DNA of 64,000 bases from a virus. Lineage: Duplodnaviria; Caudoviricetes. The notes beneath the pieces are model-generated. The model was not told the DNA's origin and did not search any database. It saw nothing but the letters and a program-made list of their open reading frames with translations. Location of the stretch: the IMG/VR virus record IMGVR_UViG_3300025715_000361, positions 1 to 64,000 of that record; one strand, written 5' to 3'. Each line of letters begins with the position of its first letter. Positions within the stretch are counted from its first letter, which is position 1. Shown one piece after another: positions 1 through 64,000 of this stretch. Made by a program: the position numbers and the translations under genes.

Positions 1-122
1 TGCGGGTGACCTGTCATTGCCGGGTCTGGATTGGCACACGATATATGTGCGGTGCCCGGAATATTCCGTCTGTGTTTGCACTCATAGCAGTTATTTTTCA
101 CGCTTACCTTATGGTTTTCCAT
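1..122 (-). CDS. small Cys-containing phage hypothetical protein, runs off the window edge
   Basis: Manual translation MENHKVSVKNNCYECKHRRNIPGTAHISCANPDPAMTGHP..., preceded by AGGAGG RBS; not in the ORF track. Confidence 0.5.
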   Translation of the reverse strand, partial: MENHKVSVKNNCYECKHRRNIPGTAHISCANPDPAMTGHP

Positions 123-202
123 CGCTGTCCTCCTTCAGCCAGTCAATACATTCCTTGCTGATCTCCCTCTGTAAGCGTGTTATTTTCCATCGCTGTCCTC
201 CT
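115..202. repeat. 20-bp direct repeat (115-134 and 183-202) equal to a duplicated RBS plus start codon on the minus strand
   Basis: TTTTCCATCGCTGTCCTCCT twice; minus strand reads AGGAGGACAGCG-ATG-GAAAA. Confidence 0.85.
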
Positions 203-457
203 CGTTGTATAGATATTCGCCAAGCAACTTTTTTACGCAATACTGGCATAGATCAAGTCGCACAATAACGCCGTCTCCAAATATGGAACTGTAGCCACCC
301 TTATTCAAGAAGTGCAAGAACTCCTGCAATTCAAAATCATCTCGGTTTTCTCCGGCAGCGTCAATGTAATGACTCTGTTATCCTCCGATGCTTGCGCTTT
401 CTTGTCACTGTTGTGCATTTTTTCGTTGTCCATTTCGATGCCCTTTCCTCAACCGGA

Positions 458-1624
458 TTAAAGCTGCCGGACCAGTGTTCGCTGAATCCGGTCGCTCGGT
501 TGCGGACAGGCCCACCGGATCTGAAGCTTGTGCGCATCTTCCGTGAAAGTTCTGAGCTGGTCCGTGCTGAACGCATGCATATCGGCGCTTTCACCCTGCC
601 GATCCCATTCCTTGTACCATTCGACCGTTTTGGCCAGCACCTCGGGGAGGGCGTAGACGGGATGCCAATCGAGCCGGACAGCGGCTTTTTCCCAGCTAAG
701 GGTCAACCAGTGCGCCTCGTGCGGTTCATCGCCCCTGCTCATATCGCGCCACTCTCCGGAGCCCCAGAGCTGGATGACTTTTTTGACAATGTTTTGAACG
801 CTGTCGCTCGCCAGGTCGATCGGGCCGAAATTCCAGGGCTCCGCAAACTTTGCGCCGTCAAGAAGGAGCCTGACGCCCAGCCACATATACCCGCTCAAAG
901 GGGAAAAGACGCACTGCCACGGCCGGGTCGCTCTGGGGCTGCGAATGTCTATGGATCTGCCCTCCGTCAAGGCTCGGATGGCATCCGGCAGCAGACGGTC
1001 TCTCGCCCAATCGCCGCCTCCCACCACGTTTCCCGCTCTGACCGAAGCGACGGCCACCGCATTTTCGCCGCGATCTCCCCAGGGAAAGAAGGCGTCGCGA
1101 TAAGCCTCGATAGCGATTTCAGCCATTGCCTTGCTGGCACTGTATGGATCTCCGCCGCCGAGCGCGTCGTTCTCCCGGTATCCCCAGATCCACTCGTTGT
1201 TCCGGTAGCATTTGTCGCTGGTGATGAAAACGGCCGCTTTGACCGCAGTGGTCATCCGGATCGCCTCCAGCATGTTGATCGTTCCCCAGGAATTGATGAT
1301 GAATGTGTCCCGGGGATTCTCGTAGGACTCCCGCACGATCGGCTGCGCGGCCATGTGAAAGACGATTTTGGGTTGAAATTCTTTCAAGACGCTTACGAGT
1401 TTATCCAGGTCCCGAATGTCTGCCCGAATGTCCACCATGCGGTCCTTCATCCCGGACATGTCGAAGTGATTCGGCCGGGTCGGCGGATCGAGGCTGTAGC
1501 CGATTACGCGGGCGCCCAGAAGATGCAGCCACATGCTGAGCCAGGTTCCCTTGAAACCCGTGTGCCCCGTTACGAGGACCGGCATGTCCTTGTAGATGCC
1601 GGCAAATGTTTCCTGAATGTCCAT
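458..1624 (-). CDS. rfbG: CDP-glucose 4,6-dehydratase (extended SDR)
   Basis: VLVTGHTGFKGTWL, HMAAQPIVRESY, ITSDKCYRN, DPYSASKA (YxxxK), RAGNVVGGGDW, WNFGP motifs; visibly GC-richer than neighbours. Confidence 0.9.
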   Translation of the reverse strand: MDIQETFAGIYKDMPVLVTGHTGFKGTWLSMWLHLLGARVIGYSLDPPTRPNHFDMSGMKDRMVDIRADIRDLDKLVSVLKEFQPKIVFHMAAQPIVRESYENPRDTFIINSWGTINMLEAIRMTTAVKAAVFITSDKCYRNNEWIWGYRENDALGGGDPYSASKAMAEIAIEAYRDAFFPWGDRGENAVAVASVRAGNVVGGGDWARDRLLPDAIRALTEGRSIDIRSPRATRPWQCVFSPLSGYMWLGVRLLLDGAKFAEPWNFGPIDLASDSVQNIVKKVIQLWGSGEWRDMSRGDEPHEAHWLTLSWEKAAVRLDWHPVYALPEVLAKTVEWYKEWDRQGESADMHAFSTDQLRTFTEDAHKLQIRWACPQPSDRIQRTLVRQL

Positions 1625-2026
1625 GCGATCATCCTTTCGTTCCAGCGGAGCCGATCATTAAAAAATCGGCCACACTGTATGGTCTTTTCAGCCGCTTGTC
1701 AAACTTTCAAAGGATTGGAAAATGCTTTTATTTTGAGGCAATGTTGAATACCGGCAATTTTCCCTGCCGTCAGGACAACTGCCCCTGCACGGGAAACGGG
1801 ACCCTTCTTACTCTGTATTGAATCATCACCGTCCTCCTCCCCCCGTCAGGGGGTTAAAAAGGCGGGGCATCAGGTCGCTCATCTGTAATCCATGTAGTGA
1901 AATTTCACCCACGCAATCGTTCAATGCCCTCATTGACCCCGCCTATGTCACTGTATGCGCCCGTGTAGTGGACACTCAAACGCGTTGTCTATGTTACAGG
2001 TGCATATCAATTTAATCACCCCCTTT

Positions 2027-2629
2027 TCATCGAAAGGTTTGTGTCATTGCACGAAGCCGACCAAGTTCTTTCCGCAGCCCTTTTATCTCTTCTTCTTTTT
2101 CATATATAATCTTATCCAGCCTTCTATGTTCATCATCCCACTCATACCGTTCTTTATTCCAGCATTTTATAGCGTCTTCTTCTAATGTAAAACTAACATC
2201 ATGGCGTGATGGCATGGTAACACATGAGTTTTTACACGATACCTTATATCCACCATATGCCGCCCAAATAAATGCTTCAGCTCCGCAAAATGGACACGGT
2301 AAAAGTTTATCCATCGGCTGTTTGAGTGGATTTTTGTCCTGTATTCTGCCGGTGTAAAGCTTGTTTTGACGACTTTTTCCATGTTTCACCCCTCTGCACA
2401 AGAACGAACCGCCCCGGCCAGTCAGACAATACGGAATCCAACCATGCCGAAAAAACATCGTCCTCACCTCGACAATCTTGTGGATACCAGTGCTCACCGC
2501 CTCTCCTTTTGGCATAGCGTTGTATGCCCTTCCGATTCCGCGCACTCTCGCCAGTACGAAATAACACCAGAACTTGATTTCCTGCATGGCTCTACCTCCC
2601 ATCGCGGGCACCCGGGCCCAGGTCTGCAT
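2027..2629 (-). CDS. protein with a C-terminal Lar-like (restriction alleviation) zinc finger; true start uncertain (GTG 2497 or ATG 2314)
   Basis: LLPCPFCGAEA...YKVSCKNSC...EEDAIKCWNK resembles the Lar family pattern. Confidence 0.55.
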   Translation of the reverse strand: MQTWARVPAMGGRAMQEIKFWCYFVLARVRGIGRAYNAMPKGEAVSTGIHKIVEVRTMFFRHGWIPYCLTGRGGSFLCRGVKHGKSRQNKLYTGRIQDKNPLKQPMDKLLPCPFCGAEAFIWAAYGGYKVSCKNSCVTMPSRHDVSFTLEEDAIKCWNKERYEWDDEHRRLDKIIYEKEEEIKGLRKELGRLRAMTQTFR

Positions 2630-2859
2630 TTTATTACCTTGGCGCCGTTGTTGTCGGCTGGCAGCTCCAGCCCATTACGGCAGTATTCGCCGTCTTCGTC
2701 GCTTCTCAGCAGCGGGCAGGAATATCCGCATCCGTCGTCCTCCATCGGAGGAATTTCAACGGCCAGGGTGAAGTTATGCTTTCCGCGCTCATCATGCCGC
2801 GTCCCGCACAATCCACATTCCCACAGCTCAAAATATTCTCTGCCAAGCATCGTTTTCAT
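2494..2859 (-). CDS. Cys-rich phage hypothetical protein
   Basis: 121-aa ORF with CxxC (CGLC) and further Cys, co-oriented with neighbours. Confidence 0.45.
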   Translation of the reverse strand: MKTMLGREYFELWECGLCGTRHDERGKHNFTLAVEIPPMEDDGCGYSCPLLRSDEDGEYCRNGLELPADNNGAKVIKCRPGPGCPRWEVEPCRKSSSGVISYWRECAESEGHTTLCQKERR

Positions 2860-2923
2860 GGATCACCAAAATCAGCTAACAATGCAAATGCACCCGATCG
2901 CTGCGCTCCGGCTGATTTTTGCG

Positions 2924-3266
2924 TTATCTGTAATCACTACAATCGTGCGGCATCCATGCGTTCTCAATCAATTCAGTCCGTGAATTTTTAAATACTTCTC
3001 TGTCGATTCCCCACTTGTCCACCACGGCCTTAGATGAATTGCATTGCGGGGCCGATCCTTTGTAAAACAAAACGCAGTCATCTTCGGTCACAACCCAATA
3101 GAAGTTTTTGAAATTTTGATCTTGAACGTAATCAGAATAACAATCGCCGCAAAACGGTAAAGTCTGTGCCTTCAATTGCAACCATTTCCGTTAAGTCTGT
3201 TTGCAGGGATTTAAGCTTCCCTGCCACAAGTTTACCGCACCCATCACATTCAAACCAAATTTTCAT
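2924..3266 (-). pseudogene. possibly frameshifted zinc-finger gene
   Basis: ATG 3266 gives MKIWFECDGCGK...stop at 3132; the overlapping frame 2924..3181 carries a second CxxC (FCGDCY) and has no good start. Confidence 0.3.
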
Positions 3267-3278
3267 ATGGTCATCCTT

Positions 3279-3590
3279 TTATCTATATTTATCGCATAAT
3301 TGTGCATCTAAAGCTGTAAACAGTTCTTTATCTGATAGTTGCTTAATGAATGTTTCAATGTCGATCTTTATTTCCCAATATGTAAACCCCCTGTCTTTTT
3401 TCTTTTTTATTCCGGTTAATGGAGCAATGTTGTTTTTATCCCGAAGATAAACAATTAAGGGAATGTTAATATCTCTAAAACGGATTTTGTAGTTGGAAAT
3501 AACTTCACGTTCTATTATTTTTCTCATATCCGTACTCCTTATCATCGTAGAATCCGGTTTTATTTTCAAGATCGGCACGAATGGAATCAA
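3279..3590 (-). CDS. hypothetical protein
   Basis: 103-aa ORF in the co-oriented early cluster; start uncertain. Confidence 0.4.
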   Translation of the reverse strand: MIPFVPILKIKPDSTMIRSTDMRKIIEREVISNYKIRFRDINIPLIVYLRDKNNIAPLTGIKKKKDRGFTYWEIKIDIETFIKQLSDKELFTALDAQLCDKYR

Positions 3591-3843
3591 TCTGCGTTAA
3601 AAACTCGTTTAAACCCTTTTCAATGAGGCTTAACCGCATGGAAACATCGTTCCGCAATTCTTTTTCAGTTGCGGAGCATCCAATCTGGTCAGTTGCGTTT
3701 TTAAGACAAGCAACCAAACAATCGTCGCCTAAACCGTATGTTTCTTGATACATCCGGCAAGTCAAAACGATTTCATACCGCAAGCGTTTCATGTCTGCGG
3801 TTTCTTCGGTAGGGTCTTGCCATTTCTCATGTATTTCTTTCAT
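3505..3843 (-). CDS. hypothetical protein
   Basis: 112-aa ORF, ATG start with GAGGG upstream. Confidence 0.55.
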   Translation of the reverse strand: MKEIHEKWQDPTEETADMKRLRYEIVLTCRMYQETYGLGDDCLVACLKNATDQIGCSATEKELRNDVSMRLSLIEKGLNEFLTQIDSIRADLENKTGFYDDKEYGYEKNNRT

Positions 3844-3901
3844 TTTTCTACCCTCATTATTTTCTATAATACCGAAATGATAATTCGTAACTTATGTTAT
3901 G

Positions 3902-4147
3902 TTACTCAATTTCACGTTCTCCCCCTGCCTTTTGAATTTGCCTTGTGGTTCCCCGTTCCGCAAACAGGGTTCCGTCCATGCCATCGATATAAGCGTCTTT
4001 ATCGGTAGTACAAAAAATCGCTAACTTCCGTTTGTTGAATCGTCCGGCCCAATGGGGCCAATTGACCTTGCAATTTTTGACCGCTTCCTCTTCAGTTGTC
4101 CCTCTTCCCCATGTTTCTGGCCCTACCGCAAAATAGATTTCATCCAT
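3902..4147 (-). CDS. hypothetical protein, first gene after a sigma54-type promoter
   Basis: 81-aa ORF, AAAGGAG RBS. Confidence 0.6.
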   Translation of the reverse strand: MDEIYFAVGPETWGRGTTEEEAVKNCKVNWPHWAGRFNKRKLAIFCTTDKDAYIDGMDGTLFAERGTTRQIQKAGGEREIE

Positions 4148-4176
4148 ATCGGTTTTTCTCCTTTCCTGTCATATAT

Positions 4177-4192
4177 TGCGATTTCCATGCCA
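4177..4192 (-). promoter_or_regulatory. sigma54 (RpoN) -24/-12 promoter
   Basis: Minus strand TGGCATGGAAATCGCA = GG-N10-GC, 30 nt upstream of ATG 4147. Confidence 0.65.
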
Positions 4193-4241
4193 ATTTGTAA
4201 CGACCATGCAAATAAAGATAAGTGCTTGAAATCATTCATGT

Positions 4242-4277
4242 CACGCTTACCACGCTTACCACGCTTACCACGCTTAC
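4242..4277. repeat. perfect tandem repeat (CACGCTTAC)x4
   Basis: Directly read; intergenic. Confidence 0.95.
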
Positions 4278-4297
4278 TACGAAAAGTGCGTAGTAAC

Positions 4298-4335
4298 TGC
4301 GTAGTGGAGTACGCAGGTGCGTAGGGGATTACGCA
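4298..4335. promoter_or_regulatory. two palindromic TGCGTA-N6-TACGCA sites (candidate enhancer/UAS)
   Basis: 4298-4315 and 4318-4335; same architecture recurs at 8571-8607. Confidence 0.65.
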
Positions 4336-4356
4336 CCCCCTACGCACCCCATGTTC

Positions 4357-4584
4357 CTATGAATAGTTGAAAAGATCACCGGAAAGCTCTTCAAGCGTCC
4401 TTGCAAAGTCGGCAAAGTCCTCGGCACTCTTGCTTAATTCTTCCCCCTTTTCCGTTTGCTGAAGTCCTTCGGATAGGTTGTCGAATTTGTACTGTTCATC
4501 TTGTGATATTTCTTCGAGTTCCTGACGTACATCTTCGATTTTACTGATGATTTCCCCTACCCTGATACGCTGTGTTTTATTCAT
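4357..4584 (-). CDS. acidic coiled-coil hypothetical protein
   Basis: 75-aa ORF, AGGAGG RBS. Confidence 0.65.
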   Translation of the reverse strand: MNKTQRIRVGEIISKIEDVRQELEEISQDEQYKFDNLSEGLQQTEKGEELSKSAEDFADFARTLEELSGDLFNYS

Positions 4585-4600
4585 TTCAGAACCTCCTTAA

Positions 4601-4831
4601 TCAGATTTTAAACGCAAGCGTTAGCCATGCTTCATCGTCTTTTACTTCCATTTGCACATACAGGAAATCGCTGTGTAAAATAAGAAACCGCATATCCTCG
4701 GCTGTCAATTCCTCGTTTAAAATCTTGAAATAAACGTGAGAATGCGTCCACTCTGGCGGTTCCTCAATATCGATGTTTGAATCCTTTAAATACTCCAGAA
4801 TTTGCTCGATTTTGTAATCAATTGTGTCCAT
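4601..4831 (-). CDS. hypothetical protein
   Basis: 76-aa ORF, AAGGGGG RBS. Confidence 0.6.
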   Translation of the reverse strand: MDTIDYKIEQILEYLKDSNIDIEEPPEWTHSHVYFKILNEELTAEDMRFLILHSDFLYVQMEVKDDEAWLTLAFKI

Positions 4832-4923
4832 TTAATCCCCCTTTATTCCTTGTTGAATTGTGCGAATATCCAGCATATTACGAACAGCATAAATAATGAG
4901 ATAACTGCTGACATGATTCCCCC

Positions 4924-5100
4924 TTAATTGTCCATGTTTACGTTCTGGCTTTTTGCCCAACGATACAGACCTTCGTCATTCAAAACCCAAATTCTTCTGA
5001 ATTCGTCGTTTAAATGTGCATAAGGAAGGATTTCACGGATAGCAGAATCGAGATTTTTCCTGTTCTTTCTGATCCATTGACGCAACGATTTCTTTTTCAT
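4924..5100 (-). CDS. small hypothetical protein (58 aa)
   Basis: Manual translation MKKKSLRQWIRKNRKNLDSAIREILPYAHLNDEFRRIWVLNDEGLYRWAKSQNVNMDN; GGAGG RBS; start overlaps the ligase stop. Confidence 0.55.
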   Translation of the reverse strand: MKKKSLRQWIRKNRKNLDSAIREILPYAHLNDEFRRIWVLNDEGLYRWAKSQNVNMDN

Positions 5101-5669
5101 TTCACACCTCCAAAAAGGAAACTGTTTTCAGGTTTTTTCGCCTTAATCCATAGCGGATTGTGAGGGCATGAGTTAAGGTCAATAAGATATTTACTGTTGA
5201 TTTCCTTCATGACGATCCCTTCGTTTCCTTCTTCAATTGAAACATCGTAAAGAAGGGATTTCCCGACACATACGGGGACGCTGATTTCAATTCCTTCTAT
5301 TCCGTTAAGAACATATTCCAGACGTTCCCTTCTATGCTTCCACGGTAGCGAAGTCAGTTGTTTACCGCCTTCGTAAAGGATATCAAATGCGTAAAATAAA
5401 TCCTTTATATCCTTTGTTCTCTTCTCCATTAGTTCGCCGTCAATTATTGTAGAATACGGCAATCTTTGGAGTGCGTTTCTTGTAACGGGAAGTTGATCGT
5501 AAATGATCGTTTTGCGGCGGGTAAAGAGGGTTAAACCCTCTTCGTCCCGTACCGCAAGGCAACGCCATCCGTTTTTTTTCCGTTCTGCAATCCATGAAGG
5601 CTTTTTATCGTAATCAATAACCTTCGCAGGATCGATCCAGTTCGGAAGATTTGGATAGATGTATTTCAT
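5097..5669 (-). CDS. ATP-dependent ligase-like nucleotidyltransferase (adenylation domain only)
   Basis: Motifs ERKKNGWR (I), IIDGELME (III), FYAFDIL (IIIa), EGIVMK (IV), WIKAKK (V); protein ends without an OB domain. Confidence 0.8.
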   Translation of the reverse strand: MKYIYPNLPNWIDPAKVIDYDKKPSWIAERKKNGWRCLAVRDEEGLTLFTRRKTIIYDQLPVTRNALQRLPYSTIIDGELMEKRTKDIKDLFYAFDILYEGGKQLTSLPWKHRRERLEYVLNGIEGIEISVPVCVGKSLLYDVSIEEGNEGIVMKEINSKYLIDLNSCPHNPLWIKAKKPENSFLFGGVK

Positions 5670-5672
5670 GGT

Positions 5673-6329
5673 TTACCTCGTTTTTACGGATGCTTTGTGC
5701 TGTTTCACACCCGCCATTTCGAGTTTTTCCCGAAGTTCATCAGACATTAAAACGTGTTTTCTGATGAAGTTCTCGGTGGGTTTAATGACTTCTTCAACGG
5801 TGAAAAAACGAGCGAATCTTTCTTGTCCAATCCTCAAACCTTCTTCAGTTTCTCCCCCGTCCGGCGAAAGCCATGAGAAAAGCTCATACAGTTCTGCATC
5901 CGTTTTATCTTCGGCAGAGATAACGAATTTCGACTTGAAAAACTCCTGATAATCATCTCCTAGAATGTCAATCAAGCCACCCTCATTTTCCGGTTTAATC
6001 TTCGAATAATTCCCAGACCAAACAAGAACAACAAGGTTATTGGTTCTCGTAGGGACTTTGACAGAAGTGGTAAACTCTTTTTTGCAGATATCCTGACGCA
6101 CCGGAAAGACTTTATCAATCAAGGTTTTTCCCGCTCTTTCCAGTTCGGTTGTCAAGCTTTCTATCTGCGTTTTAAGGTCAAGCACTTCTTGTGCAAGTTC
6201 CCGCATTTCATCATCCGCTGAAACAACAGGAATTTTGCTTTTTGAGCTTGCCGGAGTCGGCTTGTTTGCTGATCTCATAACATCTTTCAAACTGCCTGCC
6301 TTTTCGATTTTTTTCGCTGTTGCTTCCAT
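5673..6329 (-). CDS. hypothetical protein with N-terminal coiled coil
   Basis: 218-aa ORF, AGGAGG RBS. Confidence 0.7.
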   Translation of the reverse strand: MEATAKKIEKAGSLKDVMRSANKPTPASSKSKIPVVSADDEMRELAQEVLDLKTQIESLTTELERAGKTLIDKVFPVRQDICKKEFTTSVKVPTRTNNLVVLVWSGNYSKIKPENEGGLIDILGDDYQEFFKSKFVISAEDKTDAELYELFSWLSPDGGETEEGLRIGQERFARFFTVEEVIKPTENFIRKHVLMSDELREKLEMAGVKQHKASVKTR

Positions 6330-6343
6330 CTTAAACCCTCCTT

Positions 6344-6961
6344 TTAGTTTTTAGAAACAAATCCGTTTGCCTTTTTAATCTTGAAAATAACGTCAAATTT
6401 GAGTTTTCCAATAAACCAGCATTTATAACACCTGTCGCACTTGCCGGAGCATTTAAGTGCCTTTTCAGCTCTATTGTCATTAGGGAAATCAGCCGGATTT
6501 CCGGCATACGCACGGGGCAGTTTATCAAGAGATTCAGGGATAGTCATTCCCTTCATTAAAGAACAAATGATCGCAAGATTATCCGGCAAGTCCGTATCTA
6601 TGAAATAGAACGACTTTGTAAAGGCGAGAAACTTTGTATTTGGGTTTTCTACCGCAATTTCTTTAATTGTTTTAAAATGCTTTACCGAAACGATATCTCC
6701 CCCGACATGAAATCTGAAATATCGGGTGTTGTGATAGTGGCAGAACACGGAAACATCCTTTTTAAGTTCCGCAAATTTGCCTTCACGGATCAAAAAACTA
6801 TTATGTTGCCATGCCTTAAATGTGTTCGGATATTGCTTTATTGAATGCCTTGCGTAACATACATCCTGACATTTTGTGCAGTTATGGCAATCAATAACAG
6901 GAAGCAAGGACATATTCGAAACCTTACATTTGAAATTGCCCAATGAGAATTTATAATCCAT
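6344..6961 (-). CDS. Gp88-like phage protein (radical-SAM-related Cys motif)
   Basis: CHNCTKCQDVCYA, RYFRFHVGGDI, FLAFTKS, C-terminal CSGKCDRCYKCW. Confidence 0.7.
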   Translation of the reverse strand: MDYKFSLGNFKCKVSNMSLLPVIDCHNCTKCQDVCYARHSIKQYPNTFKAWQHNSFLIREGKFAELKKDVSVFCHYHNTRYFRFHVGGDIVSVKHFKTIKEIAVENPNTKFLAFTKSFYFIDTDLPDNLAIICSLMKGMTIPESLDKLPRAYAGNPADFPNDNRAEKALKCSGKCDRCYKCWFIGKLKFDVIFKIKKANGFVSKN

Positions 6962-7069
6962 TTTTATCCTCGCTTATCACGCTTATTTTGCGTCGTGTCT
7001 TCACGCTTCTCTTGCGTTGTGGGGTTCTCGCTTACGCTTAACCGCACGGATGCGGGAAGCGAAAAAGGC

Positions 7070-7101
7070 AAAAAAACGGCAGGGGCGTGAACCCCTGCCG
7101 T
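7070..7101 (-). terminator. intrinsic terminator
   Basis: 10-bp stem ACGGCAGGGG/CCCCTGCCGT followed on the minus strand by a U tract, just after ORF 7106..7450. Confidence 0.75.
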
Positions 7102-7105
7102 AAAG

Positions 7106-7450
7106 TTAAAAGGCATTGTCAAACACCTGAAAAGGTGCTGAATCGTACTGGTAAACTTGGCCGTCATGCCCTTGACAGAATTCATCAGGGCAAACATTCT
7201 GACCATCCTGTTTAAAGGTGCAATGAGAGCAGAATGCACTGCCGCAAAAGTCGCAAGTTAAGCGTGCGGTATATGTTCCGCAAAAATCACAAATAGCCAT
7301 GTCAAAACCCTCCTGAATTGTGATCGTTGGTTTCCATCGGCTCGACCAGTCAAGGCCGCATTTAATTAACTCGGCACGGCTTCGACTTGGAAACAAACCG
7401 ATAAAAACAGATTTTTTCCCGTTCTTCATTGTTAAGCTATACAGTTTCAT
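7106..7450 (-). CDS. hypothetical protein; C-terminal half is a Cys-rich zinc finger with its own internal RBS/ATG
   Basis: MAICDFCG...TCDFCG...CSHC...CPDEFC preceded by AGGAGGG. Confidence 0.55.
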   Translation of the reverse strand: MKLYSLTMKNGKKSVFIGLFPSRSRAELIKCGLDWSSRWKPTITIQEGFDMAICDFCGTYTARLTCDFCGSAFCSHCTFKQDGQNVCPDEFCQGHDGQVYQYDSAPFQVFDNAF

Positions 7451-7563
7451 TTTTTCGCCTCATAATCAGCACATGCCGGTTTTTTCCGTGGCGTGTATGT
7501 GTCTGTCACGGAGCATTTTTTATCGATTCTTTTCGTGCAGTTCTTGCAATTTTTTTCTTTCAT
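7447..7563 (-). CDS. 38-aa Cys-containing protein
   Basis: Manual translation MKEKNCKNCTKRIDKKCSVTDTYTPRKKPACADYEAKK; AGGAG RBS; stop overlaps next ATG. Confidence 0.5.
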   Translation of the reverse strand: MKEKNCKNCTKRIDKKCSVTDTYTPRKKPACADYEAKK

Positions 7564-7585
7564 TTGGTTGGCTCCTGAAGGGTAG

Positions 7586-7619
7586 TAAAAAGGCACGGTC
7601 AAAGGTTAGACCGTGCCTT
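7586..7619 (-). terminator. intrinsic terminator
   Basis: 11-bp stem AAGGCACGGTC/GACCGTGCCTT plus short U tract after ORF 7626..8429. Confidence 0.7.
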
Positions 7620-7625
7620 GAAAGG

Positions 7626-8429
7626 TTAAATGTCAATAGTAAGATCGGCGGCACGGTCTGCGTAATAGTCTGGCCGTTCTTCCATTGTTGCGGTTAATCC
7701 TGTGAAGTAACGATGCAGATTAACGTGATTTTCCATCACGTTAACCGGCGGCGAAGTTTTGAGGGCTTCCGTGCAAGCGTTGTAAAGGCTCCAGGCATTT
7801 CGGGGGGCGAATTCCTCATAGCGGGGCTTTTTCCAGTCCGTGAATACTGCCGCAAGCTGACGGGGGCTAATGATATCGTTTCCGTACAGGCGGCCTATAA
7901 TTCCGAATGCGTCATCATCTGGCATAGGCAATGCCTTGAAAGCGGAAGCGTCTGCAATGTTTTGATGATAGACTTTGCGGGCGGTGTAAACTGAAGTGAT
8001 AAGCGTCTGATGGATGTCATCCCACACGTTTCGTGTGTGTTTCCTCATGATTGAAATCTCACCGGAAAGGCAAAGGTTATCACACACAAAAACCGAAGTT
8101 CCCATTACAATGCCCAAAGCCATGCTCTTATCATAGGAATTGCGGAAGCCTACGGAAAGACCTTGCTCCGTGTCGGAGTTGACAAAGGTCAAAACGCCGA
8201 ACATCTGTTTGCCTTCCCTTGCTACTCCGAAAGACTCCCTTTCAAGCTGAAAAGCTTCTCCACCGGAGCGAAGGGTCAAAAGGTCTTGACTGACCAGTTT
8301 AATCTGCTTTACCAGTTCGAAATGACTCACCGGCTTATAGGTTGCCGTTTCTTGCGGTACGGGGAAAAGGTCAAGGTCTTTCTCCGTTACTGCTTCGCCG
8401 CCGCAATGGAGCATCAGTCCGTTTCTCAT
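7626..8429 (-). CDS. DUF932-like protein
   Basis: MLHCGG...P.TATYKPVSH, GFRNSYDKSMALG, VFVCDNLCLSG, RKHT, NAWSLYNACTEALK pattern. Confidence 0.75.
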   Translation of the reverse strand: MRNGLMLHCGGEAVTEKDLDLFPVPQETATYKPVSHFELVKQIKLVSQDLLTLRSGGEAFQLERESFGVAREGKQMFGVLTFVNSDTEQGLSVGFRNSYDKSMALGIVMGTSVFVCDNLCLSGEISIMRKHTRNVWDDIHQTLITSVYTARKVYHQNIADASAFKALPMPDDDAFGIIGRLYGNDIISPRQLAAVFTDWKKPRYEEFAPRNAWSLYNACTEALKTSPPVNVMENHVNLHRYFTGLTATMEERPDYYADRAADLTIDI

Positions 8430-8503
8430 GGTTCTTGTCTCCTGCCCTTGCCTGCCCTATGGGTTCAGGTCTTAAAGGGTCGATCTTCGACAATTCTATC
8501 TAA

Positions 8504-8519
8504 TGCAAGTTGCATGCCA
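8504..8519 (-). promoter_or_regulatory. sigma54 (RpoN) -24/-12 promoter
   Basis: Minus strand TGGCATGCAACTTGCA matches TGGCAY-N5-TTGCW; first promoter of the leftward arm. Confidence 0.75.
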
Positions 8520-8570
8520 TATCTAATATCAATGATTTCAATGGGTTAGGTTTTGAAAACTGCGCAAAAC

Positions 8571-8607
8571 TGCGTAATCTACTTCGCAGTGCGTAAAACT
8601 ATTCGCA
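8571..8607. promoter_or_regulatory. two TGCGTA-N6-TTCGCA sites (candidate enhancer/UAS)
   Basis: 8571-8588 and 8590-8607. Confidence 0.65.
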
Positions 8608-8777
8608 CTTACAACATTGTTCAATATTGGACGATTTTTCTAGGTTCGACCGCAAGGATAGACAAGCCTTTTTATGTAGTGTTGCCGTGCTGTTATACGG
8701 GGAAGGCAGCTTTGCTGTTTCTGCGGTACTGTGGACAGGGCATTCTTTGCCACTGCTACGCCTTATAATTGCTACGC

Positions 8778-8801
8778 TTTGACCGCTGTCAAGCGGTCAA
8801 A
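8778..8801. repeat. perfect inverted repeat, 10-bp arms, 4-nt loop
   Basis: TTTGACCGCT-GTCA-AGCGGTCAAA; a further 18-bp palindrome AACGCATTTAAATGCGTT lies at 8837-8854. Confidence 0.85.
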
Positions 8802-8906
8802 TGTATGGGGGTAGGCTGTCATGTAGCGTGCGTTGTAACGCATTTAAATGCGTTGGCAATGGCAATCAATGCCCGCTTTTATGACACGCATCAACATACA
8901 TATGTA

Positions 8907-9051
8907 TGTTGATAACCTGTTGATAATACTGTTGATAGTTTGCGTGTGTCCTGTGTGTAGTGTGTGTATAGCCTGTTCATAGTGTGTGGATAGTGTGTGT
9001 ATGAACTGTTCATAACCCTGTGCATACACCTGTGGATAAGCCTGTTGATAA
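8907..9051. repeat. phased array of DnaA-box-like 9-mers, 11-12 bp period
   Basis: TGTTGATAA 8907, 8918, 9043; TGTTGATAG 8930; TGTGTATAG 8963; TGTTCATAG 8974; TGTGGATAG 8985; TGTTCATAA 9007; TGTGCATAC 9019; perfect TGTGGATAA 9031. Confidence 0.75.
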
Positions 9052-9061
9052 GTAATTCTTT

Positions 9062-9253
9062 CCCAACGGCCCCACTGGTACCCAGTGGGAACGGCACCGG
9101 GCCTCAACGGGGCCGTTGGGGGCCTCCGCACGTGCATTAGTCAGGTTTCGTTACTCGAATGTATAACAAAAAAGGTTCTACGAACCTTTGAAGAAGGGGG
9201 GTATGGGGGTATCATAGGGGGAAAAAGAGACTCCTTTTTGGGGAAAGGGGGGG
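9062..9253. other. nested hairpin plus G-tract cluster, candidate genome-end/packaging region
   Basis: CCCAACGGCCCC (9062) pairs with GGGGCCGTTGGG (9109); CCCACTGG/CCAGTGGG hairpin 9071-9089; G6, G5, G5, G4, G7 runs 9196-9253; lies just upstream of the late arm. Confidence 0.4.
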
Positions 9254-9426
9254 TTCCGGTGTAAAAATAGGGCAAAATAATATAAGGGTGGTCAACGTAT
9301 TTACTGGGCTGGATGGGAACGCTCCCGAGTATAGTATAAGGTCAAAGCTTATACACCGTCAGAACCGGAGAAGGGCTTGACTTTATCTGCAATTTATTGT
9401 AGGCCGGATTTACTGGAGGTGGGGCC

Positions 9427-9885
9427 ATGGCGAGGACTGGCAACAAGCCGAAGGATTCAGAGATAACCGATAATTTCAATCCAGACAAGATAACGGGTGA
9501 GGACGACAGGGAAATGGAGCTTCTTGCGAGACAGCAAGCTCTTGCGGAAGGGGGTGAGGTAAGCGAGGAGGAGGTAGCGGAAGCCTACAAGATGCTTCAG
9601 GACATGCGGTGGGTGTACCGCATGGTCAATGGTCGGGAGAAGCTGAAGAAGCTTGTGGAGGGGAACGACCGGCAGTTTGTTGCGATGGTGAAGGAGCTTT
9701 TAAAGATCGAATCCTCCATCATGACCGCAAAGATCAGGTCGAAGGAGGAGCGTTTTGGAGAGGGGCAGAAAACTGTTCTGGTGATTTTGAAGGGTCTGGA
9801 GGAGGAGAAGCAGTATATCGATGTCACCCCAACTGATGTGGATACCAGGCAGATTGCCCAGATGTTGAATCCGGAGGACGTTTGA
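9427..9885 (+). CDS. hypothetical protein, possible terminase small subunit
   Basis: First late-arm gene, helical/acidic, GGAGG RBS; function from position only. Confidence 0.5.
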   Translation: MARTGNKPKDSEITDNFNPDKITGEDDREMELLARQQALAEGGEVSEEEVAEAYKMLQDMRWVYRMVNGREKLKKLVEGNDRQFVAMVKELLKIESSIMTAKIRSKEERFGEGQKTVLVILKGLEEEKQYIDVTPTDVDTRQIAQMLNPEDV

Positions 9886-10043
9886 GGTACGATTACAAGG
9901 GTGACGATAAGAGGTATTTGATCGATCTTGACAATCCGAAGGCGAGGGGGGTTTTTCTGGTGCTTCCTTGGACGATAGAGGACATGGGGAAACTTGGGAT
10001 ACTGGTGGGGGAAGCAAAGAAAGATTATGAGGGAGGGGCATGA
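9882..10043 (+). CDS. 53-aa hypothetical protein
   Basis: TTG start with GGAGGA RBS, fills the gap, stop overlaps ATG 10040. Confidence 0.45.
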   Translation: MRYDYKGDDKRYLIDLDNPKARGVFLVLPWTIEDMGKLGILVGEAKKDYEGGA

Positions 10044-10699
10044 TTAAGAAGGAGTTCATGGGGGAGAGCTTTGTTTTCGAAGAGACTGCCACGGCACAGT
10101 CGTTGATCGATGAGATTTTTTCGGATTGCTACCGTGTTTTCTCCGAGAAGGTTCCGATCCTTCCCGGCGATGTGGTTCTGGACTTCGGGGCTTGCGAGGG
10201 GATGTTTTCGATCATGATCGGGAAACTGTTCCCAGAGGCGAAGGTATATGCATTCGAACCTGTTAAGAGGACGTTTAATACCCTTTTTGCGAATCTTTTC
10301 AACAACCGGATGAAGAACGTCCATCCCAGACCTTACGGGATCGGCAGGGAGAACGGTACGGTGAGGATGGTGATATCGAAGGATTTTTCCGGCGGCTCTT
10401 CATCGAAGATCGAGTTTAATCCGGAGCATCATTACACGGAGGAAGTGGAAGTAAGGTCTTTTCAGTCGATCCTTTTGAAAGAGGGAATCGAAAAGGTTAA
10501 GCTGATGAAGATCGACATTGAGGGAATGGAGTACGAGGCACTCTATTACACCGACCTTTCCATGGTGGAGTACATGGTTGGGGAGTTTCACACGAACAGG
10601 AATTTGGAATATGACGGAAGAAGGATAGACGGTTTGGCGAACTTCCTCGGCAGAAAAGTCAAACTGGTTGGAGTAGAAGCTTGTAAAATGTCTGATTAA
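10040..10699 (+). CDS. FkbM-family SAM-dependent methyltransferase
   Basis: VVLDFGACEG, VYAFEP, KLMKIDIEGMEYEAL. Confidence 0.85.
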   Translation: MIKKEFMGESFVFEETATAQSLIDEIFSDCYRVFSEKVPILPGDVVLDFGACEGMFSIMIGKLFPEAKVYAFEPVKRTFNTLFANLFNNRMKNVHPRPYGIGRENGTVRMVISKDFSGGSSSKIEFNPEHHYTEEVEVRSFQSILLKEGIEKVKLMKIDIEGMEYEALYYTDLSMVEYMVGEFHTNRNLEYDGRRIDGLANFLGRKVKLVGVEACKMSD

Positions 10700-10720
10700 A
10701 ATTAAAGGGGGCAAAAAACA

Positions 10721-11122
10721 ATGCAAGAGTATTTAGGCGTAAAGATCATTAAAGCGGAACCAATGACCAAGTACGATTTTTATGAGTCCCAAGGTAAGAC
10801 GATTCCAAAGGAGGATAACCAGCACGGCTACAAGGTAGTTTATCCGGATGGCTATGTAAGCTGGTCCCCCAAACGAGTGTTTGAAGAGGCTTATCGTAAA
10901 ACGGATGGCATAACCTTTGGTTTGGCTATTGAAGCCATGAATAAAGGTCTAAAGGTAAGACTACCACACTGGGGAGCTGATGTATTTATTAGCATGCAGT
11001 TTCCTGATGAGCATAGCAAAATGACCCATAAATATATGTATGTTACGTCTCGTTTTGGCCGTGTGCCTTGGATCCCTACGCAGATCGAAATGCTTAGTGA
11101 AAACTACTCTATTATTGAGTAG
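10721..11122 (+). CDS. DUF2829/Tad2-like domain protein
   Basis: N-terminal GYKVVYPDGYVSWSPK..FEEAY; C-terminal TFGLAIEAMNKGLKV..W...SKMT..Y.Y...PWIPTQIEML. Confidence 0.65.
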   Translation: MQEYLGVKIIKAEPMTKYDFYESQGKTIPKEDNQHGYKVVYPDGYVSWSPKRVFEEAYRKTDGITFGLAIEAMNKGLKVRLPHWGADVFISMQFPDEHSKMTHKYMYVTSRFGRVPWIPTQIEMLSENYSIIE

Positions 11123-11148
11123 TCTTCACCCTTTAAAGTTGTTCGAGT

Positions 11149-11493
11149 TTGTACACCTTAAAAGGAGGGAAAGGAATGGAAGTGACGGGTAGCAAAAGAA
11201 TCCCGGAAGGGACGTTAACGATGGTTTTGTCAAGCGGACTTACGTTGGTCGGGGTCACAATGGAAACCGGTGGTGACGAGATTGCGGTATTCAATCCAAG
11301 AATATGGATGTTGCACGACAACAACAAGAAGATGACGCTTTCGTTTATGCCGGGGTATCCTCCGGTGGCTTATGTGCGTCCGTCCGTGTACTGGCCCGTG
11401 CCGGAGTGGGACAGGGCTTTGTATGATCTTTATTTGCAGGCGACAAGCCCTGAAACGGTAGAAAAAGCGAAGATGGGGCCACAGGAAAACTGA
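11149..11493 (+). CDS. hypothetical protein
   Basis: ORF between DUF2829 gene and terminase; likely start at internal ATG (MEVTG) after GGAGGG. Confidence 0.55.
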   Translation: MYTLKGGKGMEVTGSKRIPEGTLTMVLSSGLTLVGVTMETGGDEIAVFNPRIWMLHDNNKKMTLSFMPGYPPVAYVRPSVYWPVPEWDRALYDLYLQATSPETVEKAKMGPQEN

Positions 11494-13769
11494 TGGAAAA
11501 GCCTTATCAAGTCCTGTACGATTACTCAGATGTGCCGACATTGAAGCGGTTCACTCTGGATAACAGCCGTGTCAGGTGTGTCATGGGGCCGTTCGGGTGC
11601 GTGTCAAGCGATACGCTCATTGTCACAGAGAAAGGTCTGCTTCCCATCTCTGAGATAACTCGTCCAATGCGTGTTTTAAGCTGGAATGAGAATAAGGGTC
11701 GATTCCAGCTTTCTCAAAGTGGCGGTGCGTTCCCAAAAGGTAAGGACTATCTATACCGAGTTTCAACGCCGCAAGGATCATTTGACGCAAGCGGACATCA
11801 CCGCGTACTCTGCGCTGATAATAAATATCGACAGGTTTCCAGTTTGCGTTCCGGTGATACCTTGTACGGATGTTTTCCTTCCCTGATACGGAAAACTGTT
11901 TCGGAACCCCGGTTATTGTCGCACGAAGATGATCCCCGTTTTTCTGAAAAAGTCGCAGATTGGATGGGTCGTTATGCAGAGTTAGCCCGTCAATATGGTC
12001 TGTCACTTCTTCAGGAAGAAGATACCGGCCTAACTTTTGCTCAAGTATCAGGCGATGTTCAAATATTGAGCCGTCCAATTTGGCAAAAGGATGTTCAGCA
12101 GTCACGCTCACATACCCGTCTAAATCAATCCTGCGTCCTGAAACAAACTGGTGATTCAATTCGCCGCCCCTTGCGCCCACCGGAAGCCTGTCAAGGTTGT
12201 GCCGTTTCGCAACCTTCCGCACATATCGGGCGGTTACGCCGACAATATTGGCAACGTCTTTTGAACTACGTTTCCCGTCATATAATAAAATTATCAAACT
12301 TGTATTCTCATTCATTTGCTTCCCCCTTAACCGATAGGCCCATAGTATCAATAGAAAGGTTAAGTGTCAAGGAAGAATATTGGGATATGCAGGTTTTGGA
12401 TACGAATAATTATGTGACTGCGGACGGTGCGATACACCACAATTCGGGCAAATCTTCTGCTTGCGTTATGGAGATCATCAGACGGGCAAGTTTGCAGGAG
12501 CCGGGGCCGGACGGAATCCGAAGGTCGAGATGGGCGGTTGTTCGAAACTCATACGGGCAGTTGAAGGACACAACGATACGGACGTTCCACGATTGGTTCC
12601 CGCCGAAGCTTTTTGGAGAGTACCGTGTCACAGACCATATGTTCATCATCACAAGGTTGCCGGGAATCCATCTTGAAATCCTTTTCAGGGCACTTGACAG
12701 GCCGGATCAGGTGTCAAATCTCCTCTCTCTCGAAGTAACATCCGCTTGGTTTAACGAATCAAGGGAAATTCCCAGAACAATCATAGAAGCCATGGACGCA
12801 CGTATCGGTAGGTTCCCATCGAAAAGGGACGGTGGGCCGACTTGGTACGGGATGATTATGGACACAAACCCGCCTGACGAAGATTCATACCTTTATAAGA
12901 TGTTCGAAAAAGTCAAGCCGGACGGCTGGAAGATGTTCAAACAGCCGTCCGGCCTTTCCGCAAGAGCAGAGAACACGAAGCATTTGCCGAAAGGATACTA
13001 TTCGAATCTCGCCAAGGGCAAGGACGAGATGTACAAGAGAATCTATATCCACGGGCAATACGGTTTTCTGGTTACTGGAAAGCCGGTGTTTCAGTCGTTT
13101 GTGGATAATGTACACGTGGCACCGAATATCATTGAGCCGATAAAAGGGCTTGATGTCATTCTGGGATTCGATTTCGGGTTGCAACCGGCATGTGCCATCG
13201 GGCAGATTGATCCGATGGGCAAACTGGTAATTCTTGACGAACTGGTTTCAGATGGAATGGGGTTAAGGCAGTTTTGCGAGAGTCAATTGATACCGCTTTT
13301 GCGTAGGAAGTATTTTGGCATGAGCGTAATGGGGTATGGCGATCCATCCGGAGCATCAAGGGCACCGACAGATGAATCAACTTGCTTTGAAGTGCTTCAT
13401 TCGAGGGAGGTCGGTCTTTCAGGGGTAATTCCCGCACCGACAAACGCCATAATGCCCCGTGTGTCTGCGGTAGAGACGTTTTTAAACAAGATGTGGCAGG
13501 GAGAGCCAGCGTTTTTGCTATCTCCAAACTGTCATTTTTTGCGTAAGGCATTGAATGGTGCGTATCATTACGAGAAGGAGCCGAAGTCGCAGGGAGAGGA
13601 ATACAAGGCGATGCCTGTGAAAAACTTCTATTCCCATGTGTCTGATGCCTTGCAGATGCTTTGCATGTATCTTTCGGAGAAGGAATCACAGGACAGGCGG
13701 TGGAAATCGTTTCAGGCAACGATGAAGAGGCGGGAATACAGGCCAGCAAGCTATGAGGCCGGTTATTAG
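11493..13769 (+). CDS. terL: terminase large subunit with an intein in the Walker A motif
   Basis: MGPFG|...|SGKSS Walker A, RWAVVRNSYGQL, AWFNESRE Walker B, MIMDTNPP, GFDFG and HVSDALQ nuclease motifs; spliced product 476 aa. Confidence 0.92.
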   Translation: MEKPYQVLYDYSDVPTLKRFTLDNSRVRCVMGPFGCVSSDTLIVTEKGLLPISEITRPMRVLSWNENKGRFQLSQSGGAFPKGKDYLYRVSTPQGSFDASGHHRVLCADNKYRQVSSLRSGDTLYGCFPSLIRKTVSEPRLLSHEDDPRFSEKVADWMGRYAELARQYGLSLLQEEDTGLTFAQVSGDVQILSRPIWQKDVQQSRSHTRLNQSCVLKQTGDSIRRPLRPPEACQGCAVSQPSAHIGRLRRQYWQRLLNYVSRHIIKLSNLYSHSFASPLTDRPIVSIERLSVKEEYWDMQVLDTNNYVTADGAIHHNSGKSSACVMEIIRRASLQEPGPDGIRRSRWAVVRNSYGQLKDTTIRTFHDWFPPKLFGEYRVTDHMFIITRLPGIHLEILFRALDRPDQVSNLLSLEVTSAWFNESREIPRTIIEAMDARIGRFPSKRDGGPTWYGMIMDTNPPDEDSYLYKMFEKVKPDGWKMFKQPSGLSARAENTKHLPKGYYSNLAKGKDEMYKRIYIHGQYGFLVTGKPVFQSFVDNVHVAPNIIEPIKGLDVILGFDFGLQPACAIGQIDPMGKLVILDELVSDGMGLRQFCESQLIPLLRRKYFGMSVMGYGDPSGASRAPTDESTCFEVLHSREVGLSGVIPAPTNAIMPRVSAVETFLNKMWQGEPAFLLSPNCHFLRKALNGAYHYEKEPKSQGEEYKAMPVKNFYSHVSDALQMLCMYLSEKESQDRRWKSFQATMKRREYRPASYEAGY
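11623..12315 (-). CDS. HNH endonuclease nested antisense inside the intein (230 aa)
   Basis: N-terminal HTH-like segment, DGYV...HPFA...IFEHRLILEQKLGRYLLPEEVTDHIDGLTLHNDPSNL; AAGGGGGA RBS before ATG 12315. Confidence 0.9.
   Translation of the reverse strand: MNENTSLIILLYDGKRSSKDVANIVGVTARYVRKVAKRHNLDRLPVGARGGELNHQFVSGRRIDLDGYVSVTAEHPFAKLDGSIFEHRLILEQKLGRYLLPEEVTDHIDGLTLHNDPSNLRLFQKNGDHLRATITGVPKQFSVSGKENIRTRYHRNANWKPVDIYYQRRVRGDVRLRQMILAALKLGIDSPYLLGTHRHFEKAGIDPYSHSSLKHALDELSQRWEADLSL
12342..12370 (-). promoter_or_regulatory. sigma70-type promoter for the intein-nested HNH
   Basis: TTGACA (12370-12365)-17 bp-TACTAT (12347-12342). Confidence 0.75.
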
Positions 13770-13780
13770 GGGAGAGAGCA

Positions 13781-16078
13781 ATGGACGAAATCAGGGCGGC
13801 ATTTGAGAAGAAGGAACGCAATTCGAGTGTGATGGGGGAATTCGGGTTGCGGATGAAGGGTCTTTTCAACACGGCAAAGACATACAGAAGGGCAAAGGAA
13901 CTGGAGTGGACGGAAAGTTTGCGGCAGTATAAGGGGCTTTACGATCCGACAGTAAAAATAGAGGCAAACAACTCGAAGGTTTATCCGAAAATAACAAGAT
14001 CGAAAGTGAACATTGCTCTTTCCCGTCTCCATGAAATGCTTTTTCCCGAAAACGACAAGAACTGGGCCATTGAACCCACTCCCGAACCGAGAATTTCAAA
14101 GGAAACCGTAAAGGCAATCGCCCTGACGATGATTACAAAGGACGAGACGGGGAATCCGGTCATCCCTTCTGCGGAAGATTTGCGTCTCCAGATCAAAAGG
14201 TTTTGCGATGAAACGTGCAAGGCAATGACAGGCGAGATAGAAGATCAGTTGATCGAAATGAACTATTCCGAGGAAACGAAGAAGGTTTTGCGGTCTGGGC
14301 TGATGTACGGGACGGGCGTTATGAAAGGCCCGATGATTATGGATCGGATGAAGCGGAGGTGGCATCCTGTCGGGGGAAACGAGTACGAGGAGAAGGTGAC
14401 ATCGGACGAGGTTCCATTTTTTGAATTCGTGCGTATTTGGGATTGGTATCCAGACATGACCGTAACCGATCTCGACAAGATGAGCGGTTCGTTTCAACGT
14501 CACCTGATGACGAAGCATGATTTGCGTTCCCTGTTAAAGAGGGGCGACTTTTACAATGACATCCTCGAAGAGTACATAAAGGCACATCCGAATGGAGATT
14601 ATGTGCCTGAAAACTGGGAAGTCGATCTTCAGGTGATTGAGATCGAAGCTTCAAAACAGACAGGGTATGTAAGAGCCGGATCAACGACAGATGTAAACAC
14701 CGGATCGACATTCAGACAGCCGGGGGCAAAATATGAGGTGTTGGAGTATTGGGGTTACGTGGACGGTAACGATCTTGCCGCTTGCGGTGTGAACATAGAG
14801 GATGAAACGCTTGAGTATGGGGCAAATTTGTGGATTTTGGGTGGGAAAATCATCAAGGCAGTCCTCTATGACGGTGCTTTGGACAAATACAAGGTGTTTT
14901 ACTACGAAAAAGATGAAACAAGCCTGTTTGGCGAGGGGCTTTGCCGGATCATGAGGCATTCGCAGATTGCGATAAGTGCCGGTGCAAGGATGGTTTTGGA
15001 CAATGCCGCTTGCGTTTCAGGGCCGCAAGTGGAAGTGAACTGGAATCTGATGACACCGGACACGGATTTGAACTCATTTTACCCAAGAAAGATATGGTAT
15101 CGGGAAGGAAGGGGCATCGATGCCCAGTATCCGGCGATCAGGAGCATTGAATTCGATTCGCACATACCGGAATTATTGTCGATTATCGACAAATTCAGGG
15201 AATTTGGTGACGAGGAAACCACTTTGCCGACATGGATGATCGGTCAGATGGTGAACAACGAGACGGCACAGGCGACATCGGGCCGTATGGCTACCATTAC
15301 GATCTCAATCAAGGATGTTGTGAAGAATTTCGATGCTTTTACGGAAAAAATCATCCGTGATCTGTATACGTGGAACATGGAATTCAATAAGAGGGCAGAT
15401 ATAAAGGGTGATTACAACGTGAAACCGAGGGGGGTTTCTTCTCTTGTGATGAAAGAGATAAGGATGAACCTTCTGAATCAGCTTCAAGCGTCCATGCAAC
15501 CGGAAGATTGGGACTACATCCCCAGAGATCAGTTTTTGAAGGAAAAAATAAAGACTTTCGATCTTGCAATTACGATGCGGACGGAAGAGGAAGCTCAAAA
15601 AGTGCGTGAGGAACGTGAAAACAGCCGTATGCAACAGCTTGTGTACGCCCAGCTTGAGGCCGAAGTGCAGTACAAAAAAGCCCAGACGATGGCACAGCTT
15701 ACAAAAGCGAAAGACAAGAACGTGGAAGCGATAAAACGGGCCGGAGAAGAGCCGGAGGGCGGCGAAGCGGTAAATGAGGAGCTTCAGAATGCTGAAGTGA
15801 GGGCAAAAACGGCAGAAAGCATCAAAAAGGAACAGGAAATTGGTCTTGCACAGCAAAAACACGATCAGGAAATGAGGCAGAGGGAGCAAGAGCATTCGAT
15901 ACGCATGGCCGACCAGAAACTTGCGGCACTTCAAGCGGAAAGAAAGGCGAAAGCGGAGCTTGAAATGGAAAAGCAGAGGGTCGATCAGGAAATGAAAATG
16001 AAAAAAGAGATGCACGATGTAAAAAAGAAGGTTGCGGCGAAACCAAAACCACAGAAACCACAAAAAACCACAAAATGA
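13781..16078 (+). CDS. portal protein
   Basis: 765 aa directly after terL; helical, charged C-terminal extension; podovirus-like portal layout. Confidence 0.8.
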   Translation: MDEIRAAFEKKERNSSVMGEFGLRMKGLFNTAKTYRRAKELEWTESLRQYKGLYDPTVKIEANNSKVYPKITRSKVNIALSRLHEMLFPENDKNWAIEPTPEPRISKETVKAIALTMITKDETGNPVIPSAEDLRLQIKRFCDETCKAMTGEIEDQLIEMNYSEETKKVLRSGLMYGTGVMKGPMIMDRMKRRWHPVGGNEYEEKVTSDEVPFFEFVRIWDWYPDMTVTDLDKMSGSFQRHLMTKHDLRSLLKRGDFYNDILEEYIKAHPNGDYVPENWEVDLQVIEIEASKQTGYVRAGSTTDVNTGSTFRQPGAKYEVLEYWGYVDGNDLAACGVNIEDETLEYGANLWILGGKIIKAVLYDGALDKYKVFYYEKDETSLFGEGLCRIMRHSQIAISAGARMVLDNAACVSGPQVEVNWNLMTPDTDLNSFYPRKIWYREGRGIDAQYPAIRSIEFDSHIPELLSIIDKFREFGDEETTLPTWMIGQMVNNETAQATSGRMATITISIKDVVKNFDAFTEKIIRDLYTWNMEFNKRADIKGDYNVKPRGVSSLVMKEIRMNLLNQLQASMQPEDWDYIPRDQFLKEKIKTFDLAITMRTEEEAQKVREERENSRMQQLVYAQLEAEVQYKKAQTMAQLTKAKDKNVEAIKRAGEEPEGGEAVNEELQNAEVRAKTAESIKKEQEIGLAQQKHDQEMRQREQEHSIRMADQKLAALQAERKAKAELEMEKQRVDQEMKMKKEMHDVKKKVAAKPKPQKPQKTTK

Positions 16079-16086
16079 GGGATTAG

Positions 16087-16320
16087 ATGGACAAAACACA
16101 AGCTATTTTGCTCGGTCAATTGTATGAGGTGCGTTTTTCAGAGCCTATAAAGATCGTGCGGAGGCTTATGGAGATGCGTCTTGCGGATTTGAGGGAATAC
16201 AACGACACGGCAGGGCCGCCACAGATTTCTCTTAATCAGGGGGGTATAAGCGAGATAAAATTGTTTTTATCATGGTTAGATAAGGGGCTTCCTTCTTTCA
16301 AGAAAGAGCTTGAAAAGTAG
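16087..16320 (+). CDS. hypothetical head-module protein
   Basis: 77-aa ORF after portal, GAGG RBS. Confidence 0.65.
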   Translation: MDKTQAILLGQLYEVRFSEPIKIVRRLMEMRLADLREYNDTAGPPQISLNQGGISEIKLFLSWLDKGLPSFKKELEK

Positions 16321-16328
16321 GAGGGACT

Positions 16329-16484
16329 ATGATAAGCCGTGAACGAGAGTCACAAAGCGTTCAATCGATTGCCAACGGGTGTTTTGGAACTGCAACGCAC
16401 GTGGTAATACGAAAAGAAGAGATTATCGATATTTTAAGAGCCATTGACGGTGTAAAAAGAAAACTGCAAATGGTTCTGAAGTAA
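16329..16484 (+). CDS. 51-aa hypothetical protein
   Basis: Manual translation MISRERESQ...QMVLK; GAGGG RBS. Confidence 0.5.
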   Translation: MISRERESQSVQSIANGCFGTATHVVIRKEEIIDILRAIDGVKRKLQMVLK

Positions 16485-16517
16485 CATACGCTTAAAGCCC
16501 AAGACTCTTACGGGAAC

Positions 16518-16560
16518 AAAAGCCACCATGGTGTAACAGCCATAGGTGGCTTTTTTATTT
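16518..16560 (+). terminator. terminator-like hairpin before the scaffold gene
   Basis: AAAAGCCACC...GGTGGCTTTT plus U tract. Confidence 0.7.
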
Positions 16561-16574
16561 TAAGGAGGGAAGTT

Positions 16575-17522
16575 ATGCCGAAGGCCAATGAGAGGGAATT
16601 GGAAGATTCTAATGCGGAGTTTGATGAGGTATTTGACGAAGCAGTAGGGGAGAAGGACGAAGAAAAAGAAAAAAATGACGATTCCCTGAACGAAGAAGAG
16701 GGAAAGGATAAAGAAGCCGAAGCCGCTCGCCTTGCGGAGGAAGAAGCGGCACGGTTAAAAGCAGAGGAAGAAGCAAAAGCAAAGAAGGGCGAGGAAGAGA
16801 CATACGAACAGCGGTGGAAAACCCTTCAGGGAATATACCGGCACGAAAAAGAGGAGTGGGAGAACCAAAGGAATAAACTGGTAGCGGATTTGGAGGCATC
16901 CAAAAAGCCGCCAGAGGAAAAAGAGAAGAAGCCGTCTATTCCGGCCGCACTTTATGACAGCCTTAGTCCGGAGGAAAAGGCCGAGTTTGAAGAGTACGAT
17001 TCGGAATTTGACGTTATTTCGAAAATGGAGGGCAAAAAGCGGAATCTTGAATTCAACAAGCTGAGGAAAGAATTCGAAGAGAGGTTGACGGAGATTGTTT
17101 CACAGCTTGCGGAAGCGAAAGAGACCGGGAAGGTTGCCACCCAGAAAGCAGAGTCCCTTGAGGACTTGCGGTTGGAGGAGGAACATTTCAATAAAATCCG
17201 TGAGAAGCATAGTGATTTCGAGAAATTCAGGGACGATGGCTCCATTGAAAAGTGGATCAAGTCCAAACCGAAATACATGCAGGGAAAGCTGACTGAGGTT
17301 TATGAAAGCGGCAGCACGGATGAGGTGATTGAGTTTCTCGATGATTTTAAAAAAGAAAATGGAGTTGATGCAGAACGTGTTCCTGATCCAAACAGGAAAA
17401 AGATGGAGAAGAAGGACGCAATGCGTTCCGTGACATCAAGAAGAGGTTCTGTGAACCCCTCCATTGCACCGGCAGAGGATTATGAGTCTGCCTACGAGGA
17501 AGCAATCAGTAAGGGAGGTTAA
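16575..17522 (+). CDS. capsid scaffolding protein
   Basis: Glu/Lys-rich coiled coil directly before the MCP. Confidence 0.7.
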   Translation: MPKANERELEDSNAEFDEVFDEAVGEKDEEKEKNDDSLNEEEGKDKEAEAARLAEEEAARLKAEEEAKAKKGEEETYEQRWKTLQGIYRHEKEEWENQRNKLVADLEASKKPPEEKEKKPSIPAALYDSLSPEEKAEFEEYDSEFDVISKMEGKKRNLEFNKLRKEFEERLTEIVSQLAEAKETGKVATQKAESLEDLRLEEEHFNKIREKHSDFEKFRDDGSIEKWIKSKPKYMQGKLTEVYESGSTDEVIEFLDDFKKENGVDAERVPDPNRKKMEKKDAMRSVTSRRGSVNPSIAPAEDYESAYEEAISKGG

Positions 17523-17524
17523 AC

Positions 17525-18514
17525 ATGGCAATGACTGTTTACGGGGATATCACCCCCAGAACTGCGGCATATGTGGTGGTCGAACTTCTCAAAAGGGCAA
17601 TGCCTTATCTTTGCCTTGAGAAATTCGGTCAGAGCAAATCACTTCCGGCGAACAAAACGCAGTCCATGAAATTCAGGCGGTACAATTCGCTCGGGCTTCG
17701 GACTACGCCCCTCACGGAAGGTGTCACCCCGGCATCCGAAAAGCTGACCGCAACGGACATCACGGCAACGCTGTATCAGTACGGCGGCCTTGTCGAGATT
17801 ACCGATGTGATTCAGGACACTCACGAAGATCCGGTTCTTCAGGAAGCGGTGGCGGTTTCCGGCGAACAGGCGGCAAAGACCGTGGAAACGCTTCGTTACA
17901 ACATCCTGAAAGCCTGCACGAACGTGTTTTATGCGAATTCGGTTGCGGGAAGGACATCGGTTGTTGCAACAATCTCAAGAGCGGATCAGCGAAAAATCGT
18001 TCGTGCTTTGGAACGACAGGAAGCACAGCACATCACCAGTATCGTTAAATCCACCCCCAATTTCAATACCGAGTCCATCCTTCCGGCGTTTGTCGGAGTG
18101 ACCCATGTGGACATGACTTCTGATATCAGGAGTCTTGCCGGTTTCACATCGGTTGCGGATTACGGCAGTGTGAAGGGATGGGAAACGGAGATCGGTTCCT
18201 GTGAGGATGTGCGGTATCTGAAATCCACGATTTTCTCACCGTATGATGACGGCGGTTCGGCAACGACTACCGGGAAGCTGACGGCAACTGGTGCCGGATG
18301 TGACGTTTATCCGGTGATGATTTTCGGCAAGGATGCTTATGGCCTGATCGCACTGAAAGGGAAATACGCAATCACGCCGATCGTTATTAACCCTGTTCCG
18401 TCCAAGTCCGATCCTCTCGGCCAGAGGGGTTCCGTGTCTTGGAAAACGATGCAGACTACGGTCATCCTGAACGATGCGTGGATGGCTGTGTACGAGTGTG
18501 CTTGTACGGATTGA
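17525..18514 (+). CDS. major capsid protein, N4-gp56 family
   Basis: YGDITPRTAAY...LEKFGQ...FRRY, QYG...TD, GEIG..E.VR, SDPLGQRGSVSWK pattern. Confidence 0.9.
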   Translation: MAMTVYGDITPRTAAYVVVELLKRAMPYLCLEKFGQSKSLPANKTQSMKFRRYNSLGLRTTPLTEGVTPASEKLTATDITATLYQYGGLVEITDVIQDTHEDPVLQEAVAVSGEQAAKTVETLRYNILKACTNVFYANSVAGRTSVVATISRADQRKIVRALERQEAQHITSIVKSTPNFNTESILPAFVGVTHVDMTSDIRSLAGFTSVADYGSVKGWETEIGSCEDVRYLKSTIFSPYDDGGSATTTGKLTATGAGCDVYPVMIFGKDAYGLIALKGKYAITPIVINPVPSKSDPLGQRGSVSWKTMQTTVILNDAWMAVYECACTD

Positions 18515-18620
18515 TGGGTATAGTTGGCCCAAAGTAACACGTGCGTATTGCTCATTCAAGCCGGTACGCCAGTTGACGCTAAAAGTCTTGAACAACGCAA
18601 CTACATTGGAGGATTAAAAC

Positions 18621-19202
18621 ATGGCTTACAGAAAATTCGATGACCCGCCTCTCAGCAGGGACAATGCACCGAGGAAGATTTATCCCGCAATGCCGTGGGA
18701 GACGTTCAGACGGGCAATTCAGTCCATCACGAACCGTGTCGTAAGCGGCACGAATGGCACGATGGGTGGAACTGCCGGAATCGGTGCCGCATGGCTTGGA
18801 ACCGGAAGCACTGCCGGTCTTAAGCTGAATACGGCACTCGCCCTGTGCATCAATGGGCAGTATGGAACTGCAAGTGCACAGGACAACCTTTTCCTTCCGA
18901 CCGGTACGCAGAGCAAATCCACCTACGTGAAGTATCTGGTGGCGGCGAAGTTTGGAACGAATGCAACGATCTTTGCCGGTAACGAAGGGACGGATTCCAC
19001 GCATGCTTACCTTCCCGATTGCCCAGATGGATATGTGGCGGTTGGGTATATGGAGTATGTGACGGGAACTGCCGGTGCGTTCATCCGCTTCGGCGGCGGT
19101 ACGGCAGGCGGTGCGAACGTTGTTTCCGGCAATGCTGCGGCAACTTGCGGAACGGTTTCTGGGTACACCCAGCTTCTGCACATGCCGTTTAACGAAGTCT
19201 AA
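18621..19202 (+). CDS. Gly/Thr-rich virion protein (possible capsid decoration)
   Basis: 193 aa after the MCP; several GTAG-like motifs. Confidence 0.65.
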   Translation: MAYRKFDDPPLSRDNAPRKIYPAMPWETFRRAIQSITNRVVSGTNGTMGGTAGIGAAWLGTGSTAGLKLNTALALCINGQYGTASAQDNLFLPTGTQSKSTYVKYLVAAKFGTNATIFAGNEGTDSTHAYLPDCPDGYVAVGYMEYVTGTAGAFIRFGGGTAGGANVVSGNAAATCGTVSGYTQLLHMPFNEV

Positions 19203-19262
19203 ACAACTGGAGGGGGGAGGAGCGTATTCCTCTCTCCTCCATTAACATGAGGGAGAAACTAT

Positions 19263-19619
19263 ATGGGCAGAGTAAAAACAGATCAGGAAAAAAACCCTGA
19301 TAAATACTTTAACAGTCCGCAGGGTCACATTCGTGACAGGATCATTATCAGCGATTCGGCAGACATTCCGAGAGAAGGGATTTTCATCTCACTTAACGGT
19401 TTTGCTTTCCTTGCGAAACCGGGGGTGGAGATCGATTTGCCGAGGCCGGTAAGGCTGATGCTGGATACGAGGATCAAGACCGAAGTGGTACAGGTCGATG
19501 GCAAGGATCACGTGCGTCACATTAAAAGGTTCGCATACCAGATCGTTGCGTTGGATGTTGACAGTTTGGAGAAAGAAGCAGAGGTCGAATCGGCACAGCT
19601 TGAGGAGGCTGTTCAATGA
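19263..19619 (+). CDS. hypothetical virion-module protein
   Basis: 118-aa ORF, GGGAG RBS. Confidence 0.65.
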   Translation: MGRVKTDQEKNPDKYFNSPQGHIRDRIIISDSADIPREGIFISLNGFAFLAKPGVEIDLPRPVRLMLDTRIKTEVVQVDGKDHVRHIKRFAYQIVALDVDSLEKEAEVESAQLEEAVQ

Positions 19620-20368
19620 TCGGAAGGGAGTTGATTGCCCATCTCCGTGAAAGTATGCTTGATGATACCCAGTTGCCGTATCTGTGGCCTGATTCAGAGT
19701 TGTTGCGGTTTCTGAATTATGCGGAAGTACAGGCTTGCAGAAGGGCACATTTGATCATCGATGCGGAAACGACAAACGATAACGGGACAGCCGCAACTGC
19801 CGGGACGCTTGGACAACAACCATTATGCCGTGTATCCGTGGTTGCGAATCAAGCTACTTATATTTTAAGCCCGAAGATTTTGCAGATCAAGCGGTGCCAG
19901 TTGATGTCCATGCTGTACCCGTTGGAAGGGCCGTTGCATTATCCGCATCTTGACGAGCAAATGTCCGGTTGGTTTGGAACGTATGGGTCAAGCGGAACGG
20001 TAGGGACTGCGGGTACTGGAGGCGTTCCTTATGCCTTCATGAATGAACCGGGGAATACATTGACGTTTGTTTTAGCTCCCGGTGCATCGGATACGGCATT
20101 CTTGATCGTGTCGAGATTGCCGTTGACACAGTTTACATTGCAAACTTCTCCGGAAGTGCCGGAGAAGTATCATATCGATTTGTGCGATTGGGCGGCACAC
20201 CTTGCTTTAATGAAACCGGATTCTGATACGATAAACATGAATCTGGCGAAGGTGTACGAGGATCGATTCACGGCAAAATTCGGGCCGTTACCGGACGCAT
20301 ACAGCGACAGGATGAGGAAGGTTCTTGTCCAGAAAACGAGAATGCGTCCAAGGGAGTTCGGTAGTTAG
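19616..20368 (+). CDS. head-tail adaptor-like protein
   Basis: LW.DSELLRFLN.AE..ACRR...PE.YH..L..WAA..A pattern and position. Confidence 0.6.
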   Translation: MIGRELIAHLRESMLDDTQLPYLWPDSELLRFLNYAEVQACRRAHLIIDAETTNDNGTAATAGTLGQQPLCRVSVVANQATYILSPKILQIKRCQLMSMLYPLEGPLHYPHLDEQMSGWFGTYGSSGTVGTAGTGGVPYAFMNEPGNTLTFVLAPGASDTAFLIVSRLPLTQFTLQTSPEVPEKYHIDLCDWAAHLALMKPDSDTINMNLAKVYEDRFTAKFGPLPDAYSDRMRKVLVQKTRMRPREFGS

Positions 20369-20377
20369 GAGGTTAAA

Positions 20378-20584
20378 ATGGCGATTAAAAAAGGATCAAA
20401 GGAAAGTCCGCAGATTTTTGTCGTTACGGACAATCCCAACAAGCTTGGAACTACCCCGCTTAAAATCGGAGACATCGCAATCAATACGGGCCTTATGACG
20501 CTGTATTTTTGCAAGTCAACGGCAAAGGGAACTCCGGCTTCTGGGTGCGTTATCGATAGTTGGGGTACTGCGGGTACTGCGTAA
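20378..20584 (+). CDS. small virion protein ending in GTAGTA
   Basis: 68-aa ORF, GGAGG RBS. Confidence 0.65.
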   Translation: MAIKKGSKESPQIFVVTDNPNKLGTTPLKIGDIAINTGLMTLYFCKSTAKGTPASGCVIDSWGTAGTA

Positions 20585-20639
20585 TCCATAGGCGGGGGGA
20601 GCGGAACGACTTGCTCCCCCCGATTGAAAGGACGAAGCC

Positions 20640-21005
20640 ATGGAACGAAGCATCAAGACTATCAGTTTGTTTAAATCCCAGACGGTTGTTGCCGGAAGCT
20701 CCGGAATCTCCGATCCAATTGATCTCCGTGATATTTCGAAGAACGGAGATTTTTCCGTTTATTACAAGATCGACAAAGCCGGTGGAGTGGCAACTTGCGG
20801 TTCTGCAAAACTGTCGTTTACCGGGAGTCCTGTATATGACGGAACATACATCAGCCCGACAAATGGGACATTCGGGACGGTAGGCGATGGAGGCGGTAAT
20901 GATATTGTAGAGATAACGCCGCCCGTTATGCCGTTCATGAAAATCAACATTGCTATCGGTACCAGTGGCACGGCATTGGTGACTGCTTCTCTCCATGTCA
21001 GATAA
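20640..21005 (+). CDS. beta-rich virion protein
   Basis: 121-aa ORF containing GTSGT. Confidence 0.65.
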   Translation: MERSIKTISLFKSQTVVAGSSGISDPIDLRDISKNGDFSVYYKIDKAGGVATCGSAKLSFTGSPVYDGTYISPTNGTFGTVGDGGGNDIVEITPPVMPFMKINIAIGTSGTALVTASLHVR

Positions 21006-21016
21006 GGGGGTGCGTA

Positions 21017-21394
21017 ATGGCGAATATACGCAAACTGGTTCTGACAAGGGGCGACTCCAAGACTTACACTCTTACCTTTAAAGATGCGAATGGAAACCCT
21101 TATTGCCTGAAGAACTGGGTGGTTTTCTTCACAATGAAAACCAATTGGGAGCTTCCTGACGCACAAGCCTCACTCCAGAAAACCGTAACAACATTTGCCG
21201 ACACAACCGGAGGAACAAGCGGGGTGGCGTACATTACGTTGCTTCCATCGGATACGTCCGCTCTTGATCCCGGCGAATATGATTTTGATATTGCGGTTTG
21301 CACGAACCAAAATGCCGTTTACACGGTAATGAAGGGTAAAGTCGATCTTGAGTATGACGTAACGAATTCAACTGGTACTGCCGGGACTGCGTGA
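21017..21394 (+). CDS. BppU-N-like (baseplate upper/adaptor) protein ending in GTAGTA
   Basis: LTRGDSKTYTLTFKDANGNP...YDFDI...TVMKG pattern. Confidence 0.6.
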   Translation: MANIRKLVLTRGDSKTYTLTFKDANGNPYCLKNWVVFFTMKTNWELPDAQASLQKTVTTFADTTGGTSGVAYITLLPSDTSALDPGEYDFDIAVCTNQNAVYTVMKGKVDLEYDVTNSTGTAGTA

Positions 21395-22437
21395 TGGCTG
21401 ATGAAATAGAAGTCATTTTAGTAACTGCGGAAGCAATTTCCGTACAAGTTACCGATGAAAAAGAGATAAATTTAAGGACTGAGGGTAGCCTTGTTTCCAA
21501 CTCTGGTTCACACGGCACTTCAGGGACATCTGGCACTTCATCTGACGGTTCGCACGGGACTTCCGGCTCTTCTGGGACTTCTGGGACTTCTGGCACAGGG
21601 GAGTCCGGCACTTCTGGCACAAGTGGTACCTCTGGCACTTCAGGTGATGGCACTTCCGGCTCTTCCGGGACAAGCGGTACTTCAAGTGACGGGACATCAG
21701 GCACCTCCGGCACATCTGGAACTTCAGGAACCGGGACGAGCGGCACTTCAGGGACTTCAGGTACAAGTGCGGAAGGGAGTTCTGGGACTTCCGGCACCTC
21801 TGGTACAAGTGGTACTGGTGAATCTGGAAGCAGTGGAACATCGGGCACAAGCGGAACGGGGGAAGCTGGTAGCTCCGGCACATCAGGGACAAGCGGCACT
21901 TCAGGGGAGGGGAGTAGCGGGACAAGTGGGACATCCGGCGAGGACGGCTCATCTGGGACTTCAGGGACAAGCGGTAGCTCTGGCACAAGCGGAACCGGTG
22001 AGTCTGGGAGTAGCGGTAGCTCTGGGACTTCAGGTTCAAGTGGTGCGGGATCGTCTGGAACGAGTGGGACATCTGGTTCAACTGGGCTTACGGCAGTTGG
22101 GATTACATTTTTTGGTGCGGGAACGTCTATTTCTGCCGGGGTGCATGGATATGTAGCAATGCCTTTTAGTGCAACAATAAATTCTTGGTATATGGTGGCC
22201 GGTTCTGCGGGGACAATGGTTGTCGATGTTTGGAAAAAAGCCGGAAGCGTACCGACTGTTGCAGATACAATTGCAGGGAGTGAAAAACCAACTTTGACAG
22301 GGACTAATGTCGCAAGCGATACGAATTTGACGACATGGACAGATGTAGCGGTAACTGCGGGAGACATCATTGGATTTAATGTTGATTCCTGTGTGGGAAT
22401 AAACATGGCAACGCTTTCAATAGGGCTGAGTTTGTAA
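21391..22437 (+). CDS. fibre-like protein with about 190 aa of Gly-Thr-Ser repeats
   Basis: (GTS/GSS)n from about 21505 to 22085, with diversified codons, then a small beta domain. Confidence 0.8.
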   Translation: MMADEIEVILVTAEAISVQVTDEKEINLRTEGSLVSNSGSHGTSGTSGTSSDGSHGTSGSSGTSGTSGTGESGTSGTSGTSGTSGDGTSGSSGTSGTSSDGTSGTSGTSGTSGTGTSGTSGTSGTSAEGSSGTSGTSGTSGTGESGSSGTSGTSGTGEAGSSGTSGTSGTSGEGSSGTSGTSGEDGSSGTSGTSGSSGTSGTGESGSSGSSGTSGSSGAGSSGTSGTSGSTGLTAVGITFFGAGTSISAGVHGYVAMPFSATINSWYMVAGSAGTMVVDVWKKAGSVPTVADTIAGSEKPTLTGTNVASDTNLTTWTDVAVTAGDIIGFNVDSCVGINMATLSIGLSL

Positions 22438-22438
22438 A

Positions 22439-23671
22439 ATGGCTTACAGAGGATTCTCATTTAAGCATGGCGGTACAGTTGCCTCAATGTGGCTTTGCAT
22501 CCAAGGGTTCATGCAGAGCATTGGTTGGGAGCTGTACGATGACATTGCATCAAATATAAAAGTTTACAGATCAAACGGGGAATCTGGAAACGAGCATTAT
22601 GGATACGTTTATATGCAACAGGAAGCCACTTATATTGCGTATCGCTTTTTCCAGTATTGGGATTTATCCGCTCATGTAGGATACAGAGAACAGGTGATGG
22701 GCGGTACCACAAGTCAAAGGTTGGGCACTTTTGATAATACGATGGAATGTTTGCTCTGCGGAGACAAGGACATTGTTGCAATCATATATCCGGCAGAATC
22801 GAATACCGCAAATTCGTCCATTTGGTTTGGACATATCCCGAATAGGTTCGATAGGGTTACGTATGCGGATGGGACAGCAGGGACATCGGCAACGATATCG
22901 GTTGCATCAACCTCTGGGCTGTATGAAGGAAAGCAGATACAGATACTTGGTGCCGGGACAGAGGGATGTGAGAACCTTGACATAATAGAGATGGTCGATG
23001 CTTCTACCGTAATTGTAAGGAAGATGTCGAAGGACTATGGGACAGGTGCGGTTATAGGTGTTCCGGCATCAACATTTGGATGTGCGAACCCATATGTGGC
23101 GGTAGAAAGATGGTATCCGACAACACATATATCAGATTTGGGAACTGCTGTTCAGTCGCAATATTACAGTATTTATCCATTAATGGCTCCTGCTGTGGCA
23201 ACGGTTCAGCATCATTTTTCGAAAAAAGGGGCACCGGGGCCGTTATATTTTGTTTCTGATTCAGCCGGTACAACTGGTTGTATGGTTGGGTTTTTGTTAA
23301 AATACTTTCTATATGCTCGGAATGTGTCACAAACTTGGGACGCTTGCATCTATAACACTTCAGGAGAATATGGCACTTCCGCAACCGCATCCACATCAAG
23401 CGCAAACACATTGATTGAAACAGGCAGAACGTGGTCTGCGGATCAACACCTAAATAGAATGGTGCTTATTACAGCGGGAACAAACATTGGTCAATGTGCA
23501 AAAATAACGGGAAACGATGCAACGTCACTGTCAATAGATGGAACATGGGGGACAACATTTGGAACATCAAGGTACCAAATCTGCGATCAATTGTTTAGAG
23601 CACAAAGATATTCTTTGTATAATTATTTGCAGTTGCGAGTAACTGACACTACTGCACCGGTTCTTACATAG
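22439..23671 (+). CDS. tail/fibre-associated protein, paralog of 23680..24948
   Basis: Shared IGWE.YD...VYRSNGESG.E.YGY, GDKD, GH.P.RFD, GTAGT blocks. Confidence 0.75.
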   Translation: MAYRGFSFKHGGTVASMWLCIQGFMQSIGWELYDDIASNIKVYRSNGESGNEHYGYVYMQQEATYIAYRFFQYWDLSAHVGYREQVMGGTTSQRLGTFDNTMECLLCGDKDIVAIIYPAESNTANSSIWFGHIPNRFDRVTYADGTAGTSATISVASTSGLYEGKQIQILGAGTEGCENLDIIEMVDASTVIVRKMSKDYGTGAVIGVPASTFGCANPYVAVERWYPTTHISDLGTAVQSQYYSIYPLMAPAVATVQHHFSKKGAPGPLYFVSDSAGTTGCMVGFLLKYFLYARNVSQTWDACIYNTSGEYGTSATASTSSANTLIETGRTWSADQHLNRMVLITAGTNIGQCAKITGNDATSLSIDGTWGTTFGTSRYQICDQLFRAQRYSLYNYLQLRVTDTTAPVLT

Positions 23672-23679
23672 GGGGAGAT

Positions 23680-24948
23680 ATGTCGTATAAAGCATATGAA
23701 TTCAGGGCCGCAGACAGAGCGGCTTTCTGGGCCGCAATTCAGCCTTTCATGGGTGAGATTGGGTGGGAGGAATACGATGTAATTGATGCTGATACGATAG
23801 TATATCGCTCAAATGGCGAGTCTGGGAAAGAGCCATATGGTTACATTCATATCGATGCAGGGACATCCACATATATAGAATTTACGGCGTATCAGTATTG
23901 GAATTTGGCAACTCATACGGGAACAAGAAAGATGTGGGCATATAACACCCAAACGAATTCGAGAATTATTGGGTTTGGAGATTCCTATCCCGGGTTCATC
24001 CTTGCCGGAGACAAGGATTTGGTGTTTATGCTTTCAAATGCGGAATCCTATTCACAACAAATTACAAGTTATGGTGTTCTTTTTGGGCATTTGCCAATAC
24101 GGTTTGACACAAGATTGACAAACGCCGAAGGCACGGCCGGAACAGCGGGAACGATAACAGTCGAGTCGTCTGTTGGGTTTGGAGTTGGAAAATACGTGCA
24201 GATAGTCGGAGGAACAACCGGATGTGATTTACTGCAAATTACTGAAATTGTCGATACAAATACGATAAAAGTTGCGTCTTTAGCAAGAAACTACGGTACG
24301 GGGGCGGTGCTTGGTTCTCCCGGTTCGACATTTGGGATTATTGGTATTGGTCCCACAGTAGCTCAACGGTGGTTTCAAACATCATTTTATGGAGACTCAG
24401 GCACAACTGTCGGAAGCAGTTATTTAGCAGTGGGAAATATTGCAAACCCAACCGTGTATACAAACATGATGCACTTCACAAAGAAGTTCCATTTTGCTCC
24501 ATTTGTGGTTGCAACTGATTCTGCTTCAAGCCCCGGAATAATACTTGGATGTTATGGGACAAACTTTATGTATGGGAATTACAATTATGGGTATGAATTT
24601 TATGTAGAAAATAATGATGGGAGTGCTCCTGAAGTGGGAAGGACAACTGAGGGTGGCACAAACACTTTAAAGGATTCAAGGAAGTCGTGGACAGTAAACG
24701 AACATGTAGGTAAATTTGTTACAATTATGTCGGGTACGTACGCATACAAAGGCGGGACATATGGGATGTCAAAGAAAATTGCATCAAACACGGCAGATAC
24801 TCTAACATTAGTTTCTGATTGGAATGTAGTTCCGGATGGAACAACAATTTATGCGATACATGATATTTTGTGGAGGGCTACGCCAACATATACGATTGGC
24901 CAAAACTATTCTTTAATTAGGATAACTGACACGACTGTTCCATCATAG
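23680..24948 (+). CDS. tail/fibre-associated protein, paralog of 22439..23671
   Basis: See paralog; both end ...R.TDTT.P. Confidence 0.75.
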   Translation: MSYKAYEFRAADRAAFWAAIQPFMGEIGWEEYDVIDADTIVYRSNGESGKEPYGYIHIDAGTSTYIEFTAYQYWNLATHTGTRKMWAYNTQTNSRIIGFGDSYPGFILAGDKDLVFMLSNAESYSQQITSYGVLFGHLPIRFDTRLTNAEGTAGTAGTITVESSVGFGVGKYVQIVGGTTGCDLLQITEIVDTNTIKVASLARNYGTGAVLGSPGSTFGIIGIGPTVAQRWFQTSFYGDSGTTVGSSYLAVGNIANPTVYTNMMHFTKKFHFAPFVVATDSASSPGIILGCYGTNFMYGNYNYGYEFYVENNDGSAPEVGRTTEGGTNTLKDSRKSWTVNEHVGKFVTIMSGTYAYKGGTYGMSKKIASNTADTLTLVSDWNVVPDGTTIYAIHDILWRATPTYTIGQNYSLIRITDTTVPS

Positions 24949-24956
24949 AGGGAATA

Positions 24957-25205
24957 ATGGCGTTTAACTATTACGATGTGGAAGGGATAGAGAGTGGATT
25001 GTGTTCAACTGCGTTTGCGGAAGTGTTGCGTTTGGTGGCTTATAAAACTTTTATTGGATTCGCTACACCGGCTATACCGCCAACAGTGACAAGGATATCG
25101 CAAGCGTTGAATTGGAATTTGGGTGGAGGTGCGACAACGGCAGGGACTTCTGGCACAGGTGGCACAACCATCGTTGTCGGTGGATCATATACATGGATAG
25201 GGTGA
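24957..25205 (+). CDS. small virion protein with TAGTSGTGGT motif
   Basis: 82-aa ORF, GAGGG RBS. Confidence 0.6.
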   Translation: MAFNYYDVEGIESGLCSTAFAEVLRLVAYKTFIGFATPAIPPTVTRISQALNWNLGGGATTAGTSGTGGTTIVVGGSYTWIG

Positions 25206-25209
25206 TGAA

Positions 25210-25626
25210 ATGTTTGTTCAGATAGCACAGGCCGCACAGCAAGCGGCACAGGAAATAAAAGAACCCATTATAACGTGGAACCTTTTTGTAACTGGTTTTG
25301 GGATGCCACTCGGATTGTATATTTTGGGCCATTACATCAAACTGAAAATTGAAGCAAAATCCAAGGTGGATTCAGAGCTTGAAATTGAAAAAAAGAAGTC
25401 CTTGGAAACGTGGCAAGCCAACATGGAAAAGACGATCCTTCAATGGCAAGAGGGCGCAAAAGAAAGAACTGCGGGAATATGTAAAAAGCTTGATGAAATA
25501 AAAGATGAGGTGCACGCAAAGCAGGGAATAAGGGCTTGTGAAAAGAAACATGATGACATCGACAAAAAACACGATACTCTTGAAAAGAAGTTAAACCATA
25601 TCGAAGAAAAGGTGTTTTACGCATGA
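25210..25626 (+). CDS. single-TM coiled-coil protein (holin-like position)
   Basis: Hydrophobic LFVTGFGMPLGLYILG segment then charged coil; directly before the endolysin. Confidence 0.55.
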   Translation: MFVQIAQAAQQAAQEIKEPIITWNLFVTGFGMPLGLYILGHYIKLKIEAKSKVDSELEIEKKKSLETWQANMEKTILQWQEGAKERTAGICKKLDEIKDEVHAKQGIRACEKKHDDIDKKHDTLEKKLNHIEEKVFYA

Positions 25627-25991
25627 CGGAATTGCTTGAAAAACGACTGAGATTCACTCGCCATTTAACGGATTTAATAGTACACTTCAACCAGAAACCG
25701 GGGGTTGATGTGGCTTACGGGAGAGATTTTGATGAACAATACGAACGAACAAAAGACGGGAAGCCCCTCCGTCACATGCGGGGCAGCCTTCATTATTTGG
25801 GCCTTGCCAATGATGTCGCTTTATATTTGCACGGAAAATACCAAGAGAATACTGAGGCTTATGCTGAAATGGGAGCGTACTGGAAAAGCCTTGATGTCGA
25901 TAACCGCTGGGGAGGAGAATTTCGGGACAAAAAAGGAAACCCTGCTCCAGACGGATGCCACTTCAGTATCGAGTATCAAGGACGCAAATGA
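25623..25991 (+). CDS. endolysin, peptidase M15 family
   Basis: SLHYLGLAND (SxHxxxxAxD), WGG, DGCHFS zinc-binding motifs. Confidence 0.85.
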   Translation: MTELLEKRLRFTRHLTDLIVHFNQKPGVDVAYGRDFDEQYERTKDGKPLRHMRGSLHYLGLANDVALYLHGKYQENTEAYAEMGAYWKSLDVDNRWGGEFRDKKGNPAPDGCHFSIEYQGRK

Positions 25992-26584
25992 GAAGTCCTG
26001 AAATTGTCTTGGACAAGCGTTGGATGCCCGTTTTTTATGTGATCGCTATGACTGTTAAAGACTTGGATATTAGAAGGATGATTATTAAGACGATTTCCGT
26101 CTATGTGATGGCATCTCTCTCCGTCTTTAAGCGGGCGTCCAATGGTAGCTTCGGCAATGATAATATGTTCAAATACATATCCCTTTTTGTCGGCCCTTGG
26201 ATGATTATAAAGAAGAACCTTTTTGTATCCTTTTTTAATAATGTACGGTTTCTGGACATATTTTCCGTAACAAGAGGAAGAACAGAATCTTGGCTTCTTA
26301 CGATTGGTGCGATGATAAGCATAAAAAAGCTCTCCGCAATATTCACATCTATTTTGCAATGGCTTGGGATTATGAGGCTTTTCGCCACGAATTATATGCC
26401 GATAATGCTTGCGACAGTATCCTCTACCGAAGTGAGTGTCTCCACATATAGAGCAGGTCTTTCTTGCTGGGGTAGATTTGCGTTGTTCATTAAAATTTTT
26501 CCCTGTTTGCCATTTCCCGTAACAGGTGGCAGAACAAAATCTCTTGTTGATTGTTTTGGAACCACACACTTCACAAGTATTCAT
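25976..26584 (-). CDS. free-standing HNH homing endonuclease with N-terminal Cys4 zinc fingers (202 aa)
   Basis: CEVC/FCSATC, CSIC, CEYC/FCSSSC; HPRADKKGYVFEH...HHIDGNRLNNHPSN; AAAGGAGG RBS before ATG 26584. Confidence 0.9.
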   Translation of the reverse strand: MNTCEVCGSKTINKRFCSATCYGKWQTGKNFNEQRKSTPARKTCSICGDTHFGRGYCRKHYRHIIRGEKPHNPKPLQNRCEYCGELFYAYHRTNRKKPRFCSSSCYGKYVQKPYIIKKGYKKVLLYNHPRADKKGYVFEHIIIAEATIGRPLKDGERCHHIDGNRLNNHPSNIQVFNSHSDHIKNGHPTLVQDNFRTSHLRP

Positions 26585-26605
26585 AATAACCTCCTTTATG
26601 GAGTG

Positions 26606-26634
26606 AATATAATCATTTAATTTGAAGTTGTCAA
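26606..26634 (-). promoter_or_regulatory. sigma70-type promoter for the free-standing HNH
   Basis: TTGACA (26634-26629)-17 bp-TATATT (26611-26606). Confidence 0.75.
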
Positions 26635-26635
26635 T

Positions 26636-26686
26636 ATGAAAGTCGATGGCAATCATTTTTCAATCACTTATGGAGGGAAATCATGA
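26636..26686 (+). pseudogene. displaced relic of an M15 endolysin 3' end
   Basis: Encodes (MKV)DGNHFSITYGGKS*, matching the intact gene's DGCHFSIEYQGRK*. Confidence 0.7.
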
Positions 26687-26835
26687 GGATGGAGCAAGTA
26701 AGAAGGGAAAGGTGCGAAGCAATGTTTGAGGCGAGGATGTGCGATCATTGCTTTGTAAAAGCAGATTATTGCAAGGTTGGAACAATTGAGCGTAGGAAAG
26801 AGGAACGCAGAAAACGGGAACGGAGGGGTGAATGA
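26683..26835 (+). CDS. 50-aa basic protein with three Cys-motif residues clustered (CDHC...C)
   Basis: Manual translation MRMEQVRRERCEAMFEARMCDHCFVKADYCKV...; GGAGGG RBS inside the relic. Confidence 0.5.
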   Translation: MRMEQVRRERCEAMFEARMCDHCFVKADYCKVGTIERRKEERRKRERRGE

Positions 26836-27119
26836 AGATTCTGGTTTGCGTTCTTTTTGTGGTGTTCTGCGTTGCGGGGTGCTGTATCGACAAATTTGGA
26901 AGAGTGTGGGTAGGGAAATGCTATGAGGGAAAGGAGATTGACATGAACCCATCGGAAATTAAAAATGACAAAGATATGATTAAATATCTTCAGCAACAAA
27001 ACGATATTTTAACAAAGGACAAGGAAAAGCTTACGGCACTATTGGAAAAAAGAGACGTAGGGGAAGGACACCTTTTAGGAAAGAAGAAATGGGTTGAGCC
27101 CGTATGGTGGCAATTATGA
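26832..27119 (+). CDS. exported/lipoprotein-like hypothetical protein
   Basis: Hydrophobic N-terminus ending VAGCC. Confidence 0.55.
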   Translation: MKILVCVLFVVFCVAGCCIDKFGRVWVGKCYEGKEIDMNPSEIKNDKDMIKYLQQQNDILTKDKEKLTALLEKRDVGEGHLLGKKKWVEPVWWQL

Positions 27120-27226
27120 AATGGTACGATGTTTTGTTGGTTTTGGCAATGCTTTGCATGGTGTTGGGATTGGTGATGGTTGGATTGGGGTTGTTCTCAA
27201 ACCACACCTATCATCCATTTTATTAG
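27116..27226 (+). CDS. 36-aa hydrophobic membrane peptide
   Basis: Manual translation MKWYDVLLVLAMLCMVLGLVMVGLGLFSNHTYHPFY. Confidence 0.4.
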   Translation: MKWYDVLLVLAMLCMVLGLVMVGLGLFSNHTYHPFY

Positions 27227-27240
27227 GAGGATATGCGGAC

Positions 27241-27813
27241 ATGATGAAACGACTACTGACCATCGGATGCGTAACGCTGCTCCTTGCGACGCTGATTGGG
27301 TGCGGTCCCTCGGCGTTGCAGATTCAGGCCGAGATTGCGTACTACGAAGCGATCGCCTCTATTCAGAAGAACCAGGCCGCTAAACCATTGGTAAGGATTG
27401 TGCCAAGTGATCCAACCAAGGCAATGATGATGGACAACGTAGGGGCAATCGAAGTCTATCAGCAGGTGGCGGACAAGAGCATCGTCCAGTACCAGCAACG
27501 GGACTATTCCGAACCCGCCTGGCGTTTTCTCACGGCGGCAACGGGCATCATTGCACCGTGGGTAGGGGTAGGAGTGCTGGCCCATGAGTTCGGGCAGATG
27601 AATAACGGCACGACCTACAACTATCACAACGAGGTAGGGGCAGGGGCAACGGGGCAGTTCCGGGTAGTCGGCAATACAAGCGCAACAGGAGGGCCAGCGA
27701 CGGGGATCAGCGACGCGACAAGCGTCCCCACAGTTGTCAACCCGGTCATCATGGAACCGAGCGTGCATATTGTGCCGCAGCCGGAGCCTATCATAGTACA
27801 ACCAACCAAATAA
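27241..27813 (+). CDS. lipoprotein
   Basis: MMKRLLTIGCVTLLLATLIGC lipobox-like signal; AGGAGG RBS; the ORF-track start 27094 is probably too early. Confidence 0.65.
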   Translation: MMKRLLTIGCVTLLLATLIGCGPSALQIQAEIAYYEAIASIQKNQAAKPLVRIVPSDPTKAMMMDNVGAIEVYQQVADKSIVQYQQRDYSEPAWRFLTAATGIIAPWVGVGVLAHEFGQMNNGTTYNYHNEVGAGATGQFRVVGNTSATGGPATGISDATSVPTVVNPVIMEPSVHIVPQPEPIIVQPTK

Positions 27814-27823
27814 GGAGGATAAC

Positions 27824-28012
27824 ATGGTAGCGTATATCATCGACAGACTTAAGGAAGCATCGACTTGGCGTGGCATCATCGCATTTCTAACGGCGGCGGG
27901 CTTGTCCATCAGCCCCGAGTTGGGAGAGAAGATTATCGCCGTCGGCCTTGCCATCATCGGCGTCATCGGGATGGTGTTCAAGGACGGCAAGGGTGGAGCG
28001 GAGGTGAAGTGA
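27824..28012 (+). CDS. small two-TM holin-like protein
   Basis: RLKEASTWRGI...GLAIIGVIG; 62 aa. Confidence 0.65.
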   Translation: MVAYIIDRLKEASTWRGIIAFLTAAGLSISPELGEKIIAVGLAIIGVIGMVFKDGKGGAEVK

Positions 28013-28158
28013 TGGCAACATTCTTCAAACTGCTGTTTAGTCTGCTTGGGTCGAACAGTGTTTACAAGCTCATTGACAAGGCGTTGGACAACTACCACGC
28101 TCTCACACCAGAGCAAATCGCGGCTCTGAAAAAGAGGTTCGATGACATCCCCGAGTGA
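28012..28158 (+). CDS. 48-aa hypothetical protein
   Basis: MATFFKLLFSLLG...; GGAGG RBS. Confidence 0.5.
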   Translation: MATFFKLLFSLLGSNSVYKLIDKALDNYHALTPEQIAALKKRFDDIPE

Positions 28159-28168
28159 TTATAAGACC

Positions 28169-28315
28169 ATGAACCCATTGATTGCAAGGATTCTGCTGAC
28201 AGTTGCGATTAAGATGAAGCATTACGAGAACCTTACAGAAGATCAGAAAAAGGCTTTTCAGGAAGCCGTAAACAAACTGCCCGTAAGCGAACTGCAGACG
28301 GGAATGGAGCCATAG
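28169..28315 (+). CDS. 48-aa hypothetical protein
   Basis: Manual translation MNPLIARILLTVAIKMKHYENLTEDQKKAFQEAVNKLPVSELQTGMEP. Confidence 0.4.
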   Translation: MNPLIARILLTVAIKMKHYENLTEDQKKAFQEAVNKLPVSELQTGMEP

Positions 28316-28324
28316 GAGGATGGT

Positions 28325-28630
28325 ATGAAAAAGATTATCGTAGTGATTTTGGTATTGTTGGCAAGTACAGTTTTTGCCGCTGATCCATACATTGTAACAG
28401 ACCCTCAAGAGGGAGTTATCGGATATACTCTTGGCGGGTTGACGGATCAGACGGTTGCGGCACAGCAAGATGGATCGTTGCTTTATAACGTGCGGAGTGC
28501 TCCGATAGGAACAACCGAAGTAACAATTGCGGCTTGTAATTTATGGGGGGATTGCGGTGCCTCCGTCCCTTTCGTTTTAAAACGGATCGTACCGGGGCCG
28601 CCTGTTGGGACACGATTCGAGGTCAGATAG
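28325..28630 (+). CDS. secreted beta-sandwich-like protein
   Basis: Signal peptide MKKIIVVILVLLASTVFA; AGGAGG RBS. Confidence 0.6.
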   Translation: MKKIIVVILVLLASTVFAADPYIVTDPQEGVIGYTLGGLTDQTVAAQQDGSLLYNVRSAPIGTTEVTIAACNLWGDCGASVPFVLKRIVPGPPVGTRFEVR

Positions 28631-28631
28631 T

Positions 28632-29099
28632 ATGCGTAGAGTATTTCACATACTTGCCATTGTGATGATAGCGGCACAGGCATACGCATTGGATTGCAGT
28701 CACAAGCCCCCATGCCCTCCCGGCACAACGGCACAAGAGTCGGTTTCTTGCGATGCCTGTTGTCCTACTGGTTCATTCATTACCAGTGCAGAAGATAAGT
28801 TTTGTTGCCCAGAGGGTTATATCCCATCTCCAGATAACACAAACTGCATTCCAAAAGGGGCGTTCCTCAAGTCTGATGGAACGTGTTATGTCATGAATGA
28901 GACAGATGCCTGTTGTCTGGCGGGATGGCACACCGTAAATCAGTATGAATGCTGTCCAGATGGTTTCACACTTGCTACTGATAATGAATTTTGCTGTACG
29001 CAAAGAGCGGACGGGAAATGTTGTGCTCCGAATTTCAGGTTGAATGTACTGACTGGACGTTGCATTCCCCCGAAGCCAACGGGGGTGATGTTAAGGTGA
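28632..29099 (+). CDS. secreted cysteine-rich protein (18 Cys, CC doublets)
   Basis: Signal peptide MRRVFHILAIVMIAAQAYA; CCPTG, CCPEG, CCLAG, CCPDG repeats. Confidence 0.65.
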   Translation: MRRVFHILAIVMIAAQAYALDCSHKPPCPPGTTAQESVSCDACCPTGSFITSAEDKFCCPEGYIPSPDNTNCIPKGAFLKSDGTCYVMNETDACCLAGWHTVNQYECCPDGFTLATDNEFCCTQRADGKCCAPNFRLNVLTGRCIPPKPTGVMLR

Positions 29100-29329
29100 A
29101 GTCGTTAGAGGAAAGAAGGAAATCGGATAGGGAAAGACAGGCAAAGTGCCGAAACAAGAAACTGGAGAAAGAGTTTTACGCAGAATTTTCCAAACTCAAA
29201 ACCATGAAGGAGGGGGCAGAATGGATGAGGATGAGGAGAATAAACCAGTGGAAACCGCCGTTAAAAGATATGGAAGCAATATGGAGGGAATTGCATGGTG
29301 ACTGTGAAAGTCGGCAAGGCTGTGAGTGA
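29096..29329 (+). CDS. basic hypothetical protein
   Basis: GTG start overlapping the previous stop, within ORF 28991..29329. Confidence 0.45.
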   Translation: MKSLEERRKSDRERQAKCRNKKLEKEFYAEFSKLKTMKEGAEWMRMRRINQWKPPLKDMEAIWRELHGDCESRQGCE

Positions 29330-29864
29330 AGACATTATCACGATAAAGGAAGTCCACAACATTCCACAGGAGAAGTTACCGGCAATATGTTTTTGCAACG
29401 GGTTTACTTCTCTTTTTGGGATGCTGATTTCGTTGCGGACAAACGAGTATTATAACCATTTCATGATGCTTACAAGCCCTCATGAATTCGCAAGCCAATG
29501 GTGGTGGTACAAGAAATTCCCGGTGGAGCATTTTTCTAAACACGCCATTAAAATCGTTTGGAACGAAAATTGGACGGATGTCCAGAGGAAGGTGATACTC
29601 CAATCGGTTGAAAACCGCATGAAAGAAGGGCCGTGGAAAACGAGGTATGACATCCTTGGGGTTATCGGACAGGCTATCGGGGTTCCAAGTCTCCAGAACA
29701 AGAAACTGGATTACTGCTCCGAAACAATCAAGCATATTGCTTTGGTTGATCCTGAATGTGCGAAGTTTTTGGATAGTGAACCGCACCCGAGGCCGGAAGA
29801 AATTAACGATTGGGTAAAAACGCAATCAGGATACAGAACCTTGGCAAGAGTGGTACCAGAATAG
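29295..29864 (+). CDS. permuted papain-like (YiiX/YebB-type NlpC/P60) enzyme
   Basis: YNHFMM His before RYD..G and YCSE Cys. Confidence 0.6.
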   Translation: MVTVKVGKAVSEDIITIKEVHNIPQEKLPAICFCNGFTSLFGMLISLRTNEYYNHFMMLTSPHEFASQWWWYKKFPVEHFSKHAIKIVWNENWTDVQRKVILQSVENRMKEGPWKTRYDILGVIGQAIGVPSLQNKKLDYCSETIKHIALVDPECAKFLDSEPHPRPEEINDWVKTQSGYRTLARVVPE

Positions 29865-29869
29865 GTTAT

Positions 29870-29929
29870 GCTTCGGGGGATAGGCTTATAACCGAAAGCC
29901 GGACTCCCTCACCGGCCCTCCCCCGAAGC
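29870..29929 (+). other. branched stem-loop leader upstream of the glycosyltransferase
   Basis: GCTTCGGGGGA/TCCCCCGAAGC outer stem enclosing GCCGG/CCGGC inner stem. Confidence 0.45.
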
Positions 29930-29969
29930 CACTTACAAGAGGGATACCCTACGAGGGATAGGAGGATTC

Positions 29970-32852
29970 ATGTTTAAAGAGATTAAGGTAGTAGCGACAT
30001 TTAACGAAAGAACTGGGTACGGGATTCACGGTTCGAGGTTTTTCCCGAAACTGTTGGATCGTCTTGGAAAGTTTAAGGACGGAGAGGGTGTTGCTACCGT
30101 ATCCCTCCTTGATGTGGTATCTGCCTCCCATGTCACGGCAGTTCACCCGTCTCCGTCCATCCTTTACAACGTCTGGGAGTCAACGGAATATCCAATGGCT
30201 TTCATGGAGAAGCTGAAAAATTACGATCAGCTTTGGGTTCCTTCTGAATGGCAGAGGTCTTGTTCAATTGCACAGGGAATACCGGAAGAGTTTGTAAAGG
30301 TAGTGCCGGAAGGCGTTGATCCAGATGTTTACAAGCCAGTAGATGTTGAAATCGGGGAAATATTTACATTTGTTCATGTGGGGCAATGGCAACCGAGAAA
30401 ATCCACTTTGGAAGTCATACAGTCTTTTTTGAAAGCGTTTCCAGACAACGACAGCGTGCGGTTGGAATTGTCTGTGGATACGTTGTTTCCATCGGATCAG
30501 TACAAATCCACTGAAGAAAGGTTGGAAGCCTGTGGCATCAAAGACAAAAGAATCATCGTTGTGCATTTCGAGGAAAGAGAGGACTATATCAGGAGGTTAC
30601 AGAGGGCGGGGTGCTTTGTTAGCTGTTCACGTTCCGAGGGATGGGGTTTGCCGATCATCGAGGCAATGGCGTGTGGAGTACCGACAATCGTGGCAGATTT
30701 TGGAGGTTCAACCGAGTACGCTTTTGATGCGATTAAAGTACGTGTGCCTAAACTGATTAAGCCCTATGGGATTTACGGAAACTGGGATGTGCCGGGGTAC
30801 TGGGGAGAGCCTGATTTCGATCATCTGGTGGAGCAAATGAGGGCTGTTTACAGCGATTATTACGGTTACAAGAAAAGAGCCCTTGAATCATCTGAACGGA
30901 TAAGGCGGGACTTCTCATGGGACAAGGCCGCAGACAAGGCTATGGTGATTCTTGAAAGTCTGTCACAGCGGTACAAGCCACAGGAATACAAGATCGAAAA
31001 CAAGAAAGAAGGAGTTTTCGTGGTGGATTGCTGGCCCAGTTCAAAAGAAAAGATGCAAACGCTTGTTGAAACGGTTGAGCAAATCCATAGTTACGGGTTT
31101 CCGGTGATTATAACTTCTCATTATGCCCTGCCGGATGAGGTGATTAAAAAGGCAGAATACTACATTTATGACCGTGAAGATATCATGTCTGGTGATGACA
31201 AACCCTATTATTGGAGAATCAGACCGGACGGAACAAGGGAAACAAAACGAGCCAATGTCGAATATCAGGGTGTCGCCGCAATAAACAACTTCCGGAATGC
31301 CATCGATTTCTGCCGAGGAAGGTTCGAGTGGGTATACCAGATGGGGGCAGACATTGAGGTCGATATGGAAACGTGGTTATCCCTTGTTTCGTCCTCTGAT
31401 AAAGACTTGGTTTGCATCCCGTATGAAGGAGTTAAAAACGGCGTTGGCGGCGGTATCATGGCCGGTAAAACGGAACTATATGACAAGCTGATACCAAGGC
31501 TGAAATCATGGAAGCAGTATGCAGACCTGTACCCGAATGAGAAGTTTGTTGCGGAACGATGGCTTTACCGTTACTTCACCGATACAATGCCGGATTTCGA
31601 TAACATTGTCGATTGGGTGAATATTGAGACAACAAACAGGTGGGATAACGTGGACAGAACGGTTTGGAAAGACGATGACTTTATCTGCCATTTCGTAGAA
31701 GGGCCGTTCCTTCAGATTGTCGGGGGAAGTGTAAACGAATACGATGTGGAGTGGTCAACTCCAACCAATCCGCTTTTGTACACGTTGAAGCAGAAAGCGG
31801 GAATGTGGAGCCGTCCGAATATAAAATATTATCAGCCGTGGACTGTCAAGGCGAAGCTGAACGGGGAAGTCAAATTTGAGCATTCCTTTGATCCCAGAGG
31901 GAAAAGGGTTCTTGTGTGCATGGGGTCAAAGGCTTTGGGTGACACTTTGGCGTGGATGCCCTATGTAGAAGAATTCCGTAAAAAGTGGGATTGCCACTTG
32001 ATCTGTTCGAGTTGGTGGATTGACATTCTGGATTACCCTGAAATTGAATACGTGAAGCCGGGTTCTGGGGTGGAAAACATTTACGCAAGTTTCAATGTGG
32101 GGTGTTTTGACAATCAGTTGGAATTGAATGTCGAAAACTGGAGAACAACGATACTCCAGAAAGTGTCTGCGGACATCCTTGGGATCGATTACACGCCGAT
32201 AAAGGCAAAGCTGAAATTTACTCCGCACCGTGAAGGGAACGGGAAACCCAAAAAGCCATACGTTTGCTTTTCGGAATACTCGACCATGCAGAACAAATTC
32301 TGGAACCGTGATGGGGCGTGGCAGAATATTATCGATTACCTTGTTGATCTTGGATACGATTGCATTTCTATAAGCCCTGAAGGTACTTTGCTTAAAAACG
32401 TGGTTCAACATAACGGACAGCCAATTGAGCATACAATTGCAGATATTGCCGGATGTGAATTTTATCTTGGCTTGAACCATGGCCCCGCATGGATTGCTTA
32501 TTCGCTTGGTGTCCCTGCGGTGATGATTACGGGAGTGAGTGAACCGTGGAACGATTTCCCGAATCCGTACAGGGTTTCGAGCGATGTGTGCAGACCGGGG
32601 TGTTTCAACGATCCGTCCCTTCCAATCAATCGGGGTTGGGAATGGTGTCCACGAAACAAGAATTACGAGTGTACGAGAGCGATAACAGAAGGAATGGTAA
32701 TTGAAGCAATAAATCGGTTGAGAAAGGATTACGGGTATGCCTGCGAAATCCAAAAAACAGCGGAGATTGATGGCGATGGCAGAACACCATCCGGAAATGA
32801 TCTCGGAGAAGAACAGTGGGGTGCTGTCAATGTCAAAAGACCAGTTGCATGA
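29970..32852 (+). CDS. three-domain glycosyltransferase: GT4 + unassigned middle domain + TibC/Aah-like protein O-glycosyltransferase
   Basis: GT4: SRSEGWGLPIIEAMACG; C-terminal GKRVLV..GSKALGDTLAWMPYVEEFRKK...GLNHGPAWIAYSLG and Cys motif CRPGC...WCP...EC. Confidence 0.8.
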   Translation: MFKEIKVVATFNERTGYGIHGSRFFPKLLDRLGKFKDGEGVATVSLLDVVSASHVTAVHPSPSILYNVWESTEYPMAFMEKLKNYDQLWVPSEWQRSCSIAQGIPEEFVKVVPEGVDPDVYKPVDVEIGEIFTFVHVGQWQPRKSTLEVIQSFLKAFPDNDSVRLELSVDTLFPSDQYKSTEERLEACGIKDKRIIVVHFEEREDYIRRLQRAGCFVSCSRSEGWGLPIIEAMACGVPTIVADFGGSTEYAFDAIKVRVPKLIKPYGIYGNWDVPGYWGEPDFDHLVEQMRAVYSDYYGYKKRALESSERIRRDFSWDKAADKAMVILESLSQRYKPQEYKIENKKEGVFVVDCWPSSKEKMQTLVETVEQIHSYGFPVIITSHYALPDEVIKKAEYYIYDREDIMSGDDKPYYWRIRPDGTRETKRANVEYQGVAAINNFRNAIDFCRGRFEWVYQMGADIEVDMETWLSLVSSSDKDLVCIPYEGVKNGVGGGIMAGKTELYDKLIPRLKSWKQYADLYPNEKFVAERWLYRYFTDTMPDFDNIVDWVNIETTNRWDNVDRTVWKDDDFICHFVEGPFLQIVGGSVNEYDVEWSTPTNPLLYTLKQKAGMWSRPNIKYYQPWTVKAKLNGEVKFEHSFDPRGKRVLVCMGSKALGDTLAWMPYVEEFRKKWDCHLICSSWWIDILDYPEIEYVKPGSGVENIYASFNVGCFDNQLELNVENWRTTILQKVSADILGIDYTPIKAKLKFTPHREGNGKPKKPYVCFSEYSTMQNKFWNRDGAWQNIIDYLVDLGYDCISISPEGTLLKNVVQHNGQPIEHTIADIAGCEFYLGLNHGPAWIAYSLGVPAVMITGVSEPWNDFPNPYRVSSDVCRPGCFNDPSLPINRGWEWCPRNKNYECTRAITEGMVIEAINRLRKDYGYACEIQKTAEIDGDGRTPSGNDLGEEQWGAVNVKRPVA

Positions 32853-32928
32853 CTTTGCGGCAACATCGGAAAAAAATCTGCCTAACCGCAAGCGGAAGGG
32901 ATACGGGTTGGGGAAGAAGAGAAAATAA
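32737..32928 (+). CDS. small basic protein (DUF3008-like)
   Basis: MPAKSKKQRRLM...SMSKDQLHDFAAT..KNLP; overlaps the GT 3' end by 116 nt. Confidence 0.55.
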   Translation: MPAKSKKQRRLMAMAEHHPEMISEKNSGVLSMSKDQLHDFAATSEKNLPNRKRKGYGLGKKRK

Positions 32929-32941
32929 GGAGGATTGAAAA

Positions 32942-33112
32942 ATGGCAAAGGGATTTGGGCTTGGAAAACCGGAAGTGGAAACGGAAACCATGGGGCCGTT
33001 GACGAAGCTTTATTTGCAGGCAAAAGTCGCAAAAGAGGTTGAAGAGAGGAAAAAAGCAGAACCACCGCCTGCTCCTCCTCCTCCTGAAGAAAAGAAGGTA
33101 AAGCCTTATTAA
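32942..33112 (+). CDS. 56-aa Pro/Glu-rich protein
   Basis: Manual translation MAKGFGLGKP...PPPAPPPPEEKKVKPY; AGGAGG RBS. Confidence 0.5.
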   Translation: MAKGFGLGKPEVETETMGPLTKLYLQAKVAKEVEERKKAEPPPAPPPPEEKKVKPY

Positions 33113-33124
33113 TAGGTAGGGAAA

Positions 33125-34054
33125 ATGCAAGGGCAATTCGAGCAAAGTTTGGATCGGTTTTCCGGTCTTGACAATGTACGGGACAAGCACAGGCTGATTC
33201 CGCAACCGATTTACCATAAAGGGATATATCTTGTTCCGTTATGGCAAGCGGACAATGTTGAGATCGATGATACTCACCAGTTGAAATCGAGGTCTGGATA
33301 TACAAGGGTTGCGTCTGGATCACAGATACACTCCATGTGGTCGAACAATGAGGTCTGCTTATATGTGGATGGGACTTCGTTGATGCAACTGAATTCAAGC
33401 TATTCGTCAATTACTTTGAGAACCGGCCTGACACCGAATGCGAGAATGTCATATGCGGACTTCAACGACAAAATCTACTACTCGAATGAATTCGAGATCG
33501 GGTTTGTAAGGAATTCAACGAACAACGGTGTTGTTGATCCGAGTATGGCGTTCAAGAAAGACATCCCTGCCGGTCAGTTGCTTGCTGTTTACAATTCAAG
33601 TTTGTTCGTGGCAAGGGACGATACGTTGTATATCTCTGATCCGCTGTGCGATTATTACGATATCAGGAAGGGATACCGCAGATTCAATAACCGGATAACG
33701 ATGGTGAGGCCGGTTAGCGATGGAATCTACATTTCCGATGATCGCATATGGTTCATGTCCGGCCCGTCAAACGAAGATTTTGAATTGTCGGAAGCGTATC
33801 CTTCTCAAGCATTGCCGAATACTGATGTGAATGTTGCCGGACAGTATGTCAGCGAAGAGGGAATGCAGGGCGTGGTTGCCATATGGACATCAAGGGATGG
33901 CATCTGCTTGGGTGATAGCAAGGGGAAGGTCATAAGCCTTACTGAATCAAGGTATGATTATGGCACAGCCGGTACTGCGGGAATAAGGAGGAGAGGGGCG
34001 GCGTATATCAGGGAGATAAACAATCAGAGACACTACATCAATTCAATGTATTAG
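33125..34054 (+). CDS. tail/nozzle-like beta-rich structural protein
   Basis: 309 aa, beta-propeller-like composition, contains GTAGTAG. Confidence 0.6.
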   Translation: MQGQFEQSLDRFSGLDNVRDKHRLIPQPIYHKGIYLVPLWQADNVEIDDTHQLKSRSGYTRVASGSQIHSMWSNNEVCLYVDGTSLMQLNSSYSSITLRTGLTPNARMSYADFNDKIYYSNEFEIGFVRNSTNNGVVDPSMAFKKDIPAGQLLAVYNSSLFVARDDTLYISDPLCDYYDIRKGYRRFNNRITMVRPVSDGIYISDDRIWFMSGPSNEDFELSEAYPSQALPNTDVNVAGQYVSEEGMQGVVAIWTSRDGICLGDSKGKVISLTESRYDYGTAGTAGIRRRGAAYIREINNQRHYINSMY

Positions 34055-34066
34055 GAGGACGGGAAA

Positions 34067-34519
34067 ATGGCATTCAGACTTTCGACAGGGTTAAGGACGG
34101 GGCTTCTTGGGACTTGGGGTTTTAAGGAGCTTATGGACAACGGGTGGCTGGATATTTACACCGGAGCACAGCCGACACATCCGGATTACGTGGAAACCGG
34201 CACGAAACTGGTACGGATCAGTTCCACGTGCGGAGCCGGAGTTGATGACGGTTGCAAGTTTGGGACAGCCGGTACGGGGGTTCTTCCAATCGGCGGGGTT
34301 GCGTGGCAGGGTGTTGTGCTTGCGGACGGAGTTGCCGGATGGGCAAGATACTATGCTTCTTCAGGAACGGGCGGCCAAACCGGAACAAGCGGTACGGCGA
34401 TCAGATTTGACTTGTCTGTTGGAGTATCCGGTGCTGACCTGAACCTTTCACATACGAGCCTGACAACGGGTGCTACGCTCACAATTACTGCGGCAAACGT
34501 GACTCAGCCGGAAGAATAA
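34067..34519 (+). CDS. Gly/Thr-rich structural protein, paralog of 34532..34975
   Basis: MAFRLSTGLR...LDIYTGAQP...AGWAR...RFDLSVG. Confidence 0.7.
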   Translation: MAFRLSTGLRTGLLGTWGFKELMDNGWLDIYTGAQPTHPDYVETGTKLVRISSTCGAGVDDGCKFGTAGTGVLPIGGVAWQGVVLADGVAGWARYYASSGTGGQTGTSGTAIRFDLSVGVSGADLNLSHTSLTTGATLTITAANVTQPEE

Positions 34520-34531
34520 CGGAGGTGCGTC

Positions 34532-34975
34532 ATGGCTTTTAGAATGAGCACAAGCCTGAAGGACTATCTTTGCACGGCAGGGATAGTTACAAATTTTGCC
34601 GGTACAACGGGAACTGGTGGAACTGCGGTACTGTATATCTATACGAACACGCAACCGGCAAGTGCGGACGAAGGTGATTGCGGAACCCTTTCCGGTACGT
34701 TCGGGACGATACTTGCGGTGATTGAAGGAATAGGGTGGGGCACTGCTCTAACCGGAACGTGTGCTTTTGCAACTGCGGGAGGGTATTCGTCAACGTCGAG
34801 AACTGCCGGGACAGCGGGATGGGCAAGGCTTGAGTGCATAAATGACAATGGTACTTGCCGTATCGATGGAAATGTAGGGACTGGGTTAGGAAATGTCTGG
34901 ACAATCAATCAGGCGATTTTTGCAACAAACGGGGAAACAGTCACTTTGACATCCGCAGATGTTTACATGGGGTAA
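34532..34975 (+). CDS. Gly/Thr-rich structural protein, paralog of 34067..34519
   Basis: MAFRMSTSLK...LYIYTNTQP...AGWAR...RIDGNVG. Confidence 0.7.
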   Translation: MAFRMSTSLKDYLCTAGIVTNFAGTTGTGGTAVLYIYTNTQPASADEGDCGTLSGTFGTILAVIEGIGWGTALTGTCAFATAGGYSSTSRTAGTAGWARLECINDNGTCRIDGNVGTGLGNVWTINQAIFATNGETVTLTSADVYMG

Positions 34976-35221
34976 ACCATGAATGTAGAAATCGTTATTA
35001 TTTCAAAAATGATAGGGAACCTTGTCTCTGGAAGTCCGACAGGTGGTGGAGGAGGATACTCATACTCACAGCAAGGTGGTCAAGGGGTTTCCATGTCAAA
35101 TATGGCATGGTTTCTCAAAAACGACAAAGGTTTCACGTACTGATTTGGTGGTCATTCTCCATCAGGTGGTGGAGGAGGATACTCTGGGTGGAATCCGGGT
35201 GTTGGGGCAATTGTTAGCGGA

Positions 35222-35854
35222 TTGAGGTGGAAAGCCATCTATGGGCAGTATCTTGTCCAAGGGGCATCTAATATTAAGACATTGCTGAAATTTGACAATG
35301 GTACGGGTGGATCATCCAATGTCGATATTGTTGATGAAGCGGGAAGAACTTGGACAAGGGAAGGCGGAGACAACACGGCTTATGTAAGCACAACTCAAGC
35401 AAAATACGGAGTATCGTCTTTGTATACTCCAAATGAGAAATATATCTCGGCTGAGTATTCCACAGATTTCTATTTTGCTGATGGAGACTTCTGCATAGAA
35501 ACGTGGGTTTACCATGTTGATACAAGCAAATGTTTTGTTTTTCAATGGGGCGATACGTCATCATATGGTTACAGGCTACAAACTCGCCCATATCATACGA
35601 TAGGGATAAGATTTGAAGTCGTATGGAATGATGGTGGAGATTCGCTGTGGGTGACTTACGATGATAGTGTGATTCAGGCAATTACCCACGGAGCATGGCA
35701 TCACGTTGCTGTATCAAGATATGGTGGAACGATCACATTGTATTTGGATGGCATTGCGGTGGCATCTGAAACTGCGGTAACAATGCCTGATGCGATATCT
35801 TGTAGTCAGCCCGATGATTGGAAATTTTATGTGACAAAACGGGAGGTTTTTTAA
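35222..35854 (+). CDS. LamG/concanavalin-A-like domain fragment; no convincing start
   Basis: GDFCIETWVY...WHHVAVSRYGGTITLYLDG. Confidence 0.6.
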   Translation: MRWKAIYGQYLVQGASNIKTLLKFDNGTGGSSNVDIVDEAGRTWTREGGDNTAYVSTTQAKYGVSSLYTPNEKYISAEYSTDFYFADGDFCIETWVYHVDTSKCFVFQWGDTSSYGYRLQTRPYHTIGIRFEVVWNDGGDSLWVTYDDSVIQAITHGAWHHVAVSRYGGTITLYLDGIAVASETAVTMPDAISCSQPDDWKFYVTKREVF

Positions 35855-37705
35855 GTGGCGTACTTACGATATGTAGATGAATTCTGCATAACAAAGGGCG
35901 ATTCCGTTTACACCGGAAATTTCACTCCTTCTGAAAAAACATATTCTGGTGGTGGGACATCTGGTTTCACTACTGCAAAACAAACAGGAAATCAAAACTC
36001 AGGATTGCTGGTTAGCCAATCAGATGTCATGGACATCAGCAAGGGTGATTTTACCATTGAGGTTCATTACTATGTAAATTCGATTTATCAAATGTGGGGT
36101 GGTGAGCCAGACCTTCGGTACAACATCATTGGGCAGTTTGAAGATTCAATGGTGGATTCTGCTTCAGACTTATCGAAAAATTGGTGGGCACTTGAATACA
36201 TAACTCATGATGACATGACAGCGGAAATCAGATTCCGTATATGGGATGATAGTAGCAATTCCTATATTGCGGATGTTTATTATCCGTTGAGCATGGATTG
36301 GGCAAGCTCATACACAAATTTCGAGAAAAATAATACCGATCCCGATCCGATACACATTGCAGTTGTTAGAAGCGGGAATGAAGTCCGACTTTTTGTGAAT
36401 GGAGATTATGTTGCTACAAGCATAGGATCAATATCCGATTGGGATACAATCACTTCAGAATTTCAAATAAATGGACAGCAAGCTTATTATGCTGAGGATT
36501 ATCCTTATAGTGTAACAAGCATCTCAGAATTGCGTGTTTTGAATTACGCTTTGTATTGGGATGAATTTGCCCCTCCGGAAACTTTTACGCAGTTGTCTGG
36601 CATTTTTGTTATGCCGAGAATGTTTGGCGTTTTGTTTATTGGCGATCCCGGTGACATGACGGGGACGTTCTCATTTTTACCAAGGTTTAATGCTTCGTTA
36701 TATTATGTTGGTGATGCCGGATCAGAAAATTATCCGCATCGTATGGATATTGTAAAACCTGAACTCGACATTGAGATAACAGGTCTGGTAGAGATATTCG
36801 GTCAGACAAGTGACGGACCGCTGGAAAAAGCTCCGTTGCAAATAGACGCAACCGGAATTGTTGGAATTGCCGGTTCTTGGTTTATTACGCTTCCAAATCG
36901 TGAGGCACTTTTAACAGGACGCATAAATGAGATTGGTGCGTTTTATGTGTCGCTTCCTTCCAGAGTACCGGAATGGGACGGCATCTATAATCCGACAGGA
37001 ACGATAGATGTCATTCTTTCAAAGGAAATAGATTGGGCAGGGATCATTTCCGAAATAGGCACAATCAATCTTTACCTTCCGAATCCTCGCATTTCAACGG
37101 AGGATTTATACGGAGCGGCGGTAGGCACTTCCGGAATCACAAAACCGGCTTTGCGTGCGTTATTTACGGGGTTAAGCTCAATCAGTGGAACAATGGGCGT
37201 TAGCATTCCCATGCTCCAATTGATTCTGGAATTTTCCCCGACTTCCTATATAAACCTTGTTTTAAACATTCGTGCATTCGGTCTTACGCAGTATTCTAAT
37301 TATGGATTCAATTCGATGTGTCGGTTCAATAACAAACATTTCGGTGCAAATGGCACAGCGATATACGATCTGGATGAAGGCGATACAGATGACGGCACTT
37401 TCATCAAGTGGAATTTCAGGTCTGGATATATCGATCTTGAACAAAAGCAGAAAAAGAAGCTCAAACAGGTCTGGATGTCGTACAAATCCAATGGAGATTT
37501 GATGATTACGGTAGTGCTTCCAGACGGTACGGAATACGAGTACGAGTTGGATGAAGTGTATGAGGATGAAACGGGGCTGAGGCTGAAATTTGGCAAAGGA
37601 ATCAGAAGCAAGTATGTTGCGATAGATGTGCGGAACACGGATGGAAGCGACATAACACTTGATGCGATGAAAATCATGATGGACAAGGCTGGAGCGGCAC
37701 GGTGA
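35855..37705 (+). CDS. tail protein with a LamG-like domain
   Basis: GTG start after GGGAGG; GDFTIEVHY...HIAVVRSGNEVRLFVNG...ISELRV; conserved-looking tail C-terminus. Confidence 0.7.
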   Translation: MAYLRYVDEFCITKGDSVYTGNFTPSEKTYSGGGTSGFTTAKQTGNQNSGLLVSQSDVMDISKGDFTIEVHYYVNSIYQMWGGEPDLRYNIIGQFEDSMVDSASDLSKNWWALEYITHDDMTAEIRFRIWDDSSNSYIADVYYPLSMDWASSYTNFEKNNTDPDPIHIAVVRSGNEVRLFVNGDYVATSIGSISDWDTITSEFQINGQQAYYAEDYPYSVTSISELRVLNYALYWDEFAPPETFTQLSGIFVMPRMFGVLFIGDPGDMTGTFSFLPRFNASLYYVGDAGSENYPHRMDIVKPELDIEITGLVEIFGQTSDGPLEKAPLQIDATGIVGIAGSWFITLPNREALLTGRINEIGAFYVSLPSRVPEWDGIYNPTGTIDVILSKEIDWAGIISEIGTINLYLPNPRISTEDLYGAAVGTSGITKPALRALFTGLSSISGTMGVSIPMLQLILEFSPTSYINLVLNIRAFGLTQYSNYGFNSMCRFNNKHFGANGTAIYDLDEGDTDDGTFIKWNFRSGYIDLEQKQKKKLKQVWMSYKSNGDLMITVVLPDGTEYEYELDEVYEDETGLRLKFGKGIRSKYVAIDVRNTDGSDITLDAMKIMMDKAGAAR

Positions 37706-39051
37706 CAGTACCGACAAGATATAAATGCTTCAGAGGGCCGGATAGTGCCGTTCCATTACTGGATGTTGTTGGAAATCTTTGTGTAAAAGCAAACGACTTA
37801 CCAAGTCCGTCAAGAATTTGGGCTGAAACAAACAGAGGGACGGTAGAAGTTTTGAAAACGGACAAGTTCGATTATGTATATACAAAATGGAAGAAAAGTA
37901 TGGCGGCGTTTTTTTTCTGGAATCCATGGACAAAGCTGACAGATATTTTCACTTCAAATTTGGATTATATTCAATCTTGGGGAATTGATTCCGAAGATGG
38001 GTACGTTGAAGTTAGCATAGGTGAGGAAGGGGTTTACCTGTACGTTGTAAAGGAGCATCCGTATCTTTACGCAAAATATAAGTTTTCATGGTCTGGACAG
38101 TATATATCGGGGCTTATTTACCCTTCAGGAGTACATGAAATCGCGTTTAGCGAATCTCCGGCATATAACATCTTGTGGATATGGTCTCCGGTGTGGGATA
38201 CTGACAACGGGATATTTAAACATCTTGCCGATCCACAAAAGCACGATGGCAGTCATCTTCAGGTGTTTTACTTGTATGAAAACTTGGTTTATACTGGGAA
38301 GTATCTCGCTTTGGATTGCAATGATACGCACTGGGAGCACATCATGGCAATGGAAATACGTGACAACCAAATTCATGCACTCCATTGGGAATGCGATATT
38401 GTTGAAGCAGAGGAGCTTGGGTATATTTATCCTCTTGACCCTATAACTTTTGAAAAGGTTGGGTATCCACGTTATTTGTATGACCACAGGACGGTAAAAA
38501 CATCCATCATCAAATACGATATGAATTTTACTGAAATTGAACGGGTTACATATGACGATAACACAGATTTCGAGTGGACTGGAGGCACTCCTTGGCCTTT
38601 AAGCTTAGAAATGAAAAAGTATCAATTCGTAGAGATTGAAAGATTTTATAACGAAGATACATGGCTAAAGTTTGGACATTTTTATGGCATTCCTGTTTTT
38701 TTGCATTACGATGAATATTCAAATCGGTATATTATTGATTATGATATGCCGCAATATTTCAGGTCTTGTCCGGTAGATTTTGCTTCAGATGAAGATGATT
38801 TAATCCTGCCATTGCAAGCCGCCATTGATGATCCACAGCATTGTTATCAATTTGACGGTTTAGGATGCAGGGAGGGGCATTTCTGGTATTGGCTGGGCCA
38901 TTATTTCCCTGTTGGAATACCTGACACAAGGGGTGAAATATACAAAATAGACCCAAGTGGAAAAAGTGAAGCGGTATTGCATGAGTATTTAACCCCATTT
39001 GAAGGATATTACGATAGAGGCACAATAACAGACGATAAGAATGTTAAGTAG
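37702..39051 (+). CDS. aromatic-rich hypothetical tail-module protein
   Basis: 449-aa ORF, start overlaps previous stop. Confidence 0.65.
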   Translation: MTVPTRYKCFRGPDSAVPLLDVVGNLCVKANDLPSPSRIWAETNRGTVEVLKTDKFDYVYTKWKKSMAAFFFWNPWTKLTDIFTSNLDYIQSWGIDSEDGYVEVSIGEEGVYLYVVKEHPYLYAKYKFSWSGQYISGLIYPSGVHEIAFSESPAYNILWIWSPVWDTDNGIFKHLADPQKHDGSHLQVFYLYENLVYTGKYLALDCNDTHWEHIMAMEIRDNQIHALHWECDIVEAEELGYIYPLDPITFEKVGYPRYLYDHRTVKTSIIKYDMNFTEIERVTYDDNTDFEWTGGTPWPLSLEMKKYQFVEIERFYNEDTWLKFGHFYGIPVFLHYDEYSNRYIIDYDMPQYFRSCPVDFASDEDDLILPLQAAIDDPQHCYQFDGLGCREGHFWYWLGHYFPVGIPDTRGEIYKIDPSGKSEAVLHEYLTPFEGYYDRGTITDDKNVK

Positions 39052-39060
39052 GAGGCTGTC

Positions 39061-40719
39061 ATGGCAGGATCAGCATTACAGGAAGTAGGAAACAACATGA
39101 CACAGATAAGTAGTTTGATAAAGCAAACCATGGCGGCGGCTACTAGTGCCGTAACATCATTGGGATCGTTGCCGTGGGGTTATGTAACTGGAGTTTACCA
39201 AAGTCCTGTTGGAACCATAGATTTTAAAACCCCAGAGCTTCCGCCAATGCCGGAAGCTCCGGGTTTTACCTTGTTACCGGGGCCATATTCTCAGAACAAT
39301 CCTTCACCACCAACAGCCCCCGGTGGTAGCCCCCCCAAAATACCGAATATTGGGAGTATCGGCATTCCAACGGACCCAACGGAGAATCCCGCATCTTTTT
39401 CGCCACCGTCAAAACCCACAAGGCGTTCTGTTGTATTCCCATCGCTTCCGGTGATTGATTGGGGTTCTTTTACAGCAACTAAACCTGACCCAATTGTAAT
39501 TACCCCAATACATCATTCCTTTTTGCTTGATGATATTTCTTCTGAAGATGAACTTGTTCCGATCATCCGAAACAGGCTTAAAAATAATATACTTTATGGC
39601 GGTACAGGTCTTACTGCCGCAGTTGAGGAGGCGATTTGGAAACGTGATCTGGAACGCAACGAATTACAGTTGCAAGACAGTATCGATAAGGCGACACAAG
39701 CATGGGCAAAGAAAGGATTTGTTTTACCGGATGGTATGCTTGCGGATACGTTGTCTGTTCTTCAAAAAGAGTACATGGATAAACTTCTTGATAGAAGCCG
39801 TGAAATATCGATCAAACAGGCAGAGTTGGAACAAACGAACATATTCAAGAGCATGGAGATAGGGATCAATCTTATCGCAACCTTGTTTGAGCAATTGTAT
39901 AAATATGAAGAGCTTTACTTGCGATGTCAGGAAGATTACGCAAAGTTTTCCAATGAATATATTGAGCTTCAAATCAAAGCACACAATGACATGGTTGAAA
40001 CCTATAAGGCAGAGGTTCAGATATATGAAATCTTGTTAAAGGCACAGATGGCAAAAGTGGAACTTTATAAAGCACAGATCGAAGGAGCGATTGCGGTAAT
40101 CACATTAAATGAAGCAGAAACCAAAATGTATATGGCAGAAATAGAAGCAGAGGTTAAACGGTACACTGGAATACTTGAAGGCAATAAAATTCGTGCCGAT
40201 GTGTTCTCTGCAAAATGTCAAGGTGCGATGGCAAAAGCAAAAATTGAGGAAGTCAAGATTCAGGCGTATGCGGAACAAGTTAAAGGGTACGTTGCAACAT
40301 ATGAAGCATATGCTGCAAGAGTAAAAGGATATGAAGCGGAGATGCTTGCGGAAAAAGCAAAAATGGAAGCTAATGCTGAACATTGTAGAGGACAGGCAAA
40401 TCTCATAAATGCCTTATCAGCTTATTATAATGCTGGCGTTTCTGCATGGAAAGCATCTGGAGATCATGCCATTGCATTAGCTTCAATGGTTAAAGATGCG
40501 AGTGCTTCACAGATTCATGCCGCTATTGAACAAAATAAGTCGTATGTAGCGGCGTCAGAGGTTGTTTCGAGAAGTATGCAGGGAGCAACTGCGGGATTGA
40601 TACAACGTGGTGTGGCTATTGCGAATGCCACAAGTTCCATGGCGGCGGGTGCAATGGCGGCACTTCATACTGCGGCATCTATTTCTTACGGAGAAACAAT
40701 GAGTCTGAAAGAGGCATAA
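39061..40719 (+). CDS. Pro-rich then coiled-coil structural/ejection protein
   Basis: 552 aa, AGGAGG RBS. Confidence 0.65.
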   Translation: MAGSALQEVGNNMTQISSLIKQTMAAATSAVTSLGSLPWGYVTGVYQSPVGTIDFKTPELPPMPEAPGFTLLPGPYSQNNPSPPTAPGGSPPKIPNIGSIGIPTDPTENPASFSPPSKPTRRSVVFPSLPVIDWGSFTATKPDPIVITPIHHSFLLDDISSEDELVPIIRNRLKNNILYGGTGLTAAVEEAIWKRDLERNELQLQDSIDKATQAWAKKGFVLPDGMLADTLSVLQKEYMDKLLDRSREISIKQAELEQTNIFKSMEIGINLIATLFEQLYKYEELYLRCQEDYAKFSNEYIELQIKAHNDMVETYKAEVQIYEILLKAQMAKVELYKAQIEGAIAVITLNEAETKMYMAEIEAEVKRYTGILEGNKIRADVFSAKCQGAMAKAKIEEVKIQAYAEQVKGYVATYEAYAARVKGYEAEMLAEKAKMEANAEHCRGQANLINALSAYYNAGVSAWKASGDHAIALASMVKDASASQIHAAIEQNKSYVAASEVVSRSMQGATAGLIQRGVAIANATSSMAAGAMAALHTAASISYGETMSLKEA

Positions 40720-40730
40720 GGGGGTGGATA

Positions 40731-41744
40731 ATGGGAGCATATGAGGATTTTCAGAAAGAACAAAAAGAATTGGCATCCGAAACTGTTGCAGGAAGGGATG
40801 ACAAGGCAAGATATGAGTTTTTCAATACGGAAACAAATGCTCCAAAGCCGGGAGAAGATATTAGGGCTGTAACAGCAAGGGCTGAAGCCGATGAAAGGGC
40901 ACGGTTTGGTGTAGGCACTCCAATGGGATCAACTGGAATACCGGCACCGGGAGTTCCTACCCCTGAAGCGAATTGGACGGCGGCAGATAGAAAAGTTGTT
41001 AGCGATACGAATAAATTTATTGCTGATGCAAGAAACAGGGTAAGCCCTGATACCGCAAAATCAGCGGATGAGCTTACTAAAAAAGTACAGTCCATGCCTG
41101 ATTTTGCTCCTAAATCAGAAGGATGGGAGTCAAAATATGGAATGTTCAGCAAGACATCGAAAGATGCAGAGGGAAATACAAAAATTTTAGGGCAGGGGAT
41201 AGGGAACGTGGGCGGCGATCTGAATTCGAAAATAGATTCCCTTGTGGATTCGCTCATGAACGATCCCAGAAATCTACAAACACAGGACATGGGCGGTGGT
41301 GTCATAAAAACAGGTGGATTGAAAGAGAGCGTCTTAAACAACATTGTTAGTTTGCGGAATGCCCAATTGGGTTTGAAGGGACATGAGATAACTGCGGAGG
41401 CGAGTTTGGACGCAAACAAGGCGAATCGTGAATTTACGCAAGCATATCGTGCTGAAAACATGGCACAAAGAAAAGATATTGCTGATGAAAATAGGCGTGT
41501 CAGGATGGATAACGAATTCGATAACCTGATGAAAACTTACGGAGAGGATAACATGGACAAAGGGCTGTTCATTCTTTCACAGAGGTCTGGGTACATTCCT
41601 GAAAAATATAGAGATAGGGCTAATGCGATGAATAAGGATTACACTATAAAATGGAATGCCTACGCACAAGACATGGCAAAGCAGGGAAAAGCTCCTAACC
41701 GTGAATTTTTTGAGCAAGATTACATGATGAGGACTTTCAAGTAA
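40731..41744 (+). CDS. probable internal virion (ejection) protein
   Basis: 337 aa directly before the giant protein; function from position only. Confidence 0.55.
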   Translation: MGAYEDFQKEQKELASETVAGRDDKARYEFFNTETNAPKPGEDIRAVTARAEADERARFGVGTPMGSTGIPAPGVPTPEANWTAADRKVVSDTNKFIADARNRVSPDTAKSADELTKKVQSMPDFAPKSEGWESKYGMFSKTSKDAEGNTKILGQGIGNVGGDLNSKIDSLVDSLMNDPRNLQTQDMGGGVIKTGGLKESVLNNIVSLRNAQLGLKGHEITAEASLDANKANREFTQAYRAENMAQRKDIADENRRVRMDNEFDNLMKTYGEDNMDKGLFILSQRSGYIPEKYRDRANAMNKDYTIKWNAYAQDMAKQGKAPNREFFEQDYMMRTFK

Positions 41745-41754
41745 GGAGTAAGGG

Positions 41755-44700
41755 ATGGATCAAAATAACCTTCCTATGGATGACGGTTCTGGGGTTAGAG
41801 GATTCTGGGACAGGATAGAAGGCAAAAAGAGCTTCGGTCTGTTCGGAAAAAAAGAACCGGAAAATATGCCTGTTCCTCTTTCTGCCGAAAAAGTGGAACC
41901 ACAACCGCCTTCTCCTGTTTCGCAAGCGGAACTTCCAATGGATGATGGAGCAGGGGTGCGTAATTTCTGGGCACAGCAAGAAAAGCCGAAAAGCTTCGGT
42001 TTAGGCGTTACGTCAAAAGAAATGCCGTCCAACATTGGACGGCGTGTTTTTGCTGATCCTTTGGTTGGTTTGACAAGGGGTGCGTTGGTTGGGATTCCAG
42101 AAGCCGCAACCGGACTATTGGATGTTGCCACTTTAGGGCAAGTAGGGTTTGGAAAAGCATACGAGAAAGCGACAACTGCCCTTGGACTTGGGGATTTCAA
42201 GTCGCAGAACGAATACTTTAATAAGTTGCTTTCTGATGAAACAAGAGAAGCCCAGAGGAAGGTAAGCGAAGCAAAAGGATTCATTGACACCACGTTTACC
42301 GCATTAACGAATCCATCCGCAATCGTACAGACTGTTGCTCAATCCATGCCGCCGATGATTGCCGGTGCAAGGCTTGGCGGGGCGATTGCCGGATTGACAA
42401 AATGGGCACCTGAGCTTATTGGAAAGGCGGCTGAAACTGAAGCGTTGGCGGCAAAAACCGCAGGGGTAAAAGAGGGAATCCGACAGGCGTTACTTGGAAA
42501 CCCGAAGGAAGCGGCGAAATTCTTCGAGGAAGGGGCAAAGAGAGCAAAGGATATACTTTCTCAAGGTGAAAAAGACATACTGAAAAGGTGGGCCACTATC
42601 GGCGGTATTGCTGAAGGTGCCGTGACAGCGGGCCAGAACCTATCGCAAGTGAGAGGGGAAGCACCTGAAGGAGAAGTAACCGCAACACAGGCTTTAACGA
42701 TGGGGTTTTCCGGTGCGTTAACTGGATTGATCGGTGTCGCTGGCGGTAGGCTTGCGGCACGAATGGGCATCACTGATTTCGATACATTAGCGGCGGCGGG
42801 CAGAAAAGGTTTTGTTGCTGATAAGGAACTTGGAATATTCAAGCGTCTGATCGGTGGTGCGATTCAGGAAGGTATTTTCGAAGAGCTTCCGCAGTCCATT
42901 CAGGAGCAGATGGCCCAGAACATCGCACAGGGTAAACCGATCTCAGAGGGAGCTCTTGAAGCCGGTGCGATGGGTATGCTTGCCGGTTTTGCCCAGAGTA
43001 TGGGAGTTAATGTTGCTCAAAAAACATGGGAAAAAGCACGTGCGAAATCCGATCCCACTACCCAGAAACTTGATGAAGATATAAAGAAACTGAACCTTGA
43101 TTTCGGCGGCATCATGGATGTGCCGGAAGCATTGGAGACAAAAGATTATAAATCGACATTTGGAATCACTCCAAAGGGTTTTACCCCCACGGAAATTCCT
43201 CCTACTACGCCCCCTCCCTCTACCCCTCCCCCGGCCGGTGGAGGCGGTGGTGAGAATCTGGGCGGGGTTGGCATGGCCCCTACTGCTCCTTCTGGAGCAC
43301 CGAGGACGGTAGATGAGGTGTTTAAGAGGTTGGCTGAGGGAAGAGAGGGCGTTCCCCCGCTTCTTACTGAAAGAACTGGGCAGTTACAGCAGGGTGAGGT
43401 TGAGGGTAAACCGCAAGTTAAAAAGGCTGTTCCCGGTGAAGGATTGGGTGTTGGAAGGAAGAATGTAACGCCGGAGGAATATGCCGGTGGATTAACCCCA
43501 ATTGAAAAGAAAAGATTTGAGACAAGAAAGGAAGAAGCGGCAAAAAGACTTGCCAATCCAAAACGAGGAACAAAGGAAAAAGCCGCAAAGGATGTTGCTG
43601 AAAGCGGGTATGAATACAACCCCGCTGTAATGGTTGATGGAAAAATTTACACTTACGGAGCAAAACCTACACCGGCAGAAACGAAGAAAGGTTTGCACGG
43701 CCCTATCATGGACAATATCCCCGGTGTTCGAGGGGCAAAAGATGTGCAGACGGGATATGTCGATAAAAATGGTAATTTTCTGCCAAGACTTCCAGAAAAA
43801 CCAGTAGAATCACCAGTAAAGGAAGCACCGGCAAAGGCAGAAGCTCCGGTTGAACCGGCAAAGGTAGAAAATGCCGTAAATCTGAGAGATAACGATGTTA
43901 TTGATTCAGTTGTAACAGTTTTAAAGAGCAAGCAATTCCGTTTCGGTGCAGAGGAAGCAAAGGCAAGGGTAAAGACCGTGATCGGGCAGATCGGAAACGA
44001 TCAGGTTACAATGGACACTCTTTTGAAGTCCTCAATTGCCGGAAAATACGTAAAGCCAACAACGAAAGCAACAATTCCTCCGGTTACTTCTCCTGTCGTA
44101 TCTGCTGAAGAAGCGACAAAGAGAAGGCAAGAATTTGAAAAATCCATAGAGAAACCAGTCTCTTCAGAACCGAAAGCAATTGAAGCTCCAGTAACTCCGG
44201 TAACTCCGGTTAAACCGAATCTTGAAGCGGCATCAAAGGTTCTGCGTGAACAAACGCAAAGCAAGAAAGATTTTAATACCAAACTGGAAAGTGCCGCACC
44301 GGGAACCACGTTCACAATTGCCGAAGGGAAACACGCTGGAACATGGACGAAACTGAAGAAGGTATGGAAACATGAAAAGGGAATGACTGTTTCCAAAGAT
44401 TACGGAAAACTGTTCGGGAACCGTGATGAAATAGAGAAAACGCTTACATTGCCGCAAGCGAAAGCTCCGACAGCCGGAAAAATGAAAGGGCCGCAAAACC
44501 TTGTGAGCTACATACAGTCCCTTGGTCATTTAAAAGCAACCGGAGACCTTGCAAGCAAAATGGGTAGTCAGCGGTTTGTAAAAGGAAAGGGATGGGTGAC
44601 TACCGGGAAGATGACCGTAAAGGAACAAGCAGACCTTGGTAAAGTTGTAAGGATTGAGGGGAAGCTTAATCTCGATGAGTTTGTTCAGGATTTGCATGAA

Positions 44701-47700
44701 ACATTCCCGAATCCGAAAGGTGGGCAGTGGACGGCAGATGATCTGGTAGAAGCATTGATTTCAGGACAGGCAAGGAACATCAAACCGGCTGAAATCGGGT
44801 ACGAGGATGAAGCAGAAAAAGCTGAAACAATATGGGCAGAAGAGCAAGCCGCAATCGAAGCTGATAAGCCCCCGATTTTAAAAGTGGCATTACCGAAAAA
44901 CGAATCAGAATTTTTGAGATTAGTGCTTGCACATGAGTTGCCCGGTACAAAATCTGAAGCGGGTGGAAAAGAATATACTCATGACGGAGATTATTGGAAC
45001 GTAAATGGTAAATACATAAGTAGGAATGATCTGTTTGATTATTTAGAAAAAAATAATTTACTGCAAGAATTTTTAGAAAACTTCGAAGTTGCGGAATTAG
45101 AAGTTCCTGTGCCGTACTTTGAGTCTCATTATATTGATGAAGATCGGCACCCGCCAACAGATATGGACATGCAAAATGCTCTGAGCGCATTGCCTGATGG
45201 CTCTATTGTTACAGTGTTTAGAGACCCCGGGATTACGAGAATTCCGATAACATGGTGGGAATATAAAAAGATAGATGCGATGTGGCATCTCAATAGAATA
45301 GATGGTGCTGAAATTGACGATAAAAATGAAATAGCAGAAAAATATAACATTGAGAAGATAATTAAAAGTGAGGATTTAAATGCGTGGGCAGTAGAGTTTG
45401 GAGGATATTTAAGTTTCGATACTAAATCAAAGCAAACATTGTTGGAATTAGCCGCTACAAATAAAGACATAATGAATTTAATGCGGATTCCAAGGAAACC
45501 GGATTGGCAAGATGAAGAAGCAAAAAGTTTTAAAGCAGTATCCTTCAATCCTGAAGAAATTGAAAAGCAAAAAGAAATAGCATCGGTTGTAGAGGAAGCC
45601 GTAAAAGATGCTCCGCAAGCGATTGTTGATATTGAGAAACAAGGGAGAGATGTACTTGATAAAAAGGCAGAACTTGAAAAAGAAGATAAACAAATAATTG
45701 AAAACTCAAAAGAAGAAGGGCTTGGAGGTCTTGAGAAAAGTGCGAAGTTATTTGTTCAGGGTGACAAGGTTGTCGTTTCTGGACAAAGAGGAACGGTTGT
45801 CTCCGTAAACGGGCCATTGGTTAGAGTGCATTTTAGTCATATGCCTGCAAAGGGTTTTACCGATTGCCCTGCATCAATCGTGTTTCATGATGACGGTGCG
45901 GCAGAGTATTTTGCGGCAGTTGAAGGTGAACTGGAAAAAGAAAAGAAAAGGAGAGGAAGGAAGAAAAAGGAAGAAGATATAACAGAAGATAGCAGTGGAT
46001 ATAACATGAAACTTGAATCAGATAATACAAAACTTATTCTGATATTGGGCAGACAGCAATATGGTTCAAGTCTTGGCAAGGTATTGCTGAAAGAAATGCT
46101 TCAAAATAGTTTCGATACAATCAAGGAAGCTGTTTATAAAGGAGTGTACAAAGCCGGAAATTTAACAATAAGAATAGATGATATGGAGCGTACTGTTGAA
46201 TTTATAGATGACGGCATGGGAATGTCGGCAAAAACATTACGTGAAGCATTTTTTACAATTGGCGGTTCGCAAAAGGATGTTCCTCCGGAATTGGCAAGCG
46301 GTGGCTTGGGGCTTGCAAAGATGGCTCTATTCACTTCTGCTGAAAAAATAAGAGTCGAAACTACGCAAGCAGGAGAAACAGAAAAAAGAGTATGTGAAGT
46401 AACGGCAATCGAACTCATAAAGAGTGGTGACAAGGATGGAAAACCATTCAAAGTAGAAAAACAAACTTCTGAGAAAAGCGAACACGGAACTTCAGTAAAA
46501 TTGTGGATTCCGGAGAGCTTTATGATCGATGGCAAGTATGTATATATAAGTTTTCCCTCTTATGATTCAGGTGTGTGGAATAGTAGCATTATGACGAGGC
46601 CATTGCTTGGCCCGATAAATGTTAATGTAGAGCATTATGATGTTTTGGCTGGAAAATATGAAAAGATCGCATTAGATATTGGTGAAAAAACAGATAACAC
46701 AGCATTCCCTCCATTTCGTTATAAAGTAAATTGTCCGGATTGGGGTTGGATGGATGTATATTACGGTGAAGAACGTAAATCCAATCCGGTTCACCAAGTT
46801 CTATCTTCTGGGATTTATCAATTTCACCATGCTTTTACAGATTCAAATAACAATATGATCCCTTATGATATAACAATTAACGTGTTTTCAAAGGTAAAGA
46901 CAGACCATAATTATTATCCATTTAACAATACCCGAGAAAGCTGGAGGTCATCGATTAGTGCGGATATTGAAGGTTTAACTGCATACTTATTGAGAATTGC
47001 AAGAGGGAACGAAGCTGAGGAATTGCTTGAAAATTTTAAAGATGTTGTGAGCCTTCCGATGTTTGATTGGGAAGCATTGCTGACAAAAACTGGCGATGAA
47101 TTTGAAAAGGCAATGTCTGAATACAGGGAACAGACACGCAAATCTCTCGGATTGAAACAGAATGAAATATCCGAAAAAGACAAAACAGAAGCAAAAAAGA
47201 AAATTGAACAGTCTAATTATAAGGAAATAGAAATAACCAAAAATGGTGTAGATGCGGTAGAATCAGGAACTCCTCCGGTTCCGACATCCGTGGCACCGCC
47301 TCAACCGCTGCCGCCTGTTCCCCCGCCGCCGCCAAAAAAGAAAAATATCATGACACCACAAGGTGTTAAGGATGCGATTAAAAACGAAACGCACAAAGCT
47401 AAAAACATCGACATCGAAGGAGAAATTAAAGACCCAAAACAATTCCTTATTGACATCGGAGCAACTACAAAAGCCCCTATTTTTCATTCCAATTTAAACA
47501 AGGATTTCACGACCATTGCCACAAAAGGCAATGCTTTGGATTTCTTTTCGAAACTGGGTTCTATTGTTGTGGAAATGAAACGTGATTTATCAAACAGCAA
47601 TATTGCGGGTTTTGGAAAAGAATTAGAAGAAGAGTGGTATGCCGGTGTATCATTGGACAAGGAGTATGGAGGATTATGGTTAGTTGTTCCATACAAGGTA

Positions 47701-50700
47701 ATTTATCTGAATCCTCTTTACACATTGGGGAGGGAACCGCAAACTTTTAGTGGGCTTGCTGAATATTTATATAAGGCGGCAATCCATGAATTTGCACACA
47801 TGACCGCAAGCGGTCATGGAGAATGGCATAATCAAGTGCAGATGATGCTTGAGATACACATGGCAGATTCAGGGCTGAAGGATTATTATATCAACGCATT
47901 CAGGCAAGTATCGGCAGAATACTTTGAATTATGGAGGGAATTGAGCAATGAATTTGACAAATCGACAACGCAAAATGTTGGAAGAGGCCTTAAAGAGCAT
48001 GAAGGAAAGCGGCTTGCAAGGGGAAGTGCTTTATCAAGAACTAATAATCTTGCATCAGAATCTAGCCGAGCTTTATCGGAGAGACACTCAATTGAACCCC
48101 CCTACCCCGGCGATCAAAGATTGCGAGAGGATCGTGGAATTTCTGACACAGGCCGGTACGCTGCAAGAGGCAGAAAAGAAGCTGAAGGAAAAGTTGGATT
48201 AAAGGAAATACAGGGAATATTCGGAAAGAATGTTGAAGTCCTTCAGCATGGAAACAAGTTTTTTCTGAAAACAAAAAGCGGTCATTTCCTGTCCGTCAAC
48301 AATGTATCGGAAATAAAGCCGGATGAAGTATTGTTTGAATTTACATATGGAAGGAAATTCGATCCGGAAAAAGAGCAGATTGTAGGTGACTACGACAATG
48401 GAACCATCAGGGTGGTTATGGGCAAATCAGGAAAGTGGACGCTTGCCCACGAATCGATCCACTGGATGGAAGATGTTGGGATTATCTCGAAACAGGATGT
48501 CGCAATCCTGAAAGCCCATATCAAGAAGCTTGTTGCAGAAGGTAAATACAAGCCCGAATCCAAAAAAGATATCGGTGGTCAGGAGGATCGTGCAAACTTT
48601 ATTGCGGATCAGCTTACCGCTCCAACAAGCAAGGGATTTGTCGGCAGGGTTATCGATAAGATCAGATCGTTTATCGATGGGATCAGATCGTTTCTGGGCA
48701 TGAAGCCCACTGCCGGAGGGATTATCAGGTCGATCAAAAGTGGAAAAGTTTATGAAGGAACAGAGACAAAGCCGGAGGTTTTTTCTGGTGCCGGATATTC
48801 AGCAAGGGATACCAAAACGGATGTTGAAGAAAAAGGTGATGTTCAGGAAACCTTGCCGGGGCTTTCGTATGAAGAGAATTTCCAGTTGACACCGGAAGGA
48901 GAAGCTTACAGAGGGCCGGTACAGCCGAAGAAAAAAGAACCGGAGCAGGGAAGGTTGTTTGCGGCAAGAAAGAAACCGCAGAACTTGAAAGACAGAATCA
49001 ATCTTTATAATGAAAAATTACAGAAAGATTTCAAAGCCCTTAACGAGATCATAAAGAATCCCCGTCCGGTTGGCAATTCAAGAGCGGAGATTGACAGGTA
49101 TCTCGGTGAAATTCAGATAACAGAACATTCTTTAACAGCACTGGCAAAGGAAATTTCGAAAGAACTTCCGAAAGAGCGGCAACACGCCATTTCCAGATGG
49201 ATGAGGGCCGGTGGAGATATGTCGTTACTGCGGGAGTGGGCAAAGAAATATCCCGGCGACAAGTCCTACAAGGATGCCCTTACCCTCACAAAGAACGAAA
49301 AGGAATGGGCAGACTTCTTCGTGAAACAGATTGAGAACGATGCAAACCTTGCATTGCGGTCTGGTTTGTCGAGATCGTTTGCGATCAATTACATGAAGGA
49401 TGCCATATTTTCCGATGTGGCAAAGCAGAAGATTTATGCCACGGTTGAATCACCATTGATGCAAACCGATCCCGAAAAAGCAATGAAGTACATTCTGAAG
49501 GAACTCGGGAAAGCCCCAAAGAGCATTGGAGCATCCTTCATTGCTTCCAGAAGGGCTCTTCATGATTCCATGTCCCTGAAAGCCATGCTGACAAGGCTTT
49601 CAAAAACAAAGGAAGAGGATGGAAGGTACACGCTCATTATCGGCGGTGCTGGAAAACCCTTGAAAAAGGAAGATCAGGAACGGCTTAAAAAGGTAGATGA
49701 AAAGTTTCTGGCAAAAGAGAACATCAGGGAAATGAACCGTAGCACAAGGGACTACCGGATGTTTGAACATCCCAGTATGTTCGGTCACATCTATTACGAC
49801 CTTGATGAAAACGAAAAGCAGACATTCTATGCCGGAGATTTCAGGGTGCATCCGGCGGCATATTCGAAAATCAACGCCTTGCTCGGAAAGTCCCTGATCC
49901 GGTCATGGAAAATCCCTAAATGGATTCCTTTCATTGGTGGAATGAAGCCGGGGAAGATGGCGTTAAAGGCGGGTGCGTGGATCAAAGGGACGATGCTCGG
50001 AATGTCACCGTTCCACCTTACCCATACCGGATCGCACGCAATCTTCCATGATGTGAATCCGTTCAACTTGAAAGAGATAGACTTCGAAAAGCGGCCTCTC
50101 CTTCGGGAAGGTGTGAACCATGGGCTCTTGCTGATTGATCGTCATGCCATGGATGTTTTCAGGGAAGGGCTTGCGGCAGGCGGTTTGTGGAATTCCCTGC
50201 CGACAAAAGCCGGTAGGTGGGTAGGTGAAACGCATGAGCAATTCACGAAATTCACCTTCGAAAACATGATTCCAAGGATGAAAGCGGATGTTTTTGAAAA
50301 GACAGTCGCACACATGGAGAAGAAGTTTGCAAAGGAACTTGCGTCTGGTCAGATGACAAGGGACCAGATGCTTTACATTGCGGCGGCTACGTCAAACAAT
50401 GCTTTCGGTGGTCAGAACTATCGATCCATGGGCCGCAACCCAACTCTGGTCGATGCCATGCGGCTCATATTGCTTGCTCCGGACTTCCTTGAGTCCCGTC
50501 TGAAGTTTTTCGGACAGGCTTTGACAAGGTATGGAACTGAATCAAGGACTGCCCTTATCAAGTCGGCAATTTATATGTCCGTACTTGCACAAATAGCAAA
50601 CGTCCTTATCGGTGACGATAAGCGGATGCACTGGGAGAAGCCGTTCACGGTGATTGCCGGTGGTCGTGAATGGACACCAAGAAGTGTTGCCGGTGACATG

Positions 50701-51384
50701 ATTCATTTGGTTACGGATTGGAGAAACTTTGCTTACAACCGGCTTAACCCGCTGTTTGGAAAACCGGGAGCGGAAATTGTTACCGGAAGAGATCGTCTGG
50801 GCCGGAAGATGGAGCCGGAGGAGATTGTGCAAAGTGCATTCAAGGGCTGGATTCCAATTCCGTTGCAGGGTGCTGTTCGTGAGCCGGGAACGGAATTACT
50901 GGATTCTTTGCGGAACACGATGTTTCAAGCCGTAGGTCTTTCCAACTATCCGTACCGAAGCCAGTTTGACAGAGAGGTACAGGAAGCGTTCCAGAAGAGA
51001 ATTGTTATCTCCGCACCACCGGAGGATCGCAAGCGGTTGGCCCTTGTTCGGAAATTTGGCAACGAGATGAAACGGCTGAGGGAAGAAAATAAGCCCATTA
51101 CGGATGTTTACATGAAGATGCACAAAGCCGTACAGAACAAGGAAATGTTCAAGGAAGATATCAAGCTTGCTTACCAGAGAGCAAAGCAGAACACGACCAT
51201 GGTCGAGTTGAAATCCCTTCAGGCCGAGGATTTGGCAAAGTTGTGGGGCTATGCCACACCGGAAGAAAGGCAAATGTACAATAGGATTAAAAAGACAAAG
51301 TTTAAGAACCTTCGTGAAAACCATCCAGAAAGATATTCAAAATTGAGAGAGAAATATCCGGAGGTTTTTCAGACTTCTTTCTAA
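41755..51384 (+). CDS. 3209-aa large polyvalent/internal virion protein with a GHKL ATPase and two HExxH motifs
   Basis: KEMLQNSFD...DDGMGMS...GGLGLAK...GTSV (about 46006-46500); HEFAH 47785-47799; HESIH 48448-48462; no RNA polymerase motif recognised. Confidence 0.75.
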   Translation: MDQNNLPMDDGSGVRGFWDRIEGKKSFGLFGKKEPENMPVPLSAEKVEPQPPSPVSQAELPMDDGAGVRNFWAQQEKPKSFGLGVTSKEMPSNIGRRVFADPLVGLTRGALVGIPEAATGLLDVATLGQVGFGKAYEKATTALGLGDFKSQNEYFNKLLSDETREAQRKVSEAKGFIDTTFTALTNPSAIVQTVAQSMPPMIAGARLGGAIAGLTKWAPELIGKAAETEALAAKTAGVKEGIRQALLGNPKEAAKFFEEGAKRAKDILSQGEKDILKRWATIGGIAEGAVTAGQNLSQVRGEAPEGEVTATQALTMGFSGALTGLIGVAGGRLAARMGITDFDTLAAAGRKGFVADKELGIFKRLIGGAIQEGIFEELPQSIQEQMAQNIAQGKPISEGALEAGAMGMLAGFAQSMGVNVAQKTWEKARAKSDPTTQKLDEDIKKLNLDFGGIMDVPEALETKDYKSTFGITPKGFTPTEIPPTTPPPSTPPPAGGGGGENLGGVGMAPTAPSGAPRTVDEVFKRLAEGREGVPPLLTERTGQLQQGEVEGKPQVKKAVPGEGLGVGRKNVTPEEYAGGLTPIEKKRFETRKEEAAKRLANPKRGTKEKAAKDVAESGYEYNPAVMVDGKIYTYGAKPTPAETKKGLHGPIMDNIPGVRGAKDVQTGYVDKNGNFLPRLPEKPVESPVKEAPAKAEAPVEPAKVENAVNLRDNDVIDSVVTVLKSKQFRFGAEEAKARVKTVIGQIGNDQVTMDTLLKSSIAGKYVKPTTKATIPPVTSPVVSAEEATKRRQEFEKSIEKPVSSEPKAIEAPVTPVTPVKPNLEAASKVLREQTQSKKDFNTKLESAAPGTTFTIAEGKHAGTWTKLKKVWKHEKGMTVSKDYGKLFGNRDEIEKTLTLPQAKAPTAGKMKGPQNLVSYIQSLGHLKATGDLASKMGSQRFVKGKGWVTTGKMTVKEQADLGKVVRIEGKLNLDEFVQDLHETFPNPKGGQWTADDLVEALISGQARNIKPAEIGYEDEAEKAETIWAEEQAAIEADKPPILKVALPKNESEFLRLVLAHELPGTKSEAGGKEYTHDGDYWNVNGKYISRNDLFDYLEKNNLLQEFLENFEVAELEVPVPYFESHYIDEDRHPPTDMDMQNALSALPDGSIVTVFRDPGITRIPITWWEYKKIDAMWHLNRIDGAEIDDKNEIAEKYNIEKIIKSEDLNAWAVEFGGYLSFDTKSKQTLLELAATNKDIMNLMRIPRKPDWQDEEAKSFKAVSFNPEEIEKQKEIASVVEEAVKDAPQAIVDIEKQGRDVLDKKAELEKEDKQIIENSKEEGLGGLEKSAKLFVQGDKVVVSGQRGTVVSVNGPLVRVHFSHMPAKGFTDCPASIVFHDDGAAEYFAAVEGELEKEKKRRGRKKKEEDITEDSSGYNMKLESDNTKLILILGRQQYGSSLGKVLLKEMLQNSFDTIKEAVYKGVYKAGNLTIRIDDMERTVEFIDDGMGMSAKTLREAFFTIGGSQKDVPPELASGGLGLAKMALFTSAEKIRVETTQAGETEKRVCEVTAIELIKSGDKDGKPFKVEKQTSEKSEHGTSVKLWIPESFMIDGKYVYISFPSYDSGVWNSSIMTRPLLGPINVNVEHYDVLAGKYEKIALDIGEKTDNTAFPPFRYKVNCPDWGWMDVYYGEERKSNPVHQVLSSGIYQFHHAFTDSNNNMIPYDITINVFSKVKTDHNYYPFNNTRESWRSSISADIEGLTAYLLRIARGNEAEELLENFKDVVSLPMFDWEALLTKTGDEFEKAMSEYREQTRKSLGLKQNEISEKDKTEAKKKIEQSNYKEIEITKNGVDAVESGTPPVPTSVAPPQPLPPVPPPPPKKKNIMTPQGVKDAIKNETHKAKNIDIEGEIKDPKQFLIDIGATTKAPIFHSNLNKDFTTIATKGNALDFFSKLGSIVVEMKRDLSNSNIAGFGKELEEEWYAGVSLDKEYGGLWLVVPYKVIYLNPLYTLGREPQTFSGLAEYLYKAAIHEFAHMTASGHGEWHNQVQMMLEIHMADSGLKDYYINAFRQVSAEYFELWRELSNEFDKSTTQNVGRGLKEHEGKRLARGSALSRTNNLASESSRALSERHSIEPPYPGDQRLREDRGISDTGRYAARGRKEAEGKVGLKEIQGIFGKNVEVLQHGNKFFLKTKSGHFLSVNNVSEIKPDEVLFEFTYGRKFDPEKEQIVGDYDNGTIRVVMGKSGKWTLAHESIHWMEDVGIISKQDVAILKAHIKKLVAEGKYKPESKKDIGGQEDRANFIADQLTAPTSKGFVGRVIDKIRSFIDGIRSFLGMKPTAGGIIRSIKSGKVYEGTETKPEVFSGAGYSARDTKTDVEEKGDVQETLPGLSYEENFQLTPEGEAYRGPVQPKKKEPEQGRLFAARKKPQNLKDRINLYNEKLQKDFKALNEIIKNPRPVGNSRAEIDRYLGEIQITEHSLTALAKEISKELPKERQHAISRWMRAGGDMSLLREWAKKYPGDKSYKDALTLTKNEKEWADFFVKQIENDANLALRSGLSRSFAINYMKDAIFSDVAKQKIYATVESPLMQTDPEKAMKYILKELGKAPKSIGASFIASRRALHDSMSLKAMLTRLSKTKEEDGRYTLIIGGAGKPLKKEDQERLKKVDEKFLAKENIREMNRSTRDYRMFEHPSMFGHIYYDLDENEKQTFYAGDFRVHPAAYSKINALLGKSLIRSWKIPKWIPFIGGMKPGKMALKAGAWIKGTMLGMSPFHLTHTGSHAIFHDVNPFNLKEIDFEKRPLLREGVNHGLLLIDRHAMDVFREGLAAGGLWNSLPTKAGRWVGETHEQFTKFTFENMIPRMKADVFEKTVAHMEKKFAKELASGQMTRDQMLYIAAATSNNAFGGQNYRSMGRNPTLVDAMRLILLAPDFLESRLKFFGQALTRYGTESRTALIKSAIYMSVLAQIANVLIGDDKRMHWEKPFTVIAGGREWTPRSVAGDMIHLVTDWRNFAYNRLNPLFGKPGAEIVTGRDRLGRKMEPEEIVQSAFKGWIPIPLQGAVREPGTELLDSLRNTMFQAVGLSNYPYRSQFDREVQEAFQKRIVISAPPEDRKRLALVRKFGNEMKRLREENKPITDVYMKMHKAVQNKEMFKEDIKLAYQRAKQNTTMVELKSLQAEDLAKLWGYATPEERQMYNRIKKTKFKNLRENHPERYSKLREKYPEVFQTSF
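47948..48202 (+). CDS. candidate overprinted 84-aa helical protein nested in another frame of the giant gene
   Basis: GGAGGG RBS 9 nt before ATG; natural amphipathic composition; host frame here reads as an R/S/G-rich linker. Confidence 0.45.
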   Translation: MNLTNRQRKMLEEALKSMKESGLQGEVLYQELIILHQNLAELYRRDTQLNPPTPAIKDCERIVEFLTQAGTLQEAEKKLKEKLD

Positions 51385-52640
51385 AAGATACTTGGGTATA
51401 AGAGTTTATCGCCTTTTGATCTCATGATTGTGTGCGTGAGGTTTGGGAAATTTTCCAGAGTGAGTTGTTCTGGCTTTGGAAGGTACCCGACATCCACGCA
51501 TAGGGCGAAGATTTTCTGGAGGCAATAAAGCTGTTCCTTGTGTTCATCGTCGAATTCAAGGACGGAATTCTCAAAGAAGGAGTCGCTTATTTCAGAGTAA
51601 TCACCTTTGTACCATCCTTCTTTGATGCAAAGATCGCCAAGCTCCGTGCCGGGATATGGTTGGAAGATCGAACACCAAGCATATTCCGGCCTTGCTTTTA
51701 TGTTCACTTCCAGAGTGTTCAAATCCTCTTCGATTGTGGATGTGGGTAGGCCGAGTATGTTTTGAATCATAAGCTTAATTCCCCATTTGCGTAACATCTT
51801 TGCGGCATCTATGGCTTCCTGATTTGAAGTTTTTCCCCTCTTTATAAGCTTCCGCAAGCGTTCACTGCCAGTTTCGAGTGCGATTCTTATGCTTCTGCAA
51901 TTGGCATCGACAAGCAAGACTACTCTTTCCTCTGTGACTTGTGCCGGCCGCATATGGCAATGGAACGGTATGTTCACGGAAGCTTGATACATTCTCGAAA
52001 ACTTCCTTAACCACGGCAAATCAGTACCGAAACAGGAATCCTGAAAATACGCCCATTCAGGTTGAACATACGCAACTTCCCTCACGACATCTTCTGGTTC
52101 ACGAAGCCGGATACGTGGATGGTCTGGAAACATCTTTGCCCAACGATCATTGTAGCAGTATGCACAGTTGTAATTACATCCTCTTGAAGCAATGAAGTCC
52201 CTCATGTACGGAAGCAGAAAATTTTTGGGATGGAAATCTGTCCTGTCGGGCCATGGGTATGAGTTGATATCCGTTGTGAAATCGTTGCCAGTATACCTTG
52301 CCATGAACGATTCTCCATCTCCACGGTGCAGGATGTTTGCCCAGACGACATCTTCTGGGAAGAAAGTCGGGTGCGGCCCTCCGGCAATTGTTTCAGGCCG
52401 AACACTGCCATCAATGTCATAGATTCTCATTAATTTTTCATTTAGTGATTTGAATAATGCCTGATCTCCGGTCATGATGGAATATCCTATTGTATCCGGT
52501 TTCCACATTTTAGTCATTTTAAAAGCTTCATCAACGGATACAATCTTGCAAAGATGCTTGTTCTTTTTTATAATGGAGGAAAGGTACATGACACCAAGGT
52601 TTTCCATTTTTTTCGACTTTATTACGAGAAGGATTTTCAT
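51381..52640 (-). CDS. B12-binding radical SAM enzyme
   Basis: ENLGVMYLSS, IAGGPHPT, SRGCNYNCAYC, ALETGSER. Confidence 0.85.
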   Translation of the reverse strand: MKILLVIKSKKMENLGVMYLSSIIKKNKHLCKIVSVDEAFKMTKMWKPDTIGYSIMTGDQALFKSLNEKLMRIYDIDGSVRPETIAGGPHPTFFPEDVVWANILHRGDGESFMARYTGNDFTTDINSYPWPDRTDFHPKNFLLPYMRDFIASRGCNYNCAYCYNDRWAKMFPDHPRIRLREPEDVVREVAYVQPEWAYFQDSCFGTDLPWLRKFSRMYQASVNIPFHCHMRPAQVTEERVVLLVDANCRSIRIALETGSERLRKLIKRGKTSNQEAIDAAKMLRKWGIKLMIQNILGLPTSTIEEDLNTLEVNIKARPEYAWCSIFQPYPGTELGDLCIKEGWYKGDYSEISDSFFENSVLEFDDEHKEQLYCLQKIFALCVDVGYLPKPEQLTLENFPNLTHTIMRSKGDKLLYPSIF

Positions 52641-52723
52641 TGGATTCCTTTCATACGGGTGTAGGGTTTAGGGAGATAAAGACGGATTTTGGGGCATCCA
52701 GACATGAGGTACTTAAAATCATC

Positions 52724-52957
52724 ATGGATGTTGCGAAAGAAGGGATAGAAAATAGTGGTGTATCTTGCAGGGAGCTTGCCAAGGTAATTGGCGTACATGA
52801 AATAAGGATATCCGAAGTCCGTCACGGTCGCAATATCAGCAAAAAATTGATTCGGTTGTTAATTGGATATGGGTATCTGGATGTGAATGAGATTCTCAGA
52901 AGGACGAAGCCATCTCACATCAGAATCTTGAAGAACCTTTTACCATCATGGGCGTGA
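52724..52957 (+). CDS. XRE-type HTH regulator, opposite to its neighbours; start uncertain
   Basis: SCRELAKVIGVHEIRISEVRHG. Confidence 0.6.
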   Translation: MDVAKEGIENSGVSCRELAKVIGVHEIRISEVRHGRNISKKLIRLLIGYGYLDVNEILRRTKPSHIRILKNLLPSWA

Positions 52958-52971
52958 TGTGTCAATCCAAT

Positions 52972-53160
52972 TCACAGAACATCAAATCGTTTCTTCCATG
53001 CGATACCACGTCCTTTTCTCCATTTGGATGCTTGTCGGGCAAGGGAGCTATGCGTACCGGATGGCTTGCCTTTGTGAGAAGGTTTCGCAAACGGAAGTCC
53101 TACCTTTGAGCAGATCATTTTAAACATTTCATCTTTTTCTGAAAATTCTTTATTTGTCAT
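52972..53160 (-). CDS. small basic hypothetical protein
   Basis: MTNKEF... after GGAGG. Confidence 0.55.
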   Translation of the reverse strand: MTNKEFSEKDEMFKMICSKVGLPFAKPSHKGKPSGTHSSLARQASKWRKGRGIAWKKRFDVL

Positions 53161-53537
53161 GTTACCTCCGGTAGTTTCCCGATTTTTAAACCCCACATTG
53201 TATCCAACTCAAACATATGTGCTTCACAGTAAATCTCTCCCAGATGGTTTATTCTTGCATCAGAAACCCATGCAAACGGCACCATGTCTTTGATTACAAA
53301 GATGCCGGGGTAGAATTCTAATGTTGTGATATGCACCCCGAGAATTTCTTTCTGGGTTGTCAAATCGTCTGTGTTTACATTCATGCCAAGGTATTTCAAA
53401 ATGTTGTCGAGCATTGCAAAAACCATTTCATTGGCCCTTGTGCATACTTCATCTTTCAGCATGGCCTTTTTGTTCATGCGGTGCTGGAGTTCATCTTCAG
53501 ATATTTCGAACCATTTAGTTACCTTTTTATTCTTCAC
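53157..53537 (-). CDS. hypothetical protein
   Basis: 126-aa ORF in an overlapping-gene chain. Confidence 0.6.
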   Translation of the reverse strand: MKNKKVTKWFEISEDELQHRMNKKAMLKDEVCTRANEMVFAMLDNILKYLGMNVNTDDLTTQKEILGVHITTLEFYPGIFVIKDMVPFAWVSDARINHLGEIYCEAHMFELDTMWGLKIGKLPEVT

Positions 53538-53748
53538 CGGCGTTCTCCTTGTATCTAATTGCTATTGCAATAGAATTTAATGCTTCTGCTATTCTTTCTG
53601 AACCGTTTTTTATTTCTAAAGACAGTACCTCCAATGCTCCCATTCGGGTAGATGCGTTACTCAATCCCAAGTGCTGTGCTCCAGAAAAAATTGCATCAGA
53701 AAGGCCGTTCACCGCATCAATAATTCTTTTAACTTTGTGTTCTTCCAT
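53527..53748 (-). CDS. hypothetical protein
   Basis: 73-aa ORF, GGAGG RBS. Confidence 0.6.
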   Translation of the reverse strand: MEEHKVKRIIDAVNGLSDAIFSGAQHLGLSNASTRMGALEVLSLEIKNGSERIAEALNSIAIAIRYKENAGEE

Positions 53749-54563
53749 TATTGAAATACCTCCGTTGCGTATATTTCTTGTTTCCAGAATTCAATCGTAT
53801 CTTTTATGCCGGAATGAATATCGTATTTCGGTGTGTATCCCAAAGAACGCAATGGGCGTATGTCCGCAGTAATGTATTCTGGAAACGGATGCGTACCGTA
53901 TTCCAGTAAATCAGACCTTCCCAAATCTTTGCCAATGATCTCTGTTACTCTCCTCAAAGACCTGATTTCTCCCTGCCCGACATCATACACCCCGCTTTGA
54001 TCGGACTCCATGATTGCCACCATTGCCCTTGCAATATCTTCCACATGGATGAAATCGATCATCTGTTCTGGATGGTTAATGGTTATTTTGCGATCCATCA
54101 GGAGATGGATAATCGTTGACGAGATTATTTTTTCCGGACGTTCATATGGCCCATATGGGTAAAATATCGTTGCCCACCCGATACCGATTCCCATGATATT
54201 GCAGTATTCCCACATGACTTCTCGAAGTGACTTTTTGCACCGTCCATACAGGGTATTTGTCCCTTCAGCACACGTACCGGCTACCACTATCTTTTCACCG
54301 CCGTATTTATAGAATTCCCGCATCAAGTGAATGGATCGGTCAAACCATTCCGTATTGTTAGGATTCTCCCAGTAAGTGGGCGGTTTCACATCCCATGCCG
54401 CATGGACAAGGTATTTAGGTTCATATTGCGAGAAGATTTCGGATGCAAGGTGGTGCGAGTAGTACCATTTTTTCCACTTGAACACCTTGTATCCTTTTTC
54501 TTCTAGAATCTTTACGCAGAACCTTCCGATCCATCCGTCTCCCCCAGTGATAATTACATTCAT
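53748..54563 (-). CDS. NAD-dependent epimerase/dehydratase (NDP-sugar reductase-like)
   Basis: VIITGGDGWIG, LVHAAW, GTCAE, TLYGRCK, YGPYE, DFIHVEDIA. Confidence 0.85.
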   Translation of the reverse strand: MNVIITGGDGWIGRFCVKILEEKGYKVFKWKKWYYSHHLASEIFSQYEPKYLVHAAWDVKPPTYWENPNNTEWFDRSIHLMREFYKYGGEKIVVAGTCAEGTNTLYGRCKKSLREVMWEYCNIMGIGIGWATIFYPYGPYERPEKIISSTIIHLLMDRKITINHPEQMIDFIHVEDIARAMVAIMESDQSGVYDVGQGEIRSLRRVTEIIGKDLGRSDLLEYGTHPFPEYITADIRPLRSLGYTPKYDIHSGIKDTIEFWKQEIYATEVFQ

Positions 54564-54772
54564 GACTTTTCCCTTTCCAGTTTGACTCTTTTCTGTATAA
54601 GCCACATTGCAAGGTAGTTTATGGCATCAAGAATTTCTTCATCTACTTCTGCGAGTAATTTTCTTTTTTCACTTAATGGATCAAATTCTCCATGTTCCTC
54701 TACGCCCTTTTGGAATTTAATCAGTGCTTCTTTGAATATATCTTCAAGTTTCATATGATTCTCCTTAACCAT
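54560..54772 (-). CDS. small all-alpha protein, possible NTP-pyrophosphatase-like
   Basis: EVDEEILDAINYL acidic motif. Confidence 0.45.
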   Translation of the reverse strand: MVKENHMKLEDIFKEALIKFQKGVEEHGEFDPLSEKRKLLAEVDEEILDAINYLAMWLIQKRVKLEREKS

Positions 54773-55503
54773 CCATCCGGTGCGGCTGTGATTAAAGCTC
54801 TTGTTTCCACAGATTTATCCGGTTTGAAGTTCTTATTCTGTTTTAGAAATGCTTGTACGGCTGTCCATGGATTGTTCCCCGGTCCCCACGGACGATCGGA
54901 AGGCTTCTCCTTCATGAATAGCTCTATGGCAGTATCAAATACAACAATGTAACTTCCAATTGAAACAAGCGGAGCATACAAATTCAGTTCTTTAAGAACG
55001 TGGTCGTATGTATGATTTGAATCAAGGGCTACCATGACAGTTGGGTTGTTGACATGCTTTTGCCTTTTGAAGTTATTGATACTTTCTGCTACTTCAGATG
55101 CAACTGTTGCGGATGCACTGTCTCCTTGCACTAAAACAAGGTTTTCGCTTGCGGAATGTGACCTCATCCGTTCCCAGTTTTTCACCTTCATTTCGATGTC
55201 TATCGAGATGACCTTCCATGGGTGTCGCAAATGTTGCATTACGGATGAATAGAATATTGCTGTACCACCGAATGCCATTCCTGTTTCAATTAGTATATGC
55301 GGTTTAACATCGAAGATAACTTCTTGCATTACCATCATGTCGGTAGGGTACTGTATGATTGGGATTCCCATCCATGTGAAGTTTTTCACATAGTTTATAT
55401 TGATCAACTCTTTTGTGAAAATATTTGTAGCAGACGCTAAATATTTACTATTGATGTTTTTTAATACCTGATTGTCCCTGTCCTTTTTGTATTTTGAAAT
55501 CAT
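54751..55503 (-). CDS. CmcI/cephalosporin-hydroxylase-family methyltransferase-like protein
   Basis: FTWMGIPIIQYPTDM..MQEVI..VKP..LIETGMAFGG, LDSNHTYDHVL, GSYIVVFDT, NNPWTAV, ITAAPDGWL. Confidence 0.85.
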   Translation of the reverse strand: MISKYKKDRDNQVLKNINSKYLASATNIFTKELININYVKNFTWMGIPIIQYPTDMMVMQEVIFDVKPHILIETGMAFGGTAIFYSSVMQHLRHPWKVISIDIEMKVKNWERMRSHSASENLVLVQGDSASATVASEVAESINNFKRQKHVNNPTVMVALDSNHTYDHVLKELNLYAPLVSIGSYIVVFDTAIELFMKEKPSDRPWGPGNNPWTAVQAFLKQNKNFKPDKSVETRALITAAPDGWLRRII

Positions 55504-55616
55504 TTATCCCTCCGAATATGGTGAATACAATGGCGAACACAACATAAAAAATAATTATTCCGATAAATGCCAGTAAGTAAACTGGTATAAAAAGTATCTG
55601 CAACAACACAGATGGG

Positions 55617-57044
55617 TTAAGGATTAGAGAGTCGTTTCTTACATTCCTGAATGTAGTGTTTTGCCCATACATGGCCATGATATCTCCTTAATACTTCCTC
55701 AAAACATTTTTGAGCCACTTTGTAATCTCCTATACGCATTCTCCTGTTATGATGGAAATTGATTTCAATGTTTTCCAGATACACCTCCTCTTCTATTTTT
55801 TTAGGATCGCCATTTGCGGTGATGATATACGCCTTGTCAACGATGTCAGATATTTCCTGTTTCTTTATCCAACCGTTATAAAGGCAATCATCATACAGCT
55901 TGCTTCCACGTACCGGAGTTGCCATGTTCAATCCGGCCCAATCCAGATCGATATCCTTGATGAATTTGTACGTTTCCTGACGGTGTTCAGAAGTTTCCCC
56001 CGGCATCCCCATGACAAAAAACCCATGAATGAAAAAGTCATAGTTCCGCAAGATTTCAATTGCCGGTTTTACCATTTCAAGCTTGAGTGGCTTTTGGATA
56101 AGCTTGTTAAGTACGTATTCGCTTCCGCTTTCGATTGCAAGATAGGTGGTGTCAAGCCCTGCCCTTTTCATAAGACAAGCCAGTTCATCATCGATAAAAG
56201 CAACGGAAAGACCGTTTGGACATTCAATCCGCAAGTTAAACTGTGCAAGTTCCTTGAATAAGGATTTTGCTCTTCCCCTGTTAATCAAAAGCTGATCGTC
56301 ATAGATGGTAAGGACATCCATCCCGTATTTTTCAACAAGATGTCCGATGTGATTGATAATAGAATTTACAGATGCAAACCGCATTTTCTGCCCATGAATT
56401 TTGGAGTTACTGCAAAACGTGCATTTGAATGGGCATCCTCTTCCGGTTGAAACAAAAAACTGTTTGTGTTTTGTCGGCGTTCCAAACGGAGAAAATGCTT
56501 CCTTCATGTCATAAGCATTCACGTTTACAAAATTGTAATCGATATTGATTACATCATCAAGGTTTTGAACAAATGAAGATACAGGAATTCCGCTTTTGTT
56601 TCTGGTAATCCATGAAGGGTCTGTTATAAAGGTTGTTTCTTGTGTGAGGATTCTTCTTAACGGAATTTCCCCTTCAGCAAAGCAGATGGCATCAAGATAA
56701 GGTTGTTCCATAAGAATTTCCGAATATGAATAACAGGCGGCGGCACCACCAAGAATCGTGGTTGCTCCGTGGCAGTGGGATACGTAGAGCAAGTCCTTAA
56801 GGTATTTGTAGGAATTATCGAACATCATGCTGAATCCGACAATATCCGGCCTGAATTCTCGCAGGGTATGTAGAAAGTCATGTTCGGATTGCCTGTTCAT
56901 ATCGAATATTCGAATATCAGCACAATCTTTGTTGTAGGTTGCAATGCTTAACAGCCCGTAAGGGAACGCATGGAAAGAACGTATTTTAGGGCCGTCCGCA
57001 GTTGGCTTAACAACATATGGAAGATCGACAAGCAGAACCTTCAT
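55617..57044 (-). CDS. B12-binding radical SAM enzyme
   Basis: PYGLLSIA, GGAAA, GRGCPFKCTFC, AIESGS. Confidence 0.85.
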   Translation of the reverse strand: MKVLLVDLPYVVKPTADGPKIRSFHAFPYGLLSIATYNKDCADIRIFDMNRQSEHDFLHTLREFRPDIVGFSMMFDNSYKYLKDLLYVSHCHGATTILGGAAACYSYSEILMEQPYLDAICFAEGEIPLRRILTQETTFITDPSWITRNKSGIPVSSFVQNLDDVINIDYNFVNVNAYDMKEAFSPFGTPTKHKQFFVSTGRGCPFKCTFCSNSKIHGQKMRFASVNSIINHIGHLVEKYGMDVLTIYDDQLLINRGRAKSLFKELAQFNLRIECPNGLSVAFIDDELACLMKRAGLDTTYLAIESGSEYVLNKLIQKPLKLEMVKPAIEILRNYDFFIHGFFVMGMPGETSEHRQETYKFIKDIDLDWAGLNMATPVRGSKLYDDCLYNGWIKKQEISDIVDKAYIITANGDPKKIEEEVYLENIEINFHHNRRMRIGDYKVAQKCFEEVLRRYHGHVWAKHYIQECKKRLSNP

Positions 57045-58042
57045 TTATGTGCCCTCTTCTTTTGTTTCATTAATTTGGAAAAAACATCTTCCCATTGATT
57101 AATCATATTAAGATGATCGTATCTTATAAACGATTCTACTCTGGCTTTATAACCCATATTTCTTCGGATATCTGGATAGTCACGCAAGATTTTTATGAAT
57201 CGAACATAATCCTCAATCGTATTTGCGACAAATCCATTTACACCGTTTCTGACAATATATGATTCGCATTCGTTATTCATGACAACGGGAACGCAATGAG
57301 AACGCATTGCTTCCCCAAGGACTTGCTCACAAGTTCCGTAATGATCTTTCGAAAGTGGATACCCGAATACCGAGAAACTTTTATAGTGCTTTGCAAGCTC
57401 GTTATCGTCTGTTATATTTTCTATAAGTCGAACATTCATAAAGCTATTCATTATTCGTGTTTCTTCAATACCGATGAAAACGAATTCTACGTCTGGAAGC
57501 ATGGCAACTGATGCAAGATAATTTTGGCTGATCTTTTTTTGTGATCCGACATACCCAACACGGAAGATATTATCTGATGACCCATACCAGTATGCCGAAT
57601 CAAATAATTCCATGTTCCGCACACTCCAAATATAGTCTTTTAGATGTTGGCATGGAGCCGTACCGATGAATAAATCAGGATAATTCAAAGCCCAATTCGG
57701 GATTTCATAATTTTTATGACACCAAAAGATTAGTCTGCATGGAGGCGTATCTACAAGCTTCAAGAGATTATTAACCAATTGGTTATCCCACCAATGAATT
57801 AGAACAATGTCGTAATCATCCCAATCATAAACAATCGGATCAGTATATGGAATTTGTTTTATAGAAAGTGAATTCAACGATATTTCTTCCTTGACACGAT
57901 TATTTAAGTAATCAAGGCAAAAAACCGTGTGATTGTTAAACGTGTCTGCTTTTATCCAATCAATGATAACATTCCCAACGCCGCCTCCAAAATGTGGCGT
58001 TATATGAAGTATTTTTTTCTTTTGAGCAGAAGTTGCCCTCAT
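57041..58042 (-). CDS. GT4-like glycosyltransferase
   Basis: ILHITPHFGGGVG; YGTCEQVLGEAM...VPVV. Confidence 0.75.
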   Translation of the reverse strand: MRATSAQKKKILHITPHFGGGVGNVIIDWIKADTFNNHTVFCLDYLNNRVKEEISLNSLSIKQIPYTDPIVYDWDDYDIVLIHWWDNQLVNNLLKLVDTPPCRLIFWCHKNYEIPNWALNYPDLFIGTAPCQHLKDYIWSVRNMELFDSAYWYGSSDNIFRVGYVGSQKKISQNYLASVAMLPDVEFVFIGIEETRIMNSFMNVRLIENITDDNELAKHYKSFSVFGYPLSKDHYGTCEQVLGEAMRSHCVPVVMNNECESYIVRNGVNGFVANTIEDYVRFIKILRDYPDIRRNMGYKARVESFIRYDHLNMINQWEDVFSKLMKQKKRAHK

Positions 58043-58296
58043 TTGTTCTCCCCCTTTTTCTTCTCAAGAGTGCTTATCTGTTGTGTCACATATTCCATGA
58101 TTACATGCCCAGATATTCCATCCCAGTTGCTTCTTTTCGTCATTGTCTCTTTATATTTTTTTAGCAGTTCAAGCCTTGTGTGGGTGGAGTGGTGTTTCAT
58201 GTTCAGGCCCATCGTTTTTAGATAGTTTATTTCATCCTTGGTTGACCATAAGTAATGATTGTGAGATTTTTTTGTCATCACTTGTCTCCTGTGCAT
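58039..58296 (-). CDS. hypothetical protein
   Basis: 85-aa ORF in the chain. Confidence 0.55.
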   Translation of the reverse strand: MHRRQVMTKKSHNHYLWSTKDEINYLKTMGLNMKHHSTHTRLELLKKYKETMTKRSNWDGISGHVIMEYVTQQISTLEKKKGENK

Positions 58297-58299
58297 TGT

Positions 58300-59070
58300 T
58301 TATAAGAAAGGTGTTGCTTGTGCCATGTATTTGTCGATGTTCCCGAAAATATGGCATTCATTTGGGATGGCATAAAAATAAGCCGCTTGTGCCATGTATG
58401 CGTAGCATCTGAAATAAAACTGATAATTATCAAGTTCTGCCATTAAATAATTTTGTATTCCTGCAAGACCGTCATTGCTGTGATAACACGCAACGCTGAT
58501 TTTTGGGCGAAGTTCTTTTATCCTTTGCATATTTACGTGTAGACTTGGAAGCTCCATTCCTTCTGAATGGAAGTCCCATATTCTTCCGTTGTAAAAATAC
58601 TGAATTTTTTTTCTTCTAAAAACGTCCTCCAATGTGGAAGGTTTCTTTTTATGGTGGAACAATGTATCATTCGATATTACTTCCTCGTAATCCATCAGAT
58701 TCGTTCTCTCGTTTCTGAAATCAAGAAAGGAAAGGTATTGTCGCCGAGATTCACCAAGCAATTTCCCTTTTACGCCAGATACGTGTAAATTGTATCCATC
58801 CCATTCCCATCCATTTCTCAAGTCTAAATATCTGTATCGATATGTTACCCACATCCAACACGGGTATATTCTGGAATATCCCCTTTCTGACAGAAACTTT
58901 GCAGACCGTGAATAAGGTTGTGTTGCTATGCAAACCAAGCCGATGTCCTTTGGGTTTGCACTACGCATATTCTCTGAATTGCAAATGATTGATTCATACC
59001 CCACCATTTGGTTGATTTCATGAATCAATTTTCCAAGATCACCATCTCCGTAACATACAATCATTGCCAT
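58300..59070 (-). CDS. FkbM-related protein apparently lacking the SAM-binding core
   Basis: C-terminal EGMELPSL...RPKISVACYH...YQFYFRCY...FYAIP; no DxGA motif seen. Confidence 0.55.
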   Translation of the reverse strand: MAMIVCYGDGDLGKLIHEINQMVGYESIICNSENMRSANPKDIGLVCIATQPYSRSAKFLSERGYSRIYPCWMWVTYRYRYLDLRNGWEWDGYNLHVSGVKGKLLGESRRQYLSFLDFRNERTNLMDYEEVISNDTLFHHKKKPSTLEDVFRRKKIQYFYNGRIWDFHSEGMELPSLHVNMQRIKELRPKISVACYHSNDGLAGIQNYLMAELDNYQFYFRCYAYMAQAAYFYAIPNECHIFGNIDKYMAQATPFL

Positions 59071-59384
59071 TGCTCCATGACGGCTTCCCTTATGTTTTGC
59101 GGGTGCATTTCAAGCCATTCACATATCTGGTCGAAGTGGTCATGCTCTGTCATGATGAACCTTCTCGCCTGATCACGTTCCCTTGACAGGATAACCCGTT
59201 CCCACCTTTTGTTGTCCTCGTTTTTGTACCGCTTAAGCGTTGCGTCAATATCCATCTTTGAAATTTCTATTGCTACGAACAACACTTCTCTCCATAAATC
59301 TCTTTCTCCGGAAATTTCACATATTCTTTCTTTCGGGTCATAACTTGCGAATGTATGTTTTTTGTCTTGTTCGCAAATTTTCAT
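59061..59384 (-). CDS. hypothetical protein
   Basis: 107-aa ORF, GGAGG RBS. Confidence 0.6.
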   Translation of the reverse strand: MKICEQDKKHTFASYDPKERICEISGERDLWREVLFVAIEISKMDIDATLKRYKNEDNKRWERVILSRERDQARRFIMTEHDHFDQICEWLEMHPQNIREAVMEQWQ

Positions 59385-60340
59385 TTAGCCTCCATGCTTT
59401 CTATTTTCGAAAGTAACTCGTCTGAAAAGGAATCAATGTCATCTGGGCTACCATGTGTAAGTTGACCACAATTTCCACAGAATGGATGAAATCTCCTGCG
59501 GTGCATAAGCATCATTTTTTGAAAGTGCATATGGTTTTTGCCATTCCATATGTCTGCGATATTCTGTGATTGAATGTTCCCGAGTATCAGCCTTCTTTGC
59601 CAATCCAGAAAGCAAAGGCTTACCGATCCATCAGAGTTGATTGCTATGGAATAAAAAACATATGGGCAGACAGTTACACTTGTAAGGGAGTTGCCATATA
59701 TCCCATACTCAACTGATTCACGGAGAACGCTAAAATTAGGCCAACATGGTGCAAGATGTTCGACTGACATGGATGTGGCAATCTTGTCAAAATCTTCGTA
59801 GAATTTATCAATCCTTCCACATGGAAGCCCTTCATCTATTATTTTCACATGGATTTCCATTTTTTCGGAAAACACAAACAACTCCCCAACCAGATCGACA
59901 TATTTCTGGTCATATGATTGAGGCACGGAAATGAATATTTTGGTCAATCCGCATTGGGCAATGTTCCGTACGTGTTCACCAGTGAACACCTTCCCGTTTG
60001 TAGTTGTGTCGATATGGTTGAAGCATCCTGCATCTGCGGCATACTTTACCATTTCATAGAAGTGTGGGTTTAAAAGAGGTTCACCGTCTTTATACATCCT
60101 CAATGTTTTGATCTTCCCCATCTGTTTCAGTTGATCGACAGATTTTTTGAAAGTGGTCATGCTCATGAATTGAGGATAGCGGTATTTTCTTACCATTGAT
60201 CGGTTTCCTGTCGGGCAATGTTTGCATTCCGAATTACAAATATCCGAAGGATCAAGAAACACAAGGTAAGGCACGTTTAAAGGAATTACGGTTTCAAGTC
60301 TGGTTCTGTCGGAACCTATTCGTGGTGAGATTATTGCCAT
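59381..60340 (-). CDS. radical SAM/SPASM-domain enzyme
   Basis: CNSECKHC, GEPLLNP, TTNG, CPYVF...DGSVSLC, C-terminal CGNC. Confidence 0.85.
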   Translation of the reverse strand: MAIISPRIGSDRTRLETVIPLNVPYLVFLDPSDICNSECKHCPTGNRSMVRKYRYPQFMSMTTFKKSVDQLKQMGKIKTLRMYKDGEPLLNPHFYEMVKYAADAGCFNHIDTTTNGKVFTGEHVRNIAQCGLTKIFISVPQSYDQKYVDLVGELFVFSEKMEIHVKIIDEGLPCGRIDKFYEDFDKIATSMSVEHLAPCWPNFSVLRESVEYGIYGNSLTSVTVCPYVFYSIAINSDGSVSLCFLDWQRRLILGNIQSQNIADIWNGKNHMHFQKMMLMHRRRFHPFCGNCGQLTHGSPDDIDSFSDELLSKIESMEAK

Positions 60341-60411
60341 TGATACTCCTTTTTAATCGGGGGATTTCTCCCCCGATCAGGGTAAATTGCTTCACAAAGG
60401 TATGCTACAAA

Positions 60412-60762
60412 CTAACAGGGTTTAGGTTTCTTTACTTTGCCCATCGCTTCACCCCCTTTCAATATATCTGGAGTCACAAATACACCGCCTTCAGGCATCG
60501 CATTCATTTGATTGAATGAGATCAACTCATCGAGTTTCTTCTGAAGCGGCTCAATGATATGTTCATCACGTATCTTTTCTCTTTCTTTAAATTTCCTTAT
60601 TTCCAAATCCTTTTTTACAATGATTTCCATGAGCCTCAACACCCATTCTTTCCGCATAATGGTATTTGGGGCGAGTACCATCTCTTTTACCATCACAATG
60701 AATTCTTGGTCATTCATGTGTTCACCCTCTACATTCATGTGTTCACCCTCTATACATGCCAC
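60412..60762 (-). CDS. hypothetical protein; start ambiguous because of a duplicated RBS/ATG
   Basis: 21-bp tandem duplication 60711-60752 gives EGEHMN twice. Confidence 0.55.
   Translation of the reverse strand: MACIEGEHMNVEGEHMNDQEFIVMVKEMVLAPNTIMRKEWVLRLMEIIVKKDLEIRKFKEREKIRDEHIIEPLQKKLDELISFNQMNAMPEGGVFVTPDILKGGEAMGKVKKPKPC
60711..60752. repeat. 21-bp tandem duplication
   Basis: CATTCATGTGTTCACCCTCTA x2. Confidence 0.9.
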
Positions 60763-60768
60763 ACCGGT

Positions 60769-60818
60769 TCAATCTAAAGTCAATCTAACGCCAATCTAAA
60801 TTTGCGATCTTAGATTGA
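60769..60818. repeat. CAATCTAA x3 at 11-bp period plus one inverted copy
   Basis: 60770, 60781, 60792 direct; TTAGATTG at 60810. Confidence 0.85.
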
Positions 60819-61978
60819 GCACACATTTGGAAATCCAGGTCGGGGGTCAACTGGCCCAATCGAAGCAATTCTCCTGCCGTGTAAAGTCTGTCGCGAATAG
60901 CCGATCTTCCGGCATCGTCCAACGGCCCGATCTTGGTTTCACCATTCACGCTTGCCACGCCCAGAATGCAATTGTCACCGATTTCTTTGTCATCCAACAG
61001 ATCAGGGCTATGGCTGGTAACGATCACCTGCGTATTCACTGAGGCAATACGCAGGGCATCCCGGAGCACCCCCGCTGCGCCCGGATGCACTGCCACTTCC
61101 GGCTCCTCGATTCCGACAAGTGGAACTTTTTGGGAAATGCCGTTTGCCGATTGGAAAAGGGCCGTCAACACGCCCAACGCCCTGAGTGTCCCGTCCGACA
61201 TGTTTTCCGCCATGAACCGCCAGGGGTCTTTATTCCTGCCGACCAATTGCCGGAACTCCAAGGTCTCTTTTTTACCGACATGTTTCGCGGTCACATTTTG
61301 AACGCCGGGAACAACCTTCGAAAGAAATTCCTCGATTCGCTTTCGTGAAGGTTCATTTTCCTTGGCCATGAAACTGAGCACGCTTGCTAGATTTCCGCCG
61401 TCGCGTCGCAGGACTTCTCCGGTATCCGGCGGTTGCAACTCGCGAATCTCGTCAGGATTCAGATTGTAGAATCCCATGTGCGAAAGCGCATCGTACAGCG
61501 GCCGAAAATCCGGCAATCCGGCAGCGGCAACGAGATAAAGACGATCCCTGGAAGCAGGAGGCATGGTCGACATGTGGGCACGAACAACATTTCCGGAAAC
61601 AACCTTGAAAAACGATTCCCCGGATATTTTGCACTCTTCGTGTTGTACCTCAAATCCACCTTTCTCCTGGGCGCCGACGCGAAAAGCATAAACCCCCGTC
61701 GATCCATCAAAAAGGTAGAATTCAAGGCGAATTCCGAAGTGAGTGGGATGCCCGGCTGAACGGCGACGGACCTCGTTAATGCCCCCGCGCTCGCGCAAGG
61801 CATGATCGAGTGATGTGTTCAGGGACTCCGTTACCAGACGCAAGGCATCAAGAAAATTGCTTTTCCCTGCACCGTTCGGTCCGACAAGAAAATTCAGAGG
61901 TCCAAGTTCGACGGAACATTTGGCGATGCTCTTATAGTTTGTCAATATAACTCGCTTCAGAAATATTGGATGAGTCAT
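60785..61978 (-). CDS. ABC/AAA_21-type (COG4637-like) ATPase
   Basis: GPNGAGKS Walker A, MSDGTLR signature, IEEPE Walker B, TSHS H-loop; GAGGAG RBS before ATG 61978; GC-richer than neighbours. Confidence 0.85.
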   Translation of the reverse strand: MTHPIFLKRVILTNYKSIAKCSVELGPLNFLVGPNGAGKSNFLDALRLVTESLNTSLDHALRERGGINEVRRRSAGHPTHFGIRLEFYLFDGSTGVYAFRVGAQEKGGFEVQHEECKISGESFFKVVSGNVVRAHMSTMPPASRDRLYLVAAAGLPDFRPLYDALSHMGFYNLNPDEIRELQPPDTGEVLRRDGGNLASVLSFMAKENEPSRKRIEEFLSKVVPGVQNVTAKHVGKKETLEFRQLVGRNKDPWRFMAENMSDGTLRALGVLTALFQSANGISQKVPLVGIEEPEVAVHPGAAGVLRDALRIASVNTQVIVTSHSPDLLDDKEIGDNCILGVASVNGETKIGPLDDAGRSAIRDRLYTAGELLRLGQLTPDLDFQMCAQSKIANLDWR

Positions 61979-62087
61979 AATTTTCTCCTCTTCAGGATTA
62001 CACCCGCAACTCATAGCATTATGTAAAGTATTCATTTCATGCTTCCTCTAAGTTTTTTTATCTTTCCACCACGAGCGATAAACTCTT

Positions 62088-62735
62088 TCACACCTTTCTG
62101 CTGAATGATCGCACTCCCGGCACACGCATTTCCAGTTTCTCATGCTCTGCCTTTTCACGAAGCCATGTCATGTTTGGCAGAATGGATTGAACGGAAACCT
62201 TACCTTCCGCAACTGCTTTTACAAGCTCCATCAGATCGGTTACTTCCGCACTCCAAATTTCCCTGAACCGTACCTTTGACTTTTCCCGTGGAATGATTAC
62301 CGGAGCAACATTAATCGTTTGTGACAAGATAATTTCCGCTTCTTCCGGTGATGCTTCCATTGCATCTTGAAGGATTCTCTCTTCCTCTTTCTTTATCGCC
62401 TCTTCCCGCAATTTTCTTTCAAGTTCTATTCGCTTTCGCTCTTCTTCCATGTCATAAACAGCAATCATCTGCTTGATTGCCGTAGCTTGTTCTTTTGCGG
62501 GATCAAGGAAGGAAGCCCTCTTTGCACAAATGGCCTTCCAATGTTTGTAAGCTGAATTTGCCAGATCATCATACGCTTCTTTGATGTTTTTGCATTTTTC
62601 ATTGAGAGAAAGATATACTTCCTCTGCAATACGCCTGTCCTCTTTGTTGTGGATAATGAGTGTTTTGGAGCTTTCAACGATCTCCATTGTGTTGTCCGTA
62701 AGGACTTTCAAAGAATCCAAATGGTCTGGCCTCAT
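62088..62735 (-). CDS. coiled-coil phage protein of the recombination module
   Basis: 215 aa, C-terminal VPGV motif, adjacent to the exonuclease. Confidence 0.6.
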   Translation of the reverse strand: MRPDHLDSLKVLTDNTMEIVESSKTLIIHNKEDRRIAEEVYLSLNEKCKNIKEAYDDLANSAYKHWKAICAKRASFLDPAKEQATAIKQMIAVYDMEEERKRIELERKLREEAIKKEEERILQDAMEASPEEAEIILSQTINVAPVIIPREKSKVRFREIWSAEVTDLMELVKAVAEGKVSVQSILPNMTWLREKAEHEKLEMRVPGVRSFSRKV

Positions 62736-63277
62736 AAGTTATTCCTCTTCCAATGGTGGATAGCTACTGCGGATTTGAAAATGTACCGATCCATGCGGTC
62801 ATTAAACTCTTTTAAACGGTATGCTCCACCGCTATTAAGTTGCAGTGCGAACCGTTTTAACGGCTTGTCATAAAGGATTTCATAAGCGGCAAGCTGTAAG
62901 CCTACGGCACGGTTTAGTTTTCCGGTTTTGATGTCGAGGACTGCCGGCGTTCCGTTCATCTTCCCGATCTGATCTGGGGTTCCGGCAAATTGAGAGCATC
63001 CAAACGGCTGTTCGATAATATCCGCTTCCCAGTAAAATTGAGATTCGAAATTCTTCCATGCGTCCATGTATCCCGTAAGGGATTGGTGGATAGCCATGCA
63101 GTGGGCTTTCTGGCAATGATTCTTGATATGGAGATGCACGGCACTCCCCCGCTGTCTCCCATCGTCCGTGAACCATCCGATGTCTATGAACCCTTCACTC
63201 ACCAGAATCCTTGATACGCTCGGTACTTCCACGCCGTCATAAATGTAAGTGTGTGTTTCTTGATCAAACTCAAGCAT
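62732..63277 (-). CDS. PD-(D/E)XK (Cas4/RecB-like) exonuclease
   Basis: HTY...PSVSRIL, RGSAVH, FAGTPD, VLDIKTG, QLAAY. Confidence 0.8.
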   Translation of the reverse strand: MLEFDQETHTYIYDGVEVPSVSRILVSEGFIDIGWFTDDGRQRGSAVHLHIKNHCQKAHCMAIHQSLTGYMDAWKNFESQFYWEADIIEQPFGCSQFAGTPDQIGKMNGTPAVLDIKTGKLNRAVGLQLAAYEILYDKPLKRFALQLNSGGAYRLKEFNDRMDRYIFKSAVAIHHWKRNNL

Positions 63278-63791
63278 TCAACGCCCCCAATGTAATCTTC
63301 TTCCCGTCTTTCCGGTAAGATTCGCAGATTCCCCAAGTAACCGACAAGTCCTTGTACATAAGTTCTTTAAAATCCTTTTTCGTCATGCCGTGCTCAACAA
63401 GCCATTGTTTTGCGGATACGTTTCTTTCGTACAAATATTTGTGGAAAATCTTCATATGGTCGGAAATCATGGTTCTTCCCTGAAGCGTTTCAGCAAACTG
63501 GTGACAGGACATTGACAATTGCGTTCCCCTGTCATTTGCCCATTTGCAAACAGGTATTCCGTTTCTCCAATCCCACCTTAACAAATATATCTTCCGTTTT
63601 GCCGCCCAATGGTGGCACTCTATTTCATAGTGGTTTACGTCTGCCTCGCAGAAGAAACATTTGTTTCCATGCACCGCAAGCACTGTTTTTCTCCAAAGCA
63701 CATTCAGATTGCTGTCGCTTGTTCCTCGCATCAGTCTATTATTGCCTCCCGCAAACTGCCTGTTTGACCAGACCTTCTCCAGAAAATGCAC
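63270..63791 (-). CDS. NinG/Rap-like HNH-fold recombination nuclease
   Basis: CFFC...ECHHW...LRWDWRNGIPVC...CH. Confidence 0.6.
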   Translation of the reverse strand: MHFLEKVWSNRQFAGGNNRLMRGTSDSNLNVLWRKTVLAVHGNKCFFCEADVNHYEIECHHWAAKRKIYLLRWDWRNGIPVCKWANDRGTQLSMSCHQFAETLQGRTMISDHMKIFHKYLYERNVSAKQWLVEHGMTKKDFKELMYKDLSVTWGICESYRKDGKKITLGALNA

Positions 63792-63958
63792 CCTTTTTCA
63801 AAGTCTTGGACTGTCCATTTGGTGCTACCGCTTGCGATCTCATGGTAGATCATATCTAACCATTTTTCCGCTTTTCTGGTTTCTTCCGTTGGGTTCCAGA
63901 CTCCACCCTCTATGATCTTGTTCCGTTCCCGTAAAAGGATTTCGTCCAGTTCGATCAC
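63731..63958 (-). CDS. hypothetical protein
   Basis: 75-aa ORF at the window edge. Confidence 0.45.
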   Translation of the reverse strand: MIELDEILLRERNKIIEGGVWNPTEETRKAEKWLDMIYHEIASGSTKWTVQDFEKGCIFWRRSGQTGSLREAIID

Positions 63959-64000
63959 TTCTTTTTTCGCCTGTCTCGTGCCGCTTGATTTGCGAGAAAT

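What the first reader, a model, noticed from the sequence alone, without database searches (positions are those of the whole stretch)
11598..12443. Terminase intein whose homing endonuclease is a separate antisense gene with its own promoter inside the intein
Seen: a canonical Cys...HHN/Ser intein splits the terminase Walker A (GPFG|SGKS). Its middle, read on the + strand, has no LAGLIDADG or HNH motif. The minus strand carries a complete 230-aa HNH ORF (12315 to 11623) with an AAGGGGGA RBS and TTGACA-N17-TACTAT (12370-12342). The promoter lies in the codons for the intein's C-terminal splicing region. The HNH tail runs antisense through about 240 nt of the N-terminal splicing domain, so most of the element is coded on both strands. 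Established: intein endonucleases are normally in frame and made only as part of the host precursor. Inference: this layout lets host RNA polymerase express the endonuclease early, independent of late terminase translation, and may also produce antisense RNA against terL. I recall reports of alternate-frame intein endonucleases in actinobacteriophage surveys, so the degree of novelty needs a literature check.
Basis: partly seen in the sequence, partly recalled or inferred. Interest (0 to 1): 0.9.

Follow-up and report, generated by a model that had tools for sequence, protein, structure and literature searches.

The report
Terminase intein with antisense HNH gene
A phage DNA-packaging gene is interrupted in its ATP-binding loop by a self-splicing intein whose homing nuclease is a separate gene on the opposite strand with conserved promoter-like and ribosome-binding signals of its own. 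The layout is real, mobile and widespread, but it is an HNH version of a design already described for other nucleases.

Summary
terL (11493-13769, +) carries a 282-aa intein (11598-12443) that splits GPFG|SGKS. An intein-less homologue reads GPFGSGKS uninterrupted. A 230-aa HNH_3 gene lies on the minus strand (12315-11623).

The layout is a family trait. In all 80 related viral loci, and in three cultured-phage records inspected, both strands are open at the same Walker-A site.

Codon-position analysis separates three zones:
- About 450 nt where only the HNH frame is under protein selection and the intein frame is merely kept stop-free.
- About 240 nt (11626-11865) where both proteins are constrained.
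- A region upstream of the HNH start, inside C-terminal splicing-block codons, with TTGAC(A)-N17-TAnnAT and GGAGG conserved at synonymous sites.

Near-identical phages carry no intein, a mini-intein lacking the HNH gene, or a different intein/HNH allele. The breakpoints fall exactly at the intein ends, so the element is mobile.

Antisense LAGLIDADG and VSR-like intein nucleases are published. I found no report of an antisense HNH. This scan has already met the same family in at least 37 other genomes.

The parts
11493..13769 (+). terL (large terminase) precursor ORF, 758 aa including the intein
   Evidence: ORF list. The C-extein has about 4,400 TerL-like homologues, some with Pfam Terminase_6N/Terminase_3. 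A portal-like gene follows, as in related phages.
11493..11597 (+). N-extein, ending in Walker-A GPFG
   Evidence: The intein-less homologue P0130 reads ...VMGPFGSGKSSACVMEI... without interruption.
11598..12443 (+). Intein, 282 aa: Cys1 ... HHN, with Ser as the +1 residue
   Evidence: Sequence. 476 aa (intein-less) + 282 = 758 aa. AF2 gives a HINT fold with pLDDT above 90 for residues 1-100 and 240-282, and Foldseek matches mini-inteins with TM 0.76-0.88.
11598..11880 (+). N-terminal splicing domain (intein residues 1 to about 95; invariant C1, T10, G13, W29, H68)
   Evidence: Alignment A2 of 37 inteins; AF2 model.
11881..12341 (+). Intein insert with no conserved amino-acid sequence of its own. 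It is kept stop-free only and is mostly disordered in the model.
   Evidence: A2 shows no conserved columns here apart from the mirror of the HNH motifs. HNH third positions, which are intein second positions, carry 0.3-0.5 bits. A natural in-frame deletion of 11904-12314 exists.
12342..12443 (+). C-terminal splicing region (I-[LVI]-S-[IV]-x-R-x-x-V-K-x-x-Y-W-D-M-Q-V ... N-Y-V-T-x-D-G-x-I-H-H-N)
   Evidence: Ungapped alignment of 84 loci; codon table.
11623..12315 (-). HNH homing-endonuclease gene, 230 aa plus stop: N-terminal HTH-like domain, HNH core (EHR...DHIDGLTLHN...N...H), and a C-terminal helical domain found only in this family
   Evidence: Pfam and PHROG matches. 673 homologues. Invariant catalytic columns. 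Third-position relaxation in the HNH frame.
11626..11865 (.). True dual-coding stretch: HNH residues 151-230 antisense to intein residues about 10-89, both under purifying selection
   Evidence: All three codon positions carry 1.1-1.3 bits. Third positions of conserved four-fold intein codons are nearly fixed: P16 CCC 48/48, V26 GTT 54/55, G60 GGA 56/56, mean 1.07 bits. Sites outside the constrained part of HNH carry 0.08-0.16 bits.
12365..12370 (-). -35 hexamer TTGACA, antisense to the Val-Lys codons of the C-terminal splicing block
   Evidence: Val(-26) is GTC in 53 of 60 thinned loci, while other four-fold sites in the same block carry 0.05-0.3 bits.
12342..12347 (-). -10 hexamer TACTAT (family consensus TAnnAT), 17-nt spacer, antisense to the Ile-[Leu/Val/Ile] codons
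   Evidence: third position A in 43 of 60. The codon-redraw test is.
12321..12328 (-). Shine-Dalgarno AAGGGGGA (family consensus GGAGG), 5 nt before the ATG at 12315

Best explanation
This is a two-gene, two-strand selfish element in the Walker-A codons of a phage large-terminase gene.

Plus strand. The element is translated as part of the TerL precursor. It is a class-1-type intein (Cys1 ... His-Asn, Ser at +1) built as a mini-intein HINT fold with a roughly 150-residue unconstrained loop. The intein excises itself and joins GPFG to SGKS, restoring the ATPase. This step is inferred.

Minus strand. The loop DNA, plus about 240 nt of the N-terminal splicing domain, encodes a free-standing-type HNH endonuclease with its own Shine-Dalgarno. 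A sigma70-like promoter lies just upstream, written into the codons of the C-terminal splicing region. The nuclease is therefore made as a separate protein, not as part of the precursor.

Mobility. By analogy with other homing endonucleases, the nuclease presumably cuts intein-less terL alleles during co-infection. Repair then copies the whole intein/HNH unit into them. This step is also inferred.

What is shown: both frames and the expression signals are conserved by selection, and the unit is present or absent, or swapped, in near-identical phages.

What is inferred: transcription from that promoter, its timing, splicing, and cleavage specificity.
For: Anatomy.

Family-wide conservation:
- All 80 IMG/VR loci, and three cultured-phage records inspected (Pectobacterium phages Pappous and Amona; Pseudoalteromonas phage PHS3), have G|C...HHN|S[GT]K[ST] with the TerL frame open across an intact HNH gene.
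- The frame is also open in a GC-rich 303-aa HNH variant.

Selection for an open TerL frame:
- It stays open in only about 0.06% of synonymous-codon permutations of the HNH gene.
- It is open in 69 of 69 real genes.

Selection on the HNH protein:
- For residues 1-150, positions 1 and 2 carry about 1.0-1.4 bits and position 3 carries 0.3-0.5 bits.
- The catalytic columns are invariant.

Dual constraint in 11626-11865.

Promoter and RBS:
- They sit in a fixed register with a 17-nt spacer.
- Val(-26) is GTC in 53 of 60 loci.
- Codon -36 is NGG, coding R, G or W, so the DNA is conserved rather than the amino acid.
- The mean promoter score is 9.37 of 12. It is 7.75 when codons are redrawn for the same amino acids.
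- In 18 of 60 loci at most 1% of redraws reach the real score.

Fold: HINT domain with a low-confidence insert; the best matches are mini-inteins and the insert matched nothing.

Mobility:
- Intein-bearing alleles are scattered over at least 11 places in the extein tree.
- L099 and L100 are 99.2-100% identical in the aligned terL flanks, and within terL they differ only by exact absence or presence of an 873-nt intein at G|S.
- L093 has exteins 100% and 99.6% identical to the window at the DNA level, but an intein only 50-78% identical that carries its own 237-aa HNH.
- L092 is 97.7% (upstream) and 99.7% (downstream) identical, with an in-frame 411-nt deletion that removes HNH codons 1-137 and leaves a 145-aa mini-intein.
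Against: - There are no expression data of any kind.
- In the window alone the promoter scan is no better than shuffled sequence.
- Much of the promoter match (7.75 of 12) follows from the conserved intein amino acids.
- In the Pectobacterium phages the -35 is poor (8 of 12).
- Pfam Intein_splicing scores below its gathering threshold (26.6 vs 35.8 bits).
- The AF2 model of the HNH core is poor (pLDDT below 50).
- HNH identity tracks extein identity (r = 0.83), and no pair combines a near-identical HNH with a distant extein. Spread therefore seems mostly local.
- L092 and L093 are single metagenome contigs, L093 at low coverage, so assembly artefacts cannot be fully excluded.
Confidence: 0.8

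Rival explanations
1. The HNH gene is real and translated, but the promoter-like motif is a by-product of conserved intein amino acids. The gene would then be transcribed from elsewhere, for example by read-through from a distant minus-strand promoter or by a phage-specific promoter.
For: Codon redraws that keep the intein amino acids already score 7.75 of 12. The window scan is not above chance. The Pectobacterium phage copies have a weak -35.
Against: Synonymous positions are fixed exactly at the promoter bases: GTC in 53 of 60 loci, and A at the third position of the -10 codon in 43 of 60. Neighbouring four-fold sites are free. The nucleotide-level conservation continues through the 5' leader to GGAGG over codons whose amino acids vary. 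Neighbouring genes run on the + strand, so there is no obvious upstream minus-strand unit.
Confidence: 0.1
2. The HNH protein is a packaging accessory of the terminase, like the HNH proteins next to terminase genes in cos phages such as HK97 gp74 (recalled, not checked here), rather than a homing endonuclease.
For: It sits inside terL. HNH genes adjacent to terminase genes are common in phages (abstract of PMC3592412).
Against: Near-identical phages lack the whole element (L099 vs L100). Another lacks only the HNH gene (L092). About 80% of the closest TerL relatives are intein-less. The protein therefore cannot be required for packaging.
Confidence: 0.05
3. The HNH ORF is a decaying relic of a past invasion, is no longer expressed, and the intein persists only because precise loss is hard.
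For: A deletion variant exists. Homing-cycle theory predicts such decay.
Against: The ORF is intact in all 84 loci analysed. The HNH frame shows a strong purifying-selection signature and invariant catalytic residues. There is a recent presence/absence polymorphism and an allele swap in near-identical exteins.
Confidence: 0.03

Closest known systems
Non-canonical actinophage inteins with anti-sense LAGLIDADG or VSR-like homing endonucleases (Gosselin, Arsenault & Gogarten, bioRxiv 10.1101/2025.01.02.630785). The anti-sense LAGLIDADG type was first noted by Gorbalenya 1998 for Synechocystis DnaX, as cited there.
   Same: A contiguous, presumably splicing intein whose nuclease is an ORF on the opposite strand between the splicing blocks. 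Many are in terL. They are thought to arise when a free-standing nuclease gene invades an intein, and they show signs of continued transfer.
   Different: - The nuclease type here is HNH; that paper lists HNH only in-frame.
- The hosts are Gram-negative and uncultured phages.
- The ORF runs about 80 codons into the N-terminal splicing domain, whereas that paper says such ORFs typically lie outside it.
- That paper does not discuss promoters or ribosome-binding sites, while here both are conserved.
Fractured genes: split inteins with a free-standing endonuclease gene between the halves (Dassa et al. 2009, PMC2677866)
   Same: A free-standing-type nuclease gene sits inside an intein locus. It fits their model that inteins acquire nucleases by invasion.
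   Different: The host frame here is continuous in every locus examined, so this is not a split intein. Their nucleases were GIY-YIG and Vsr-like. The PHS3 GenBank record looks fractured only because of annotation.
Hidden out-of-frame HNH insertions in phage DNA methylases (ShiLan domain; Arsenault et al. 2025, PMC11855218)
   Same: An HNH gene is nested in a host gene whose frame stays open across it.
   Different: ShiLan is on the same strand, out of frame, and has no splicing domains. Here the HNH is antisense and the host protein is rescued by a bona fide intein.
Cyanobacterial dnaX intein with an out-of-frame LAGLIDADG nuclease (bioRxiv 10.64898/2026.09.14.751524)
   Same: The intein middle is disordered, the overlapping ORF is under purifying selection, and the distribution is sporadic.
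   Different: That nuclease is a LAGLIDADG and is described there as a +2 ORF. The host is a cellular gene.
Free-standing HNH homing endonucleases of phages (e.g. T4 mobE, PMC2790892; Aeh1 mobE with its own regulatory signals, cited in PMC2677866)
   Same: An independent gene with its own expression signals that spreads together with flanking DNA.
   Different: Those sit between genes or split a gene. This one is packaged inside a protein-splicing element, so the insertion is phenotypically silent.

Membership tests
Intein (HINT-domain protein-splicing element, class 1 type) | In-frame insertion absent from otherwise collinear homologues of the host protein | tested here: met
   P0130 (476 aa) reads GPFGSGKS, and 476 + 282 = 758. 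L099 and L100 differ by exactly 873 nt at G|S.
Intein (HINT-domain protein-splicing element, class 1 type) | N-terminal Cys/Ser, block-B His, C-terminal His-Asn, and a Ser/Thr/Cys +1 residue | tested here: met
   C1, H68, H281 and N282 are invariant in 37 aligned inteins, and +1 is Ser in 98% of loci. The block-B Thr is not conserved.
Intein (HINT-domain protein-splicing element, class 1 type) | HINT fold | tested here: met
   AF2 pLDDT is above 90 for residues 1-100 and 240-282. Foldseek gives probability 1.0 to the Ssp/Npu DnaB and Mtu RecA mini-inteins, with target TM 0.76-0.88. This is a prediction only. Pfam Intein_splicing is below its cut-off.
Intein (HINT-domain protein-splicing element, class 1 type) | Protein splicing activity | not testable with these tools
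   Indirect only: TerL is assumed to be essential (as argued in the preprint read), and its frame is kept open in every locus.
HNH endonuclease (Pfam HNH_3; PHROG 10730) | Profile match above the curated threshold and conserved beta-beta-alpha-metal residues | tested here: met
   HNH_3 scores 28.1 bits against a cut-off of 24.8. PHROG 10730 matches with E 1.8e-50 over the full length. H87, D106, H107, H114, N115, N119, N126 and H129 are invariant. The fold is not confirmed because the AF2 core is poor.
Homing endonuclease gene (functional class) | Sporadic presence in closely related host genes, with sequence breakpoints at the element ends | tested here: met
   Extein tree; L099/L100; L093.
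Homing endonuclease gene (functional class) | Site-specific cleavage of the empty allele | not testable with these tools
Inteins with an antisense homing-endonuclease ORF (published: LAGLIDADG, VSR-like) | Nuclease ORF on the opposite strand inside a contiguous intein | tested here: met
Inteins with an antisense homing-endonuclease ORF (published: LAGLIDADG, VSR-like) | Nuclease belongs to one of the described antisense types | tested here: not met
   It is an HNH_3 protein. The preprint lists HNH only as in-frame.
Fractured gene / split intein | Host gene broken into two ORFs around the nuclease gene | tested here: not met
   The frame is continuous in 80 of 80 viral loci and in the three cultured-phage records inspected.

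The most novel reading that the evidence does not exclude
The element is an autonomous transcription unit hidden inside an intein. A host-type promoter is encoded in the very codons of the C-terminal splicing block, and it uncouples nuclease synthesis from late terL expression, so cutting can occur while genomes replicate. In addition, the nuclease's C-terminal 70 or so residues were born by overprinting the antisense strand of the ancient HINT N-terminal domain. That domain occurs nowhere else among 1.84 billion protein representatives (37 hits; those of about 160 aa or more carry it at or near their C-terminus, and the shortest hits are fragments). It has no structural relatives in the ESM Atlas search.
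Probability: 0.4. Interest if true: 0.75.

Novelty: new variant of a known kind. Interest (0 to 1): 0.55.

Why it matters
- It adds HNH to the nuclease types that can ride antisense inside a contiguous intein. The form is abundant in environmental phages: 673 HNH relatives and at least 110 viral-contig matches. It is almost absent among cultured phages, where 9 of 50,697 records carry it.
- It gives comparative evidence that such a nuclease has its own conserved promoter and RBS. That addresses the open question, raised in the 2025 papers, of how hidden nucleases are expressed.
- It provides a clean natural example of about 70 codons under purifying selection on both strands. This is useful for studying overlapping-gene evolution.
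- It is a practical annotation trap. Gene callers either truncate terL or miss the HNH gene (P0121; the PHS3 and Pectobacterium phage records).
- The natural mini-intein allele suggests, if that single-contig allele is functional, a 145-aa splicing core that tolerates a 137-aa insert. That may interest intein engineers.

Tried and rejected
- The AF2 model of the HNH protein from 18 sequences was poor in the catalytic core. I therefore ran no fold search on it.
- A profile search of PDB sequences matched only a designed HTH-like repeat protein, to the N-terminal domain.
- RNAalifold on the 5' leader found no conserved hairpin. Translational control by a leader structure is not supported.
- An ESM Atlas search gave no credible relatives for the C-terminal domain.
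- The genome-contig scan found only 4 MAG contigs, so nothing can be said about hosts or prophages.
- Split-intein (fractured gene) reading: rejected because the frame is continuous everywhere.
- Group I intron reading: rejected because the frame is open, the fold is HINT, and the junction is exactly that of protein splicing.
- Packaging-accessory HNH reading: rejected because near-identical phages lack it.
- No terminator-like site follows the HNH stop on the minus strand before 11213. The 3' end of the putative transcript is unknown.
Full report
**1. What is in the window**

The window belongs to a 75,938-bp IMG/VR virus record that CheckV rates as complete.

The + strand ORF 11493-13769 encodes a 758-aa protein.
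- Its first 35 residues end in GPFG.
- Next comes Cys (TGC at 11598), and 282 residues later ...AIHHN ends at 12443, followed by SGKSSAC....
- The C-terminal 441 residues have thousands of large-terminase homologues.
- One homologue, P0130 (476 aa, 88% identical), reads ...VMGPFGSGKSSACVMEI... without interruption.

The minus strand carries an ORF from ATG 12315 to the stop at 11623-11625.
- It is 230 aa and matches Pfam HNH_3 above the gathering score.
- It matches PHROG 10730 "HNH endonuclease" over its full length.
- AAGGGGGA lies 5 nt upstream of the ATG.
- TTGACA-N17-TACTAT lies at 12370-12342. By itself that scan is no better than shuffled sequence.

**2. The + strand product is a mini-intein with a loop**

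Pfam finds only Intein_splicing, below its threshold. An AlphaFold2 model built on 37 aligned inteins gives these confidences:

| Residues | pLDDT |
|---|---|
| 1-100 | above 90 |
| 240-282 | above 90 |
| 146-237 | below 50 |

Foldseek's best matches are mini-inteins (Ssp and Npu DnaB, Mtu RecA splicing domain; target TM 0.76-0.88), with the insert looped out. No endonuclease fold was matched.

In the alignment, the N-terminal 92 or so columns and the C-terminal 37 or so columns are conserved. The middle is not.

**3. It is a family, not an accident**

- The HNH protein has 673 relatives at E ≤ 0.001, mostly 232-238 aa, with invariant catalytic columns.
- A scan of IMG/VR gave 110 confirmed matches. 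In all 80 loci kept, the antisense frame is open across the whole HNH gene and belongs to an ORF, typically 750-850 aa where complete, with G|C...HHN|S[GT]K[ST].
- The same holds in Pectobacterium phages Pappous and Amona and in Pseudoalteromonas phage PHS3.
- The GenBank records for those phages call the precursor "hypothetical protein", or annotate the HNH gene plus a truncated terL.
- A GC-rich contig carries a 303-aa HNH variant in the same layout.
- Only 9 of 50,697 cultured-phage records have the element.

**4. Which strand is selected where**

- Permuting synonymous codons of each HNH gene leaves the TerL frame open in only about 0.06% of trials. It is open in 69 of 69 real genes. Openness is therefore selected, not a by-product.
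- For HNH residues 1-150 (window 12315-11866), positions 1 and 2 of the HNH frame carry about 1.0-1.4 bits and position 3 carries 0.3-0.5 bits. HNH position 3 is intein position 2, so the intein's amino-acid sequence here is free.
- For HNH residues 151-230 (11865-11626), all three positions carry 1.1-1.3 bits.
- In that stretch, third positions of conserved four-fold intein codons are nearly fixed: P16 CCC 48/48, P23 CCA 51/52, V26 GTT 54/55, R54 CGA 48/48, G60 GGA 56/56, A64 GCA 49/49. The mean is 1.07 bits.
- By contrast, T6, T10 and G13 lie beyond the constrained part of HNH and carry 0.08-0.16 bits.

About 70 codons are therefore under purifying selection on both strands.

**5. The promoter and leader**

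In 60 loci thinned at 90% identity, the last 37 or so intein codons align without gaps. This puts the putative -35 and -10 in a fixed register with a 17-nt spacer.

- The -35 is the antisense of Val-Lys. Val(-26) is GTC in 53 of 60 loci, giving 1.32 bits. Other conserved four-fold codons in the same block (V-17, V-10, T-9, G-6) carry 0.05-0.19 bits.
- The first T of the -10 is the third position of a Leu/Val/Ile codon. It is A in 43 of 60 loci.
- Between the -10 and the start codon, the minus strand reads GGnCCnnTCGGATAnGGAGG.
- The matching intein codons vary in amino acid. For example, NGG codes for R, G or W. The constraint is therefore on nucleic acid, not on the intein protein.
- Redrawing codons from each locus's own C-extein usage while keeping the amino acids lowers the mean promoter score from 9.37 to 7.75 of 12.
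- In 18 of 60 loci at most 1% of redraws reach the real score, where 0.6 loci would be expected.
- No conserved RNA hairpin is present in the leader. The conserved leader bases remain unexplained.

A second HNH gene in the same phage (26584-25979, minus strand) has the same kind of signals: TTGACA-N17-TATATT and AAAGGAGG.

**6. Mobility**

Among the 105 closest full-length TerL relatives, 85 lack the intein, 19 carry it and one has a mini-intein. The carriers sit in at least 11 places in the extein tree. Several are strongly supported sisters of intein-less alleles.

Four natural comparisons stand out:

| Locus | Relation to its reference | Difference |
|---|---|---|
| L099 vs L100 | 99.2-100% identical in the aligned terL flanks | Within terL, exact absence or presence of an 873-nt intein at G\|S |
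| L093 vs window | N-extein 105/105 nt identical, C-extein 99.6% over 1,718 nt | Intein only 50-78% identical, with its own 237-aa HNH gene; the identity break falls at the intein ends |
| L092 vs window | 97.7% (upstream) and 99.7% (downstream) identical | In-frame 411-nt deletion (11904-12314, 3-nt microhomology) removes HNH codons 1-137 and leaves a 145-aa mini-intein with the promoter still present |
| L088 (P0130) vs window | 88% identical at the protein level | Empty site |

Together these show most stages of a homing cycle.

One tempering result: HNH identity correlates with extein identity (r = 0.83), and no pair combines a near-identical HNH with a distant extein. Transfer therefore seems mainly between related terminases, as homology-dependent homing would predict.

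L092 and L093 are single metagenome contigs.

**7. The C-terminal HNH domain**

- A search of 1.84 billion protein representatives with HNH residues 141-230 found only 37 hits. Hits of about 160 aa or more carry it at or near their C-terminus, and the shortest hits are fragments.
- Other HNH PHROGs and the phage's second HNH align only to the core.
- The ESM Atlas gives no credible relatives.
- The HINT domain on the other strand is ancient and universal. The restricted distribution therefore fits an origin of this tail by overprinting. This is an inference only.

**8. Comparison with the literature**

- They credit Gorbalenya 1998 for the anti-sense LAGLIDADG type.
- They state that such ORFs typically lie outside the splicing domain. 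The paper does not mention promoters or ribosome-binding sites.
- Dassa et al. 2009 describe the split-gene version with GIY-YIG and Vsr-like nucleases.
- Six full-text searches found no report of an antisense HNH inside an intein.

The library does not cover subscription journals, so this is absence in what could be searched.

**9. Earlier notes of this scan**

The same family has been reported by this scan many times: 47 notes in at least 37 genomes. Follow-up agents reached the same classification. I re-derived the core claims independently here.

**10. Verdict**

- The structural interpretation is supported by strong comparative evidence.
- The expression timing and the antisense-RNA ideas are untested.
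- This is a new HNH variant of a known kind of non-canonical intein. It is common in uncultured phages and systematically mis-annotated.

Noticed in passing
window 25979-26634 (minus strand); + ORF 25955-26620: There is a second HNH gene: 202 aa, ATG at 26584, 41% identical to the intein HNH over the core. It has TTGACA-N17-TATATT and AAAGGAGG. The + strand frame across it is also open, for 221 codons, just after the endolysin-like gene that ends at 25991.
   Followed up: partly
proteins P0240 and P0213 (relatives of window terL): A different, larger intein occupies the same Walker-A G|S site in related terminases. It has an in-frame middle domain and ends ...TGN|SGK[ST]. Two unrelated intein types therefore share this site.
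   Followed up: partly
protein P0225 (relative of window terL): This TerL relative has a LAGLIDADG_3-containing intein at another site, after AVVRN. That corresponds to about window 12540.
   Followed up: no
window 12321-12347 (minus strand): The leader bases GGnCCnnTCGGATAnGGAGG are conserved between the -10 box and the start codon across the family. Neither the intein amino acids nor an RNA hairpin explains this. It could be an operator, an initial-transcribed-sequence signal or a repressor site.
   Followed up: partly
L098:1059-1970 (+) within the TerL ORF on the minus strand: A GC-rich phage contig has a 303-aa version of the HNH with a duplicated N-terminal HTH-like module. It is still antisense inside an open TerL intein frame.
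   Followed up: partly
L099 vs L100, upstream of terL: Besides the intein, these two near-identical contigs differ by presence or absence of a small Tad2-like (PF11195) gene upstream of terL. The window's relatives also carry a Tad2-like gene there.
   Followed up: no
protein P0121 (460 aa, 14 member sequences); GenBank KX912252.1: Gene callers start terL at the Met of the intein's C-terminal block (MQVLDTNNYV...), or annotate the HNH gene plus a truncated terL. Public protein sets therefore hold many artefactual terminase fragments from this element.
   Followed up: yes

Follow-up and report, generated by a model that had tools for sequence, protein, structure and literature searches.

A recurrent Gly-Thr-Ala/Ser-Gly-Thr peptide in neck, tail and fibre proteins of an uncultured phage as a candidate glycosylation tag

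The pentapeptide Gly-Thr-Ala/Ser-Gly-Thr (GT[AS]GT), which recurs in structural proteins of an uncultured 76-kb phage known from metagenomes alone and of its relatives, is probably a sugar-attachment tag, since these phages also encode an enzyme related to TibC, a protein-glycosylating enzyme of bacteria. We favour, with moderate confidence, a phage-encoded protein-glycosylation system with a portable tag. Positions 1 to 64,000 were analysed (64,000 nt, referred to as the window), and the four-residue variant GT[AS]G was recorded as well. The features concerned are compiled in Table 1.

Table 1. Tag-bearing proteins, candidate modifying enzyme and sugar-tailoring genes in the window.
Feature	Coordinates	Strand	Family match	Motif or layout
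193-aa protein directly after capsid gene	18621..19202	+		Three GTAG variants in Gly/Thr-rich loops
Head-to-tail adaptor	19616..20368	+	Pfam SU10_adaptor	GTAGT at aa 130-134
Protein C, 68 aa	20378..20584	+		C-terminus WGTAGTA-stop
121-aa beta-rich protein	20640..21005	+		GTSGT between two hydrophobic stretches (MKINIAI-GTSGT-ALVTASLHV)
Protein E, 125-aa Ig-like collar or connector	21017..21394	+	phrog_1084	
348-aa collagen-like fibre protein	21391..22437	+		Array, then globular C-terminal domain
Protein G, 410-aa structural protein	22439..23671	+		GTAGTS at aa 145; paralog of 23680..24948
Protein H, 422 aa	23680..24948	+		GTAGTAGT; paralog of 22439..23671
82-aa protein	24957..25205	+		TAGTSGTGGT near C-terminus; motif kept in a relative
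960-aa candidate tag-modifying enzyme	29970..32852	+		GT4, middle part, TibC/Aah-type domain
Protein J, 309 aa	33125..34054	+	phrog_8040 ('head closure Hc3')	GTAGTAG
Protein K, 150-aa virion structural protein	34067..34519	+	phrog_3758	GTAGT and GTSGT in Gly/Thr-rich loops
147-aa paralog	34532..34975	+	phrog_3758	TAGTAGW; TGTAGWAR conserved in orthologs
616-aa structural protein	35855..37705	+		Two GTSG four-residue variants only
Sugar-tailoring gene cluster	51381..60340	-		

A six-frame scan of the window returned 11 GT[AS]GT matches in nine proteins other than the array protein (positions 20003, 20564, 20958, 21374, 22871, 24130/24139, 25143, 33962, 34262 and 34382) and 26 further copies in the array gene (21391-22437), which makes ten carriers. 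Four-residue variants are found in 18621-19202 (three), 34532-34975 (one) and 35855-37705 (two), the last of these being a weak member of the tagged set. All coordinates listed in the preliminary description were recovered. Its count of at least ten tagged proteins is reached if the array protein is included, but since the carriers contain two paralog pairs (22439/23680 and 34067/34532), they represent only about eight independent tagged families. Codon usage varies from copy to copy, as had been described. Every match lies on the structural strand; no GT[AS]GT was found in the minus-strand frames, which bears out the absence reported for the minus-strand enzymes, or in the non-structural genes. 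No copy is present in the major capsid protein, portal, scaffold or terminase either, nor in a 3209-aa protein, so that the tag belongs to the neck, tail and fibre and not to the whole virion; the earlier term "virion-wide" was an overstatement.

The enrichment test that had been suggested for structural versus non-structural ORFs gave a strong signal in the former and none in the latter. Within-protein shuffles yielded a mean of 0.10 expected matches against 11 observed (maximum of 3 in 5000 shuffles), and a first-order Markov model of the 18.6-38 kb block predicts 0.42. The Gly-Thr dipeptide is in 2.5-fold excess in this block (0.9-fold in the rest of the genome), and this is the bias that underlies GT[AS]GT there. 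Such over-representation throughout the block would fit a structural role alone, in which Gly/Thr-rich beta-turns and mini collagen-like stretches are an unmodified habit of the clade, conserved for folding or flexibility in fibre and neck proteins, and the transferase acts elsewhere. We consider this unlikely; the Markov expectation already includes the Gly-Thr bias, yet falls far below the observed number.

About ten proteins of the neck, tail and fibre bear the motif, in loops and tails. In the adaptor, GTAGT is located inside a 12-aa insertion (SSGTVGTAGTGG), and a second, 15-aa Gly/Thr/Ala insertion occupies aa 54-68. Both are missing from an outgroup adaptor of 40% identity and one of them holds the motif, in line with the earlier expectation that the tag should appear as an insertion relative to homologs. 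GTAGTAG of protein J belongs to an insertion of six residues that was observed in no lineage but the window's own, and in sequence comparisons both the adaptor and protein J are seen to have gained their tag by insertion. Protein E combines a conserved GGTSG loop with a GTAGTA tail at its C-terminus. Its C-terminal GT[AS]G[TS] is kept in 31 of 32 orthologs, written in 25 distinct 15-nt versions; since the tag persists despite these differences in DNA, GT[AS]GT is, on this sequence evidence, under selection at the peptide level. For protein E, an AF2 model (pLDDT 84) places the internal site in a loop and the C-terminal tag in an unstructured tail, which agrees with the surface exposure anticipated for the tags. 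The fold resembles external tail or connector proteins of T5 (tail-tip), DT57C and Bas63 (connector chains). All eight members of the protein C family terminate in WGT[AC]GT[AG]-stop.

A near-invariant pentapeptide in the unstructured C-terminal tail of two unrelated proteins has no obvious role in folding, and exact motif units have been inserted into loops; both observations speak against a structural role alone. That role is favoured by the many motif sites falling in hairpin turns and by copies that are single substitutions in loops already rich in Gly/Thr. The GTAGT core of GTAGTAGT in protein H, invariant across six G/H family members (38-48% identity to H), is predicted to occupy a beta-hairpin turn. 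FGTAGT of protein K is one substitution away from its orthologs, and sites like it could reflect drift within Gly/Thr-rich loops. In orthologs of the 18621..19202 product, the first GTAG site is often GT[AS]GT.

The fibre protein contains about 190 aa of (G-T/S-S)n, in which its motif copies overlap. It reaches 42.4 bits with Pfam Collagen (gathering cutoff 27.2) and displays uninterrupted Gly-X-Y repeats, so that it qualifies as a collagen-like repeat protein with a putative triple helix, while the short tags of 5-8 residues elsewhere are below the length to be counted as such. None of the tag-bearing proteins matched autotransporter or target-repeat families, even at E up to 10.

The motif is present in 35 of 35 informative clade loci and in none of seven outgroup loci. 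The TibC-like gene was not found in the four outgroup contigs searched (G002-G005, which are fragments), and several clade contigs that comprise the capsid gene and extend far enough downstream likewise encode the TibC-like enzyme. The co-occurrence of tag and enzyme proposed in the preliminary description is therefore reflected in the distribution of both. This contrast between clade and outgroup is a single evolutionary event, a point that also suits a structural role of the motif.

In the 960-aa enzyme, aa ~64-332 form a GT4 domain and aa ~599-917 a TibC/Aah-type protein O-glycosyltransferase domain, with a middle part between them. The presence of the TibC/Aah-type domain, assumed earlier, was confirmed by phmmer against TibC (PDB 4RAP_A; E 4.5e-35, TibC residues 68-389 covered) and by NCBIfam TIGR04414 (hepto_Aah_TibC; 183.1 bits, E 7.4e-54, aa 599-917). 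Since this score is just under the equivalog cutoff of 200 bits, the protein is regarded as a BAHT relative and not as an equivalog. The GT4 domain gave generic family matches only (Pfam Glycos_transf_1, 58.1 bits, cutoff 26.4, aa 135-251), and the protein matches the phrog_2170 glycosyltransferase (E 3e-28). In TibC, Asp-110 is the catalytic base, Thr-226 and Lys-230 are assigned to the beta-phosphate and Trp-305 to the sugar O4 (PMC4358343). Identical residues are found at all four positions in the alignment (positions counted by hand), and Asp, Lys and Trp are invariant across eight phage homologs. The four cysteines of a putative iron finger (TibC Cys-339, 342, 358 and 370) are present, with a first pair of C-x3-C compared to C-x2-C, and three of them are invariant in the phage homologs. 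Arg-286 of TibC, which contacts adenine N1 of ADP-heptose, is the basis for an ADP-activated donor (PMC4358343). Its equivalent in the phage enzyme is Thr, with His one position before, and an upstream gap makes the register uncertain by one. Because the adenine-contacting Arg is not kept, neither heptose as the donor sugar nor ADP as its nucleotide can be assumed. TibC modifies Ser, not Thr (PMC4358343), whereas Thr is the sole conserved hydroxyl residue of the short tags, the middle residue being usually Ala. As to the Ser/Thr acceptors named in the preliminary description, the hydroxyls are indeed present in the tags, but the residue conserved is not the one that TibC uses.

A TibC-like gene was detected in 11 of 47 viral records whose sole selection criterion was a GT[S]-type array, and in one of 48 Gly-Pro-X array controls (Fisher p = 0.0018). 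Distant TibC-like genes (35-41% identity) are often located beside large ORFs with GTS/GSS-dominated collagen-like arrays, at several loci with the array ORF immediately downstream; about half of the distant loci are without a GTS array within 10 kb. Many uncultured phages, 12 to 299 kb in size, have a TibC-like gene adjoining a GTS array. The association in unrelated phages argues against a structural role alone, but it concerns arrays and not short tags. Distant TibC-like phages show arrays only, and no short multi-protein tags were seen outside this clade. The enzyme might accordingly glycosylate nothing but the (GTS)n fibre (BclA-like), and the short tags, instead of being sugar acceptors, might serve a different partner as docking or recognition peptides, for example in assembly onto the fibre or collar. 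Clade-specific multi-protein tags would be consistent with this, as is the action of TibC-type enzymes on highly repeated substrates (PMC4358343). We nevertheless judge it improbable, given that the short tags share the peptide unit of the array in the same clade as the enzyme, that it is difficult to envisage a single docking partner shared by about ten proteins located at different points of the virion, and that no candidate reader protein was identified.

The sugar-tailoring cluster encodes two B12-binding radical SAM proteins, an SDR epimerase/dehydratase, a CmcI-type sugar O-methyltransferase, a second GT4 and a SPASM radical SAM protein, and possibly builds or decorates the donor sugar. 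The CmcI gene is missing from a complete relative that retains the TibC-like gene, so that the composition of the cluster varies within the clade. Radical SAM enzymes are frequent peptide maturases, both families represented by the three genes include peptide-modifying enzymes, and the tag could be the target of these or another phage enzyme, with methylation, cross-linking or some other alteration in place of glycosylation. This appears very improbable, as the genes are clustered with SDR, CmcI-type and GT4 genes, an indication of sugar chemistry, are located on the early, non-structural strand, share the inconstancy of the cluster and have no link to GTS arrays elsewhere.

The gene tibC adjoins tibA, and aah adjoins aidA; similarly, the phage enzyme gene adjoins genes for highly repetitive beta-rich or fibre proteins as candidate substrates. 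The C-terminal ~320 aa of the phage protein are homologous to TibC/Aah (BAHT; PDB 4RAP/4RB4; PMC4358343), with the catalytic Asp, phosphate-binding Thr and Lys, sugar-contacting Trp and four-Cys finger retained, and the candidate acceptor is likewise found in strand-loop-strand contexts. In contrast to that family, the enzyme is phage-encoded and fused to GT4 and the middle part, its candidate substrates are virion proteins and not autotransporters modified on Ser, a 5-aa Gly-Thr tag and collagen-like arrays take the place of 19-aa passenger repeats, Thr is the conserved hydroxyl, Arg-286 is not conserved and the TIGR04414 score falls short of the equivalog threshold. BAHT enzymes form a dodecameric ring and use ADP-heptose as donor. 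Glycosyltransferases of Che8-type mycobacteriophages reportedly modify capsid and tail-tube C-termini, as is said to have been found by Freeman et al. in 2023. Phage-encoded transferases thus decorate the phage's own structural proteins there, including C-terminal extensions, and are candidates to do so here, judged from the genes; the enzyme family differs, the hosts there are actinobacteria, and the capsid and tail tube targeted there are untagged here. A virion glycosylation inference for cluster F phages is mentioned in PMC11256854. The present phage shares Thr-rich Gly-X-Y arrays with BclA and Riftia collagen, but has Thr at the X position (G-T-S), another enzyme family and short tags outside the collagen-like protein. 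GPT repeats of Bacillus BclA are O-glycosylated on Thr and Riftia cuticle collagen is Thr-galactosylated; in such collagen-like proteins, the sugar on Thr replaces hydroxyproline or decorates a surface filament. GtfA/GtfB (GT4) transfer O-GlcNAc to serine-rich repeat adhesins of Gram-positive cocci. By analogy, the phage combines a candidate GT4 enzyme with Ser/Thr-rich low-complexity repeats of a surface fibre, although with generic GT4 matches only, no accessory Sec system and another repeat type. We know of no short sequon common to about ten phage proteins.

In the glycosylation system favoured here, we infer that the late-expressed 960-aa enzyme would act on the tag peptides and attach a sugar to hydroxyls, most likely of Thr, within units of the form Gly-Thr-(Ala/Ser)-Gly-Thr. 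Its principal target would be the collagen-like fibre with its long (G-T/S-S)n stretch. Short copies of the array peptide, one to three units in length, would have been gained as portable tags by the adaptor, collar, fibre and other neck/tail proteins, where they occupy exposed hairpin loops and C-terminal tails, and since the tags are exposed there, these proteins would likewise receive the sugar. Extension or modification of the glycan would fall to the GT4 domain and to the sugar-tailoring cluster encoded separately from it; the glycan may serve fibre stabilisation, shielding or adhesion. Self-glycosylation had already been proposed in the preliminary description; enrichment, co-distribution, insertion, exposure and the TibC domain speak for it, while the virion-wide extent, the Ser-versus-Thr preference and the heptose donor do not. 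More tentatively, phages may have adopted a TibC-type enzyme for the glyco-tagging of virion proteins in general, with G-T-[A/S]-G-T as a minimal portable sequon that would suffice for Thr O-glycosylation in any loop or terminus receiving it.

To our knowledge, glycosylation of phage-particle proteins has been demonstrated in very few systems. If the proposed system is real, the TibC/Aah family reaches from bacterial adhesins to phage virions, and the Gly-Thr-Ser collagen-like arrays that are so common in phage fibres would have a simple explanation. A five-residue tag together with a single enzyme would also be a candidate means of O-glycosylating recombinant proteins at chosen sites. The finding would further suggest that sugar-coated tail and fibre proteins are widely distributed among environmental phages, and if general glyco-tagging holds true, glycosylated fibres would be a common, unrecognised feature of these phages. 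Such widespread coats would bear on host recognition, protease resistance and particle stability.

The pentapeptide GT[AS]GT was found 37 times in the plus-strand frames of the window in a six-frame scan, with no match in the minus-strand frames. All copies listed in the preliminary description were recovered, and its remark that different codons encode different copies was borne out. The collagen-like array protein, a fibre, accounts for 26 of the 37 matches and the remaining 11 are spread over nine proteins, while three further proteins carry only the four residues GT[AS]G. The amino acid composition predicts 0.001 to 0.02 matches per protein, and shuffling within proteins gave a mean total of 0.10 (maximum 3 in 5000 trials). 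The Gly-Thr dipeptide is 2.5-fold in excess in this block, but a first-order Markov model, which absorbs this excess, still predicts only 0.42 matches. Since the shuffle and Markov expectations are both far below the observed count, the motif is real and far beyond chance, and chance or composition was ruled out as its source. A purely structural habit of Gly/Thr-rich proteins, with which the dipeptide excess would be compatible, is considered unlikely.

The earlier count of at least ten tagged proteins needs correction: the paralog pairs 22439/23680 and 34067/34532 reduce it to about eight independent tag-bearing families, and some sites have four residues only. The tag is also not virion-wide, as had been proposed, because capsid, portal, scaffold, terminase and the 3209-aa protein contain no copy. 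A prohead-protease cleavage site was ruled out: two of the tags stand at the very end of the polypeptide, and the tags occur in neck and tail proteins but not in capsid or scaffold. Nucleation of a collagen triple helix by the short tags was dismissed as well, each having fewer than three triplets.

The window covers the first 64 kb of a virus record of 75,938 bp rated as complete, and megablast of the region gave no match among GenBank phages. The structural arm extends on the plus strand from approximately 9.4 to 51.4 kb, and early and non-structural genes are located on minus-strand arms (Table).

Features encoded in the window, with position, strand and supporting match
Feature	Position	Strand	Match or remark
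Terminase-sized gene with intein	11493-13769	+	Pfam intein splicing domain, aa 84-317
Portal-sized gene	structural arm	+	
Scaffold-sized gene	structural arm	+	
Major capsid protein	17525-18514	+	Pfam Phage_capsid_4
Adaptor	19616-20368	+	SU10-type
Many small Gly/Thr-rich proteins	structural arm	+	
Protein C	20378-20584	+	
Protein E	21017-21394	+	
Array protein, collagen-like	21391-22437	+	Pfam Collagen
Protein G	22439-23671	+	
Protein H	23680-24948	+	
960-aa glycosyltransferase	29970-32852	+	
Protein J	33125-34054	+	
Protein K	34067-34519	+	
M15 endolysin	structural arm	+	
LamG-like fibre parts	structural arm	+	
3209-aa protein, end of structural arm	41755-51384	+	HATPase_c_3 (GHKL-type ATPase), aa 1445-1579, sole Pfam match
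Two B12-binding radical SAM enzymes	within 51381-60340	-	
SDR epimerase/dehydratase	within 51381-60340	-	
CmcI-type sugar O-methyltransferase	within 51381-60340	-	E 1.7e-73
Another GT4 glycosyltransferase	within 51381-60340	-	
SPASM radical SAM enzyme	within 51381-60340	-	
Second SDR, NAD-dependent sugar epimerase/dehydratase	458-1624	-	
AAA_21/AAA_15 (AbiEii-like) ATPase, early arm	60785-62035	-	
Lar-like restriction-alleviation protein, early arm	2027-2629	-	

With the capsid protein, 80 related viral loci were retrieved, 35 of which (capsid identity at least 70%, sequence continuing for at least 3 kb downstream) formed the clade test set. The motif is present in all 35, in one to six different ORFs each, and in none of seven loci with 55-64% capsid identity. 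Orthologous tag positions are kept although protein identity is 35-70%. In 31 of 32 orthologs protein E terminates in GT[AS]G[TS], where G120, T121 and G123 never vary, and this end is encoded by 25 different 15-nt versions. Protein C (68 aa) ends with WGT[AC]GT[AG] directly before the stop codon in all eight members, and the GTAGT core of GTAGTAGT is invariant in six members of the G/H family sharing 38-48% identity with H. In protein J, GTAGTAG lies inside a six-residue insertion confined to the window's lineage. Adaptor loops of some relatives hold at least three copies, or are enlarged by an inserted stretch of over 100 aa in which additional copies lie; in L055:12851-13987 and a second relative, such an insertion sits at the tag loop and carries extra GTAGT and GTSG. 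Compared with the 40%-identical adaptor of the more distant outgroup contig G004, the window's adaptor contains two insertions, DNGTAATAGTLGQQP and SSGTVGTAGTGG, in line with the expectation that the tag is an insertion. Since the tags are orthologous, their codon versions vary and new copies are inserted, selection acts on the peptide, acquired repeatedly by insertion, and not on a DNA element. A DNA-level repeat or site was ruled out on the same codon variation.

An AlphaFold2 model of protein E, based on the 32-sequence alignment (pLDDT 84), predicts an Ig-like beta-sandwich. Its conserved GGTSG is placed in the loop joining strands 53-57 and 70-75, and no ordered structure is predicted for the 13 C-terminal residues, GTAGTA among them. 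Its Foldseek neighbours are T5 tail-tip chains (7QG9 L/J), DT57C baseplate chains and Bas63 connector chains, and protein E is therefore predicted to decorate the outside of the neck or tail. For protein H the model is poor (pLDDT 49.6), so that the local placement of the motif in a hairpin, where the chain turns from strand 146-151 to strand 157-161, is weak evidence. The anticipated surface exposure of the tags is supported by the model of protein E. A strand-tag-strand sequence pattern occurs at several other sites (e.g. MKINIAI-GTSGT-ALVTASLHV). An ESM Atlas look-up returned hypothetical phage proteins only.

The 960-aa enzyme, previously proposed as the phage's own transferase, contains a GT4 domain at aa ~64-332 (Pfam 58 bits; phrog_2170), and homology of its C-terminal part to TibC, a bacterial autotransporter O-heptosyltransferase, was confirmed (PDB 4RAP, E 4.5e-35, TibC residues 68-389). 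The NCBIfam model TIGR04414 ("autotransporter strand-loop-strand O-heptosyltransferase") scores 183 bits, slightly below its equivalog cutoff of 200 bits. In TibC, Asp-110 is the catalytic base, Thr-226 and Lys-230 are beta-phosphate ligands, Trp-305 contacts the heptose, Arg-286 contacts adenine N1 and accounts for the use of ADP-sugars, and Pro-300 determines heptose stereoselectivity (PMC4358343). Equivalents of Asp-110, Thr-226, Lys-230 and Trp-305 and the four finger cysteines are all kept; Asp, Lys, Trp and three of the cysteines are invariant across eight phage homologs. The enzyme is therefore an intact homologue of a true protein O-glycosyltransferase. However, Arg-286 aligns with Thr and Pro-300 with Asn, so that ADP-heptose cannot be assumed as donor sugar. 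TibC is reported to glycosylate Ser, not Thr (PMC4358343), while the conserved hydroxyl residue of the phage tags is Thr, so that a change of specificity is implied if these serve as acceptors. Target repeats of the autotransporter type were not found in the tagged proteins.

Two relatives differ in this gene. In L003:1963-3014 (IMGVR_UViG_3300002220_003351), approximately 1 kb interrupts it between GT4 residues ~231 and ~245 with fully aligning flanks, which may represent an intein or other mobile insertion. The glycosyltransferase at L014:17631-20672/L006:9992-13033 contains GTSGTSG at about residue 132 and may be self-tagged; the window's own enzyme has no copy.

Of the minus-strand sugar-tailoring genes, that for the CmcI-type methyltransferase is kept in four of five near-complete relatives. 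Modification of the tag by the radical SAM enzymes encoded in this cluster is regarded as highly improbable. A scan of the larger ORFs beyond the cluster, the second SDR and a primase-helicase among them, yielded no genes for heptose-nucleotide synthesis. This second SDR lies in a stretch of 54% GC, compared to 42-43% in the surroundings, and may be a recent acquisition.

The enzyme is present in several clade contigs that include the capsid gene and extend far enough downstream, and absent from the four outgroup contigs searched, which are fragments. The outgroup contig G005 has homologs of adaptor, J and K within ~5 kb, with an adaptor-to-J gap of ~1.9 kb compared to 13 kb, enzyme included, in the window. 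The predicted co-occurrence of motif and transferase therefore holds, albeit as effectively one evolutionary event. A TibC-like domain profile gave at least 577 matches in IMG/VR. Among the matches listed, approximately a third to half of the loci with 35-41% identity have a large ORF with a collagen-like array within 10 kb, in several cases directly downstream; GTS or GSS is the most frequent triplet in most of these arrays and ranks among the five most frequent in every one. In the reverse direction, viral records were fetched solely by a DNA pattern of five consecutive Gly-Thr-(Ser-like) triplets. A TibC-like gene was present in 11 of 47 such records (9 of 18 with at least 40 kb) and in one of 48 controls fetched by a Gly-Pro-X array pattern (Fisher p = 0.0018; 5.0 versus 0.63 genes per Mb), where the positives may be interrelated and most records are fragments.

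Short tags spread over many proteins were seen in the window's clade only. That the arrays alone are glycosylated and the short tags serve another partner would fit this distribution, but is judged rather improbable. Four GenBank phage records contain a TibC-like domain, namely three huge-phage records and Microcystis phage Mel-JY01 (PP395634.1; L416:3065-8430), the only cultured phage found with it. There, the domain lies C-terminally in a 1226-aa protein with the annotation FkbM methyltransferase, whose gene directly follows that of a Ser-rich structural protein; this neighbour has ISSS/SGS repeats, possibly another type of acceptor, and no GTS units. Acceptor peptides therefore probably differ between lineages.

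In full-text searches, no description was found of phage-encoded TibC-like (BAHT) enzymes or of a sequon common to phage structural proteins, and nothing relevant was found on glycosylated collagen-like phage fibres. As the simplest account, we consider it fairly probable that the phage encodes an O-glycosylation system, in which the (G-T/S-S)n fibre would be the primary substrate. Short copies of the unit that the transferase recognises would then have been placed as tags in neck, collar and tail proteins, at their termini and in exposed loops. Such a system would be comparable in outcome to the virion glycosylation of mycobacteriophages and to glycosylated collagen-like filaments of the BclA type. 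It would resemble tibC/tibA and aah/aidA in that a dedicated transferase hyperglycosylates a repetitive surface protein encoded nearby, but it departs from the TibC/Aah family in substrate type, Arg-286 and equivalog score. The glycan could stabilise the triple helix of the proline-poor collagen-like fibre, shield the particle against proteases or immunity, or mediate adhesion.
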